NCBI GenBank assembly: GCA_036785375.1
Contig: JAWMAR010000224.1
Coordinates: forward strand, 1,488,001-1,552,000
DNA length: 64,000 nt
Reading direction: 5' to 3'
Source: Leucoraja ocellata
Taxonomy: Eukaryota
The translations under genes and the position numbers were made by a program. Positions 1 to 64,000 of the stretch are shown piece by piece (the first letter of the stretch is position 1; each line of letters begins with the position of its first letter). Under the pieces are notes generated by a model. The model worked only from the letters and a program-made list of their open reading frames with translations. It made no database searches and was not told where the DNA came from.

Positions 1-289
1 GGCTCAGCAGGTCAGCCAGAAAAGTAAATAGACTTGCAAACTTGACATGGTTTCCCTTTTAATGGGTGCTGCCAGAACCTGCTGAGTGTTTCCATAAAAT
101 GTTTTGTTCCCATTTCAGATTTTATGCATCTCCCAGCTTTGATTTTTGAACACCTGAAAGAAGTTTGGTCGTAATACTTTAAACATGCTGCATACCATCC
201 GGCACTCATTGAGAACCCCAGGCAGGTCAGGGTCAGATCAACAAAAACACTCCAAGCCTTTCCAATTCATGCACCTGATCCAGTGAATT

Positions 290-410
290 TAGAATGTTGC
301 CACTAAACTCGCCTCTACCACTTCCTCTTGTAGCTCACTCCACGCATGCACCAACCCCACTGTGAAAAAGCTGCCTCTCTCTCTGATCCTTTCTAAATCT
401 TTCCCCTATA
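290..410 (-). mobile_element. Old CR1 LINE 3' fragment
   Basis: Resembles the reverse complement of the CR1 ORF2 end seen in better copies here (gcctctaccacttcc...ctgtgaaaaag). Highly decayed. Confidence 0.45.
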
Positions 411-564
411 ACTTTATTGAGAGGCAAACGCCTCTTGTTTTAGGGATAACTTCGGGAGATGGATATAGATGGAGGGAGATAGAGTGGCAGGAGAGTGGGT
501 GAAATGGGCACACTCCAGGATCGAGGGGCGGGTAGGTTGAGTGGAACAGGTCTTGCCCCACCCC

Positions 565-850
565 TTCTCCTCATCTCGCTTTACCACCTTTTTCCCCTCC
601 ACTCCAACAATCTGAAGAAGAGTCCCGACCCAAAACGGCACCAGCCCATTTTCTCCAGAGATGCTGCCTGACCTGCTGAGTTACTCCAGCATTTTGATAG
701 ATTACCATTTATCTTTGGTATAAACCAGCATTTGCAATTCCCCTTTAATGATATGAAACGAGATCTGTTCATTTCCCTCCTCAGATGCTACCTGGCCCAT
801 TGAGTTCCTCCAGCAGGTTGCTTTTGCTCAAGATTCCAACATCTGTATTC
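565..850 (+). mobile_element. Penelope-derived terminal repeat unit(s) with degenerate hammerhead core
   Basis: tctgaagaagagtcccgacccaaaacgg...ctccagagatgctgcctgacctgctgagttactccagc, followed by a second partial unit. Same motif as the 3' end of the element at 28.5 kb. Confidence 0.7.
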
Positions 851-854
851 TTTT

Positions 855-1095
855 ACTGAGATACAGCATGGAAAGAGGTCCTTCTGCCCACCGAGTCCGC
901 ACCAACCAGCGATCACCCCGTACACTACCACTATCCTACACACTGGGGACAATTTGCAATTTGCAGAAGCCAATTAACCTACAAACCCGTGCATCTTTGG
1001 GCTGTGGGAGGAAACCGGAGAAGGCCCACGTGGTCACAGGGAGAACATACAAACTCCATACAGGCAGCACCCGCAGTCAAGTCTCTAGCGCTGTG
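855..1095 (-). mobile_element. HE1/V-SINE-like SINE (partial)
   Basis: Shared body ccaattaacctacaaacc...gggagaacatacaaactccatacaggcagcacc and CR1-like tail gagatacagcatggaaa. Confidence 0.8.
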
Positions 1096-2231
1096 ATTCT
1101 CTGCATCTGTATTCTCGTGCCATGAGACTGACAAAGCTGGTGAGCAACCAGCATCTAAAGTCACACCAATGGCAATCTACCTTAACAATGAAATGACCAG
1201 TTGGAATCATAGAACAACTTTCTCCAAATGGAAGTTGAACAGGAAATTACATTACAAATTTGAGGTAGTGGCAGGGGGGGTGTAAGGGGCAGGTGCATGC
1301 TGGCAAGAATGTTGAGATTATAGAGGCACTATATTAGATTTTATGTATGGAGCAGACAGGAGGACACAAACAGGGAACAATTTAACATTACCTGAAGCAA
1401 AACTGAGTATCTGAGCTAACACTGTGTGACTAATACAGATTCTTATTAATCCAGAACAGCAAAGTTGCCAATGGCCTTATTTACATTATGCATTTCTGTC
1501 TCTAAGTATTATAGGAGAATTTCTGATCGTGGATAACTCTGCTTTTCATTAATCAAATTAATCTCAAGACAAGATGCCATCAAATTATAGGTTTTCTGAA
1601 TGAATTGATAATCCACTATTTATAAAGATAACTTTCTGTTCCAAAAACAGACTCTTATTTTGAACAAGGATCCAAAACAGACATTCAAAAGCCACCATTT
1701 CTTTGATCGGTTCAATGTAGTTAATTTATAGAGTAGAAACAGCTCATAATTAACCACCAACAATTCTAACAAGTGGTTCTTCAGAATTCTTAACAGATTT
1801 TTTCTGAAGCTGCTCTTTTGTCATTTATTATTGAATCAATCAATGATAGCTATATTATAGTAATAAAGCATGCATTTGAGATGAGGCTTCATTAAAAAAA
1901 CATTGACGGAAGCTATTTGGGATATACCAGTGAGACGTTCCCATTATAGCCGCAGGAGCAGATGACAGAATTACAACCTCACAGCAGGTTTCACTGATTG
2001 TCCTTGACAACTAATAGATTTGGTCAGAATAATCTTTTTGCAATGTTTATCATATCACATTGCCAGCTAAGTCGTACCATTGGTGATCATAGTAGCTTTC
2101 AAAGTCAACGGTTCAATGGTTCCATATTGTCACAAACGCACCGCACAGTCAAACTCATGCACACTTCGCCATTTTTTGCCGCCATTTAGAAAAGAAAAGG
2201 TCCAAAGTCCAGTCCAATCTCATCTACTAAT

Positions 2232-2712
2232 TCCGCTGTTACAGGTGCCAACTTCTCTACATCGGCGAGCCCAAGCACAGGCTCGGCGATCGTATCGCTG
2301 AACACCTCCGCTCAGTCCGTCTTAACCAAGCTGATTTCCCGGTATCTCAGCACTTCAACTCCCCCTCCCATTCCCAATCTGACCTTTCTGTCCGGGGCCT
2401 TCTCCATTGTCAGAGTGAGGCCCAGCGCAAATTGGAGGAACAACACCTCATATTTCGTTTGGGTAGTTTACACCCCAGCGGTATGAATATTGACTTCTTT
2501 AACATAATTCAGGTAGCCCTTGCTCTCTCTCATTAGTTCCCCCCACCTTCCCAATTCCCCACTAGTCCCACTGTCTCCGCCTACATTCTTTCTTTGTCCT
2601 GACCCCTCCCCTTACAAGTCTGAAGAAGGGTCTCGACCCGAAACGTCGCCCACTCCTTCTCTCCATAGACGCTGCCTCACCCGCTGAGTTTCTCCAGCAT
2701 TTTGTGTCTATC
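2232..2712 (+). mobile_element. Penelope-like element 3' part: GIY-YIG endonuclease end, 3' UTR, hammerhead-like motif
   Basis: Translates as RC..CQLLYIGEPKHRLGDRIAEHLRSVRLNQADFPVSQHFNSPSH...LEEQHLIFRLGSLHPSGMNIDF. Followed by the CTGAAGA...GAAACGTC motif at 2620-2647. Confidence 0.85.
2620..2647 (+). ncRNA. Minimal type I hammerhead-ribozyme-like motif
   Basis: CTGAAGA-A-GGGTC-TC-GACCC-GAAA-C-GTC. Core boxes intact, stem II present, stem III reduced to the palindrome ACGT, stem I only about 2 bp. Confidence 0.6.
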
Positions 2713-3164
2713 ATTATTACAAATGATATATCTTACAGAGAAGAATTATTTTATTGTTTTATCTTGAGCAAAAATCAAACTGCCAGAGGAACGCAGTGGG
2801 ACGGGCAGCATCTGTGGAGGGAAATGGACAGGCAGCACTGTGGATCAGGACCCTTCTTCAGAACTGCTTTAACTCTTTAATAGGGGAAAGCCAAGGGGTT
2901 CCTCCAACAGTTTATCTCTATGTGAAATTCCTATCTGTTAAGATGGGGTCAAGGAAAGAGCGTTCACGTTGCGGCCCCGTTTTCACCAATCTTTCCACCA
3001 CCACACACAAGAAGCACGAGAAGCGTAAGACAAGACAGACACCATTACATGCAGATGCCGAAACGTGTGTTCAGCTCTGGCTGAACAATTTGTAATCTTG
3101 TGTATGGACTCAAAGAAGAAGAAGCTCTGTTAAGATCCCTCAACAGGGAAGATACTGAGTTTTT

Positions 3165-3465
3165 TCTGGTGAAGAAATCTAAAATTAGACATCAATGTTA
3201 AGGAAAAGAGTTACTATTCACGTGACGATGGGAGAGGAGATTTCTTCTCTTGGAAGTTAGTGAATCTTTGGAATTCCCCACCCTAGAGCACCGCAGAGTC
3301 ATTAGATGTAGTCAATTCTGAGAGAGAAAGATATTTAACTGTGGGGAACAAATGGTAATGGGAGACATGTATAAAAGCACGGCTGAAGCTAAGGTGAAAT
3401 CAGCCGCAATCTTACTGAATGGAAGAGCAGGTTCAAGGGACCAACTGATCTAAACCTCCTCTTCC
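3165..3465 (+). mobile_element. Old CR1 LINE 3' end
   Basis: gtgaatctttggaattcc...cagccgcaatcttactgaatggaagagcaggttcaagggaccaa matches the CR1 3' UTR pattern of younger copies in the window. Confidence 0.65.
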
Positions 3466-4034
3466 TTCTGTAGCAAGGCAAGTAAATGTTGCCTCGTAAG
3501 ACCAAAAACCTCCGTTTATTCTTTCAGTGAGCTGACCGAAAGATCAACAGCTACGTTGTGGCCTAAACATGGAGCTGGGAGGGAGGGAGAAAGCAAATGT
3601 AACGTTGGAGTGGGTATTGCTCAATGAGCTTGGCAAGGGTGGAAGATTGCAACCTTCACGTGGTCCGCCCTGTTTTGACGAATGCAATCAGCAATCAAAT
3701 AAGATCAAATAGAAGAAGTTGTCCAACAACTTTAGGCTGTGCACGCCATACGCAAGAAGAAGAGAAGAATGGGCTTGGAAAAGATTATCAGCAGTTGTGT
3801 AGCGTGAATTACTGTAGCGGCCCAAGAAATCAGTTAGTACACAAGTGCATTTATAGTGCAATGGGGGCTTTTCCGTCATATATATCTGCCTATCATTCTT
3901 CCCATTCGCAATAATCTCTGGAGTTCCTACTTACACCTGCAACATATGACAAAGATTAATGTTATGGACTGGGAAGCATAAAATGATTAGCCACCTGTAT
4001 GAGGTTATTCCTGTATGAGCCTGTAAAACAGGTC

Positions 4035-4125
4035 TATCCGAAGGGCCCTGACCTGAAATGTCACCCATCCTTTTTCTCCATAGATGCTGCCCAACCCGCT
4101 GAGTAACCCCAGGACTTTTCCCCTA
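4035..4125 (+). mobile_element. Decayed Penelope-derived terminal unit
   Basis: gaagggccctgacctgaaatgtcacccatcc...gatgctgcccaacccgctgagtaacccc. Confidence 0.6.
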
Positions 4126-5084
4126 CCTGTACTCTGTCCTGAAGCAGGATGATGATCCAAAACTATCCTTTTTACCTCCAGAGATAAGGTTAGAATTTCT
4201 CCAGAGAGTTTGCTTTAAGGCACCAGCAGCTTAATTGGCTGACCAGCTGGCAAACTGACATGGAAGGGGGAGTTATAGAGAATTTATACAAATAGTGAAA
4301 CCACAACTACCTGCACACTCCATTAAATACAAAACTAAACAAGTTTCCACAAGGAAATGCCAAAAATGTGAATCGGCACAGAGACGTTATTCTGAGTTTG
4401 CAATGGCATTTTCCTACAATCTACCCAATTCAGAGGCCGTGTGCTCCACTGCCCAGCCAATAGCTATTTTTTCCTGGCAAGAAGGCCTTCAGTTAGACAT
4501 CTGGACTATTTGCTTTCGTCACTCAAAGCTGTGTATTAGATTTTGCTTTATTTGAACGACTTCAGGTGCGACCAACAACATCATCTCCAAACAATCAAAC
4601 GATTTAGAATTTTTCTTAAACATTCTGGCCAAAATGGAAGGCTTGTTTTTGTTGTTCATTCGATCATGCCATGCAGCAGAATATAAGCTACTTATTTCAA
4701 TTTATAAAGTTATTACTGAGATTTCTGATTTGTGGCAGTCATGGAAAAATAAATGGAATCTCAGAATATAATCCCCAAAGTACTTGTAAAAATCCCAGGA
4801 AAACCCAAGTAATAAAAAAAGCACTATGATTAGTTCAGTAGCCATAAACCATGGCACTCATTATAAATGAAATGCAAACCTCTCACTGCTGATAAAAATT
4901 ATATATCCACGTTTAATAAAGATGATATTCAAAGAATTCAGTCATCAGAAAATAATGTCACTGATTTTGAGCAACAAATAAGTTAATCAGAAGAGACGTC
5001 AGAGGCTGAGGTCACCACATTCAAGCCTGAAGTCCAACAACATTGTTTGTCAGATTTAGTTCCAAACTATATATTTTCTCTCTA

Positions 5085-5398
5085 TGGGGTGGGGGGGAGA
5101 TAGTTGGGGTGGGAGGGAGGAGGGTAGTTGGGGTGGGGGGGGTATTTGGGGGGGGGGGGGGTAGTTGGGGTGGGGGGGTATTTGGGGGGGGGGGGGTAGT
5201 TGGGGTGGGGGGGGTAGTTGGGGGGGTAGTTGGGGTGGGGGGGGGTAGTTGGGGGGGGTAGTTGGGGTGGGGGGGGGGGTAGTTGGGGTGGGTGGGTGGG
5301 TAGTTGGGGGGGGGGTAGTTGGGGGGGGTAGTTGGGGTGGGGGGGGCAGTTGGGGTGGGGGTGGGTAGTTGGGGTGGGGGGAGGGTTGGGGAGGGTAT
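5085..5398 (+). repeat. G-rich minisatellite, units like TAGTTGGGGTGGGGG(G)n; G-quadruplex-prone
   Basis: Directly visible recurring tagttgggg(t)gggg units. Source of the spurious Pro-rich and Gly-rich ORFs. Confidence 0.95.
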
Positions 5399-5696
5399 TG
5401 GCATGATCCATGGCAATGGAAAGTTTTATCCAAAATTATTACAACAAAGGCACAGCGAGGTTTTCCAACATTAGAGCAAAGTTAGCACTTAAAAGGTTGA
5501 AAATCCTTTAAAAAATTCTTTAGATATATACATGTGTTTCTTGAACGTTGGATGTTACAACTATCTATGCCTCCGGAGAAAGTGAGGCAAAACGCTTGAA
5601 TTAGTTTCATTGTGATTGAAAAAGCACATACCAGTGGGAAATTATTAATGTTTCCAATACGACCATGCACTATTAAATGATATTACAATTAAAATG

Positions 5697-6048
5697 TAGT
5701 TTAGTTTAGAGACACATTGTGGAAATAGGCCCTTCGGCCCACCAAGTCCGTGCTGACCAACGATTATCTATGCACTTGTTCTATCCTGTGCACTAGGGAC
5801 AATTTAGAGGTCAATTAAAGGTATACTAACATTGTCCTGCACACTCGGGACAATTTACAACTTTTTCGCAAAACCAATTAACCTATAAACCTGTACGTCT
5901 TTGGAGTGTGGGAGGAAACCGGATATAAAGTGCACGCGGCCATGGGGAGAATGTTCAAACTCCGTACAGACAGCACCAGTAGTCAGGATTGAACCCAGGT
6001 CTCTGGAGTTGCTGTAAGGCAACTCCACTGTTACGCCACTGAGCCACA
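5697..6048 (-). mobile_element. HE1/V-SINE-like SINE with internal duplication
   Basis: (TAGTT)n tail, ggcccttcggccc, duplicated cactagggacaattta segment, tRNA-like head with B-box (gggttcaatcc on the minus strand). Confidence 0.85.
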
Positions 6049-6179
6049 CTACATTTCAAATGTTAAATGTTAAGAAAGTGTTTCCCAATTATTTGGAATG
6101 TATCCTCAGTGGAATAGTGGAGCCATAAGGATGAAGAAGATGGCAGGTTGATATAAAATATATAGGAGGCAGAGATTAG

Positions 6180-6712
6180 AGGGCCTGCCCCCCCTTAGGT
6201 TATTTTTAGGCGACTGTCAGAGTCGCAGCGGGTCGCCGAAAAAACGGCAGCTTGACCCCACTTCGACAAAAAATTTGAAATGTCTTTTTATGATGATTCT
6301 ATGTCACCTGGCGACAAGTTACGTTAGTCTGAAGAAGGGTTTCGGCCCGAAACGTCGCCTATTTTCTTCGCTCCATAGATGCTGCTGCACCCGCTGAGTT
6401 TCTCCAGCAATTTTGTGTACCTTCGATCTTCCAGCATCTGCAGTTCCTTCTTGGACAAGTTACGTTAACCTGGTGACAACTACGACAGCACCTACGTCAG
6501 GAGAAGTCAAGCTACGCTTATTGGTGTCAAACCCACTGTCGCCGACTGTCTCCGAAAATTTTTCAACATGTTGAAAATCCAGCGGTGACCAGAAAGGCGC
6601 TACGACTCTTTGGCCGACTGAGGAGACTTCTCACGACCATACAGGTGACACCCCGGCGACCATGTGGCGACTGCCTAGTCACCTAAAAATTAGCCTAAGT
6701 GGGACAGGCTGT
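6180..6712. mobile_element. PIF/Harbinger-type MITE
   Basis: TIRs agggcctgccccccctta... / ...cctaagtgggacaggctgt, flanked by TAG/TAA (decayed TWA TSD). No coding capacity. Confidence 0.75.
6327..6453 (+). mobile_element. 127-bp hammerhead-bearing Penelope-derived insertion with 14-bp TSD
   Basis: Direct repeat gacaagttacgtta at 6313-6326 and 6454-6467. Insert begins gtCTGAAGAAGGGT-TTCG-GCCCGAAACGTC. Confidence 0.9.
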
Positions 6713-6920
6713 TAACTGATATTTGCACTGGAGTTGAATCAAGGGGCATGGGCTGACAACACAGTGAAGTGCGTGGAGTCCAAGACAGGATCAGCCATGA
6801 TCTTGTTGAACAGTGAGAGAGAGACAAGGGCCATTGACCCACTCCTCCTGCCTTGTATCAACTTGCCTATTGCATTTTGAATTTCCAGAACTATAGGTCC
6901 ATTTATGAAGCTGACTATTA

Positions 6921-7489
6921 AGAGCCTATCCCACTTTGCGATTTTATGGGCGACGACGGGCGTCAATGACTGACACCCGATGTTGCCTAAAAACCGTCAA
7001 GTGGTACGACACAGCCGCGTCCAGGTACGACACTCAGCATCACCACGTGTCACCAATTTCCACGCGTCACCATGCGTCGCCATAGGGCAGTATGCGACAG
7101 CATACGACAGCAAAGAACAGCACCTGTGACGTCACAGCTATCAATCCACCCGCGACACGATACGGCAAGACACGACAGGTTGCATCATCTGGGGCAGCAT
7201 CGCGACGCATCATGATGCATCGTTGTCGCATAGTGACGCAATGGCGACGCACGATGACATTATTACAATAAATTAGCATGGGTAATGACCGTACATCACC
7301 ATGCGTCACTCGTACGTCATCGTGCAAAAGGGCGCACAAAATGATAAGACCCGCAGATGTCGCGCGAAGATTTTGAACATTCCAAAATCCTGGGGCGGCA
7401 GGGAGACAACGCGGGTCACGACCCAACCAAGACTCGACAACCTCTTTTCACGCTGTCGCATAAAATGTCGCCCAAGTGGGACAGGCCCA
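6921..7489. mobile_element. PIF/Harbinger-type MITE
   Basis: TIRs agagcctatcccactt / aagtgggacaggccca, TTA TSD on both sides, CpG-rich interior. Confidence 0.85.
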
Positions 7490-7579
7490 TTAGATGTTTA
7501 AAATAAAGTTTTTCTCACAGTGGATGTTATTGTATCTTATTGCAAGGGCATTAAATCCATATCTCATAATAAAGTAAAA

Positions 7580-7780
7580 AAAAGTGCTGGAGTAACTCTG
7601 TGGGTCTGTCAGCATCTCTGGAGAACATCGACGATGTGTCAGGTTGGGACCCTTCCTCAGACTGATGTCCCGACCCAAAGTGTCACATCCATGTTTACTG
7701 GAGACGCTGCTTGGCTCACTGAGTTACTCCAGCACCTTGTGTCTTTTTATTAAAATGGGCATCTGCAGTTCCTCATGTCT
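7580..7780. mobile_element. Palindromic (inverted) Penelope-derived terminal unit
   Basis: gtgctggagtaactc...cagcatctctggag...cagac followed by ...ggagacgctgc...gagttactccagcac. Confidence 0.7.
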
Positions 7781-8185
7781 TTATATCAAAGGAACCTATT
7801 TGAGATGCGTCAGATGCTAAATATATATGCATAATATTATGATATTATGTTCTATTAGACTGGTGACGACATAATCAGAGGATTCAATGTAATTCATTGG
7901 TTTTGCTTTATGAACTTGCTAAGAAAACATGCTTAAATATTAGCATTTAATATCCATTGTTTATTCTCCCTGAACCGAGCAGCCAGTGGAGAGGCATCTT
8001 CCAGTGAGCTCACAGTCATAGGTGCGCCTAATCAGGCAAGGATAGTGGATTTATAAATCCTATGAAAATAGCAATTACTGCACTGTCATTCAACATGATC
8101 ATAGCTGGGCATCCAAATTCCACATGTAGAAAGGAACTGGAGATGCTGGTTTTACACCGAAGATAGGCACAAAAAGCTGGAGTAA

Positions 8186-8780
8186 ATGGCCTGTCCCACT
8201 TGGCCGTCATTTACGAGACAAGCCTGTAGTGACAGACGCGCCCGGACAGCCGTCTGGAGCGCGTGACGTCATTCGAGATAGACACAAAATGCTGGAGTAA
8301 CTCAGCGGGACCAGCAGCATATCTGGAGAGAAGGAATGGATGATGTTTCGGGTCGAGATTCTTCTTCAGTATGAAGACCCGAAACGTCACCTATTGCTTC
8401 TCTCCAGAGATGCTGCCGGTCCCGCTGAGTTACTCCTGCATTTTGTGTCTATCTCCAATCGTCGTGGCCCCGCTCTGGGAGTAGGAGTGAGGGCGGATTC
8501 AGATCCGCAACGGCCGTGAGCCCCAGGCCGAGCTCGGCGATCGTTTGCCTGCTTCTGCTGCTGTTGGAGGCGAGACGTTGCGCCGTGCCAGGGTGTACCA
8601 TTTGGCCGTCATTTACGCGACAGGCCGGTGGCGTGCGAAGATTTCGTACAGAACAAAATCCTAGAGCGCTGCGCTATACCCCGCGCAACTCCACACTCCT
8701 CCACACCACTCCATGTGCCCATCCCATGCTACCAGGTCGCGTAAATGGCACGCAAATGACGGACAAGTGGGACAGGCCCT
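8186..8780. mobile_element. PIF/Harbinger-type MITE
   Basis: TIRs atggcctgtcccacttggccgtcattt / aaatgacggacaagtgggacaggccct, TAA TSD. Confidence 0.9.
8275..8455. mobile_element. About 180-bp palindromic Penelope-derived unit nested in the MITE
   Basis: gagatagacacaaaatgctggagtaactcagcgggacc ... ggtcccgctgagttactcctgcattttgtgtctatctc. Confidence 0.85.
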
Positions 8781-9597
8781 TAACTCAGCGGTTCAGGCAG
8801 CATCTCTGGAAAATAGGAATGGGTGACAAGACACAAAATGCCACCTACTCCCTTCTCTCCAGAGAGGCTGCCTGACCCGCTGAGTTACTCCAGCACTCTG
8901 CGAAACGTCACCTATTCCTTCTCTCCAGAGATGCTGCCGGACCCGCTGATCTACTATATCCAAAATTCCACATCTTGTTCCAGCTTTTACCCCCCATATC
9001 CCTCAAGGGTATCCCCAAAGGACATAGTGACCCAGATGAGTTTTCAACAATGCTTGCTTGTTCCATTGCCAGTGTTCCCGAGACTAAGACAAAAATAGAT
9101 AAGAGAGATGTGAGAAAAACAATGAAACCCTTTGAAACCACAGCCAGTGAGTAGCATTTCTTGTTTTTCTTCAGCCACCATATTGGCACGAGATATCAAA
9201 CCGCCTGTGCATTTTTACATTCTTATTTAATAAACAATACGTTTTCGACCTTTCACCTCATTACCCGGTGTGAAATGCTTACGTTACCACTGGAGACTAA
9301 ACTCAAGGGAGGCTTCATTAACAATTGAGCACCATCTTCACAATGCGAAAAAGGAAAGGGCGATGTAAATACAAATGCATTCATTTACACAAAAGACAAA
9401 CGACAAAATATAGCAACACATTAGAGGGCAACATGATCCTCGGTAACAAGTTATAGTGTGAAAGTATTGGTTTAGATAGCTTAAAAGTTGGCTTCATAAA
9501 TTCCAATAGCAAGTATTTAGTTGATATCTGAAGCTCCGGCCAATAGTTATGATTTATTAAATCATAATCTATGCTTGAAACGGATGTTTTTGTAGGT

Positions 9598-10330
9598 CTG
9601 TGTAGAAGGAACTGCAGAAGCTGGTCTAAACTGAAGATAAACACAAAAATGTTGGAGTAACTCAGTGAGTCAGACAGCATCAGACTGGAGAAAAGGAATA
9701 GGTGATGGTTCGGGTCGAGACTCTTCTTCAGAATCTGAGGAATGGTCTTAACCTGAAGCGGCGCCTATTCCGTTTCTCCAGACCTGCGAGCTGACACGTT
9801 GAGTTACTCCAGCTCCCAGTCCCAATATTGACTCAAAACATTTTATTGGTTTTTATCAAGACAACATACATTAGATAGAACGCAGAATGCTGGAGTAACT
9901 CAGTGGTCAGACAGCACCTATACAGTACGTGGTTAGGTGCCATTTTTGGGTCGTGACCTTTTCCAGTCTGAAAAGGAATCCCAACCTAAAACATCACCTA
10001 TCCACATCCTCCAGAGATGCTGCCTGACCCGCTGAGTTACTCTGGCTGCTAGCAACGTGTGTTCTAGGCAAGATTCCAGCATCTGCAGTCTAGTAGGTCT
10101 AGTATGTCAATATATATTAGATGTGTGGGAAGGAACTGCAGATGCTGGTTTAAACCAAGATAATACACACAAAGCTGGGTTAACTCAGTGGGGCAGGCAG
10201 CATCTCTGGAGAGAAGGAATGGGTGACGTTTCGGGTCGAGACCCTTCTTCAGACTCTGAAGGGTCCCGCCCGAAACGTCGCCTATCCTTCTCTCCAGAGA
10301 TGCTGCCTGTTCCACTAAGTTACTCCAGCT
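9598..10330. mobile_element. Cluster of three palindromic Penelope-derived units
   Basis: Units at about 9598-9815, 9880-10090 and 10122-10330. Each is a minus-strand copy joined to a plus-strand copy at the hammerhead-like core. Confidence 0.8.
10225..10252 (-). ncRNA. Minimal hammerhead-ribozyme-like motif
   Basis: Reverse complement reads CTGAAGAAGGGTCTCGACCCGAAACGTC. Confidence 0.6.
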
Positions 10331-11074
10331 TAATATATATTAGATGCCTGTTATACGTTTTAAAAATTCACATTGTTTGAAGAATCCAGCTTGTAACTAC
10401 AATGTGGAAACAGACGATACACATATGTACTAAATGAATGCACTAAATAAACCTTGCACTGAACAAATAAACCTCTAAAATAGCTTCATCTTTTGCTGAA
10501 TTTCAAATATATAAACAAAACCCTCATCTTGCATTTACTGTTGGCTGCTGCAGCTATAAACATCTTCCACAAAAACCACCAGGTTTCCCCAACAATGCTG
10601 GAGACACTCAGCTGATCGTGGTGCAGAAGTAGAGATCTGTACTCCAGATTGGAGGCATTTCAGTTCTGCTTTTAATACAAGAAAACGATTTGTGATCCAA
10701 CATATAAATTAACAAGTGTCTGGAGCAAATCCCTTGCATTGCTGCAGCTATTTCCCTGTGGCCCAAGAGATACTGTAGAAAGGTCACAGATGCAGCAGGG
10801 AGCAGCATTGCGAGCTGCAGCAAGCAGCAAGCAGCATAGGTCAAGCTACAGTTCTTGGTTGCAGAGAAGAAAATGGAGCAACCATTGTCAGGGGTCATTG
10901 AGTTAGAAAGATTTGGAGAAAACTGCGGAGCGCAGAACGAGATTCAGCAGCGAAAAACCGGCTCCTCGGCCCACCAAGCCCACGCCGACCATCAACCGCC
11001 CAATTTATAGTATCAATCTAAGATTAATCTCATTTTTATTTTCCCCTTTTCCACCCATTGCCCGCAAATATACT

Positions 11075-11372
11075 TCAGAGTTTAGAGATACAGCGCGGAA
11101 ACAAGCCCTTCAAGCCCAACGAGTCTGCACCGACCAGCGACCCACCCCCCTCACACTAACACTATCCTGCACACTAGGAACAATTTACAATTTTACCGAA
11201 GCCAATTAACTGCAAACCTGTCTTTGGAGTGTGGGGAGAAAACCGAAGCACCCGGAGAAAACCCACAAGGTCACAGGGAGATCGTACAAATGCCATACAG
11301 ACAGCACCCATAGTCAGGATCGAACCCGGGTCTCTGGCACTGTAAGCAGCAACTCTACTGCTACACCACTAT
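11075..11372 (-). mobile_element. HE1/V-SINE-like SINE
   Basis: Tail gtttagagatacagcgcggaaac, conserved body, B-box ggatcgaacccggg. A further partial tail lies at about 10905-11060. Confidence 0.85.
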
Positions 11373-11399
11373 GTTACTGGTCGGGGTCCCATAACAGCA

Positions 11400-11560
11400 C
11401 CTAATTAACCTACCAATATGCACGCCGTTGGGATGCGAGAGAAAACTGGAGCACCCGAGGGAAACTTGCGGTCTCAGGGTGAACGTGCAAACTCCACACA
11501 GGCAGCACCTAGCGTCGGGATTGAACCCGGGTCTCTGGTGCTGCGAGGCAGCAACTCACT
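11400..11560 (-). mobile_element. Older HE1-like SINE fragment
   Basis: ctaattaacctacc...gaacgtgcaaactccacacaggcagcacc...ttgaacccgggtctctgg. Confidence 0.7.
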
Positions 11561-11734
11561 GTACAAGCGTAATTGATCAGATGTCCTTTCCTTTTCCCCT
11601 CACACGCAAGGAGGCCATTCTGGCCATCATGCAATGTTCGCCCCCAGGGGAGAAATCTCATTGCTCCAATACTCTGTCTACTGATTTCACCTTTACTGCT
11701 GTAACTCATTCTCTGTCATACATGCCCAACACCA

Positions 11735-11965
11735 TGTAGAACTGCTGCCTCAAAGCACCAGAGACCAAGGTTCAATCTTGACCTCGGGTGCTGCCTGTGT
11801 GACGTTTACTCCGGTTTCCTCCCACATCACAAAGACATGCGGATTTGTACGTTAATTGCCCCTAGTATGTAGGGAGTGGATGAGAAAGTGGTTAACATAG
11901 AACTCATGTGAATGAGTGATCAATGGGCCAAAGAGCCGGTTTCCAGGCTGTGTCTTTCTATCAAT
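11735..11965 (+). mobile_element. HE1-like SINE (internally deleted)
   Basis: gaactgctgcctc..caccagagaccaaggttcaatc...ggtttcctcccaca...gtttccaggctgtgtct. Confidence 0.75.
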
Positions 11966-12229
11966 AAATCGTGAAAACACCTCTTTTTACCATTGATCTT
12001 CACCGAGGTCATTCACCAGTGACCAGTTAATAACCAGCAAACCTTTGGATGTAAGAATAAACGGTGCCCCTGGACCTGTGAGGTCAGCAGCACTACCAGC
12101 TGCAACACCATGCTACCCCGAACATGGTCCTTCCTAGTTTGTGATTCTGTAGATGCTGCAGTTCTGAGGCACTGGGTCTACTGCAACGTTTTGTCCCCGA
12201 GCTATCAGTATCAGTACTGCCTCCAACTG

Positions 12230-12752
12230 CGACCTCCCGGTGCTAAATACTTTAACTCTCCCATCCATTCCCACACTGACCTTTCTGTCCTGGGCCTCCT
12301 CCACTGTCAGAGTGAGGCCAAACCTAAATTGGAGGAACAGCACCTCATATTTCACGGGCAGCTTACACCCCAGCTGGGTGAATATTGATTCACTAATTTC
12401 AAGTAACCTTTGCTGTCCCTCGCTCTCTGACCCTCCCCCACCCTCGTTCTCTGACTAGTTTCACTGTCCTCCTGATTAATTTTACTGTTTGTATGCCTCG
12501 TTGTCACCTTCCCCTCAGCCAACAATGATCCATTCTGCATTTCCTAACCATTGTCTGCTTTGATCTGTCGATTTCACACCTTACCCTTCCATGTCTCTAG
12601 TTTCCCTCTCCATGAATCTCAGTCTGAGGAAGGGTCTCGACCCGAAATGTCACCTATTCCTCTCTCCGAAGATGCCGCCTGTCCCGCTGAGTAACTCCAG
12701 CATTTTGTGTCTAGCTTCAGTGTAAACCAGCATCTGCATTTCCTTCCTACAC
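12230..12752 (+). mobile_element. Penelope-like element 3' part with hammerhead-like motif (12624-12651)
   Basis: HSHTDLSVLGLLHCQSEAKPKLEEQHLIF (GIY-YIG domain C-terminus), then CTGAGGAAGGGTCTCGACCCGAAATGTC. Confidence 0.85.
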
Positions 12753-12977
12753 TGACTCTTACTGAATGTCCCGAGGGGGAAGCACTCTTCTTCCCTGTCC
12801 TGCCTGTAGGATGTGATGATGGAGAACTGGCTCACGACATGGCTAAGCAGTAGGGCTGCAGTCAAATGGTTATATGGTCAGCAGTGACTCAGTGGTTGTA
12901 CTTTGTAGCTCTGAGTCAGATTGCCACGGGCTTCAAGATCCACTCTAGCCACTCATAAACACGAAGACCGCACTATA

Positions 12978-13507
12978 GAAACAAAGAACTGCAGATGCCA
13001 GTTAATACACAAAAGAACACAAAGTGCTGGAGTAACTCAGCAGGTCAGGCAGCAACTCTGGAGAACATGGATGGATGACGTTTCTGGTCGAGACCCTTCT
13101 TCAAAGTCAGCACTGATGTTTCAGTGGAGTTCGGCACATTATCATCAGTATTGCAGATGAACAATGAAACTTTCTTTCCATCTAGATAGATACAAGGTGC
13201 TAGAGTAATTCAATGGGTCACACAGCATCCCTGGAGAAAAGTAATAGGTGACGTTTCAGGTCAGAACCTTTCTTCAAGCTGAAAGTGGGGTGATGGTGGG
13301 GAGGGGGAGGGGATTAGAGGTAGGGAAAAACAGGGCCGGCAACATTTTGTTCTGGCCTATTCCTACATCCAGTTCCCCCCCACCTACTTTCAGTCTAATG
13401 AAGGGTCTGACCCGAAACATCACCTTTCCTTTCCTCCAGAGATGCTGCCTGTCCCGCTGAGTTTGTGTCTGTCTACCTTCGGTATAAACAGCATCCTTCC
13501 CACACAT
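12978..13507. mobile_element. Penelope-derived units (minus copy 12978-13102; inverted pair 13185-13507)
   Basis: aagaactgcagatgc...gtgctggagtaactcagc...gacgtttctggtcgagacccttcttc and an inverted partner. Confidence 0.75.
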
Positions 13508-13841
13508 TTCCTCCCATCAGCTCTCATGTGGAATCCGTAAACACCTTCAGAGCTGACAGCGAGTTACCCTCAATGACCCCCAGCTAAAGTTCTCTCCCAA
13601 TCAAATCACGTCATTATTTCAACACTGCAGCAGAAGCTTACTGCATGCTCCATGCCAATGTCCCTCTAAATCAGTGGCTACATTTCCAAGGATATTTTGG
13701 TGACCTCAAAGATCTTGTCACGTCTTGAATTCAAGAAAAGCTCAACCTAAATGCCAGTCCAATTTTTATTAAATGTCCTTTGAACATTTATAATGCTTCA
13801 ATACTTCGTATAATATTAATGTCACAAAGGTGTAAAGCAAT

Positions 13842-14520
13842 GAAGTTCAAGTTCAAGTCCAAATGTATTTGGCACAAGCACCATAAGCTGCAGTGAAATG
13901 TAATTTACCATGCAGCGCTACAATTAAAAAAGGACATAATATACAACACAATTCAACACAGACGTCCACCACAGCATTCTTCACTGTGGTGGAAGGCAAT
14001 ACAGTTCAGACAGTCCTCCTCCTCCTCCCTTGTTCACCTGTGGTCGGGGCCCTGACCCTCCATAGTCGCCGCTACGGATGGCCCCATGGTCAAGCCCTCT
14101 GGTCAGGATGGTCTGAGCGCCGACGTCGGGACAGGTCAAGTATACCCACGGCTGGAGCTCCAAATCGGCTTCCAGATGCTGTAGGCCGCAGAGCTCTTCT
14201 CAGCGACCCCTAACGAGGGATCGCCCGCTCCACATTGGGAAGTAAAGTCCACGCCTGCCGCCAGAAGACCGAGGGTCCAAGATGCTGTAGGCCACAGGCC
14301 AGCGGTCGGAGCGCTTCTCCGGTGACCCTGGCGAGGGATCGCCCGCTCCACGTTGGGAAGTAAAGTCCACGCCTGCCGCCAGAAGACTGAGGCTCCAAGA
14401 TGCTGTAGGCCACGGGCCAGCGGTCGGAGCTCTTCTCCGGCAACCCCCGGCAAGGGGTGAGCGATATTACAGTCCCACTGCACCACCGCTGATGCTCTGG
14501 GCCCGATCATCCCCAGCAAG
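13842..14520 (-). mobile_element. Non-autonomous GC-rich element with Rex/L2-type 3' tail and 118-bp internal tandem repeat
   Basis: Tail (CTTGAA)n preceded by ttcactg on the minus strand. Repeat units start at 14215 and 14333. Confidence 0.6.
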
Positions 14521-14809
14521 AATCTAACCTGACCTGAGCTTGTTCTTCACAGCTTCATAGTCACCTTAACACATTTCTGGCAATGTTTTACTTATGCTCC
14601 AGCAAAAAGTGGCAAGAGATAAAGTTATGCAAGTTTTGATAGACGATATCTGAATATTTCACATTATTAATGTCCTAAGACTTCCGCTCAACTCTCTATG
14701 GTCTCAAATACAACAAAGGCAGTTACAAATGTTATTTTTGTTAAATATTCATTTTACTGTTTGAAGTATCGAGCCAACATCGAGCCCAACATTTACTCTG
14801 CACGTAGAA

Positions 14810-15359
14810 ACATGGAACCGCAAATGCTGGTTAATACCTAATGGGACACAAAGTGCTGGAGTAACTCAGCGGGTCAGGCAGCAAGGATTAGTGACAATTC
14901 TGGCCGAGACCCGCTTCAGACTGATTGTAGCGAGTGGGGGAGAAGAATAGGGAAGAGGAAGGACAAAGCGTGGCAGGTTGACATAGGCAATGCTGATTTT
15001 AGACAGGTGGATGGTTGGAACAAAGGCCAGAGATAATTAAGGAAGGTGCGAGACAGATTTAAAAAGACGAGGAAGATTTAAGAAGATTGAGGAAGATGAC
15101 TGCACTTTCGTGCCTTCCCTCACAGTGGGAAACGTTGATTCCGCTGTGTGGGGATGCTTATGTTAAATCCTATCGTGTATTGTGTTCTTTTTAATTGTAT
15201 GGTTCTATGACTCAAAATCTCACTGTACCAATTGGTGCATGTGACAATACATGTAACTTGAACTTGAACTTGAGAAATTGTGGATTGTAAAGCCAGAGGG
15301 AGGAAAGCAGAGGGGGAGTAGTGGGGCTGTGTGGGAGATGGAAATAGGTGGGAATCCAT

Positions 15360-15391
<32 letters not shown>

Positions 15392-15445
15392 GGAGAGAGA
15401 TAGGGGTGGGGTCTGAGAAGTTAACTAATATTTGGAGAATTCAAT
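14810..15445 (-). mobile_element. Decayed Penelope 3' UTR/terminal region
   Basis: gtgctggagtaactcagcgggtcaggcagc...gagacccgcttcagac, followed by a purine-rich 3'UTR-like tract and ggagaattcaatg. Confidence 0.6.
15092..15269 (+). mobile_element. Short SINE-like element with Rex/L2-type tail
   Basis: Ends tcactgtaccaattggtgcatgtgacaatac...(ACTTGA)n. Possible TTGAG TSD. Confidence 0.6.
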
Positions 15446-15724
15446 GCTTAACACGGCATCCCTAATTGCCCTAGAGAAAGATGTGGTGAGCCTCCCTTTT
15501 GAATCAGTGCAGCTCTTACGGTAACTTACACCCACAAAGCAGTTGGACAGGAAGTTTCAGGATTACCCAGAAAACAATGCGCTATATTTCCAAGTCAAGA
15601 TGATATGCCACTTGGGAAGGAACCTCCATGGGGATGGTGTTACCGCCCACACTTATCATTCTTGGCAGGAGAGATTACAGGTTATGGGCATAAGATCCTA
15701 AGTGATCTTATGTGATCCTAAGTG

Positions 15725-15885
15725 ATCTACTCCACCATTCAATCATGGCTGATCTATCTCTCCCTCATAACCCCATTCTCCTCATAACCTCTGACACCCG
15801 TATTAATCAAGAATCTATCTATCTCTGCCTTAAAAATATCCATTGACTTGACCTCCACAGACCTTCTGTGCAAAGATTACCACCC
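15725..15885 (-). mobile_element. CR1 3' UTR fragment
   Basis: tctactccaccattcaatcatggctgatctatctc...ctctgccttaaaaatatccattgacttg. Confidence 0.75.
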
Positions 15886-16422
15886 TTTTGAGAGTTGTCA
15901 GATTATCCTTGACTAATGGCTGAAGTGACCATATCCGTTTTGTGTTGGTTTTGGAGAGAATGTATGCTGAGGAAAGCGGATGAAACATCGATCAAGTGGG
16001 CACATTCCTCAGAATCTGGGTGGGAAGTAACTGCAGATGCTGCAGCGCCCATTCCTTCTCTCTTCAGATATGCTGCCTGTCCAGCTGAGTCACTCCAGCA
16101 TTTTGTGTCTATCTCAGAATCTGGGGTTAGTTGCTGATGTACTCATGCTGACATGCAGAGAGTATTCTATCACAGTGGTAATTGGTGCCCTGCAGATTAT
16201 GTGTCACAGTGCGAGTCATCCATCATGGAACACCGAGCCACAGACCAACGCTGTAGAATGTTATCTATGCAGTTGCTCCAATTATACTTCTCATTAACAG
16301 GGACAAGAAAAGTTGATGAACGGGGACTCAGTGATGGCGATGTTTCCGAATGGCAAGCATAGGGATTAGACTTCTGGTTGAAGATGGTCTTGCCTGGCAC
16401 CTCTGAGGCACTAATGTTATTT

Positions 16423-16631
16423 TATAAGTTTATGTTCATAAGTGATAGGACCAAAATTAGTCAAGTCGACTGCACCACTCAATCATGGCCGATCAATCCT
16501 TCCCTCTGCACCTCATTATTTCTGCCTTCTCCAGATAACCCCTGACATCTGCACTAATCAAGAATCTATCTATCTCAGCCTTAAAAATATCCATTGACTT
16601 GGCTTACACCGCCTTCTGTGGCAATTAATTC
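16423..16631 (-). mobile_element. CR1 3' end between two copies of a roughly 95-bp duplication
   Basis: CR1 tail ataagtttatgttcataagtgatagg...ccttctgtggcaattaattc. Flanks 16329-16422 and 16632-16729 are diverged direct repeats. Confidence 0.75.
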
Positions 16632-17289
16632 CAGTGATGGCGATGCTTTTGAGTGCCAAGCATTGATGATTAGACTTCTTGTTGAAGATGGTGGTCTTGC
16701 CTGGCACCTCTGAGGCACCAATGTTATTTGTCACCTATCAGCCCATTCTTGAAGAAGGGTCTTTCTAGTTTTTGTTTTTTTTAAAAAGCAACTAAGCCAT
16801 GAAACGTTTGCTGTAAACTACATATATTCAGGAAATAATAAAACATTTGCATCCCAACAGTGAGGCATGATGCTACAATTTTTAAGGCAGCCAGCCCACG
16901 GGTAGAATGTTGGGCAGGGACCTGGCTTGCAACTAAAAACCAGTGAGTAAGTCAACTGTACAATAAGGTACTGTTCAGAACAACCTCCACAACACTGGCA
17001 CATTATAACATTTCACACTGACAGACAGGGTGATAAAACACCACCTCAATTAAGAAGCCACCAAGATATGTTAAAAACCATTGGGCTGGGCAATTGTCCA
17101 AGCTGCTGTCAAGCTAACAAACTAAATCTGTTTTGGTGTCATTTGACATCCATTTTATGTCAAGCATTTTTTTCCCCACACCATTTTTAATCTCCCCCAC
17201 ACTGCATATCATTGCTTTGCTCAGTTGCTAAGTGGCATCAAGTGGCTCGCTACTTAATTTTGTTTCTGTCCACTTTGGGCCACCCTATA

Positions 17290-17812
17290 CATTGTGTGTG
17301 TAATGGAGTGTGAGAGGGAATGTGTGAGAGATTATATATGGGAGAGTGTGACAGAGATTATGGAAGAAAGTGTGGGAGAGAGAGTGAGAAAGAGAGAGTG
17401 AGAAAGAGAGAGACAGAGTTTGAGAGTGAGCGCGAGAGTAAGAGTGTGAGAGTGAGTGTGATAATGAGAGAGTGAGAGAGAGCGTAAGAGTGAAAAAGAA
17501 TGAAATAACAAAAGTGTAAGAGAGAGAGGGAGAGTGATAATGAGAGTGTGAGGGTGTCAGACAGAGTGCGAGTGTGTGAGAGTGAGAGAGAGAAAGTGAG
17601 AGAGAGTGTGCAAGAGTGTGAGAGGGAGTGTGAAAAAGATAGTGTGTGATAATGAGAAAGAGTGTGAGAGTGTGAGAGTGTAAGAGAGAGAATGAGAATG
17701 AGTGTGAGAGCAAGAGTGAGAGATAGTGTGAGAGAGAAAATGAGAAAGCATGAGTGAAATGAGTGAGAGGGTGTGAGAGAGAGTGAGAGAGTGAGAAAGA
17801 GAGTGTGTGCGC
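17290..17812 (+). repeat. Degenerate (GA)n/(GT)n low-complexity tract
   Basis: Directly visible. Source of the spurious Ser/His/Leu-rich ORFs. Confidence 0.95.
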
Positions 17813-18239
17813 ACTCATGTACATGTGGTAATGACAACTATCTTTCTTGCTCCCTTGTTGCAGGGAGCATTAATTTTTAGACTACCTAACCAAAATGCTA
17901 GCAAGGAGATCTTACTCTTGGCCAGAATGTCCTTGCTCAATGTCCAACACCACAATCTGCAAATCCCTTCCCAATCGCACACCGACCACCCCGACTCAGA
18001 TCACGTCAGCCTACCAACGTTCCTGCCATCGTTCCAGCTGCACCCTGGGAATGTCCAGCCACAACATGCCAACTCCCCGCAGCTTCCCAACAGTCACCCA
18101 CTGCCACAGCCCCCATTCATTTCCACCGATGGGGAAGGAAGAGAGAGAGGCATGTTTCAGCCGGTTGTGTTTTAAAACAAAATTGCGTTGACTTTAATGA
18201 AATTATTTGCTTTGTGCATTTCAAATAGAGATCCCCACA

Positions 18240-18442
18240 CACAAACTCCATCCCACACAGGGGACAATTTTACATTCATACCAAGCCCATTAACCTGCAA
18301 CCTGTATGTCTTTGGAGTGTAGGAGGAAACCAAAGATCTCGGAGAACATACGAACTTCATACTAACAGTGTCCATAGTCAGGATGAAACCCAGGTGTCTG
18401 GCGGTGTAAGGCAGTAACTCTACTGCTGCACCACCGTGCCCC
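18240..18442 (-). mobile_element. HE1-like SINE (5' part)
   Basis: gggacaattttaca...ggatgaaacccagg...tctactgctgcaccaccgtgccc. Confidence 0.8.
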
Positions 18443-18494
18443 CTTGTACAAATTGGCAGTTCTGTATTAAGAGCACAAAATACAAAAAAGTATA

Positions 18495-18760
18495 GGTCAT
18501 AAGTGATAGGAGTAGAATTAGGCCATTCGGCCCATCGTCTATTCCACCATTCAATCATAGCTGATCTATCTCTCTCTCCTAACCCCATTCTCCTGCCTTC
18601 ACCCTGTAACCTCTGACATCCGAACTAATCAAGAATCTATCTATCTCTGCCTTAAAAATATCCACTAACTTGACCTCCACAGCCTTGTGGGGCAAAGAAT
18701 TCCACAGATTCACCACCCAATGACTAAATAAATTTCTCATCCGTCCTAAAATATAGCCTT
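18495..18760 (-). mobile_element. CR1 3' end
   Basis: gtcataagtgataggagtagaattaggccattcggccc...gaattccacagattcaccacc. Confidence 0.8.
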
Positions 18761-19039
18761 TTTGGATTTTTTTAATTCACAGAGAGCAACCCAAATGTAC
18801 AAGCTGCTGAACACCATGGCCATCATTAACAAAGTGTTCTTTGCTTAACTGATTGGGGAACAAACAGTATCATTCAAGTGACACTACCGGCCTTTCTCAG
18901 TATGTTGGTTAGCTAATATGCAGCTGGAAATGTGTAGAAACCTAATCTTTATGACTTTTGCAATAATTTCTTGATAAAATGAAATGAAGACCAGATACAT
19001 TCGGCCATTTCGGAACTGAGCAGTCAGTATTCTTGGAGG

Positions 19040-19640
19040 CACCCAAGACTGCAGATGCTGGAATCTTGAGCAGATGTGAACTTAGCTAGCCAAGCAGCAT
19101 CTGTGGAGGCAAATGGTTGGATGGTGTCTTGGGTCGGGACTGAGATCATGGAGAGAAGTAGCTAGTATATGGAGGTGAGAGTGTGGAGTGATGCAGGAGC
19201 CAGGGGATGATAACAGCAGAGGCAAGGTGGTGAAGATACAAAAGGCTGCAGATGCTGGAATCTTGAGCAAAAAATGAACGGCTAGGGACAAAATGGGGGA
19301 ACTCAGCAGATCAGGCAGCATCTGTGGAGGGAAAAGGACAGACAACTTTTCTAGTCAGGTCCCTTCTTCATACCAATTGTGCAGGAAGGAACTGCAGATG
19401 CTGGTTTACACCGAAGATAGACACAAAATGCTGGAGTCACTCAGCGGGCCAGGCAGCATCTCAACATCTGGCCATCAGTCAGAAGAAGGGCCAGGCAGCA
19501 TCTCTAGAGAGAAGGAATGGGTGACGTTTCGGGTCGGGACCTTGGTATCTGGCCATTAGTCTGAAGAAGGATCTCGATTCAAAAGTCACCCATTCCTTCT
19601 CTCCAGAGATGCTGCCTGTCCCTTATTCAGACTAATGGCC
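19040..19640. mobile_element. Cluster of Penelope-derived terminal units, mostly minus strand, with rearranged palindrome
   Basis: Repeated ctgcagatgctgg / cagcatctgtggagg / gacgtttcgggtcgggacc motifs, and atctggccat-agtc repeated in both orientations. Confidence 0.7.
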
Positions 19641-19919
19641 AGATGGATCGCGAAATACCTTTCAAGCAATGCTGCTGGCCTTTCACAGCAGGTCAGTTAG
19701 TTAACGTGCAAGGAGGGATAGGATGAATAATACTCACGAGGAACACAGGTCACAATAATTAAACACAAGAGATGTTTTGAAGGAACAAAAGGATTCCACA
19801 CCCAGTCAATGAAGTGCAAGTGAATAGAGATACATGGCCAAATATTACAACATACTAACTAGTGTGCTTAGACTTTCACTCGTGCAGCATAGTGAAAAAG
19901 CAAATCCAACCGTTGCTTC

Positions 19920-20212
19920 ACAGCAGCAGAGACCTGGGTTCAATGGTGACCTCCAGTCCTTCTGTGTAACATTTCATGTTCCCCCTGTGATTGCGTAAAA
20001 GTTCCCCTGGTATATCGAAAACATGCAGACTGGTGAGTTAATTGGCCACTGTAAACTGCCCCTGTTCAATAGGTGAGCAGTAACATTTGGCAGGAGTTTA
20101 TGATACTTGGGGGAAAATAAAAAAATATTTAATGTAGGATTAGCATAATAATGAGAGTCAGCATGGGCACAGTGGGCTGAAGGGCCTGTTTCCATGATGT
20201 ATCATTCCATGA
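19920..20212 (+). mobile_element. Old HE1-like SINE
   Basis: gagacctgggttcaat...gttaattggccactgtaaactgccc...gggctgaagggcctgtttccatg. Confidence 0.65.
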
Positions 20213-20859
20213 CTCAAAGCCTATCCACGATGTATCTTTCTCTGATTACTGCTTAGAAATTGGGATCTTTTTGCTGCATTACATTGTGCTGTGACACTGC
20301 CTACTTGGGCAAAATGCATAAAATGTTTTTAAATTATTATGGCGGCTTTTTCTCCGAATCGTGCATTAAAATGTATCCGAGTGGCAATTATGCCTGCAGG
20401 AGTCACATCTGCAGCATCACGACCACTCTGAAGCATGAAAGTGAGTCACAGTCTTATTAAGAATGCTCCCTGTGGAAGATTTGTGAAGTTACTCTGCACG
20501 GAAACCGGCCCTTTGGCCCAACACGCCTGTCCGTGCCACACAAGCAGCTGCAGGAAGGGACACCTCGGTGTGCAGGGAATCTCAAGGATTGGGTTCACAA
20601 GTCTTGAATGGGTCTGGACAAAACCAGCCTCCTCACTTAAGATTGGCTGCATTGATTGAGTCCCCACACTGGTAGCATTTATCTGTGCTGTGAATCAGTT
20701 CGAAGTTATGGAGCTGGAAGTTATGCAGCTCTCAGCACCACTTCTGGAAATACACCGTTGAGTGAAAACAGCGGCATTAGATTAGTAAAAGAGTGGAATG
20801 TCAAAACCTTCCACATCCGCACTCGTGTTTGCTCCTTTGAACGATAATGAGGTTAGCGG

Positions 20860-21130
20860 CCAATTTTTGTGGGTAAATGTGGAAACATTTATTGCACATG
20901 TGCTGGACTTGTGGAAAGTTTTTGATGAGGTCCGACACTGGTCAACATGTTTGGAGCATGTGGAATTGGGAGCAATGTATTGGCATGGATTGTCAATTGG
21001 TGCTTTGACAGAAAACAAAGAGTGGGGTAAACAGATTGTTGTCAGGTGGTAAGGTGTGACAAGCGGAGAACATCTGAGATGTGTGCTTGAACCACAAGGC
21101 AGTCCTTGAGTTACGTTAGGGTTAGCTGTT
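20860..21130 (+). pseudogene. Very decayed CR1 reverse transcriptase fragment
   Basis: LDLWKVFDEVRH resembles LDFQKAFDKVPH. Downstream gcaatgtattggcatggatt and ccacaagg resemble the GNVLAWI and PQG motifs. Confidence 0.55.
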
Positions 21131-21174
21131 TGTGCTTTGCCCTTCAAAAATATAAATCCCTTCTTTTCTGAGCC

Positions 21175-21392
21175 TCAGTTTAGACTTTAGAGATACAGAT
21201 CCCTTTGGCCCACTGAATCCGCCTTGACCAGCGATCACACCGTACACTAACCTAGATACTGGGATAATTTTACAATTTACCAAAGCCAATTAACCTACCG
21301 CCCCGCATTTCTTTGGAATGTGGGAAGAAACTGGAACACCCGGAGAAAACCCACACGGTCACAGGGAGAACGTACAAACTCCGTACAGACAG
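21175..21392 (-). mobile_element. HE1-like SINE (3' part)
   Basis: agtttagactttagagatacag...gggagaacgtacaaactccgtacagacag. Confidence 0.8.
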
Positions 21393-21604
21393 GATTGACT
21401 TTGGTTTCCTTCTATATTTAATTGCACCATTCCGTCCCCCTAAAATGAACATCTCTGTAATTTCTTCCCCTCTCAAATAAGTTAAACCTTCCCTGCATAG
21501 ATGTTGGATCATTCTAATTCAGGAGCAACTCAAATAGCTAGTATGTCCACTTCTCCAAAAACAATGCAAGGTGATTCAGAAGTCTAAAGCCCACTCTCCT
21601 ACAT

Positions 21605-22165
21605 CACAATAATACTTTATTAGTCAAGTATGTTTTGCAACATACGAGGAATTTCATTTTCCAAGTCAGTCATACAAATAAAAAGCAAAGGAACACACAA
21701 AACACATTTTAACATTTACATCCATCACAGAGACCTCCACGTTCCTCTCTGTGATGGAAGGCGAAACAATCTCTACCTTTTGCTCTCCCGCAGTCGGGGG
21801 GCCTCGAGCCCTCTGTTGACGGGGCGATCTTGAGTTCTGTTGCCAGCGGCGGGAGCAGTTGGAGCGATCCAAGGCAAGGGATCAACTCCGATGCAAGTCC
21901 AAACCCCGCGGTGGGGTCCAAGGTCAGTCCGAGGGGCCTCCAGCTCCATCGATGGTAGGCCGCAGAACAACCAGAGAATGCGATCCAAAAAGTAGTCCAA
22001 GGTAAGAAGCTGAGAAACAAGTTTCCCCCGACCCCTCCCCCTCCCCCCACATAAAACAAACCGGAGGAAGTTTGCATAAACTTTTAACACACATCAACAT
22101 TTTTAAAAAAGACGAGAAAAGAAACAGACTGTTGGCGGGGCTGCCAATCGTACGGCGCCCCCTAG
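21605..22165 (-). mobile_element. Non-autonomous GC-rich element with Rex/L2-type 3' end
   Basis: Minus strand ends ...ttgcaaaacatacttgactAATAAAgtatt. Carries the tccatcacag/ctgtgatgga hairpin and has the same layout as 38180-38992. Confidence 0.55.
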
Positions 22166-22234
22166 TTGTAGATCCGTGTGGTACATCATCTTAATATTCA
22201 CACATTCTTGTCACAACACCTTTTCTTCAGCCAT

Positions 22235-22675
22235 AGTCATACAGCGTGGAGACAGGGCGTTCAGCTCAACTTGCCCACACCAGCCAACATGCCCCCTCTA
22301 CACTAGTTCCACACCGGCATTTGACCCATATCCTTCTTAACCTGTCCCATCTACATACTTAAATGGTTCTTAAACATTGCAATAGTACCAGCCTCAATGA
22401 CCTCTCCCGGCAGCTCATTGAAAAGACCCACCATCCTTTGCTTGAAAATATTACCCCTCAGGTTCCTATTAAATCTTTCCCCACCCACCTTAAACTTGGG
22501 TCCTCGATCCCCCTACTCTGGGCAAGAGACTCTGTTTGTCTACCCGATTTATTCCTCTCATGACTTTGTACACCTCCATAAAATCACCCGTCATCCTCCT
22601 TTGCTCCAAGGAATAGAGTCCCAGCCTGCTCAACCCCTCCCTATAGCTCAGACCCTTGAGTTCTGGCAACATCCA
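22235..22675 (-). mobile_element. CR1 3' fragment
   Basis: Minus ORF ...MLPELKGLSYREGLSRLGLYSLEQRRMTGDFMEVYKVMRGINRVD, plus 3' UTR. Confidence 0.85.
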
Positions 22676-22954
22676 GTTCCTAGACAATAGCAGACTGCAC
22701 TGTATTCCAGAGGTTTCAACCCGAGAACTCCCATTTGAAGATTCTCCCCAGCTCCCTAAATTCATGCAGCAGGAGATCCGCACTCTTTTTTTACCCAAGT
22801 TGCACTGTCAACGTGAAGCATGAGCTCTGTCTACCCTCCCCTTGTAGGAATGCCCTGATTACACCCCCCCCCCCCCCCCCTTGGGTACTCCGACCATGTT
22901 ATGACACGCTTGACCCTGGCACCAAGAAGGCAACACAGGTTTTCTGCGTGTTCG

Positions 22955-23372
22955 GCTAGAATTTGGAAGATTGAGGGGGGATCTTATAGAAGCTTACAAC
23001 ATTCTTAAGGGGTTTTACAGGCTAGATGCAGGAAGATTGTTCCCGATGTTGGGGAAGTCCAGGACAAGGGGTCACAGTTTAAGGATAGGGGGGAAATCCT
23101 TTAGGACCGTGATGAGAAAAACATTTTTCACACAGAGAGTGTTGAATCTCTGGAACACTCTGCTACAGAAGGTAGTTGAGGCCAGTTCATTGGCTATATT
23201 TAAGAGGAAGTTAGATGTGGCCCCTTGTGGCTAAAGGGCTCAGGGGGTATGGAGAGAAGGCAGGTACAGGATACTGAGTTGGATGATCAGCCATGATCAT
23301 ATTGAATGGCGGTGCAGGCTCGAAGGGCCGAATGGCCTACTCCTGCACCTATTTTCTATGTTTCTATGTTTT
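22955..23372 (+). mobile_element. Young CR1 3' fragment
   Basis: RGDLIEAYNILKG...FFTQRVLNLWN. Tail (TTTCTATG)n. Nearly the same sequence as the copy at 48.2-48.6 kb. Confidence 0.9.
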
Positions 23373-23934
23373 AAATATACAAGGCACATATTGAAGAGTA
23401 CAGCACCCAGGTGTGAGATTCATCACCAAATAAATGTTGTTTACACAGGCTGGTTACAGAAAACATTACCGAATCTCAGCGTGAATTATTGCAATAGAGT
23501 GTAACATTCCACTGTTGGACTTTAACTTCGCCACGGTGACTTATCCTGTAAGTATAACAGGAACAGCACTTAAAATCTAATGGTAACTGCGGTTAATGGG
23601 GCACTACAAGTTACTCAGATTTACCAGAAACAACAATGATATTCTGCCATGATCCGTTTTCCCTTTATAGTAAGTGGAAAATTTTAATGGATTATATATC
23701 TATGTTGCCATTGAAATTGTCTTATTAACAACAGATCCTAACTGTAAATATCTCAACATACAACAGACTTAAGCTAGTCCACATCCAAATGTATGAATTA
23801 GGATCAGGAGTAGGTCTCTTGACTCTTCCAGTCTGCTCTGTCATTTAATATAATATTGGCTGATGTGATTTAGGAGGCACATCAATATGCAGGGAATGGA
23901 GGGATGTGGTTTATGTGCAGGCAAAGGAGATCTT

Positions 23935-24250
23935 AGTTTAATTTAGAGATAATGCAGGGCAACAGGCCCTTCGGCCCACCGGGTCCGCGCCGACCAACGA
24001 TCCCCGAACATTAACACCATCCTACACCCACTAGGGACAATATTTACATTAACCAAGCCAATTGACCTACAAATCTGTACGTCTTTGGAGTGTGGGAGGA
24101 AACAGAAGATCTCTGAGAAAACCTACGCAGGTCACGGGGAGAACATACAAACTCCATACAGACAGCACCCGTGATCGGGATCGAACCCAGGTCTCCGGTG
24201 CTGCTTTCGCTGTAGGGTAGCCACTCTACCGCTGCGCCACCGTGACTGCC
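23935..24250 (-). mobile_element. Full-length HE1-like SINE inserted in a plus-strand CR1 tail (about 23870-24335)
   Basis: A-box TGGCGCAGCGG and B-box GGTTCGATCCC on the minus strand, conserved body, (CTAAA)n-type tail. Confidence 0.9.
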
Positions 24251-24711
24251 GTAACTTGGCATCATGTTGGCACGGACCCGGTGGGCAGAAGGGCCTGTTT
24301 CCGCGCTGTATTGCTAAACTTACTAAACTAAACAAAACTATACTATAACCATGGCATTCCTGCCCGCCTGAGAACACTTCATCCCCTTTCTTATCAAATA
24401 TCTAACACCCTCTACCTTAAAAATATTCAGACTACGTCCACTTCCCTTTGAGGAACCAAATTCCACAGACTCATGACCCTCTGATAAATATTTTCAGCTT
24501 GACTTTAAATTTACAACCTCGTGTTTTGAAGCAGTGACTTCTGGTTCTAGATTCTTCCACAAAAGGAAACATTCTCTCTGCACTCGCCCTGTCTAAACTC
24601 ATCAGGATCACATTCAAACCAGTCACTGCTAGTTATTCTAAACAGTACCACATACACGCCGAGAATTTCCAATCTTTCCTCATGAGACAACTCCCGATGA
24701 GAATGTAATGA

Positions 24712-25310
24712 CAGACTCTCCCCGACGTACGCAATAGGGGACTTATATAAACTCACACTTACGTAAATCATTCTGTACTCAGTCCCTCATGCAATCAAGG
24801 CAGTTTGGAATTTACACAACACTGTACGATCACTAAAGTTTACATCTGAAACAAGCCAGCAATGGTGGCAGTGCTTACCCAGAAAAGCTTTTCACTCTAC
24901 CTTGGTACACACGACAATAAACTAAATAGAAGGCCGCGCACCGCAGGAAGTGCCCCAGTGGCGACAAACAACTGAAGCTGGCAATGGCGGCAGTTTTACC
25001 CAGAAGGCTGCGCATCGCAGGAAGTTCCCCAATGGCGAGACCCAACCAAAGCCAGCAATGGCGGCCTGCTTGCCTCAGAAGGCTGCACATCGCAGGAAGT
25101 TCCCCTGTGGCAAGACGCAACTGAAGCTGGCAATGGCAGCAGGCTTACCCAGAATGCCACGCACCACAGGAAGTGCCCCAGACACAGCTGGACGCCGCTG
25201 AGACAGCTAATACTCGCAATGAGTTGTGTTGGACAGAGAATGAGGACGGTGATTCTGACTTACGTAAGTGGTCACGGAACATAACCCTTACGCAAGTCGG
25301 ACATTACCTG
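24712..25310. mobile_element. Tigger/pogo-like (Tc1-mariner) MITE with about 74-bp internal tandem repeats
   Basis: Ends cagactctccccgacgtacgc / gcaagtcggacattacctg|TA. Repeat units start at 24929, 25003, 25078 and 25152. Confidence 0.6.
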
Positions 25311-25885
25311 TATATAATTGAAAGGAAAGGACCAAAGAAAAAGTTATCACATTACTCTGACTACGCAGCTGAATTTTCTTTTTCATATAACTCACTTGGA
25401 GTTACAATTGTAAATCCAATTCACTTACCACTACAATATTCATGGAAAGAAAATCTAATACCACAATTAAAAAAAAACACACATCAATAACAAGCCTCAA
25501 GGCCTCTCTGCATTCAATGAGATGATCGTTGAATTGTGACCAAACCTTTACCTGACGTTGTCCCTTGTTTCTTAACACCTATCATTGCCCCCAGGGTATC
25601 AGGGTAACTAATGAAGCAGACATGAAGGAAGGGAGGAGCCCACAGATGCCAGAGAACATTCGTAATATTGGGCTGGCACCGAAGTGGCAATTGAAAATGG
25701 TGCAAACCTGTTCAGAAAAGGATGCAACTGTAGTGCTTATCCTCAGTGGTGGGAAAAACTTTAGAATGGTTGGTCAAAGGCCAGATATGAAGAAAAAAAG
25801 GTGTGACAAAAGGATGAAATTGTTGCAAATGGTGAAGCCAGAGGAAGAAATGTAGGGGGAGGGGGGCAGGTGACATAGGTGCTTA

Positions 25886-26101
25886 AGGACCTGTCCCACT
25901 TGGCTGTCATTTGCGCCTCACGTAGACGGCGCATGAAGATTATGTACATCACAAAATCCTGGGCCACCGCGCGTCACTGCCTATGTCACCACGCCCCATG
26001 CGCACATCACCTGCTTGTCATGACGCGCGCGCCGTGCGTCGTGACGCGTAAATGATCCCGCGTAAATTAAGCGCAAATGACGGCCAAGTGGGACAGGCCC
26101 T
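25886..26101. mobile_element. PIF/Harbinger-type MITE (short)
   Basis: TIRs aggacctgtcccacttggctgtcatttgcgc / gcgcaaatgacggccaagtgggacaggccct, TTA TSD. Confidence 0.9.
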
Positions 26102-27049
26102 TTACAGTCTGGAGAAGGGTTCCAACCCAAAATGTCACCCGTTCCTTTTCTCCAGAGATACTGCATTTTGTGGTTATCTTAGGTGCCTACATGCTTAGCT
26201 GAAATAATTTGCAGGGATCTGGGCAGAGGAGAGGGAAGCGAGACGGGTCGAAATACTCTGGCATTGTGCCAGCACTGACTTAATGAATTGATTGGTTTCC
26301 TTCTGTAAACGTACTCTGACACTGTATACCAACCGGCTCAAGAGTCTGGAGGTTGTAATTTCCTTCGTCAATGCCTCACTTAGGAGTTAATGCAATTGCC
26401 AAAGTGATAAAGGTCTCCAAAGCACTTTATTTTCTCGGTGCAAATAGCATTCTGCCGAATGAATTTTAATAGCTGCACATGGACTCTGTCTACAGGTTTG
26501 TCTTTTGATGCTCCTTCCCATTCCTGCTCTGCTCCTGCCGTCTTCCTCATCCTCCCAGCCCCACTCCTGATTCTGCATGTCTAATCTCCACAAGTGTTCC
26601 CTCCTCTGCTTTTACAAAGAAAATTCTTCCCCTTAACATTCTCCTTGATATTTTGTGTCTCCCCCTCAGTCCCATTCTCCAGCTGCAGTCAGTGCAGCCA
26701 CAGTTAGCAGCATTGTTCCATGATAAGTGTTGGCAATTCAGCCCAAGACTGAAGGAACCTGATGCCACCGCTGTCATTTAAAGCAGTGCTTCTTAAACTG
26801 GTGAATGGTTCGCCCCAGGGGAAAATTAAATTATTTTAAGAAATGAGTTAATTTATGTTGTTTGCTCATGTGACAAAATAAATAATATATAAAATTATAC
26901 ACGAGAGAATAAGACGAATATTACCCAAAAACATAAGAAAATTTAGTCGAGAGTGGATGAAATTTTGTGATAAAGACTCAAGGGTGAATGACTGCAATAT
27001 TTTACGAAGTACTGATTTAAAGCATTCTTTTAATGAAGCCTCTGTATCA

Positions 27050-27401
27050 GAAAAACATAGAAAGAAGGTGCAGGAGTAGGCCATTCAGCCCTTCGAGCCA
27101 ACATCACCATGCAATATGATCATGGCTGATCAGTACCCTGTTCTGGCTTTTTCCCATATCCCTTGATTCCATTAGCCCCAAGAGCCAAATCTAACTCTCT
27201 CTTGAATACATCCAGTGAATTGGCCTCCGCTGCCTTCTGTGGTGGAGAATTCCACAGATTGACAACTCTCTGGTTGAAAAAGTTGTTCCTCATCTCAGTC
27301 CTAAATGGCCCACCCCTTATTCTTAAGCTGTGACCCCTGGGTCTGGACTCCCTCAACGGGGAACATTTTTGCCTGCATCTTGCCTGTCCAATTCCTTAAG
27401 A
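27050..27401 (-). mobile_element. CR1 3' fragment
   Basis: ESRPRGHSLRIRGGPFRTEMRNNFFNQRVVNLWNS plus 3' UTR. Confidence 0.9.
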
Positions 27402-27907
27402 GTCCTTGCTCAGATGCCCATAAAATGTCTCAGGGCATTGTTCCAAGACATGCAGTCAGTCCTTTCAGCTTTAGCCAATAGTTTTTCTCGACCAAACACA
27501 CTTGTTTCCGAGCCCTTGCTGTGTTGAAATTGACTGCATGTTTGCCCAGAAAAGTCTTCATGTGAAACCAATTTGCATTTAAGGTTTGCAATTGTAATCT
27601 AAATTATAATGAGCCCGAGTTCAAAATCACAAACCTGGCCCCTAATTTAGCATTAATTGGAATTAAATGGAAATCAACATGAAGAAAGTAGGATGGGAAG
27701 TATTGGAAATGGAGCAATCTCACAGCAGTACGTCTTGCATACGGGTACAGAGATGCGTAGTAATGACAATTAACCTACAATTAGCATGCTGCTTATGATT
27801 TGATCTAAGGCACCTCTCGCTGACTGGGTGTAAACATTTCCAAGCCTGTGACATCCTGTTGCACTGATGAGTGTAATATTTATTAAAAAAGACCCATGGA
27901 AAGCATT

Positions 27908-28252
27908 TAAGAAGGAACTGCAGATACTGGAAAATCGAAGGTACACAAAAATGCTGGAGAAACTCAGCGGGTGCAGCGTCTGAAGAAGGGTTTCAGCCCG
28001 AAACGTTGCCTATTTCCTTCGCTCCTAGATGCTGCTGCACCCGCTGAGTTTCTCCAGCATTAGTGTGTACCTCCCATGGAAAGCACTTGGTTTATCTTTC
28101 TTTTCCCACTCCCCCGACGCTCAGTCTGAAGAAGGGTCTTGACCCAAAACGTCACCTGTTCCTTTTCTTCAGAGATGCTGCCTGTCCAGCTGAGTTACTG
28201 CAACATTTTATGTCTTTCTTCCGTGTAAACCAGCATCTGCAGTTCCTTCCAA
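27908..28252. mobile_element. Penelope-derived palindrome plus tandem unit, hammerhead-like cores at 27980 and 28126
   Basis: CTGAAGAAGGGT-TTCA-GCCCGAAACGTT (intact core), then CTGAAGAAGGGTCTTGACCCAAAACGTC (G12 lost). Confidence 0.8.
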
Positions 28253-28464
28253 CGCATAGAAATTGACATGGAATGAAACCTTTTAAGACTCTAATTCAAC
28301 TTTTTTTCCCTTCGGACTTCACAACATAAACAGCAGACCAGTGCTTTTACATATTTCTGATCAGGGTACAAATTTTGAAAATCTATTTCATTAAATTAAA
28401 AACACTAGTTTGCCAAATCTCATAAATTTGGATCAACTATAAACAAAGTTGGCTTTAGCAAAAG

Positions 28465-31060
28465 ATAGAAGATAGACACAAAAAGCTGGAGTATCTCAGC
28501 GGGACAGAGAAGGAATGGGTGACGTTTCGTGGGTCGAGAGCCTTCTTCAGACTGGTTAAGGATAAGGAAAATGAGAGATATAGACAGTGATGTGGAGAGA
28601 TAAAGAACAATGAATGAAAGATATGCAAAAAAGTAAGGAGGATAAAGGAAGCAGGAGAGAATGCCAGGGCTACATGAAGTGAGAGAAATCAATATTCATA
28701 CCACTGGGCTGTAAGCTGCCCAAGCAAAATATGAGATGCTGTTCCTCCAGTTTGCATTTTAGCCTCACTCTGACAATGGAGGAGACGAAGGACAGAAAGG
28801 TCTGTGTAGGAATGGAAAGGAGAATTCAAGTGTCCAGCAACCGGGAGATCAGGTTGGTTCACGCGGGCTGAGGGAAGGTGTTCCACGAAACGATTGGTCT
28901 CACCGATGTATAAGAGTCCACATCTTAAACAACGGATACAGTAGATAAGGTTGGAGGAGGTGCAGGTGAACCTCTGCCTAACCTGAAAGGACTGTCGGGG
29001 GTCCCTGGACAGAGTGGAGGGAGGAGGTATAGCGACAGATGTTGCATCTGCTAAGGTTGCAGGGGAAGGTACCTGTGGAGGGGGTGGTTTGGGTTGGAAG
29101 GGATGAGTTAACCAGTGAGTTGCAGTCTCCGCGGAAGGCGGAAAGGGGTGGAGATGGGAAAATGTGGCTAGTGGTGGGATTCCTTTGGAGGTGACGGAAA
29201 ATTTGGGAGGATTATGTGTTGTATGCGACAGCTGATGGGATGGAAGGTAAGGACTAGGGGGACTCTGTCTCATTAGGGGGAGGAGGAGGGGGATCAAGGG
29301 CGTAGCTGTGGGGTACCGAGGAGACACGAGTGAGGGCCTCACCTATGATGGGAGAGGGGGAACCTCTGTTCTCTAAAGAATGAGGACATCTCGGATGTTC
29401 TAGTACGGAACACCTCATCTTGGGCGCAGGTGCAGCGTAGATGAAGGAATTGGGAGTAGGGGATAGAGTCTTTGCAGGAAACAGGGTGGGAAGAAGTGTT
29501 GTCGAGATAGTTGCGGGAGTCAGTGGGTTTGTAATACATGTCAGTCAACAGTCTATTTGTGATGGAGACTGTGAGATCAAGAAATGGGAGGGAGGTGTCA
29601 GAGATGATCCAAGTAAATTTGAGTGCTGGATGAAAATTGATGGTGAAGTTGATAAAGTCCATGAGTTCTGCATGGGTACAGGAGGAGCACCGATGCTGTC
29701 ATCAATGTAACGGAGATAGAGTTTGGGGATAGGGCCAGTGTACACCAGGAACAGGGATTGTTCAATGTACCCTACAATGAGGCAGGCATAGCTGGGGCCC
29801 ATAGCTACGTCTTGGACTTGGAGGAAGTGGGAGGAGTTAAAGGATAAGTTGTTGAAGGTGAGAACCAGCTCAGCTAGGCGGATTAATGTTAGTAGAGGGA
29901 AATTGGATGGTTCTGCAGTCGAGGAAGAAATGGAGGGCTTTAAGGCCTTCCCGGTGGGGGATGGAGGTGTAGAGTGACTGAATGTCCATAGTAAAGGTGA
30001 GGGGGCTCAGAAAGCGGGTCATTAAAGAGACGAAGGGCATGTGAGGTATCTTGGACATACTGTAGGTCGGGAGAGATTGGACCAGGGGATGGGATGGGGT
30101 CGAGATACGTGGAAATCATTTCCGTGGGACAAGAGCAAGCAGGAACAATGAGTCTGCCAGGGCACTTGTGTTTGTGGATTTTGGGGAGAAGTAAAAACAG
30201 GCTGTGTGGGGCTGAGAAACAATAAGGTTGGAGGCTGTGGAAGGCAGACAGCCAGAAGTGATGAAATCAGTGATGGGGTTTGAGATTAAGGCGTGGTGCT
30301 CATCTGTGGGATCATGGTCCAAGGGTAAGTAGGAGGAGGTGTCTGAGAGTTGTGGCCTGGCCTCAGCCTGGAAGAGGTCAGCGTGCCAGACTACCACTTG
30401 TTGCAGGTTTGATTATAATGTCAGGGTTGCTGCAGAGGGAGTGTACGTTGAGAGAGGGTTAGAATAGGTAATGGGAGAGGAAAAGTTGTGATGATTGACG
30501 TCACATCGGCAGTTAGAAATAAAGAGGTCCAGAGAGGGTAGAGGGCCGTCCTGTGGAGTCCAAGAGAAGGGGAACTGGTGGAGACAGGAGAAGGGGTCAT
30601 CACTGGGTGGTGAGGACTACTTCCCATAGAAAAATGCACCACAGAGGCGACGGAAGAAAAGCTCCACACCTGAACTCGGTGAGGCGGGGGCACGAGGGGA
30701 ATGAAGGCAAGGCCTCTGTTGAGGACAGACCGTTCTGTATCAGAAAGGGGGAGGTCAGAGGGGATGGTGAAGGCACGACAAGGGTGGGGGCTGGTGCCAG
30801 AGGAGGGCCGGGGGGTGGACAAAGACAGAGGCGAGATCTGGTCGGGGGATGGTGGGCATCCTGAACGGAGGGGGGGGTGGGGACTATTGTATGGGTGGGG
30901 TGTGGTCGGGGTAACCTGGTTAAAAGAGGGGGAAGGGGAAGACCCATCACTACCGAGGTCCCCTGTAGGATCCAGCAGAGTCAGGCCACCTGCTGTCGGA
31001 GTCTGCACCGTGGAGATTGTGGGTCTGGTGCCGAGCCTAGCACTCAGATATCTCTCGTTA
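28465..31060 (-). mobile_element. Near-complete, frameshifted Penelope-like retroelement (RT + GIY-YIG)
   Basis: Minus-strand ORF pieces: LSDTERSVLNRGLAF, FTMDIQSLYTSIPH, MGPSYACL..YLRYIDD, FLDL..YYKPTD..YL..SSHP...SIPYSQF, FTCTSSNLIYCIRC.RCGLLYIGET. Ends in the hammerhead-like terminal unit at about 28521-28550. Confidence 0.92.
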
Positions 31061-31201
31061 GAATCTGAAGGCTGTGTCGAGTCTTGCTCAACGCTGTTGG
31101 AAATCCCTTCTTTTTGAATGAAATGCTAAGCTGATGTTTGCTGCCTGAGGTAGGCTTAACAGAATTGGAAAGACAGGTATGGCCTCTCTTGTCTGGTCAA
31201 T

Positions 31202-31401
31202 NNNNNNNNNNNNNNNNNNNNNNNNNNNNNNNNNNNNNNNNNNNNNNNNNNNNNNNNNNNNNNNNNNNNNNNNNNNNNNNNNNNNNNNNNNNNNNNNNNN
31301 NNNNNNNNNNNNNNNNNNNNNNNNNNNNNNNNNNNNNNNNNNNNNNNNNNNNNNNNNNNNNNNNNNNNNNNNNNNNNNNNNNNNNNNNNNNNNNNNNNNN
31401 N
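31202..31401. other. Assembly gap (200 N)
   Basis: Run of N. Confidence 1.
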
Positions 31402-31529
31402 TGTAGGCTTTGAGAGAGGATGCAGAAGAGGTTCACCAGAATGCTGCCTGCATAAGTTGGTAATAGCAATGAGGTGAGTTTGGACAAACTTGGATTGTTT
31501 TCTCGGGAGCAGAGATCAAGGGGAGACCT

Positions 31530-31765
31530 TTAATTTAGTTTTGGGATACAGCATGGAAACAGGCCCTTCGGTCCACCAAGTCAGCGACTCCCACACTATC
31601 CTACACACATGAAGGACAATTTACAATTATACCAAGCCAATTAGCCTACAAACTTGTTGGTCTTGAGTGTGGGAGGAAACCAGAGCTCCCGGAGAAAACC
31701 CATGCGGTCACAGGGAGAACTTACAGACAGCACCTGTGGTCAGCATCGAACCTGGGACTCTGGGT
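31530..31765 (-). mobile_element. HE1-like SINE
   Basis: gatacagcatggaaacaggcccttcgg...gcatcgaacctggg. Preceded by a short plus-strand CR1 piece (ERMQKRFTRMLP). Confidence 0.8.
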
Positions 31766-32496
31766 TCAAATGACCTCACTGCATTCTTATTTTAGGGATT
31801 TTATGATTTCTCAATCTAATGGCAGTGACATTAAAGATTACATGGTAATTCAAGTTGCAACCAAGTACTGACCACCAATAATCCCTCAAATCTTAATGGA
31901 AAGAAAAAATAATGACAGTTTTCACAGTTGCTCGTTGAATCCTTTTGCACAAAAACAGACTGGGTGATTTTTTTTCTGCAGTTCAAAACTAATTAATTAA
32001 CTGGCAGGTCCTTGGGGATAGCTGAAGCAATGAAAACTGCTCTACAAATGAATGTTCAAAGTCACATGCTGTTACAAGTGAGAAGAAAATCACAAATGAT
32101 TGATTAGCTTTATGCAAGATTCTTTGTCCTAACCTGCGTGATATTGCAGCATTGGTAATTTAACAATTTGTAGCAATCCAAGAAAAACAGTCCATTCTGC
32201 CCTACAACCATGTAAAATACAATTTAGTTTGTAATAGGTTAATTACAGATACAATGAACAATGAAAGTTTTTTTTTAAATAATCAAAGTATCGTAAATTA
32301 GTTTAAATATCAAAGGTGCACAGGTCAACATTTAAAGTGACATAAAGCCTCAGCCGTCTCACAGATAATGACAATGAAATCAGTCGCACAAATTGCAAGT
32401 CCTCAAAGCACAAAGAAGCAATCAGACCGAAAAAATGGCTCGTGAATCCTGTATACTTCAGACAAAAAGAACAAGCATGTTTTGACTTCAGCTTCA

Positions 32497-33445
32497 TAAG
32501 TTTATGTTAAAGGAGCAGAATTAGTCCATTCAGCCCATTAGTCTACTCTGCCATTCAATCACGACTGATCTATCTTTCCTTCTCAACCTCAACCTCCAGT
32601 CTTCTTCCCATAACCCCCGACACCCTTACCAATCAAGAATCTGTCAATTTCCACCTTAAAAATATCCATTAACTTGGCCCCCACAGCAGTCTGTGGCAAT
32701 GAATTCCAGGTTCACCACCCTCCAACTAAAAAAAAAAACCCTCCTCATCTCCTTTCTAAAGGTACATCCTTTTATTCCGAGGCTGTGCCCTCTGGTCCTC
32801 GACTCTCCCACTGGTGGACACATCCTCTCCACATTCACTCTATCAAGGCCTTTCACTAGTTGGTAAGCCTCAACGAGCATTCCCCCTCATTCTAAACTCC
32901 AGTGAGTACAGGCCCAGTGCCTTCAAATGTTCATGATATGTTAACCCAATAATTCCCAAGATCATTCGCATAAACCACCTCTGTACTCTCTCCAATACCA
33001 GCACATCCTTCCTCAGATATGGGGCCCAAACCTGCACACAATTCGTCAAATGCAGACTGACCAATGCCTTATGAAGCCTCAGTATTATTACATCTGTTTT
33101 TATATTCTAGACCTCTCAAAATAAATGCTAGCATTGCATTCATTTCCTTACTACCAACTCGTCTTGCAAATTAACTTTAGGGAATCCTGCACCCGTTCTC
33201 CCAAGTCCCTTTGCAGCTCCAATTTCCAAATTCTCTCCCCATTTAGAAAATAGTCTACACCTTTATTCCTATGATCAAAATGCATGGCTTCGCTACGCTG
33301 TATTCCATCTGCCACTTCTTTGCCCACTCTCCCAACCTATCCCAGTCCCTCAGCAGAGTCCCTGCTTTCTTTAAACAATCTGCCCCTACAACTATCTTCA
33401 TGTCGTCTGCAAACTTGACAACAAAGACTTCAATTCTGCCAGCCA
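32497..33445 (-). mobile_element. CR1 LINE, RT C-terminal half and 3' UTR (decayed)
   Basis: KFADDMK, CVQVWAPYLRKD.LERVQRWF, GESRTRGHSL, 3' tail. Confidence 0.9.
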
Positions 33446-33499
33446 CATCTTGCAGGGAAAAAACATTGTGCAGATTTATAGGAATGCATAGGCCGACAC

Positions 33500-34240
33500 A
33501 ATAGGAGACTGTTTTAAACTTGCACTTGCGTAAACAATTCTGCACTCAGTCCCTAATGCAACCTTGGCAATTAGTAATTAAAACACTGTACATTTGCTGA
33601 AGTTTACATCTGAAGCAAGCCGGTAATGGCAGCGATGCTAACTAAGAAGGCCATGCATCACAGTAAGTGCCCCAATGACAAGATCAAACACAATAGTTCA
33701 ATCATGGTTTATTTGTCACATATGCAACTGCACATTGAAATTCATTTTGTATATGTTTAACAAATGCAGGCGCTACCATTTTTGCCGCCATTATTCAAAG
33801 TCCGATCAGCCCGCACGCTTGATGTACTGGAGCAGTTTCTGCAAACAGACGACCCTTCCCCTGGCCATCGTTGTGTCCCGGGGGTGCCTCCTGCAGCCTA
33901 CCTTCAAGTCCATGAAGGTATTACCCAGTTCACCCTCTTACCAGCCCACGCCCCTCACATCCGACATCTCAGCTCAATTCCTTTCCGACAAGCCTTCGGG
34001 CGGCACATTGACCACCGAGCCTTCGTATGCCATTGTTGACCCTTCTGGGCAGCCGGAACTCGAAGGCGACAATGGCGGCCGCGCTTACCCAGAAGGCCAC
34101 GTGCTGCAGAAAGTGCCCTGGATGCCGCCGAGTCAGTGAATACTCAGAGAGTTATTTCGGGGAGGGGGATTGGGGATGGCGATACAGACTTGCTTAAAAT
34201 CTGACTTGCATAAGGGTTCACGGAATGCAAACCCTACTGT
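33500..34240. mobile_element. Second, diverged copy of the 24.7-kb Tigger-like MITE family
   Basis: Shares ctgaagtttacatctgaagcaagcc..aatggc, gcttacccagaaggccac and ctgacttgcataagggttcacggaa with 24712-25310. Confidence 0.55.
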
Positions 34241-34750
34241 TGAACAGAACAAGTCCTGAAAATGTGCTTCGATCCTTTCCTTAACCGTGCCATAAACTTA
34301 GCTTGCAAGACATTGCATCAAAAGGCTCTCACAAGGAGACCTGCATGGAATAACTTGGCTCGCTTCAAAAAACGAACTTCAATTGCTGTAAAAGCGTGTG
34401 TAATTTATATTTAGTAATCGGTTTCTGAGCAAAATATCCGATAATGACAAAATATCCTATAATGAGAGTACAAATCAAATAGCACAAGAATACAAGTTCA
34501 AATCCTTTCTATTACCTGTCATTGATGTTGCCAGGTTTAACATTTTTGCATGTGGTGATTAGAAATAAAAAATGAATGCTGTGGAATTTGACATAGTGAA
34601 CAATAGCTGTCAGTTTACCCATATTAATGGTTGCTCATGATGTTGCTGCTTTTGGAAGCATTATTTCTGAATGTTTAAGTGGGTGGTTGTTGCTTATTGC
34701 AGGAAGACTCTTACTGCTGCCACACGCAGCCCTTCTGTACCATAATTGCC

Positions 34751-34990
34751 AGTCTGAAGGGTCTCGACCCGAAACGTCACTCATTCCTTCTCTCCAGAGA
34801 TGCTGCCTTTCCCACTGAGTTACTCCAGCATTTTGTGTCTACCTGCCTGTGGAAGGGTCTGGAGAAGGGTCTCGACCCGAAAACATCACTCTTTCCTTTG
34901 CTCCAGAGATGCTGTCTGACCCGCTGAGTGACCCCAGCAGTTTGTGACTATCATTGGTGTAAACCAGCATCTGCAGTTCCTCCCTACACA
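34751..34990 (+). mobile_element. Head-to-tail dimer of the hammerhead-bearing Penelope unit
   Basis: Cores at about 34754 and 34859, each followed by ctccagagatgctg...ctgagt..cccagca. Confidence 0.8.
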
Positions 34991-35534
34991 CTTTAAATCT
35001 GTGCACTTTGTTACAGAGCCATTTACCTGGCATGTATTTCCAGCACAATTTGTTTTTGACTCGTAGAGTCAGTCGATTTACTGTGACCGGGACAGTCCTG
35101 GTTATGCACACCACTATCGCATCTTCTCCCAACCTTGCCTATGGTCTGGAGAACATTCACAGATTCTGTTATTTAAACTTACAGCTGCAATACCTGATCC
35201 CTGGCTGGAATCATTTTAGGTGAAAATCAATTTCAGTTAAAGTCTGCATAAATGAAACGATGCACTATCGCTCCGACCTCGGCAGGATTCCATTTGCTTG
35301 CATTTTGTGTTATCTTTGAGTGTGAATACACCAGCTGTGACTAAATTGGACATTTCTCCACCATGCTGAAGAAACCATCAAATGATGTTCCATATCTTTT
35401 TCCTGCCTAGTTGAACCCAAGTGATACGCCAGGACCCGGATCTTGGGCCTATGCATAAATTCCTGAATATCATGATAGAAGTGGTGATCAAAGGTTTATC
35501 AAAGGCTATACAGGCAATCTCCGACTTACATAGA

Positions 35535-35975
35535 TACGTAGACAATAGGTGCAGGAGTAGGCCATTCGGCCCATTGAGCCAGAACCGCTATTCAAAGTGA
35601 TCAGCCACAATCAGTACCCCATTCCTGCCTTCTTCCCATATCCCTAGATTCCGCTAGCCCCAAGAGCTCTATTTAACTATTTGAATACATCCAGTGAATC
35701 GGTCACCACTGCCTTCCGAGACAGAATTCCACAAATTCGCAACTCAAGTTTTTCCTCATCCCAGTTGTAAAAGGCCTGCTCCTTCTTCTTAAACCGTGGC
35801 CCCTGGTTCTGGACCCTTGTATTTCTACAGTGAAGATGGACAGGTTTGTGATTAGTAAGGGTATCAAGGATTATGGGGAGAAGGCATGAGTATGGGATTG
35901 AGAGGGAAAGATAGATCGAATGGCAGGATGGAGTTGATGGGCCGAATGGCCTAATTCTGCTCCTATCCCCATGAT
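35535..35975. mobile_element. Two CR1 3' fragments in opposite orientation
   Basis: Minus copy at about 35535-35815 and plus copy at about 35830-35975. Confidence 0.75.
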
Positions 35976-36285
35976 CTTACTTATGATTGGTGGCTATTCT
36001 TTTTTCCATTGAATCAATCTACACAACTAGTTAGCAGATCATCATTCCATCATGTTGACACACGTGCCTGCAACATTGCCAACAAATGTTCCCGTAAAAT
36101 GATTCTCGACTGCTGCGGTTCATCACAAAATATGAGGCGTTCCCATTATTTCATCTGTTTCTCAAGGCCAAAGAGAAACGTTCATAATGGGGTACTGTTC
36201 AAATGTGACGAAAGTGATCGATGATCCAGCATGGTCATTTGACCTGCTGTTCTTCACAGCACAAGTCAAAGGCAAACATATTCTG

Positions 36286-36440
36286 AAGATAGGCACAGTG
36301 CTGGAGTAACTCAGCGGGTCAGGCAGCATCTCTGGAAAAAAAACCCAAAAAAAAACAAAAAACGTCCTGACTCACTGAGTTACGCCAGCACTTTGTGTCT
36401 ATCTTAAGCATAAACCAGTGTCTGCAGTTCTTTGTTTCTG
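36286..36440. mobile_element. Palindromic Penelope-derived unit lacking the hammerhead core
   Basis: gtgctggagtaactcagcgggtcagg ... cctgactcactgagttacgccagcac. Confidence 0.7.
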
Positions 36441-36534
36441 CAGACATATTCTGGACCAGATGCATTGAGCGACGCCAAACGCGAAGTGGCACATTGTCAG
36501 AAAATACAAAGTGAGACAATGCAGCACAACATAA

Positions 36535-36940
36535 ATATTAGAGATGTACAAATCCTGGACATCCAATAAGACCTTCAGGTTCTGTGGTGTATAAATCACC
36601 AATAATCTATGCTGAACCATCCACATTGAAGCACCAGCCAAGAAAGCATTTCCCCAGGAGACTGAGGACATTCGGCACGTCTCCAAACCTCTACAGATGC
36701 ACGTGGAAAGCCTACTGTCAAGTTGCATCACAGCTTGGTTCGGGTTCAACTCTACCCAAGACCACAAGAAATTACAGAGAGCTGTGGATGCAACTCAGTC
36801 CATTCCACAAACCAGACTTCCCACCATTGGCTCCATCTACACTCCATGCTGCCTCAGGAAAGCAGCCAACATAATTAAGGACCTTTCCCTCTGGTCGTTC
36901 CCTCTTCTCCCCCTTCCTGTCGGGCAGAAGATGCAGATGC
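36535..36940 (+). pseudogene. Decayed Rex1/Babar-type LINE ORF2 end
   Basis: VESLLSSCITAWFG.ST.QDHKKLQRAV..Q.I....LP.I..IY...CLRKAANIIKD, homologous to 56126-56716. Confidence 0.75.
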
Positions 36941-38179
36941 TTGAAATCGCATGCAGCACCCTCGTGGCTGGCTGTGGGAGGTGCCCCGGGACATAAAGGC
37001 TGAACTGTTGGCTGGGCGAGGAGAGGGATGGCGGTTCGCTGGCCGACTCGGGAGACCGCTGGAGGCCCTACAGCAGCCTGGGGTTCGACTGGGTCAGACG
37101 CCGCTCCAAGAGACAGTACACACACAGGTGCAGCCTACAGTGGCACAGAGCGGTGGAGCAGCAGAGGACGATGCCTACAGCTTCTCTTGGCCAGGCCGAC
37201 CCTGCAACGTTGCCAGAACTACAGGCCTTTATTGCCATGAGGTCACAAGCGACAGGAATAAAATTAGGCCATTCGGCCCATCAAGTCTACTCCCCCATTC
37301 AGTCATGGCTGATCCATCTCTCCCTCCTAACCCCATTCTTCTGCCTTCTCCCCATAACCTCCAACACCCGTACTAATAAAAAAAAATCTATCTCTGCCAA
37401 CTGCACTTAAAGCAACTTCGACTTTGCAAATGGTGCCAAAACCTGCAGACTCTTGTATATAGTCTCAGTGGACCATTCCTTTATAAATTGTACTTAATCT
37501 AAGATTGTGCTATCGTACAGTAATACTTTCCTGAACTGTTTGCAAAAAAGTGATTTCACTGTACCTGTAATCACTGTACACAAGACAACTAAAGGACCAT
37601 TGACCAAATAGATTCAGAGACAGCCTCTTCTTCCGTTATCAGACTTCTGAACAGTCCTGCCACAAATTAGGATACAGTCTGGCTTTTCCAATGTACCACA
37701 CTGTGGAATTTAGACTTTCTCTTCTTTGAAACTGCTACACGACAACGCTGAGAAACCACTGTATAGTCTGCACTCTGGTATTTTCTTCCCTGAACAATTT
37801 TACTTGCGTTTAGCTTAATAGCATTAACTGATTTGATTGGATAGCATGCAAGCAAATCATTTTCACTGAATGTCACTACAAGTGACAAACCCAAATCCGA
37901 ACCAAAATCACTGAAATGGTAGATCATGTTGAAAGAATCATTGGAGGATCTTCGACCTAAAAAAAACCCAACAATTCCAAAGTTAGGAGTCGTGTTGAAT
38001 ATGCAAAATACTGGTTGGGTCAAAACTAGAGTACTACATCCAATTTAGGTTGTAAAGGGCCTAGCGTGCATCCAGAAGAGACTTCGAGGATGGTTCCAGG
38101 AATAAGAGGTTTCAGCTTTAAGGTTAGACAGAAGCTGGGGTTGTTCTCCTTGATGCTAAAGTTGATTCAAAGGAGATTT

Positions 38180-38992
38180 ATACAATACAATTTTTTATTT
38201 GTCAGACAGAAATGTTGTTTCTGCAGTTATACACACAATCAAAAGATCCAAGACACAACACAATTTACACAAACATCCATCACAGCGTATCTCCTCCTCG
38301 CTGTGATGGAAGGCAAAAACTTATCCCTCCCCTGCACTCCCCAATTCCCCTCCTGATGTCAGAGTCAAAGCCCCCGGCGGGCGATGGTAATCATTAACGT
38401 CACGCTGGGCGATGCAAGGCCATGCTCGGGGTCGTGTTGTTGGAGCCCCCAGCGGGCGCTAGCAAAGTCCCACAGCCATTCCAAGCCGCGTGGGGCGGTG
38501 ATGTATGGCCCCGCTCCAGGTACTCTTCGACCCCGCAACTCGGGCGGGAGAAGTCGCCGTTGCGGAAGACCCGAAAAGCGGTCTCCCAGCAGGGACCCGC
38601 GGGCTCCCGGTGTCACCGTCCACCAGACCTGCGGTTGGAGCCTCTGAATCTCCGGGGTCGGGTCGCAGCAGCGCGCAACCACAGCTCCACCCGCTCCGAA
38701 CTCGGCCAGCTCCACGATGGTGAGTAGGTCTGCAGGCTCCGCGACTGGAGCCCTAGGTCATTCCTGCTGGAGGCCGCTCCACGTTGCTCAACCCCAACAA
38801 CAACAGAGACCCGACAAGGAAAAGGTTGGGTTCTCCGTGCAGGGGAAAGATTTTAAGTTTCCCCACCCCCCCCGCCCCCCACACACACACACACATACCC
38901 CGTCAAAAAATAAATAAAAACTACATTGAAGCAGGACAAAAAATAATAAAAAAGACAGACGGACTGCAGAGGCCGCTGCGATGTACGAGATC
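38180..38992 (-). mobile_element. Non-autonomous GC-rich element with Rex/L2-type 3' end
   Basis: Minus strand begins near gcagcggcctctgcagtccgtctgtc and ends tgacaAATAAA...ttgtattgtat. Carries the tccatcacag hairpin. Confidence 0.6.
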
Positions 38993-39289
38993 ATGACTTG
39001 TTTAGAAGGAGTAAGCCGATTGTAATGTATCCTTCAGCAGATGGTTCAAGGGTTAAGGGGCACAGACTTCCAATTCTAAACAAAAGATTTTAGAAGATTT
39101 GAGGAGAAACTTTTATTAAAAATGCAGAGATAATAATGATCTCAGCTCACTGCCTGTGAGGGTGTTGGAAGCAGAATGAATCGGGTCTAGCAAGAGGGAA
39201 ATTAATGGGCAACTGATGGAGAATAATTTGAAGAGCCAAGTGGAAAGAATGTAAAATGGGATGTTATTACATTGTTTGTTAGATGGAAA

Positions 39290-39592
39290 GATCCAGCAGG
39301 GAAGCAAACCTTTTGGCCCACAAATCCATGCCGACCATTGATCACCTGTTCACACACCAGTTCTATGTTATCCCACTTTCTCATCCACTCCCTGCACTAT
39401 AGGGGCATCTTACAGAGGCCAATTAACCTACAAACCCACATGCCTTTGGGATGTGGGAGGAAACCGGAGCACCCGGAGGAAACCCACAAGAAAAAAAAGT
39501 GCAAACTACACACAGGCAACACCCAAGGTCAGGATCGAACCAAGGTGCCTGGTGCTATAATTTGAGCCATTCCAACAGCTGCACTAATGTGC
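39290..39592 (-). mobile_element. HE1-related SINE subfamily
   Basis: ggccaattaacctacaaaccc...gggaggaaaccggagcacccggag...ggatcgaacc. Confidence 0.75.
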
Positions 39593-39824
39593 CGGCCTCG
39601 GTAGGCCGTTTACTTGGACCCAACAGAGTTGGGGAAAAATGGCCATCTCCAGTGCCTGAACACTGCCAAGATTCCTGACATAATTGATGATTGGTTCAGC
39701 CTTCCCCCCCCCCCCCCCCCCCCACTGCTACACTGCGGAAATTAGAACCAATTCATCTCTTTCTTCCACTCACTCTTTCCAATTCTGATCCTGCAAGTTA
39801 TTCAAGACAAAACATTAACTCTGT

Positions 39825-39950
39825 TGTGTAAGAAGGAACTGCAGATGCTGGTTTAAACTGTAGACACAAAAAGCTGGAGTAACTCAGCAGGACAGGCAGC
39901 ATCTCTGGAGGGAAGCAATGGGTGACATTTTGGGTCAAGACCCTTCTTGT
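39825..39950 (-). mobile_element. Penelope-derived terminal unit
   Basis: gtgtaagaaggaactgcagatgctgg...gggtgacattttgggtcaagacccttctt. Confidence 0.75.
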
Positions 39951-40591
39951 GCCCAACATTAACTCTTTTTCTTTCCAGAGACATCACCCGACTTGACGAG
40001 TATTTTCAACTTGTTCTACTTCCATCTCTTTAGCCAAGTCACCTGTGCATGTTTCTGGGCTGATGGACAGCTGATAGGAGTTGAAATAGTATCCCTATTT
40101 AAGTCCAGATCTCAAATTGAACTTCGACCTCCGAAGATCATTACAAAATGCAACAATTTTTTAAAATCTATACGAGCTTCTGCTCTCCCTTTTTCCCCCC
40201 CCACTCCTCTGCCATTAAATTCATTGTAGGAAGGTCAAGCATTTCTCTAAAAAGCAAAGAAAATTAGAGGTGGCGCTGCCCTTTGGCGAGGCAACATGCC
40301 TTTTGCCAGCTGCCACAAAGGATCATTAATGGGGTCCTTGCCGTAGGTCACTTAGTCTCTCAATTGAAGTTAATGCTTGACTAATGGAGAGAGATTCAAT
40401 ACCATTGTAAATAAGTGACAGCAGACCCATTTAAGCAAACGGTCCTTATTTCTGTTAAAGATTCAAGTCATTAACTTCTCATTTTTAACCGCAGAATGCC
40501 CTGATGAAATCCATCACAAACGACTCTTTCAAAGAACAAAAATACCTATATATACACAATGTATCCCACCCCAAAAAAAGTGTTAGAATTA

Positions 40592-40988
40592 AGCCCTTGT
40601 CCCACTTAGGAGACCTAAACAGCAACCTCTGGTGACCATGCCCGCCACCTAACGCTTCCATGAGGTCACCGGAGGTTTTGGTCACACTCCCTAACGGTCG
40701 AAAGTGGTTTCCGCATGGTCGAAGCTTCATCTAGGTTGCTGCTATTTTTCATCATGATTAAAACCGGCCTCAACTATAAAAAGGTTGCCGTTTTAAAAAT
40801 CAATAATTTTTTAATCGCGGGTCTAGTCGAAGCCGGTTTTCTTCATAGTCGAGGAAGGTTTTCAACATATGCGTGGGAGGTGGTAGGAGGTTGGAGGTTG
40901 CAGGTCACCTCGACCTTGATTTTGTTTTTGGGTGGCGGGCAAGGTCACCAGAGGTTGCTGTTTAGGTCTCCTAAGTGGGACAGGGGCT
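40592..40988. mobile_element. PIF/Harbinger-type MITE with long TIRs
   Basis: TIRs of about 55 bp, agcccttgtcccacttaggagacctaaacagcaacctctggtgacc... and its reverse complement. TTA TSD. Confidence 0.9.
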
Positions 40989-41301
40989 TTATCAATCTGC
41001 TGCTGCCTTCACTGCTTCCGTCTCAAAATGTTGGCATCCTGACCTAACAACATGGTTAGGTATGTTCAGCTCCTGGACTTTAAAGCTCACCACTACATTA
41101 TCAAGGACAACCAAGTATGAGCTGTAAATGCTTCCATGGCCATATCCCTAATGAATTTTTCTTTTTTTGTTTTAAAACTCCCCAGCTACACTTTTATTAT
41201 TTTGTGGTGCAGGGATTGAGGAAACAATTCTGCACGAGCAGAGAAGTATTACATTAACTTTATATTATATTACACAAAGTATTACATTAACTTTGCTTTA
41301 C

Positions 41302-41418
41302 GTCAGATCAATGGAGGAAGTCACCTTGGGGTCCTCGCATGCATGTCTGATTCCCCTTTTTGACAGCAGGACTGGCAGAAGCTCAGGATCACAAGCTCTG
41401 GCTGTCTTAGATATAATT
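41302..41418 (-). other. Candidate spliced exon of an unidentified host gene
   Basis: Non-repetitive sequence. Acceptor tttcctctttgatccctcgtccAG. Donors AAG|GTGACT (94 nt) or GAC|GTAAAG (117 nt, one open frame). Confidence 0.25.
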
Positions 41419-42614
41419 CTGGACGAGGGATCAAAGAGGAAATTTTTTTTTTTTTTTTAAAACACTTAAACCAAAACAAAATCAATACACTATAGAAGTG
41501 ACACCTTTAACCTTATGCCCTCTGAACCACGATGCGGCAACTAACAAAGTCAGCACTTTTTCAAAGCAAAATGCAAATGCATTACAGACTGAACATCAAT
41601 CATTTGCGCATGGTGGTTTCAAAAACCATCATTACTAACTGCAAAAAAAATATACATCAAATCACGCACTAATACCTTCTGAACTGTCTACTCATCAACT
41701 TTCTACCCAATTAACATTACTCCTTTGTTAAAATCTCCACTGCTTGAATTTTACTGCTGTTACACTATTGCAAATAGCACTTAATGGTTTTTTATTGGCC
41801 ACCCTTCATAAAATGAAATTGCCATTCCACTTTGGAACACAACATGATAAATCTTCTGAAGGCCATTAGGTTATCACTAACTTAAATAATGTGAAAAGGT
41901 AAATTTAAATAAGAGGAGCATTCAAGATGGAGTACTTTATATTTTAATTGTTGATAATACTCCTTTTTTGCTTTTACCCCGCCTTATGCGAATTATTACA
42001 AATCTGCAGCATTTAGAAAGATCTCCCAACTTAAATAGGACTTGCACAATAAAGCAAAATGATGGTCATCAGGAGCTATTGAAGCACAAATAGTATGCAC
42101 ATCAGACTTTTCAATTAAATTGAAGGATCAAATGGAGTGACAATCTGCAACCAAAGGATTCTCGCCCAGCTCTTGCGTGGCTCAGTAGCTCTTCAATTGT
42201 CCGTCTGTACTGTCAGCAGAAACAGCACGATATTTACTGTCACCACAGCTGTTTTCCCTTGGTTCGACCGCACAGTTCAAGACAAACCTTGCCATTTAAT
42301 TTGAAGCCTAATAGTAACCTATTGCTATCAGAACTGGACAGCCTCATGGCACCAGAGACCTGGGTTCAATCATGTCTACGGGTGCTGCCTGCACGGAGTT
42401 TGTATCTTCTCCCTGTGACCGTGCGAGATATATAATAAACACCCGGTTGTGCAATAGTGATGAAGGACCATATGATATTTATGAAATATTATCAAATGCA
42501 ACCAATAATTATATGGCACCAAAAACTTACCATTTTTCCGGCATGCTAGGTAATTGTTCTTGTACACCATGCAAAAACAACTCATCAATACTACTTATAA
42601 AGTACTTTATAAGT

Positions 42615-43290
42615 AATAGACAATAGATGCAGGAGTATGCCATTTGGCCCTTCGAGCCAGCACCACCATTCATTGTGGTCATGGCTGATCATCCACAATC
42701 AGTACCCCGTTCCTGCCTTCTCCCCACATCCCGACTCCGCTATTGTGGTCATGGCTGATCATCCACAATCAGTACCCCGTTCCTGCCTTCTCCCCATATC
42801 CCCTGACTCCGCTAACATAAACATTACCCTTTTTCTTTTTTTTCTTTTTTTAAATCATGAGAGTGCTGAAAATGCAGTTCACAAAGGATACACAAGTCTG
42901 TAAGTCATAGGAACAGAAGTAGGCCATTCAACCCATCGAGTCTACTCCACCATTCAATTATGGTTGGTCTACCTTTCGCTCTCCCCATTCTCCTGCCTTC
43001 TCCCCGTAACCCTCGATACCCTTACTAATCAAGTACCTGTCAATCTCTGCTTTAAAAATACCCAAAGACTTGGCCACCAAAGCCGTCAGTGGCAATGATT
43101 TTCATAGATTCACCACACATTGGCTAAAGAAATTCCTCCTCGCCTCCTTTCTAAAGGTACGTCCTTTTATTTTAAGATCGTGACCTCAGGTCCAAGAATC
43201 TCCCACTGGTGAAAACATCCTGTCCACATCCACTCTATCCAGGCCTTTCATTATATGGCAAGATTCTATGAGATTAACCCCCCCATCCTT
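42615..43290 (-). mobile_element. Two CR1 3' fragments; the first has an internal tandem duplication of about 70 bp
   Basis: attgtggtcatggctgatcatccacaatcagtaccccgttcctgccttctcccc occurs twice. Second fragment at about 42900-43290. Confidence 0.8.
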
Positions 43291-43609
43291 CTAATGTTGA
43301 ATGTCACTCTAGTTTAGTATAGTTTATCAGCGGAAAGACTATACAAGATTACAATGGAGCCGTCCACAGTGTACAGTCACAGGATAAAGGGAATAACATA
43401 GAATGTAGTGCAAGATAAAATCCAGTAAAGTGAAGCTACTGTCATGGGAAGATCTTTCAGATTATTCCATCAAGCAGCTTGAGCAAGCGTGATTGCTGCT
43501 CCCGTCAGCAACAGCCAAGGCCCGGTAGCAAGTGGGACTATCTTAGTCAGTATGGATTAGTTGGCTGAAGGGTCTGTTTCCATGCTGTATGACTAACAGA
43601 CCTGTTGAA

Positions 43610-43870
43610 TTTTAGGTTAGAAATTCAGCGCGGAAACGGGCCCTTCGACACGAGTCCACACCGACCAGCGATCCCTGCATATTAACACTCGATACACTAG
43701 GGACAATTTACACTTATACCAAGCCAATTAACCTACAAACCTGTAGATCTTTGGAGTGAGGGAGGAAACCGAATATCTCGGAGAAAACCCACGCAGGTCA
43801 CGGGGAGAACGTACAAACTCCGTACAGACAGCACCCGCGGTCGGGATCGAACCCAGAACTCTACTGCTGT
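43610..43870 (-). mobile_element. HE1-like SINE
   Basis: cagcgcggaaacgggcccttcg...gggatcgaaccc. Confidence 0.85.
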
Positions 43871-44909
43871 ATAATGGTACTAAATACTATTGTGAATAGA
43901 CTCAAGAGGAACAGATAAAATACCATGGCACTGAAAACAATCACCAGCATCAACGTGATGATTAAAACCGTGCTATTATTGTGGAGGCAGCTGCCTCCAT
44001 AAAGTAAAATGACTTGCAGACACATACAGTGCAAGTTGTATTGAAAAACCAACCATCCTGTGTAAACGGAACCCAGAATATCAGAACTCAGACCATGAAG
44101 CAAATGTTGAAGCTATTGCAGATGGCATCAACAATTCATTTAACTGTGGATACAATTTGCCATTAAACATAATTGTCAAATTACTCGGTAATAATAGAAG
44201 TTAATATCTGCAACTTGCATATCTATGCAAGATTTCCTACAGGCAGATATATTAATCTGATGATTCAACAACCTTTAGCAATCTTCACCTTCATCGTACA
44301 CTAACAATGCAGTGAGCAAATGTCAGGGGATTTTTCATTTCAACAGCATTTACAGTTTGGGAAAGGTTTTTATTGCAATGACATTCAAAACCAAAACATT
44401 ATACTCTATGTGATCTTACGTGTTTAATACTCTGAGTTTTTACAATGTCAGCCAATTACATTTGCAACATCCATAACCAACCCCACCGTTTGGATTATAG
44501 ACAGCATCTGTGTAAATATAATGGCGACAACTGTGATCACGAGCAAGGCTAAAGCAGCAATGAAACAAGATGCTGTTCTGCCATTTGCACTCAAATATTC
44601 CAACATTTACACAATGAATCAGACCATTCTCAGACCATTACCCTCCCTACCCGTTTCACCACTTTCTGAGAACTATGGACTTGTACCCCAAGGTCCCTCT
44701 GCAAACAAACATTACCGAGGTCCCTGTTATTGACTCTGTCCTAGTAGACTTTGATCTCTTGAAGTGCACTATCTCTCACTTATCTGGATGAAATTCCATC
44801 TCCATCGCTCCACCAAACATACCAGCTGATTATACACTGCTGAACCTTTTGTTGATGATAACTCCACCATTCGTATGTCACCTGTAAACTTACAAATCAT
44901 ACCAGCTAC

Positions 44910-45255
44910 NNNNNNNNNNNNNNNNNNNNNNNNNNNNNNNNNNNNNNNNNNNNNNNNNNNNNNNNNNNNNNNNNNNNNNNNNNNNNNNNNNNNNNNNNNN
45001 NNNNNNNNNNNNNNNNNNNNNNNNNNNNNNNNNNNNNNNNNNNNNNNNNNNNNNNNNNNNNNNNNNNNNNNNNNNNNNNNNNNNNNNNNNNNNNNNNNNN
45101 NNNNNNNNNNNNNNNNNNNNNNNNNNNNNNNNNNNNNNNNNNNNNNNNNNNNNNNNNNNNNNNNNNNNNNNNNNNNNNNNNNNNNNNNNNNNNNNNNNNN
45201 NNNNNNNNNNNNNNNNNNNNNNNNNNNNNNNNNNNNNNNNNNNNNNNNNNNNNNN
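44910..45255. other. Assembly gap (346 N) inside a decayed minus-strand CR1 RT fragment
   Basis: Run of N. Flank reads GMICKFTGD (resembling KFADD). Confidence 0.95.
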
Positions 45256-45429
45256 GCACTGATCCATGCGGTACACACCCGGTTACAGATTTCCAGTCAG
45301 TAAATAACCTTCACCCTCTGCACCCATCACCCAGTGCATTTTGGATCCCGTTCACCAACATTTCCTGACCACCTGGTGCCGAACCCTTCTGGATCAGCCT
45401 TCCAAGTTGGACTTTACCTGTGTGTCATG

Positions 45430-47292
45430 ATGCAATACGGGGTGCAAAGATGAAATACAAAGGTAAGCTCGCCAAGAATATAAAGGATTGTAAAATCTTC
45501 TTTTGGTATGTTAAGAGAAAAAGATTAGTAAAGACAAGGTAGACACAGGTGAAATTATCATGGGGAACAAGAAAATGGCAGAAGAGTTGAACAGGTACTT
45601 TGGTCCCGTCTTCACTAAGGAAGACACAATCTCCCAGATGTATTAGAGGACAGAGGATTTCAGGAGACAGAGGAACTGAAAGAACTATGCATTTGGCGAA
45701 AAATAGTATTGGGTAGACCGGTGGGACTTAAGGCTGATAAATCCCCAGGGCCTGATGATCTGCATCTCAGGGTACTCAATGAGGTGGTTCTAGAAATCGT
45801 GGACACATAGGTGATCATTTCCCAATGTTTTATAGATTCAGGATCAGTTCCTGTGCATTGGACGGTAGCTAATGTTATCCCACTTTTCAAGAAACGAGCT
45901 AGAGAGAAAACAGGGAATTATAGACCAGTTAGCCTGACATTGATGGTGGGGAAGATGCTGGAGTCAATTATTAAAGAGGTAATAATGGCGTATTTGGAAA
46001 GCAGTAAAAGGATTGGTCCAAGTGCACACTAATTTATGAAGGGGTATTCTTGCTCGACTAATCTTCTGGAATTTTTTTAAGGATGTGACAAGTAAAATGG
46101 CTGAAGGAGAGCCAGTGGATGGAGTGTATCTGGACTTCCAGAAAGCCTTTGATAAGGTTCCACACAAGAGATTAGTGGGCAAAATTAGAGCACATGGTAT
46201 TGGGGGTAGGGCATTGACAGGGATAGAGAATTGGTTGGCAGACAGGAAACAAAGAGTAGGAATAAATGGGTCCCCGTCAGAATGGTAGGCAGTGGCGAGT
46301 GGAGTGCCGCAAGGCTCGGTGCTGGGGCCGCAGCTATTTACACTATACATTAATGATTTAGATGATTGAATTAAAAGTAACGCTTGCAAATTTGCAGATG
46401 ACACAAAGCTGAGTGGCAGTGTGAACTGCGAAGAGGATGCTAAGAGGTTGTAGGGTGACTTGGACAGGTTGGGTGAGTGGGCAGACGCAGTATAATGTAG
46501 ATAAATGCAAGGTTATCCACTTGGCGGCAGGAACAAGGAGGCAGATTATCTCAATGGTATCAGATTAGGAAAAAGGTAAGTGCAACGAGACCTGGGTGTC
46601 CTTGTTCACCAGTCAATGAGAGTAAACCTGCAGGTACAGCAGGCAGTGAAGAAAGTAGTGGCATGTTGGCCTTCATAACGAGAGGATTTGAGAATAGGAG
46701 TAAAGAGGTCCTTCTGTAGTTGTACAGGGCCCTGGTGAGACCACATCTGGAGTATTGTGTCCAGTTTTCATCTCCTAATTTGAGGAAGGACATCCTTGCT
46801 ATTGAGGGAGTGCAGATTAGGTTCACGAAATTAATCCCTGGGATAGCGGGACTGTCACACGAGGAAAGACTGGGCTTGTATTTACTAGAGTTTAGAAGGA
46901 TGAGACGGGATCTTATAGAAACATAAAATTATTAAAAAGGACTGGACAAGCTAGATGCAGGAAAAATGTTTCAAATGTTGGGAGAGTCCAGAACCAGGGG
47001 CCACAGTCTACAAATAAAGGGGAGGCCATCTAAAATTGAGATGAGAGAAAAAAAGTTTTCACCCAGAGTTGTGAATTTGTAAAATTCTCTGCCACAGAAG
47101 GCAATGTCGGCCAATTCACTGGATGAATTTAAAAGAGAGTTAGATAGAGCTCTTGGGGCCAGCAGAATCAATGGGGTATGGGGAGAAGGCAGGCACGGGT
47201 TACTGATTATGGATGATCAGCCATGATGACAATGAATGGCGGTGCTGGCTCGAATGGCCGAATGGTTTCCTCCTGCACCTATTTTCTAGGTT
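45430..47292 (+). mobile_element. CR1 LINE, 5'-truncated, RT region with stops and frameshifts
   Basis: [75 protein letters not shown], 3' UTR. Confidence 0.95.
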
Positions 47293-47299
47293 TCAATGC

Positions 47300-47810
47300 A
47301 ACTTTCCAATCTTCTACATGTTTACAGCAGGGAGCATGTTGGCAGGTTGCATCACGGAGCGGTTCGGGAAGTTGAACGTCGAGGGATGAAGTAGATAACA
47401 AAAGGTGATGGTCAATGCCCAGTGCATCATGGGTACCAATCTCTCCACCATCAAAGGGATGTAGAGCAGGCACGGCCTCAAAATGGCAGCCAGCATCAGA
47501 CCCACTCCATTCTGGCCATGTGTTTATTTCACCTACCATCGGGAAGATGACAACGGACTCAGGAAAAAAGTGACCTCCAGGGACAAGAACAGTAATTTCC
47601 ATCGGGTTTGTGAACACTGCAAAATACTAACTGAACTATGAAATATGAACTGTCTTTGTTGCATGAAGGGCTGTGGGCTTTTATTTGCACTAGTATTGGG
47701 TTATTAATGTTTTATTTATTATACAAATATTATGTTCACAGGTAGTTCTGTCACTGCAAGTAAGAATGTCATTGTTCCGTTATCAGTACATGTGACAATT
47801 AACATTCTTG
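47300..47810 (+). pseudogene. Decayed Rex1-type LINE 3' end
   Basis: gagagcat..ggttgcatcac..gg, ctccaccatc, ggcagccagcatca; ends tacatgtgacaattaa. Confidence 0.55.
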
Positions 47811-48174
47811 CTTGACCTCGTCAAAAGTTTAAATAAACATAGACAACATCTACTGCCTGGTGTTCATCAGCCTTGTTGGTTTCCTCTTCCGAACACTCAA
47901 GATAATGATCTTCCCAGCACATTGTGCTGTGTTGTTCTTTCCACAGAACCGTTTGATCTAACAAATGGTTTTAATAACTCCAACATCATGTCCCAACTCT
48001 TGTAGTCAGTAACTGAGCTCTTGAAGGCAAGCCTACCAAATGTCTTGATAGACACGAAATGCTGGAGTAACAATAGGCAGCATCTCGCGAGAGAAGAAAT
48101 GGGTGATGTTTCGGGTCGAGACCCTTCAGACTAAAAAAGTGTAAATAAAAATAAGTCCCAATGCCTTATTCACT

Positions 48175-49277
48175 ATCATAGAAACATAGAAATTAGGTGC
48201 AGGAGTAGGCCATTCGGCCCTTCGAGCCTGCACCGCCATTCAATATGATCATGGCTGATCATCCAACTCAGTATCCCGTACCTGCCTTCTCTCCATACCC
48301 CCTGATCCCCTTAGCCACAAGGGCCACATCTAACTCCCTCTTAAATATAGCCAATGAACTGGCCTCAACTACCCTCTGTGGCAGAGAGTTCCAGAGATTC
48401 ACCACTCTCTGTGTGAAAAAAGTTCTTCTCATCTCGGTTTTAAAGGATTTCCCCCTTATCCTTAAGCTGTGACCCCTTGTCCTGGACTTCCCTAACATCA
48501 GGAACAATCTTCCTGCATCTAGCCTGTCCAACCCCTTAAGAATTTTGTAAGTTTCTATAAGATCCCCTCTCAATCTCCTAAATTCTAGAGAGTATAAACC
48601 AAGTCTATCCAATCTTTCTTCATAAGACAGTCCTGACATCCCAGGAATCAGTCTGGTGAACCGTCTCTGCACTCCCTCTATGGCAATAATGTCCTTCCTC
48701 AGATTTGGAGACCAAAACTGCACGCAATACTCCAGGTGTGGTCTCACCAAGACCCTGTACAACTGCAGCAGAACCTCCCTGCTCCTATACTCAAATCCTT
48801 TTGCAATGAAAGCTAACATACCATTCGCTTTCTTTACTGCCTGCTGCACCTGCATGCCTACTTTCAATGACTGGTGTACCATGACACCCAGGTCTCGCTG
48901 CATCTCCCCCTTTCCCAATCGGCCACCATTTAGATAATAGTCTGCTTTCCCGTTTTTGCCACCAAAATGGATAACCTCACATTTATCCACATTATACAGC
49001 ATCTGCCAAACATTTGCCCACTCACCCAGCCTATCCAAGTCACCTTGCAGTCTCCTAGCATTCCCCTCACAGCTAACACTGCCCCCCAGCTTAGTGTCAT
49101 CCGCAAACTTGGAGATATTGCCTTCAATTCCCTCATCCAGATCATTAATATATATTGTAAATAGCTGGGGTCCCAGCACTGAGCCTTGCGGTACCCCACT
49201 AGTCACTGCCTGCCATTGTGAAAAGGACCCGTTTACTCCTACTCTTTGCTTCCTGTTTGCCAGCCAGTTCTCTATCC
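48175..49277 (-). mobile_element. Young 5'-truncated CR1 LINE with uninterrupted RT C-terminal ORF
   Basis: ORF 48268-49296 open ([29 protein letters not shown]). TSD tattcact at 48167-48174 and 49278-49285. (TTCTATGT) tail. Confidence 0.95.
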
Positions 49278-50074
49278 TATTCACTGGTGTTGCCACTCTA
49301 GGAACCCTGACATCCCGAGAGTTTCGACCCTTTTTATTTCAGATTTTAGCATCTGGAGATGTTTTGGGGATTTGCATTCACCATTGACACTGATGATTGA
49401 GAAATTTGCAGCCTACACAACTTGCACGGGTCACAAAACACACCTGCTGACCATGAACCATTGGTGAACTGGAGAGATTTATGTAAACAGTAAAAGCAAT
49501 CTGTACTGCTTGCACCAAAGGAAAACCATGGAGGCAAGAACTTCATCCCTTTTTGAAAGAAACCTCGAATATAATGCCACCGTCAATAAAAACATACACT
49601 TTTACAACCAATACTCGTGTCATCCGGAGATACCCTGTGAAACTGATGATCAACATTTACTCAAGGATGGCAAAAATCAGGAAAAAAAAACTGCATGAAA
49701 TCAAATGCAGAGAAATATGATTCACATCTATGTCATTGGAGGATGTGGTTCTTATGAAACGCATAGTGCAAGCTAACAACTCCATTTGACATGCAGCTAT
49801 TATAAGTGACCGCTGCAAAATAATTCATGATCATCGCACCACATGGTCCATGATTCTTCATACGAAATGTGTCCTACTTCAAAGCATTCAATACACCATC
49901 AGTGAATCTGAAATCGATAACTTCAAGATCAAAGCAATGCCAGATGACTCAAGAGCCAAGTCTCTTGCATCTGGAAATCACTGAGTGTTACCCAACACTC
50001 GAGTGGAAACTTTCTTTATGCTGGAGATAGACTGAAGTGAAGCATTATCAAGAATAAAATTGGATGCCTCCTTT

Positions 50075-50560
50075 AGAAACATAGAAAATAGGTGCAGGAG
50101 TAGGCCATTTGGCCTTTCGAGCCTGCACCGCCATTCAATATGATCATGGCTGATCATCCAACTCGGTATCCTGTACCTGCCTTCTCTCCATACCCCCCGA
50201 TACCTTTAGCCACAAGGGCCACATCTAACTCCATCTTCAATATAGCCAATGAACTAGCCTCAACTACCTTCTGTGGCAGAGAATTCCAGAAAATGTGTGA
50301 AAAATGTTTTTCTCATCTTGGTCCTGAAAGATTTCCCCCTTATCCTTAAACTGTGACCCCTTGTCCTGGACTTCCCCAACATCGGGAACAATCTTCCTGC
50401 ATCTAGCCTGTCCAACCCCTTAAGAATTTTGTAAGTTTCTATAAGATCCCCCTCAATCTTCTAAATTCTAGTGAGTACAAGCCGAGTCTATCTTCATATG
50501 AAAGGCCTGACATCCCAGGAATCAGTCTGGTGAACCTTCTCTGTACTCCCTCTATGGCAA
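50075..50560 (-). mobile_element. CR1 3' fragment, same subfamily as 48.2 kb
   Basis: Near-identical 3' UTR and ORF end. Confidence 0.9.
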
Positions 50561-50907
50561 GAGGGAGTTGGCTGGTATCTTTCCTTCAAGAACACTATGT
50601 ATTTCCGCTTTAAGATTATTAGTTTGCCCAGTACCTCAAATGTGGCAAGAAAGCAGCCATTGTTTATGTTGTAGTTCATTTCAATTACATATGCTTAACA
50701 ATCATCGTTTACAGATGTGGCTCTCTACTCATTTAATTATTGCTCAATGTGACCAAGCACTATTGTGGTAGCACATAGAATCATGAAGCTACAGGACACG
50801 GATACAGGCCGTTCGGTTCAACTCTTTCATACTGACCAAGTTGCCAAAACAAGCTTTCTCCCAGCCCAGATCCCTCCAAACCTTTCTTAATCTTCCAGTG
50901 AAATTAT

Positions 50908-51090
50908 AAGAATGCTGGAGTAGCTCAGTTGGGCAGAATCTCAGGAGAACATGGATTAGGTGACATTTCAGGTCAGGACTCTTCTATAGACTGATGGGTT
51001 AAAACCCAATACTTCACTATCCATGTTTTCCTGACCCACTGAGCTACTCCAGCACTGTCTTTTGTAAACCAGCATCTGCAATTCTTTGTT
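50908..51090. mobile_element. Palindromic Penelope-derived unit (old)
   Basis: atgctggagtagctcagttggg ... cccactgagctactccagca. Confidence 0.65.
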
Positions 51091-51094
51091 CCCA

Positions 51095-51385
51095 ATTTAG
51101 TTGACTTTAGTTTAGATACAGCTCTTCAGCCGACCGAGTCCATGATGACTAATGATCCCTATACATTATTACCCTACACACACTAGGGATAATTTACATT
51201 TGTACAGAGCCAATTAACCTACAAACTTATACGTCTTTGGACTGCGAGAGGAAACCGAAGATCGTGGAGAAAACCCACACGGTCATGGGGAGAACGTACA
51301 AACTCCGTACAGACAGCACCCGTAGTTGGGATCGAACCCGGGTCTCTGGCGCTGCAAGGCAGCAACTCTACCACTGCACCACCGT
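51095..51385 (-). mobile_element. HE1-like SINE
   Basis: Body plus B-box gggatcgaacccggg and head ctctaccactgcaccaccgt. Confidence 0.85.
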
Positions 51386-51761
51386 TCCTAATTTTCCAGT
51401 GATGTTGTGCAGGGGATTAACATTCCTGCTTTTCTTTGAAATGGTGCCTTGAAAACTTGAGCGCTCTTTAACTTGGTTATTTTGGTTGGTTGCAGTTATG
51501 ACTCTGCCTCAGTAGCCCTTCATGAGAGAACATGCAATAAAGGAGTATGGAACAATCCATTTGTTAACAGTTTTAGCTGTTTTTTCCTTCAAACATCCCC
51601 GATACAGCAGCTTGGTTCACATTCAGTCGTCGTTACCCCGAGCACCAGTGGAAGAACATATAGGTTGTTGTTGAATAGTTGGTGGAACCTTAATTTAATT
51701 GAAAAACGGAGTTTTGACAAATTTACAAAATCTGGAAATGATCTAAAATGATAGAATGGGT

Positions 51762-52192
51762 CAACTGGATTTGTATTCACTGGAATTTAGAAGGATGGGA
51801 GGGGATCTTATAGAAACATATAACATTCTTAAAGGATTGGACAGGCTAGATGGAAGAAAAAGGATTTTCATGGTCAGGAGAGTCCAGAGCCAGGGGTCAC
51901 CGATTAAGAATAAGGTGTAGGCCATTTCGAACTGAGATGAGGAAAAACTTCTTCACCCAGAGTTGTGAATCTGTGGAATTCTCTGCCACAGAAGGCAGTG
52001 GAGGCCAATTCACTGGATGTTTAAGAGCGAGTTACATTTAGCTCTTAAGGCTAAAGAAATCAAGGGATATGGGGAACAGGGTACTGATTTTGGATGATCA
52101 GCCATGATCATATTGAATGGTGGTGCTGGCTCGAAGGGCCGAATGGTCTACTCCTGCACCTATTTTTCTAATGTTTTTATGTTCTATGTTTC
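51762..52192 (+). mobile_element. CR1 3' fragment
   Basis: GESRARGHRLRIRCRPFRTEMRKNFFTQ plus tail. Confidence 0.9.
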
Positions 52193-52884
52193 CACCAGTT
52201 TCAAATTATCTGGCAATTTTCACAGTGCCTCCATCATCACTCAAATAAAAAGGTGGTGGCAATAAGCTTGCAATGTATGTAGGCGAGTAAATGGAAAGGT
52301 TTAAAATTGTGCACAAACACAGTTTAATGCGAATTCACAGACCTCTAGTCCCCTGTCTCACATCAGCCATGAGCAGGGGGAAGAAAATGCTAATACAGAT
52401 CAAGTTTGTGAATATGCATCATGTTGTGTGCAGCAAGCAGTTTTAATTTTTTTTTAAAGTACGAAGCACATGCCATCATTCAAGAATAAAAAGGCTTTTC
52501 ATTAGGCTTCAGCTCAGACTGCTAAGTCATAAAAATAAACTGGGCACATTGTCTTGAAGAATGCAGTTACAAAGTAGGCCAATTGTTGCATAATATCAGT
52601 GACAAAGAACAGATTGCTGAATTTGAGAGAGCTCTTGGGGTCACCGATAAAGGAGACGGATTATTCAAAGTTCCAATCTCTGCTTTGTGTAATTCACTCA
52701 TTTGAGAATGGGCCACCAATGCAGTATAAAGATGTGCTCATGGTAAAACATGCAAAGATCATTCTCAAAGCCCTTTATGTACAGTACACCATTGACATTA
52801 ATCTCACATCTAAAACAAAATAGATGCTTATCGAAACTAATGCTCGAAATAATGTAAACACAGGAATAGACTGAATTTTAAATT

Positions 52885-53300
52885 GTAGGCCCCCCTCGGT
52901 CATGACTGACCATGGGTGATGCATCCTGGTCGGATGCAAGCCTGGGCGATGTCATATGGAGGACAGGCTGTTGCCGACATAGCACATCCCCCCCCCCCCT
53001 CTCCACGTCGCTGATCGATCCAAAGGAACAGCAGGGCCGTTACAGTTCAGCACCAGCGCCGTCGCAGGAGCTGCCAGAGCGAGGTTGTAGACAACGACGA
53101 ACTGCCTTAGGGGCTCCGACTATGGATTTTCTTGAGGTTTACTCCTGGAGCCTTTTCCATGACTGGATGTGGCCACAAGGCAGTGGAGATTTTAAATCAG
53201 AGTTTTCCCTCTCCTAGCTGACGAGCCCCATCTGCCCGAGACTCGCGGGGCCGGGACGTCTACCTTCCCGTGCAGGTCTACAGCGCCTGCCTACTGCCCT
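52885..53300 (-). mobile_element. RTE-clade 5'UTR-like non-autonomous element
   Basis: Minus strand gggcagatggggctcgtcagctaggagagggaaaactctgatttaaa...ctgccttgtggc resembles RTE LINE 5' regions as I recall them. No RT ORF. Confidence 0.45.
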
Positions 53301-53621
53301 ACGATCAGAATAAAATGCACCATGATGCACACCATTTATCTTCAAAAGGGTGAACTCACAAATAACCATCAAAAGCACGGTAATGCAATCAAAACCATTG
53401 TCCAAGAACAAAACGGAAAGCAAGTCCATTTTTGAAATCTGCATTAATTAATTTTAATAATTGGCATCATGCAAAATGACATCTTTCCAGAGTGAAACCA
53501 CCAATTCCTAAATAGTTATATCCTACCAAATATTTGCTCTAGTTGTGTTAAGCCAACGTTAAATGTAGATCTAAAAATGCCAGCCCATAAATCGATTGGA
53601 ATATGTGCTGCCAGCAATGAA

Positions 53622-53725
53622 CAGTCCGCTCTGGAGGAGCTTTGGTGCGTTTTGTGGGTGGGATGAAATAACTCATTAGTTCATCCCACCCACAAAACAC
53701 ACCAAAGCTCCTCCAGAGCGGACTG
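53622..53725. repeat. 104-bp near-perfect inverted repeat (46-bp arms, 12-nt loop)
   Basis: cagtccgctctggaggagctttggtgcgttttgtgggtgggatgaa / ttcatcccacccacaaaacacaccaaagctcctccagagcggactg, one mismatch. Confidence 0.95.
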
Positions 53726-54289
53726 ATGATTAGTGTGGATTGGTCTTTAGAGGTACGGATACCATACAGAAACAAGCCATTCGACGAACTGAGTTCGCAC
53801 CGACCAGCAATCACCCTGTGCACTAACCGACACACACTAGGGACAATTTTACAACTTCCCGAATTAACCAAAGTTATGTTGTTTTGGGTTTCTGAAGAAG
53901 GGACCGGACCAGAAACATCATCTATCAGTGTTATCCCAAAATACTGCCTGACCTGCAGAGTTGTTGCAGCACTTGATTTTTTTTTTGGTGAGCAGATTGG
54001 GCTTCTACCCCCCGGTTTAGAAGAATGCAAGGTGATCTCATTGAAACCTACGTATTCTTACAGGGCATGACACCTTAGATGCTGAGGCAATGTTAACCCT
54101 GACAGAGATTTCCAGCACTGGAGGTCAAAGTCTCAAAATAAGGGGCCAGCCATTCAGAATTAAGAGCAATTACCTTACCGAGAGGGCAATGAACCAGCCC
54201 AGGAGTAAAACACTGTAGATAAGTTCATTAGTTCTAGGAGCAGAATAAGGACATTTGGCCCATCAAGTCTACTCCATCGTATAATCATG

Positions 54290-54552
54290 GCTGAGAATGA
54301 GAAGAACTTTTTTCCCCCACAGAGAATGGTGAATCTCTGGAACTCTCTGCCACAGAGGGTAGCTGAGGCCAGTTCATTGGCTATATTTAAGAGGGAGTTA
54401 GATGTGGCCCTTGTGGCTAAGGGGATCAGGGGGTATGGAGAGAAGGCAGGTACGGGATACTGAGTTGGATGATCAGCCATGATCATATTGAATGGCGGTG
54501 CAGGCTCGAAGGGGCGAATGGCCTACTCCTGCACCTCATTTCTACGTTTCTA
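54290..54552 (+). mobile_element. Young CR1 3' fragment inserted in a minus-strand CR1 tail
   Basis: Host tail ...ataatcatggctga| resumes at |tctatctttccctctc after the insert. A further minus tail lies at 54695-54906. Confidence 0.8.
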
Positions 54553-55961
54553 TCTATCTTTCCCTCTCATTCCCATTCCACTGCCTTTGCCCCATAACCC
54601 CCAACACCCTATTCCAAAACCTGTCAATTTCCACCTTAAAAATATCTATTGACAGCCTCCACAGCCGTCTATGGGAATTAATTCCACAGATTCACAAGTT
54701 CATGTTCGTAATTGATACGAGCAGAACTTGGTCATTCGGCCCTTCAAGTCTACTCCGCCATTCAATCATGACTGATCTATCTCTCCTTCCTAACCCCATC
54801 CTCCTACCTTTTCCCCATAACCTCTGGCAACGGTGCTAATCAAGAATATATCCATCTCTGCCTTAGAAATATCCATTGACTTGGCCCCCACAGCCTTCTG
54901 TGGCAAATAAGATGCTGCAAAGACAAAATACAAACTGAAAATTATGGAAGTACCCAAGTGTGGAGAAACAGTGTCTAATGAAAGATCATCGACTTGAAAC
55001 GTTAACCGTTTCTCTCTCTCAGCGCTAACTAGCAGAGTATTTTTTCAGCAATTTCTGCATAAATTTCAAGTATATTTCCATTCTGCTAACTCAGCTTTGC
55101 TGGAGAGTACATAGATTTAAAAAAAAAACAGAACAAAAGGACCATATGTGTTCGCCTACTTCACCAGCATGAAATATCACCCTCGGGACAGTCAATCAAA
55201 GATAGACAAATCACATTTACCCCAATGTTCATAAAGAGTCTGGGATCATCTGCCTTGCTTTTGCTTCATGTTCCACTAAAATACAGCTTCTGTGCCCATG
55301 GGTTGATATCTCCCTCTCTCCCCAATTTTAAAGGAAATATATATTTTGGGATCACTGTCCAACCAATCCAGAGTCCTTCTGCTGGCAGATGGCACATTTA
55401 CCACCAGGCAAAGACAAAGCATGGACGTGCACCACTAATGAGATCCTGTCACAGACTCTATTGTGAATCACCCTGTGGCTACACAGCCCGATCTGTCTGC
55501 ATTTCCTTCATGTACCCAGCAAGGCATTTCCAATAAAACCAAAGTCCACTGACCCAGCAGGCTGGGCTGACCCAGAGACTCCCCTGCAATGACTTACTGT
55601 CCAACCAAATGGATTCATTGCTCCAGGCTTCAAAATAAAAATGCTTGCAAGGAATTAACTATTAAAAAAAATATATTGATTTAAACATTCTTTAAAAGAG
55701 ATACGGCAAGCCACGGCTAATTGCAAATGATTTGTACAATACATTTCCGCAATAAGGGCAGCACAGTGGTGCAGCGGTACAGTTACTGTCTTCCAGTACC
55801 AGAGACCCAGGACTGCTCTCTGGTTGCAGTAGAATGGGTTCAGTTGGCTGATAAACCACTGTTTGTCAGCACTGGGCCTGCACTCACTGGAGTTTGGAAG
55901 AATGAGGGGGGGGGGGAAGATCTCATTGAAGCATACAGAATAATGAAATTGTTGAGAGGAT

Positions 55962-56970
55962 ATTTGCACTAGTGGCGACAATAAGATCATAAAATTCGCG
56001 GATGACACAACAGTGGTGGGACTCATCAGCGGAGATGACGAATCAATGTACAGGGAGGAAGTAAAACAACTAGTGGATGGTGCGGAAAAAATAATCTAGA
56101 ATTAAATGTCGACAAAACGAAGGAGATGGTTGTCGACTTCAGGAGGGCGCAGCCAAAGCACACACCCCTCAACATCAGTGGCACTGCAGTGGAGAGAGTG
56201 GAGAGCATAAAGTTCCTCGGTGTGCAAATTACAGACAGCCTCACCTGGTCCAGGAACATCACTGGGATTGTCAAACGGGCCCATCAGCGACTGCACTTCC
56301 TGAGGAAACTAAAACAGGCCTCACTCCCCACCAACATCCTCAGGACTTTCTACAGGGGCACGGTGGAGTCTGTACTCACGTACTGCATAAATACGTGGTA
56401 CTCCACCTGCAACTGCTCGGACAGGAAGGCTCTGCAGAGGGTAGTGAGGGGAGCAGAGAGGATCATTGGCGTCTCCCTACCCTCGGTACAAGAACTGTTC
56501 CAGAGCCACCGTCTAAAAAAAGCTCAGAGAATTGCTACGGACAAACTGCACCCCCTCCACATACACCTGGATCTTCTGCCATCAGGCAAGAGATATCGAA
56601 GCATCAAAGCCCGGACTACAAGACTGGTAAACAGCTTCCTACCACAGGCTGTGAGGCTGCTAAACAGTCACTCTGTACTCAGTCACTTGATTCTGCGGCT
56701 GGCACGGACACTTTAATAACTGGCACTGGCCACTCAAATCAGCTGCCCCGGACATTTTTATGATTGGTTTAATGTATTTTAATGTTGTGTTTCACCTGCT
56801 TTTAACTATTTATACTGTTCCATCAGGGACTGGATTGTTTTTAGTGTTATTATGTGTGAAATGTTTTAAATTTCATGTGCGATGCTCCTCTATTCCCTGG
56901 GAAACGTCTTTTCATTTTGCACTGTACAACTGTTGCTTGCAAGATGACAATAAAGGTTGATTGATTGATT
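55962..56970 (+). mobile_element. Rex1/Babar-type LINE, 5'-truncated, inserted into a CR1 fragment
   Basis: KIIKFADDTTVVGLI..DDES.YREEV, LNVDKTKEMVVDFRR, KFLGV.I, QRLHFLRKL, FYRGTVESVLT, SFLPQAVRLLN. AATAAA followed by (GATT)n tail. CR1 pieces at about 55880-55960 and 56971-57260. Confidence 0.9.
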
Positions 56971-57424
56971 GAGACTAGGATTAGAGGTCATTGCCTCTGA
57001 ATTAAAGAACTCTCTTTGGTTAGGAGATGGAGGAATTTTAGTCAAAGGGTGGTGAATCTATGGAATTCTGCCACAGAAGGACGTGGAGGACAAGTCAGTG
57101 GATATTTTTAAGGCAGAGATACAGATATTTGATTTGTACAGGTGTCAGGGGTGAAGGCAGGAGAATGGGGTTAGGAGGGAGAGATAGATCATCCATGATT
57201 GAATGGCAGAGTAGACTTGATGGGCCAAATGGCCCAATGCCATTCCTATTCCTTATGACCTTAATAGCTGGGAAAAAACTGTCCCTGAAACTGGGAGTGT
57301 GCGGTTTCACACCTATACCTTTTGCCCGATGGGAGAGGAGAGAAGAGGGAGGGGCCAGGGTGCAACATCCTCAATTATGCTGCTGGCCTTGCCGAGGCAG
57401 CATGAGGTACAAGTCAATGGAAGG

Positions 57425-57760
57425 GAGATACACAAAATGCTGGAGTAACTAACTCAGTGGGACAGGCAGTATCTTTGGAGAGAAGGAATGGGCGGCGTTT
57501 TGTGTCGAGACCCTTCTTCAGACTGAAAGTCACGGGAAAGGGAAAGATTTAGAGAGTTATAGAACAAATGAATGAAATATGTGCAAAAATGTAATAATGG
57601 TAAAGGAACCAGGCCATTGTTGGCTGCAGCTTGGAGGGAACAAAAGCTGATGTGACTTGGATGGGGGAGAGAGAGAGCGCAAGAGAGAGCGCAAGAGAGA
57701 GCGCAAGAGAGAGCGCAAGAGAGAGAGAGAAGGGATGCTGGGGTTACTTGAAGTTAGGAA
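57425..57760 (-). mobile_element. Penelope 3' UTR/terminal region with (GAGAGAGCGCAA)n microsatellite
   Basis: Matches 28465-28690 (gagacccttcttcagact...agaacaaatgaatgaa). 12-bp repeat at about 57668-57728. Confidence 0.75.
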
Positions 57761-58332
57761 TGGAGATTGGTTTGCATGATGGTCTGGGCTGCATCCACAA
57801 TTTGCAGCAATTTCTTGCAGAAAGCAAGCAGCGAGTGCTCTGGGAGAGCACTGCTGTTATAACTGAAATTCTATACCCCCTATCCAATTACATTCAGCTT
57901 CAACTCACTGCTGACAGGACGAGGACCTCTCCAGCACTCATGGGCACTCACAAATGTCATTCTTCATATGAAGAAAACACTTTATTTTTTTGGCTGAGCC
58001 CAATTCCCTGCCAGATGTGGGAAAGGAACAGCCACGAATCAGAACATGTAATGTGTAGATGACACCAAGATTTGGAAGATTACCAAAAAGGTGGAGAGCT
58101 CAAGAGAGTTGCATCATCCTTTCACCCAAAATCTACGCAGGTGGGAGGCCAAAGGCACAACATTCCTGTTGGCAATCACTACTGGTCCAGAACAGCTCCT
58201 TGTGCCTCATTCTTCTTTCCATGACTCACATTTTTCTACCATCTCAGTTCCATCTCAGTTCACCCACACAAAGATGTAGACTAGTGCCAACTAAAACTAA
58301 GTGGAAATATGCTATTCTCTAAAATGTATATG

Positions 58333-58546
58333 TGTAGTGCGTGGGTCTCAAAATGAGGCAAGTAGTCCGAAGTTTGAGAAGCACTTTACTTTAATTCCTC
58401 CCGGTTCAGGGGAAGACAAAACCAGGAGAAGATGGCACCCAAACCCTGCCTTTTATACCCTCCGGCTAAGGACCGCCTCCGGACTGCACCACTCCTGTGC
58501 CGAGGGGTTCGGCAGTATAATGGCACAACCCTTAGGAGCCGCCACA
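58333..58546 (-). mobile_element. Probable solo LTR (Gypsy/BEL-like)
   Basis: Minus strand TGTGG...CTACA with internal TATAAAA then ATTAAA. 4-bp flanks tatg/tgtg (one mismatch). Confidence 0.6.
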
Positions 58547-58889
58547 TGTGCCTATTTTGCCTTTAAAACAAATTCTATACAAAAACAATTGTACGATTAC
58601 CTTTCTTCGTGACATCAGAGTCTATAGCAATGCACAGGCCAAGTGGCTCAACTGATTTACCATCATCATCATCATCAACATTGAAAACCAGGTGTGGGAG
58701 ATGGTTTAGTTGCTGATTATCTGTCCATGGAGCAGGTAGCACAGGATTACATGGAAAACTCCCCCCGGCCTGTTATTTTACAGTCTTCCCAAGTCACCTA
58801 GCTCTTCCTATTCTATCTTCAAAATGCTCCATTGCTTTCCAATTGTTAAGGTGACCACTCACAGGGTGAGAAATAATGTAGGATTATTC

Positions 58890-59140
58890 ATTGGGCCCCA
58901 CCAAGTCCACTCAATCAGCCCTGGCTACATTCATTCGGCTTTTTATTCTCCCCCTCATCTCTACATGGGGCAATTTACAGTGGCCATTTAAGCTAGCAAC
59001 CCACATGGTTTCAGGATGTGGGAAGAAACTAGAGCAATCCATTCCGTCGCGGGGAGAACATGCAAACTCCACACAGGCAACCCTTGAGGTCAGGATTGAA
59101 TACAGGTCTCTGGCACTGTGGGAGAGTAGTTCCATTCGCT
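58890..59140 (-). mobile_element. Old HE1-like SINE
   Basis: ggggcaatttacagtggcc...ggggagaacatgcaaactccacacaggca...ggattgaa. Confidence 0.7.
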
Positions 59141-59307
59141 GCAACCTTTCAGATTTCCACTATAAAGTGGCAAACCTCTGCTTTATGTTTTTAGTTTAAC
59201 ATTTCAAATGTAGTTTAAAACATTACAGAAATTGAGTGTTTGTGAAATTTTTACTGCAACAAAGGCACAGAGTTACAAAATTATTTTACATGTAAAGAAA
59301 TAACTCA

Positions 59308-59585
59308 AGGTGGCATAGCGGTACAGTTGTTGCGTTACCCGCGCCAGAAACCCTGGTTCGATCTTGACGATAGATACTGTCTGTATGTTCTTCCTATGAC
59401 CGTGTGGGTTTTCTCTTAGTGCTTTGGTTTCCTCCTGCACTCCAAAGACGTACAGGTTTGTAGGTTAATTGGCTGCTGTAAAAATGTTAAATTGTCCCTC
59501 GTGTGTAGGATAGTGTTAGCGTACAGGGATTGTGGTTTGGTGTGGACTAGGTAGGCCGAAGGCCCGTTTCAGCGCTAAACTAAAG
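59308..59585 (+). mobile_element. HE1-like SINE
   Basis: ggtggcatagcggta (A-box), ggttcgatc (B-box), body, ctaaactaaa tail. Confidence 0.85.
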
Positions 59586-59968
59586 TAATAGAATAACAAA
59601 TTTCCTTTGTACCTGAACACTTCACCATTACTCCCAACCTTTGCAACTTCAAAAACATAAACCTGTATATCATTTAGCTCCAGGTTCCCACTCCACCTTG
59701 TGAACAGCTGAACCTTCTGCACTTCTTCCAGTAATATATACTATTGCAGGAAAACTGGGCAATGTTTTAGGTGAACGAGAAATCACAGCTGCAATTTTCC
59801 CAGCACGTACATGTGTAAAATGACAGCATTGATAGGGCAATAATTATGTTTTATTTTAATACACTTGATAGACCACTGCTGCTATTAATCATAATAGTAA
59901 ATTACGACCTTAAATCAGAATACCAAGCTAAAAAGGGTACAGAAAATATGTTACCAGGGCTGGCAGGC

Positions 59969-60285
59969 TTTAGTTTAGTTTAGAGACACAGCTCGGAAAC
60001 AGGCCTTCGGCCCACCGGGTCTGCGCCAACCAGCGATCCCCACATATTAACACTATCCTACACATACTAGGGACAATTTTTACATTTACCAAGCCAATTT
60101 ATCTACATACCAGTAAGTCTCGAGTGTGGGAGGAAACCAAAGATCTCAGAGATCCCACTCAAAAACCCATACAGGCCACGGGAAGAATGTACAAACTCCG
60201 TCCAGACAGCACCCGTAGCCGGGATCGAACCTGGGTCTCGGATGCTGCAAGCGCTGAAAGGCAGAAACTCTACCGTTGTGCCGCC
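59969..60285 (-). mobile_element. HE1-like SINE inserted in a plus-strand CR1 (about 59930-60715)
   Basis: (TTTAG)n tail and gggatcgaacc B-box. The CR1 sequence continues on both sides. Confidence 0.85.
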
Positions 60286-61609
60286 AAAGGAGAGATTGGG
60301 TGGGCTGGGGCTCCATTCCGCTTGAGTATTGGAGATGGAGGGGCGACTTTGTAGAAAGTATATAAAATCACAAGGGTCATGGATAAAGTGAGCAGCCAGT
60401 CATTTCCTCAGGTTTGGGGAGTGGAGCAATGGGAATAGATTAAAGGTGGGTGGGGGGGCGGGGGGGGCGGGGGGGGGGTGATTTAAAAAGGAGCACTAGG
60501 CAACATTTTCCACACAAAGTGTAGTAGCTACATGCAATGAACTGCCAGAGGAAGTGGCAGATCCAATTACAACATTTAAAATACTTAGACAAGTACATGG
60601 ACAGGAACGGTTTAGAGGGCAATGGGCCAAATGAAGGGAAATGGATCAAAATCAGGAAGGCAACTTGGTCTGCATGGATTAGTTGGGTCGAAGGGTTCGT
60701 TTCCCTGCTGAAAAACTAATCTACAATATTATGGCCAGGGGAAATGGTATAGTCTCTTCAATCTAACTCTATAAATGTGTCAGCCTTAATTAGGCAGCGT
60801 CTTTTAAACTTGACAAATGACCAGAGTGCTACCTTTGATCCACATAAAAATCCACAAGCCAAGCAACAAAGTATGCCACTTAGTAGCTCGGTTTCCAAGA
60901 CTACAAATGGAAACACAATTTTTTACCCTTGATGACTGAACACTAAATCGGATACACAGGGATTTTTTTTCATTCAGAAATTAGCCAAATTGAGGCAGAA
61001 ACCCCAGATAACTGAAGTCAAAACTTATAAAGCCACAGTTTAATACAGGTATGGATTGTAATTCTCTTCCTCCAAGCCAACTGCAAATATGAGGTTCGGT
61101 TAAATTACTAATCAATCGAACCTAGACCTCAAATTATGACCATTTATTGCAGAGATTTAATTCGGTTTATTGGTGACATTCAGCAGAGAAATTAGCCCAT
61201 CAGTCCATTATGTTCATGCTAAAAATTCAAACAACCATTTACATGTCTCATTTTATTCGCCCCACGTTCTTCCCAACTTGCTCCAGATTCCACCACTCGC
61301 CTACACTATTTATGGTTGCGAATTAACCTACCAACCTACACACCTTTGAGAAATAAGAGTTAAGCAAAGCACCTTGGGGATATGGTTACAAGGATGGCAT
61401 GCAAACTACACACAGAATAGCATCAGAGGTGAGGAGTGAACATACTGTAGACCACTGGAGCTGTGATGCGGCAGCTCTTTTAGCTGCACCAAGTGTCATC
61501 TGTTTAATCGGCAAGTCTATCTGCAAGTATCTGAATTACTAATGTCAATAATCTTCATTTGATTACAACTAAAAAGATGCAGTTTTAAAAAGCTCATCAA
61601 TAAGGCGAG

Positions 61610-61845
61610 GGGAAAAAGATTTAAGAGTCCTAAAGTGCAACTATTCCCACAAGGAGGGTGGTGGGTAAATGGAACGAGCGGTCAGCCAAATTGGTGGATG
61701 TGGGTACAGTCACAATATTTAAAAGATGCTTGGACAGGTACATGAAATAAGGTTGGGAAGGATATGGGCCAGGGACAGGCAAGTGGAACTTGCTCAGTTG
61801 GACAACCTGGCCATGGTGGATGACATATGGCCCTGTGATACTCAT
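61610..61845 (+). mobile_element. Old CR1 3' end
   Basis: gagggtggtgggtaaatggaacgag...tttaaaagatgcttggacaggtacatg. Confidence 0.7.
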
Positions 61846-62639
61846 AGCATAGATAGCTGTCAGCAGACCAATACAAGATATGAACTCTGCAGTCTCAGAG
61901 AGTAAAGTTCCAAGTCAAGAATTAAGTGGTTGATTTGATCCTCTGGATGTTGACAAAGTGGTCGAGACCACATTCATTCTTTGTTGCGACCATTGGGGGA
62001 ATTTCAAAACGCTGCGATGATGAAGTCCATTTCAGGCTAGTTCACAAGTTGGAGGAGGATTTCACACATGCTTGCCCACACTGAGAGGAACAGATCTTCA
62101 GGACAGTGGCAGCTGCTGAAGATTGGATTTGGAAAAGCTTAACTATTTTGAAACAACACACCAAATGCACACTGTAAAACCCAGGAGAGATTTACATAAC
62201 CGTTTGAAGTATTAAACTGCTTCTCTGACGTCTCTTTTGACTTGTGTGAACATCCAGATTATAATTAGTGAAGGGGTGCTGGAGCAATGAAAGGCAAAGT
62301 AGATAGTAGGGAAAAGATAAATAGCAAACTTGACTTGAAAAAGGCTACCCTACAACGATCCAAATCACTTTGACATCAATTAAATACTTCTGAAAACTAA
62401 TCATTATGGTTTTGCAGAAAATAATTCGCAATAGCCACAAATAGCAACTAAACTGCCCGCTGTTTTAGATTTTGTTACTGGGTAAACTTTAACCAAGAGA
62501 ATTCCAGTTAGGATTGGAACTGGTTTGTAGGTATCACCGAGCATCTCAATCCCCTTCAGACTGCCATTGAGTGATATTTTTGTTTACCCGAGATGGTGGA
62601 TGTGGTGATACTGCAAAGCTCAGTGAAGTAAATGTTGGT

Positions 62640-63770
62640 ACAGGATCTGCCTCAACTACCTCCTTTGACGGCTCATGTACCTACCACCCTCTGTGTGAGT
62701 TGTCCCTCACGGGAACCCATGTCCTCTGGTTCTTGATTCCCCAACTCCGAGTGAAAGATTGCATTCATTCAATCTATTCTCGTCATGATTTTATACATCT
62801 CTGCAAGATCAACACTCAGCCTCCTGTGCTCCAACAAATGAACTCCCAACCTGCCCAACTTATTTCTCTAGTTCAGGCTCTTGAATCCTGGCAACATCCT
62901 CAAATATTCTCTGCCCTCTTTCAAGCTTAATGTTATTCTTCCTATAACAAGATGACCAAAACCAAACACAATACTCCAAATGTGGCCTCACTAATGCGTT
63001 GCATAACAATAACACAACATCACAAACTCCACACTCAATACCCTGACTGATGAAGGCCAATGTATCAAAAGACAATTTCAGGAAACTATGAACAAAATAG
63101 AGAGAGTACAGAGGAGATTTACTAGAATGTTGCCTGGGTTTCAACAACTAAGTTACAGAGATAGGTTGAATAAGTTAGGTCTTTATTCTCCGGAGCGCAG
63201 AAGGTTAAGGGGGGACTTGATAGAGGTCTTTAAAATGATGAGAGGGATAGACAGAGTTGATGTGGACAAGCTTTTCCCTTTGAGAATAGGGAAGATTCAA
63301 ATAAGAGGACATGACTTCAGAATTAAGGGACAGAAGTTTAGGGGTAACATGAGGGGGAACTTCTTTACTCAAAGAGTGGTAACGGTGTGGAATGAGCTTC
63401 CAGTGGAAGTGGTGGAGGCAGGTTCGTTGGTATCATTTAAAAATAAATTGGATAGGCATATGGACGAGAAAGGAATGGAGGGTTATGGTATGAGTGCAGG
63501 CAGGTGGGACGAAGGGAAAAAAAAGTTGTTCGGCACGGACTTGTAGGGCCGAGATGGCCTGATTCCGTGCTGTAATTGTTATATGTTATATGGTTATATG
63601 GTTATATGAACCTGCACTCTGTATCCCTCTGCTCTGAAACAATCCCCAGTCCCCTACCATTCACCGTGAAGGTCCTGCTCCATTTCGACTTCCCAAAGCA
63701 CAACTCCTCTAATTTCTGCTTCAAACTCTATTAACCATTCCTCAGCCCACTTGCCCTGTTGATAAAGCCA
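62640..63770 (-). mobile_element. Old CR1 fragment split by a younger plus-strand CR1
   Basis: LAFISQGIE...[15 protein letters not shown] on the minus strand. Continues after 63611. Confidence 0.75.
63094..63604 (+). mobile_element. Young CR1 3' fragment with open ORF end
   Basis: KIERVQRRFTRMLPG...FFTQRVVTVWNELP. (GGTTATAT)n tail. Possible TSD tatgaac at 63087-63093 and 63605-63611. Confidence 0.9.
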
Positions 63771-64000
63771 GGTATCCTTCAAGTTTCAAAGTTGTTAAAC
63801 CTGTAAAGTTTTATCTTGGCTGCCGTAATAAGCCCATTGCCCTGGTGGCAGCACTGGGTCCTTGTTACTTTAACCCAATGTTTTACCTCAGAGTTTCAAA
63901 CAGTCTGTACAGCTGCTGGAAAAGCATTGGGTAAAAGTATGTTCCCCAGACAGAATGGGGCATGATCCCATCCAATATACTTGTGGGTGAGCACAAAAGA

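Follow-up and report, generated by a model that had tools for sequence, protein, structure and literature searches.

Hammerhead-bearing repeats of high copy number in Leucoraja ocellata as probable by-products of Neptune-type Penelope-like elements

The stretch of Leucoraja ocellata DNA analysed here (64,000 nucleotides of contig JAWMAR010000224.1, referred to below as the window) contains remnants of Penelope-like elements with GIY-YIG fragments and, between positions 608 and 57526, 46 arms of a short repeat unit, as was found by a profile search that gave no matches in one reversed and four shuffled control sequences. The unit consists of a minimal hammerhead motif and an optional tail of about 38 nt. 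A preliminary description made from the same sequence was right that a repeat family is present, but its count of about 25 copies was too low. The features are given below as coordinates, strand (a dot for head-to-head pairs) and content.

608..748, +, arm with tail and short UTR stub
754..854, +, arm of older type, truncated inside the unit
2231..2723, +, Penelope-like 3' end: GIY-YIG fragment 2231-2533, pyrimidine-rich UTR, unit 2617-2723, full core 2620-2647
2757..2862, -, solo arm, older subfamily
4040..4118, +, truncated arm
6325..6459, +, solo arm with tail, full core 6329-6356 (UUCG-loop subfamily), 14-bp target-site duplication
7577..7779,., head-to-head pair
8119..8185, -, tail-only fragment
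8271..8458,., head-to-head pair
8781..8955,., head-to-head pair and one more direct arm
9603..9814,., head-to-head pair
9873..10093,., head-to-head pair
10118..10332,., head-to-head pair, minus arm with full core 10225-10252 and tail
12023..12754, +, second element 3' end: GIY-YIG fragment, UTR, unit and tail 12619-12754, core 12624-12651 with broken palindrome
12975..13106, -, solo arm with tail
13183..13281, -, arm with UTR stub
13390..13495, +, arm with UTR stub
14804..14924, -, arm with UTR stub and tail
16044..16132, +, truncated arm
19042..19140, -, old truncated arm
19238..19462, -, two direct arms
19488..19622,., head-to-head pair
26105..26184, +, solo arm
27906..28085,., head-to-head pair, plus arm with core 27980-28007
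28121..28260, +, arm with tail and short UTR stub
28464..30900, -, broken, 5'-incomplete, probably Neptune-type element: RT pieces, CX4CxxC linker, GIY-YIG, UTR, unit 28464-28554
34750..34993, +, two direct arms with damaged cores
36279..36442,., head-to-head pair, both arms truncated
39822..39948, -, arm with tail
48046..48132, -, solo arm
50911..51097,., head-to-head pair, old
53891..53986, +, solo arm, old
57426..57526, -, arm with UTR

The pair at 10118..10332 is predicted by folding to form one long hairpin. A CPEB3-like HDV-headed element lies nearby at 2945-3125, for which no autonomous partner was found in 16 loci examined.

The very high copy number supposed earlier is borne out. One 30-nt core has 17,621 exact matches genome-wide, the reversed pattern having none, and 600 kb sampled outside the window hold 258 arms (about 430 per Mb), which make up about 3% of the sampled bases. 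The same sample contains 16 GIY-YIG and 5 RT matches to the long element.

GIY-YIG fragments precede the unit at three places in the window (2.2, 12.0-12.4 and 28.7-29.3 kb), and the unit lies directly downstream of GIY-YIG in 27 of the 30 best loci out of 149,066 first-look candidates. This agrees with the preliminary description, which had the unit ending GIY-YIG elements and derived it from Penelope. The unit also heads the ORF: when loci were chosen by the ORF 5' region, 12/30 had a match to the unit or tail some 200 bp upstream, with a donor-like splice signal after it. The element has the terminal repeat at both ends, plus an inverted copy and a tail, and the recognisable ORF starts about 350 bp past the hammerhead. 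Elements examined have the order of RT followed by a C-terminal GIY-YIG endonuclease, the GIY-YIG match having E 0.005, which is under the Pfam cut-off. Relatives of the element protein carry RVT_1, PF26215 and, in some cases, GIY-YIG (PF01541); a Pfam search with the window fragments of the element matched no family. The closest named protein relatives come from sharks and a stingray (59-63% identity), consistent with the cartilaginous fish host that had been proposed. The minus-strand window element has a CX4CxxC linker near 29060-29030, found also in locus L154, and a linker of the CX2-5CxxC type is given for Neptune and Nematis (PMC8557442). By its sequence the element appears to be a Neptune-type EN+ Penelope-like element, the choice of Neptune over Nematis resting on linker and host. 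Among 20 loci examined no ORF was intact, and whole source elements were thus not observed; no RNA record carrying the long element was listed.

A structural descriptor (CUGANGA, stem II of at least 4 bp, GAAA-NN-UH) recovered exactly the five clean cores reported before, at 2620, 6329, 10252 (minus), 12624 and 27980, and nothing in 10 shuffles. The subfamily consensuses have the CUGANGA...GAAA core, the NUH site, stem II and the palindromic 15.2-16.2 pairing, as well as the extra nucleotide after A9, and correspond to the minimal type I hammerhead that had been recognised; Rfam hammerhead models gave no window match at E<=1. The full core is kept in 19/258 arms of the sample, about 1 in 14, which extrapolates to an estimated 1e5 complete motifs genome-wide. 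Stem I, noted earlier as short, has 2 bp in all five window cores and in 29/37 descriptor matches, with 3 bp in 1/37. The palindrome of stem III is present in the subfamily consensuses but is broken in the core at 12624, where TG replaces CG; 21/37 descriptor matches keep this CG. Three stem II loop variants had been described, of which the TTCA loop at 27980 is not covariation but a change seen in one copy, at a CpG that belongs to the TTCG subfamily. The three subfamily consensuses show no changes in 13 core and stem III positions vs 21/84 elsewhere, a conservation of the core that is statistically only modest (p 0.02 binomial, 0.06 Fisher). The three consensus changes in stems and cut site preserve pairing or the NUH rule. 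At position G12, a CpG site, the oldest class has A when K is 5 or 6. An alternative type III fold, cut just before the motif, was rejected by eye, as no stem I or III can form.

Self-cleavage by the motif is a prediction from this structure, and a promoter or RT-binding role could explain the core constraint equally well. Reportedly, dimer cleavage is treated by Luense et al. (RNA Biol). It is possible, at somewhat less than even odds, that the motif now cleaves in no context and is conserved as a promoter or RT-binding sequence. The 2-bp stem I points that way, as do the monomer folds, in which stem II has a predicted probability near 0 in 5/6 cases and a competing helix forms. In one poly(A) RNA run from a related organism, reads fall on the two strands of the unit in about equal measure and show no pile-up of ends; a library of this kind would hardly show one, and the result is not counted as evidence on activity. 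Eight of nine tested Xenopus dimers are reported to have failed to cleave (bioRxiv 10.64898/2026.07.22.740005), and insertion in vitro is described as needing no cleavage (PMC11167929). Against the loss of cleavage stand the unchanged core and the tolerated stem changes across subfamilies, the D. virilis motif, which likewise has a 2-bp helix I (PMC4209133), and the anole motif, described as cleaving when the element protein is present (PMC11167929).

The unit is bimodal in length: its 3' ends form two clusters, about +87-101 and +126-135 when counted from the C of CUGA. About a third of the arms (77/238) are held in head-to-head inverted pairs, a published Penelope-like insertion pattern that was absent from the preliminary description, and in 32/43 pairs exactly one arm has the tail vs 21 expected (p 0.0009). 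Target-site duplications flank few solos (9/55 in one count and 7/99 in another, controls 0-1). As for the 5' ends, 79/191 non-UTR arms begin at or before +2, within a few bases of the motif and at an initiator-like site, a regularity worth noting and one that cDNA run-off at an RNA 5' end predicts. A copy start at the cut site was rejected: only 6/191 arms begin at +27 to +31 vs about 11 expected from other inside ends. Short copies hold sequence from both sides of the cut, which indicates an uncleaved template RNA.

The suggestion that these copies are a distinct retrozyme- or SINE-like family, with its own masters, released by the hammerhead and mobilised in trans by Penelope RT, is improbable. 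The sharp 5' boundary and the large excess of short copies over the 16 GIY-YIG and 5 RT matches would suit it, and animal retrozymes are reported as derived from these terminal repeats (bioRxiv 10.64898/2026.07.22.740005). Among loci chosen by unit and 5' body, 23/30 have another unit in direct orientation no more than about 630 bp away, a retrozyme-like layout, with both flanking cores complete in 3 of the 23; their junctions, however, differ between loci, except in duplicated loci sharing flanks. No subfamily is private to short copies: each of three latent subfamilies (179 arms) has UTR-bearing, solo, inverted and inside-truncated arms (12/9/10/5, 20/28/21/11 and 12/23/17/11, respectively). 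No tandem arrays were found, the direct neighbours within 500 bp being 22 among 238 arms, spaced by 65-407 bp, and Rfam gave no tRNA-, 5S- or 7SL-derived SINE-type head in the window. With regard to circular RNA monomers, go-back joints are rare in the RNA and occur in contigs as well. The copies start away from the cut site, and the whole unit aligns to the element's end.

The repeats are, with a probability of about 0.8, the terminal repeat of a Neptune-type GIY-YIG Penelope, their short copies most likely being reverse-transcription by-products and not a self-propagating SINE or retrozyme. This reading rests on the identity with the autonomous element ends, the presence at the ORF head, the two fixed 3' ends about 38 nt apart, the frequent pairs with the tail on one arm and the shared subfamilies. 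By analogy with the anole element (PMC11167929), the element endonuclease would nick DNA and RT would start at two internal RNA sites, and priming from both strands would yield inverted pairs in which one arm is long and the other short. Copies stopping just before the motif may, at about even odds, represent cDNA run-off at the RNA 5' end, its position then being the initiator-like TCAGT of the upstream repeat. In favour of the main reading, 10/11 body-linked 5' repeats that reach the start stop there, and joints in contigs of two related organisms repeatedly fall on window base 2617, the A of TCAGT. In source elements the hammerhead, probably weak and requiring a partner copy or the element protein, is likely kept by selection; in stubs it would be a decaying passenger.

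The same origin is compatible with another, somewhat doubtful account of the 5' boundary, namely that RT stalls, or jumps to another template, at the C/U-rich tract or at a 3'-splice-site-like CAG just upstream, and not a transcription start. The UTR types upstream of the unit (four or more) are all pyrimidine-rich and end in CAG, and the D. virilis Penelope intron is described as ending at helix I (PMC4209133). Read-through into the UTR is similar in body-linked 5' repeats (3/13) and in the arms of the sample (36/115), and run-off and stalling are not separable by these rates. Solo copies, however, mostly retain the A (21/48) and G (36/48) of the upstream CAG and hence do not derive from spliced RNA; a spliced origin of the boundary is disfavoured. 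The start is preceded by an extra G mildly more often than expected (13/24, p 0.013, in a partly selected set; 3/7 duplication-defined junctions), as a copied cap would give, which is only a hint of cap origin. D. virilis Penelope, moreover, has an internal promoter with an initiator and a downstream element (PMC2377424). Tentatively, then, the stubs may be 'strong-stop'-like products: RT would prime at two internal sites, some 95 and 134 nt away from the capped RNA 5' end, run off and sometimes add a G by copying the cap, and jumps from one RNA end to another would leave one-off two-hammerhead units of 230-630 bp, raw material for retrozymes.

The minimal hammerheads, inverted ends and tails of Penelope-like elements are already published, and since the class, motif and inverted layout are known, the finding itself is ordinary. 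No dedicated description of this repeat family in cartilaginous fishes was found in the open literature; shark motifs may be listed in the alignments that accompany PMC4209133 or in the bioRxiv tables. The value lies in the scale and regularity (the share of sampled bases, the sharp ends, the estimated number of complete motifs), which make the repeats a natural data set on transcription start and RT priming in Penelope-like elements and on whether a hammerhead with a 2-bp helix I can still cut. If the strong-stop reading is true, a single genome offers over a million junctions from which the start site of Penelope transposition, its priming sites and its strand order could be read.

Non-LTR retrozymes (PMC7229834; bioRxiv 10.64898/2026.07.22.740005) are likewise described as short kin of Penelope terminal repeats with a type I hammerhead, but they form head-to-tail arrays with a hammerhead per unit and circular RNA, whereas the skate repeats lack arrays and have the minimal motif variant. 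The metazoan Penelope hammerheads of Cervera and De la Pena 2014 (PMC4209133) share with them the type I core, the extra nucleotide between 9 and 10.1, the G10.1-C11.1 pair and the palindromic 15.2-16.2. They are also mostly single, dispersed and tied to truncated elements, with some close opposite-strand pairs. Helix I has 2 bp here vs 4-5 bp typically there (2 bp in D. virilis). The extrapolated 1e5 complete motifs compare with about 4,000 in coelacanth and about 9,000 in X. tropicalis, counts obtained with different descriptors; cartilaginous fishes are not named as hosts in the available text of that paper.

The insertion units of EN+ Penelope-like elements (PMC8557442, PMC3846280) are described as a terminal repeat, an adjacent inverted 5'-truncated copy and a 30-40-bp tail. 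Head-to-head arms, a tail at one end, the Neptune-type linker and intron-like sequence close to the 5' end occur in these units and in the skate elements alike, as do partial tandems and, in some copies, duplications of 8-15 bp. Unlike these published units, most skate insertions consist of nothing but the repeat, whose arms reach a density of about 430 per Mb and have a sharply defined 5' boundary just before the motif. Poseidon of Anolis carolinensis (PMC11167929) belongs to another clade and its ORF begins inside the hammerhead, not about 350 bp after it, but in the published account it resembles the skate element in RNA-seq without ends at the cut site, in an uncleaved RNA template and in two RT start sites that define the tail.

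The repeats are end-stubs of Neptune-type Penelope-like elements carrying a minimal hammerhead as a passenger, and they are real and abundant. A relaxed motif scan with an iterated profile search detected 46 arms in the window, that is, copies of a terminal repeat unit of ~95 nt with an optional tail of ~38 nt, and the same profile search returned zero arms in five control sequences. The five hammerhead cores named in the preliminary description are exactly those returned by a structural descriptor, which found nothing in ten shuffles; the Rfam scan of the window contained no hammerhead match. The 3.44-Gb assembly contains one particular 30-nt core 17,621 times without mismatch. In 60 stretches of 10 kb, taken at hand-picked round positions on 59 larger contigs with small contigs left out, 258 arms occupied 3.2% of bases (0 arms in the reversed control), which extrapolates to 1.5 ± 0.16 million arms assembly-wide. 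Such totals are probably inflated, with the density unaffected, because the assembly contains near-identical duplicate loci (e.g., the fetched loci L004/L005, L129/L130 and L271/L272), which suggest uncollapsed haplotypes or segmental duplicates. Paired loci lie on different contigs or on the same one, L271/L272 being on C224 and C366.

The unit forms the terminus of a Penelope-like element, and the Penelope origin proposed earlier was right. It directly follows a pyrimidine-rich UTR in 27 of the 30 best GIY-YIG loci, and at least four unrelated UTR types all reach the same CAGT ahead of the hammerhead motif. In 12 of 30 loci chosen by the ORF 5′ region, a unit or tail match lies ~200 bp upstream, and a donor-like signal and an intron-like stretch come after it. 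Occurring both after GIY-YIG and ahead of the ORF, the unit is therefore a repeat at both element ends. No intact ORF was found among 20 loci examined. The closest named protein relatives come from sharks and a stingray. The CX4CxxC linker is assigned to Neptune and Nematis in PMC8557442. Retroelements in the window include the following:

2945-3125, plus strand: ~175-bp element, unrelated to the hammerhead unit, with an 11-bp duplication (2934-2944 / 3126-3136)
28.5-30.9 kb, minus strand: long Penelope-like copy with RT pieces, CX4CxxC linker and GIY-YIG
48268-49338, minus strand: other LINE-type RT element fragment (RVT_1 match at 48.3-49.3 kb)
56039-56716: other LINE-type RT element fragment (ALKBH8_N match at 56.0-56.7 kb)
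63013-63546, plus strand: other LINE-type RT element fragment

A near-perfect inverted repeat at 53621-53726, with about 45 bp per arm, gives weak miRNA-model matches; no second copy was present in 1.4 Mb of sampled DNA.

The first 52 nt of the 2945-3125 element have a predicted minimal HDV-like fold (P1 6 bp, P2 7 bp, P3 3 bp), scoring 31.3 bits with the Rfam CPEB3 model, under the gathering score of 35. The family, represented by loci L271-L316, has about 2,000 first-look candidates, with young copies at 99-100% identity; related organisms also have it, both in RNA and in contigs. Copies begin at the G following the predicted cut in 26/28 cases and have duplications in 18/28, with a GAA-type tail. 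The translated 3′ part resembles a LINE C-terminus and may be Vingi-like; no autonomous partner was found in 16 loci. Copies in L301-L303, L306 and L314 occupy one identical position within a repeated C2H2 zinc-finger array and thus multiplied with it. A 19-nt stretch is common to the family and the Rfam CPEB3 consensus, and the family may be connected with how the mammalian CPEB3 ribozyme originated. The likeness may also be convergence, which is pronounced among cores of this kind: those of R2 and HDV agree at 21/27 positions (PMC8256844).

Arm 3′ ends form two clusters, about +87-101 and +126-135 from the C of CUGA. The gap equals the 30-40-bp tail of Penelope-like elements described in PMC8557442 and PMC3846280, which PMC11167929 explains by two internal RT start sites. 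Among 238 sampled arms scoring at least 30 bits, weaker matches being excluded, 77 belong to head-to-head pairs, 56 are solos beginning at the motif, 67 begin inside the unit, 36 run on into a UTR (an approximate class, set by homology or a pyrimidine-content rule) and 2 lie at a stretch edge. Exactly one arm is tailed in 32/43 pairs, versus 21 expected; the tail is absent from the start-reaching arm in 9/9 informative pairs, but when pairs were selected by their full-start arm, 6/24 had the reverse arrangement. Genuine duplications of 10-15 bp occur but are uncommon (9/55 and 7/99 solos, versus 0-1 in controls).

The 5′ boundary is sharp: 79/191 non-UTR arms start at or before +2, and 10/11 body-linked 5′ repeats reaching it stop there. 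In two related organisms, contig joints repeatedly hit base 2617, the A of the TCAGT site, which fits the initiator consensus YYANWYY; extra G at the arm start is in mild excess. The boundary may reflect cDNA run-off at the RNA 5′ end, but RT stalling at the C/U tract may also account for it, because UTR read-through is about equal in 5′ repeats (3/13) and all arms (36/115). An internal promoter that combines an initiator, a downstream element and a splice donor is reported for Penelope of D. virilis (PMC2377424).

Across subfamily consensuses, none of the 13 core and stem III positions changes, while 21/84 others vary (p 0.02 to 0.06). Within the motif, stems I and II each show a U-A to U.G change, and GUC becomes GUU; when K is raised, the oldest class has A in place of G12, a CpG site. 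Only 37/258 arms pass the structural descriptor, and 19/258, about 1e5 assembly-wide, also keep the palindrome and stem I of at least 2 bp. Predicted monomer folds prefer a competing helix, with stem II probability near 0 in 5/6. Minimal hammerheads of this sort are already known, with inactive monomers and weak dimers (PMC4209133 and the review PMC6765202). In poly(A) reads from a related organism, both strands of the unit are covered (depth about 3,100 vs 2,800) with no pile-up of read ends, which fits read-through and has little bearing on cleavage activity. An older, diverged hammerhead-like motif missed by the profile, whose cut triplet is GUU and whose tail differs, lies at 54975-55008 (plus strand); similar ones occur in L111 and L119.

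The separate retrozyme/SINE-like family proposed in the preliminary description is not supported. Latent-class grouping of 179 arms gave three main subfamilies, each with similar shares of UTR-bearing, solo, inverted and inside-truncated arms. Tandem arrays were absent from the window and sampled stretches, and 5′ ends at the predicted cut (+29) are avoided, not favoured (6/191 vs about 11 expected). Of 30 loci selected for having a unit together with 5′ body, 23 have a second direct unit within about 630 bp, past an internal jump; both flanking cores are complete in 3, junctions differ between loci, duplicated loci excepted, and no amplification of two-unit forms is apparent in this small, selected set. 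L242-L268 are internally deleted Penelope copies in which 90-500 bp of body or UTR separate the unit and its tail from a second direct unit, some with short A runs at the junctions. The two-unit loci resemble the retrozyme precursors of bioRxiv 10.64898/2026.07.22.740005. Because copies carry sequence from either side of the cut, their template RNA was uncleaved, as likewise reported for the Anolis element, whose hammerhead requires protein (PMC11167929).
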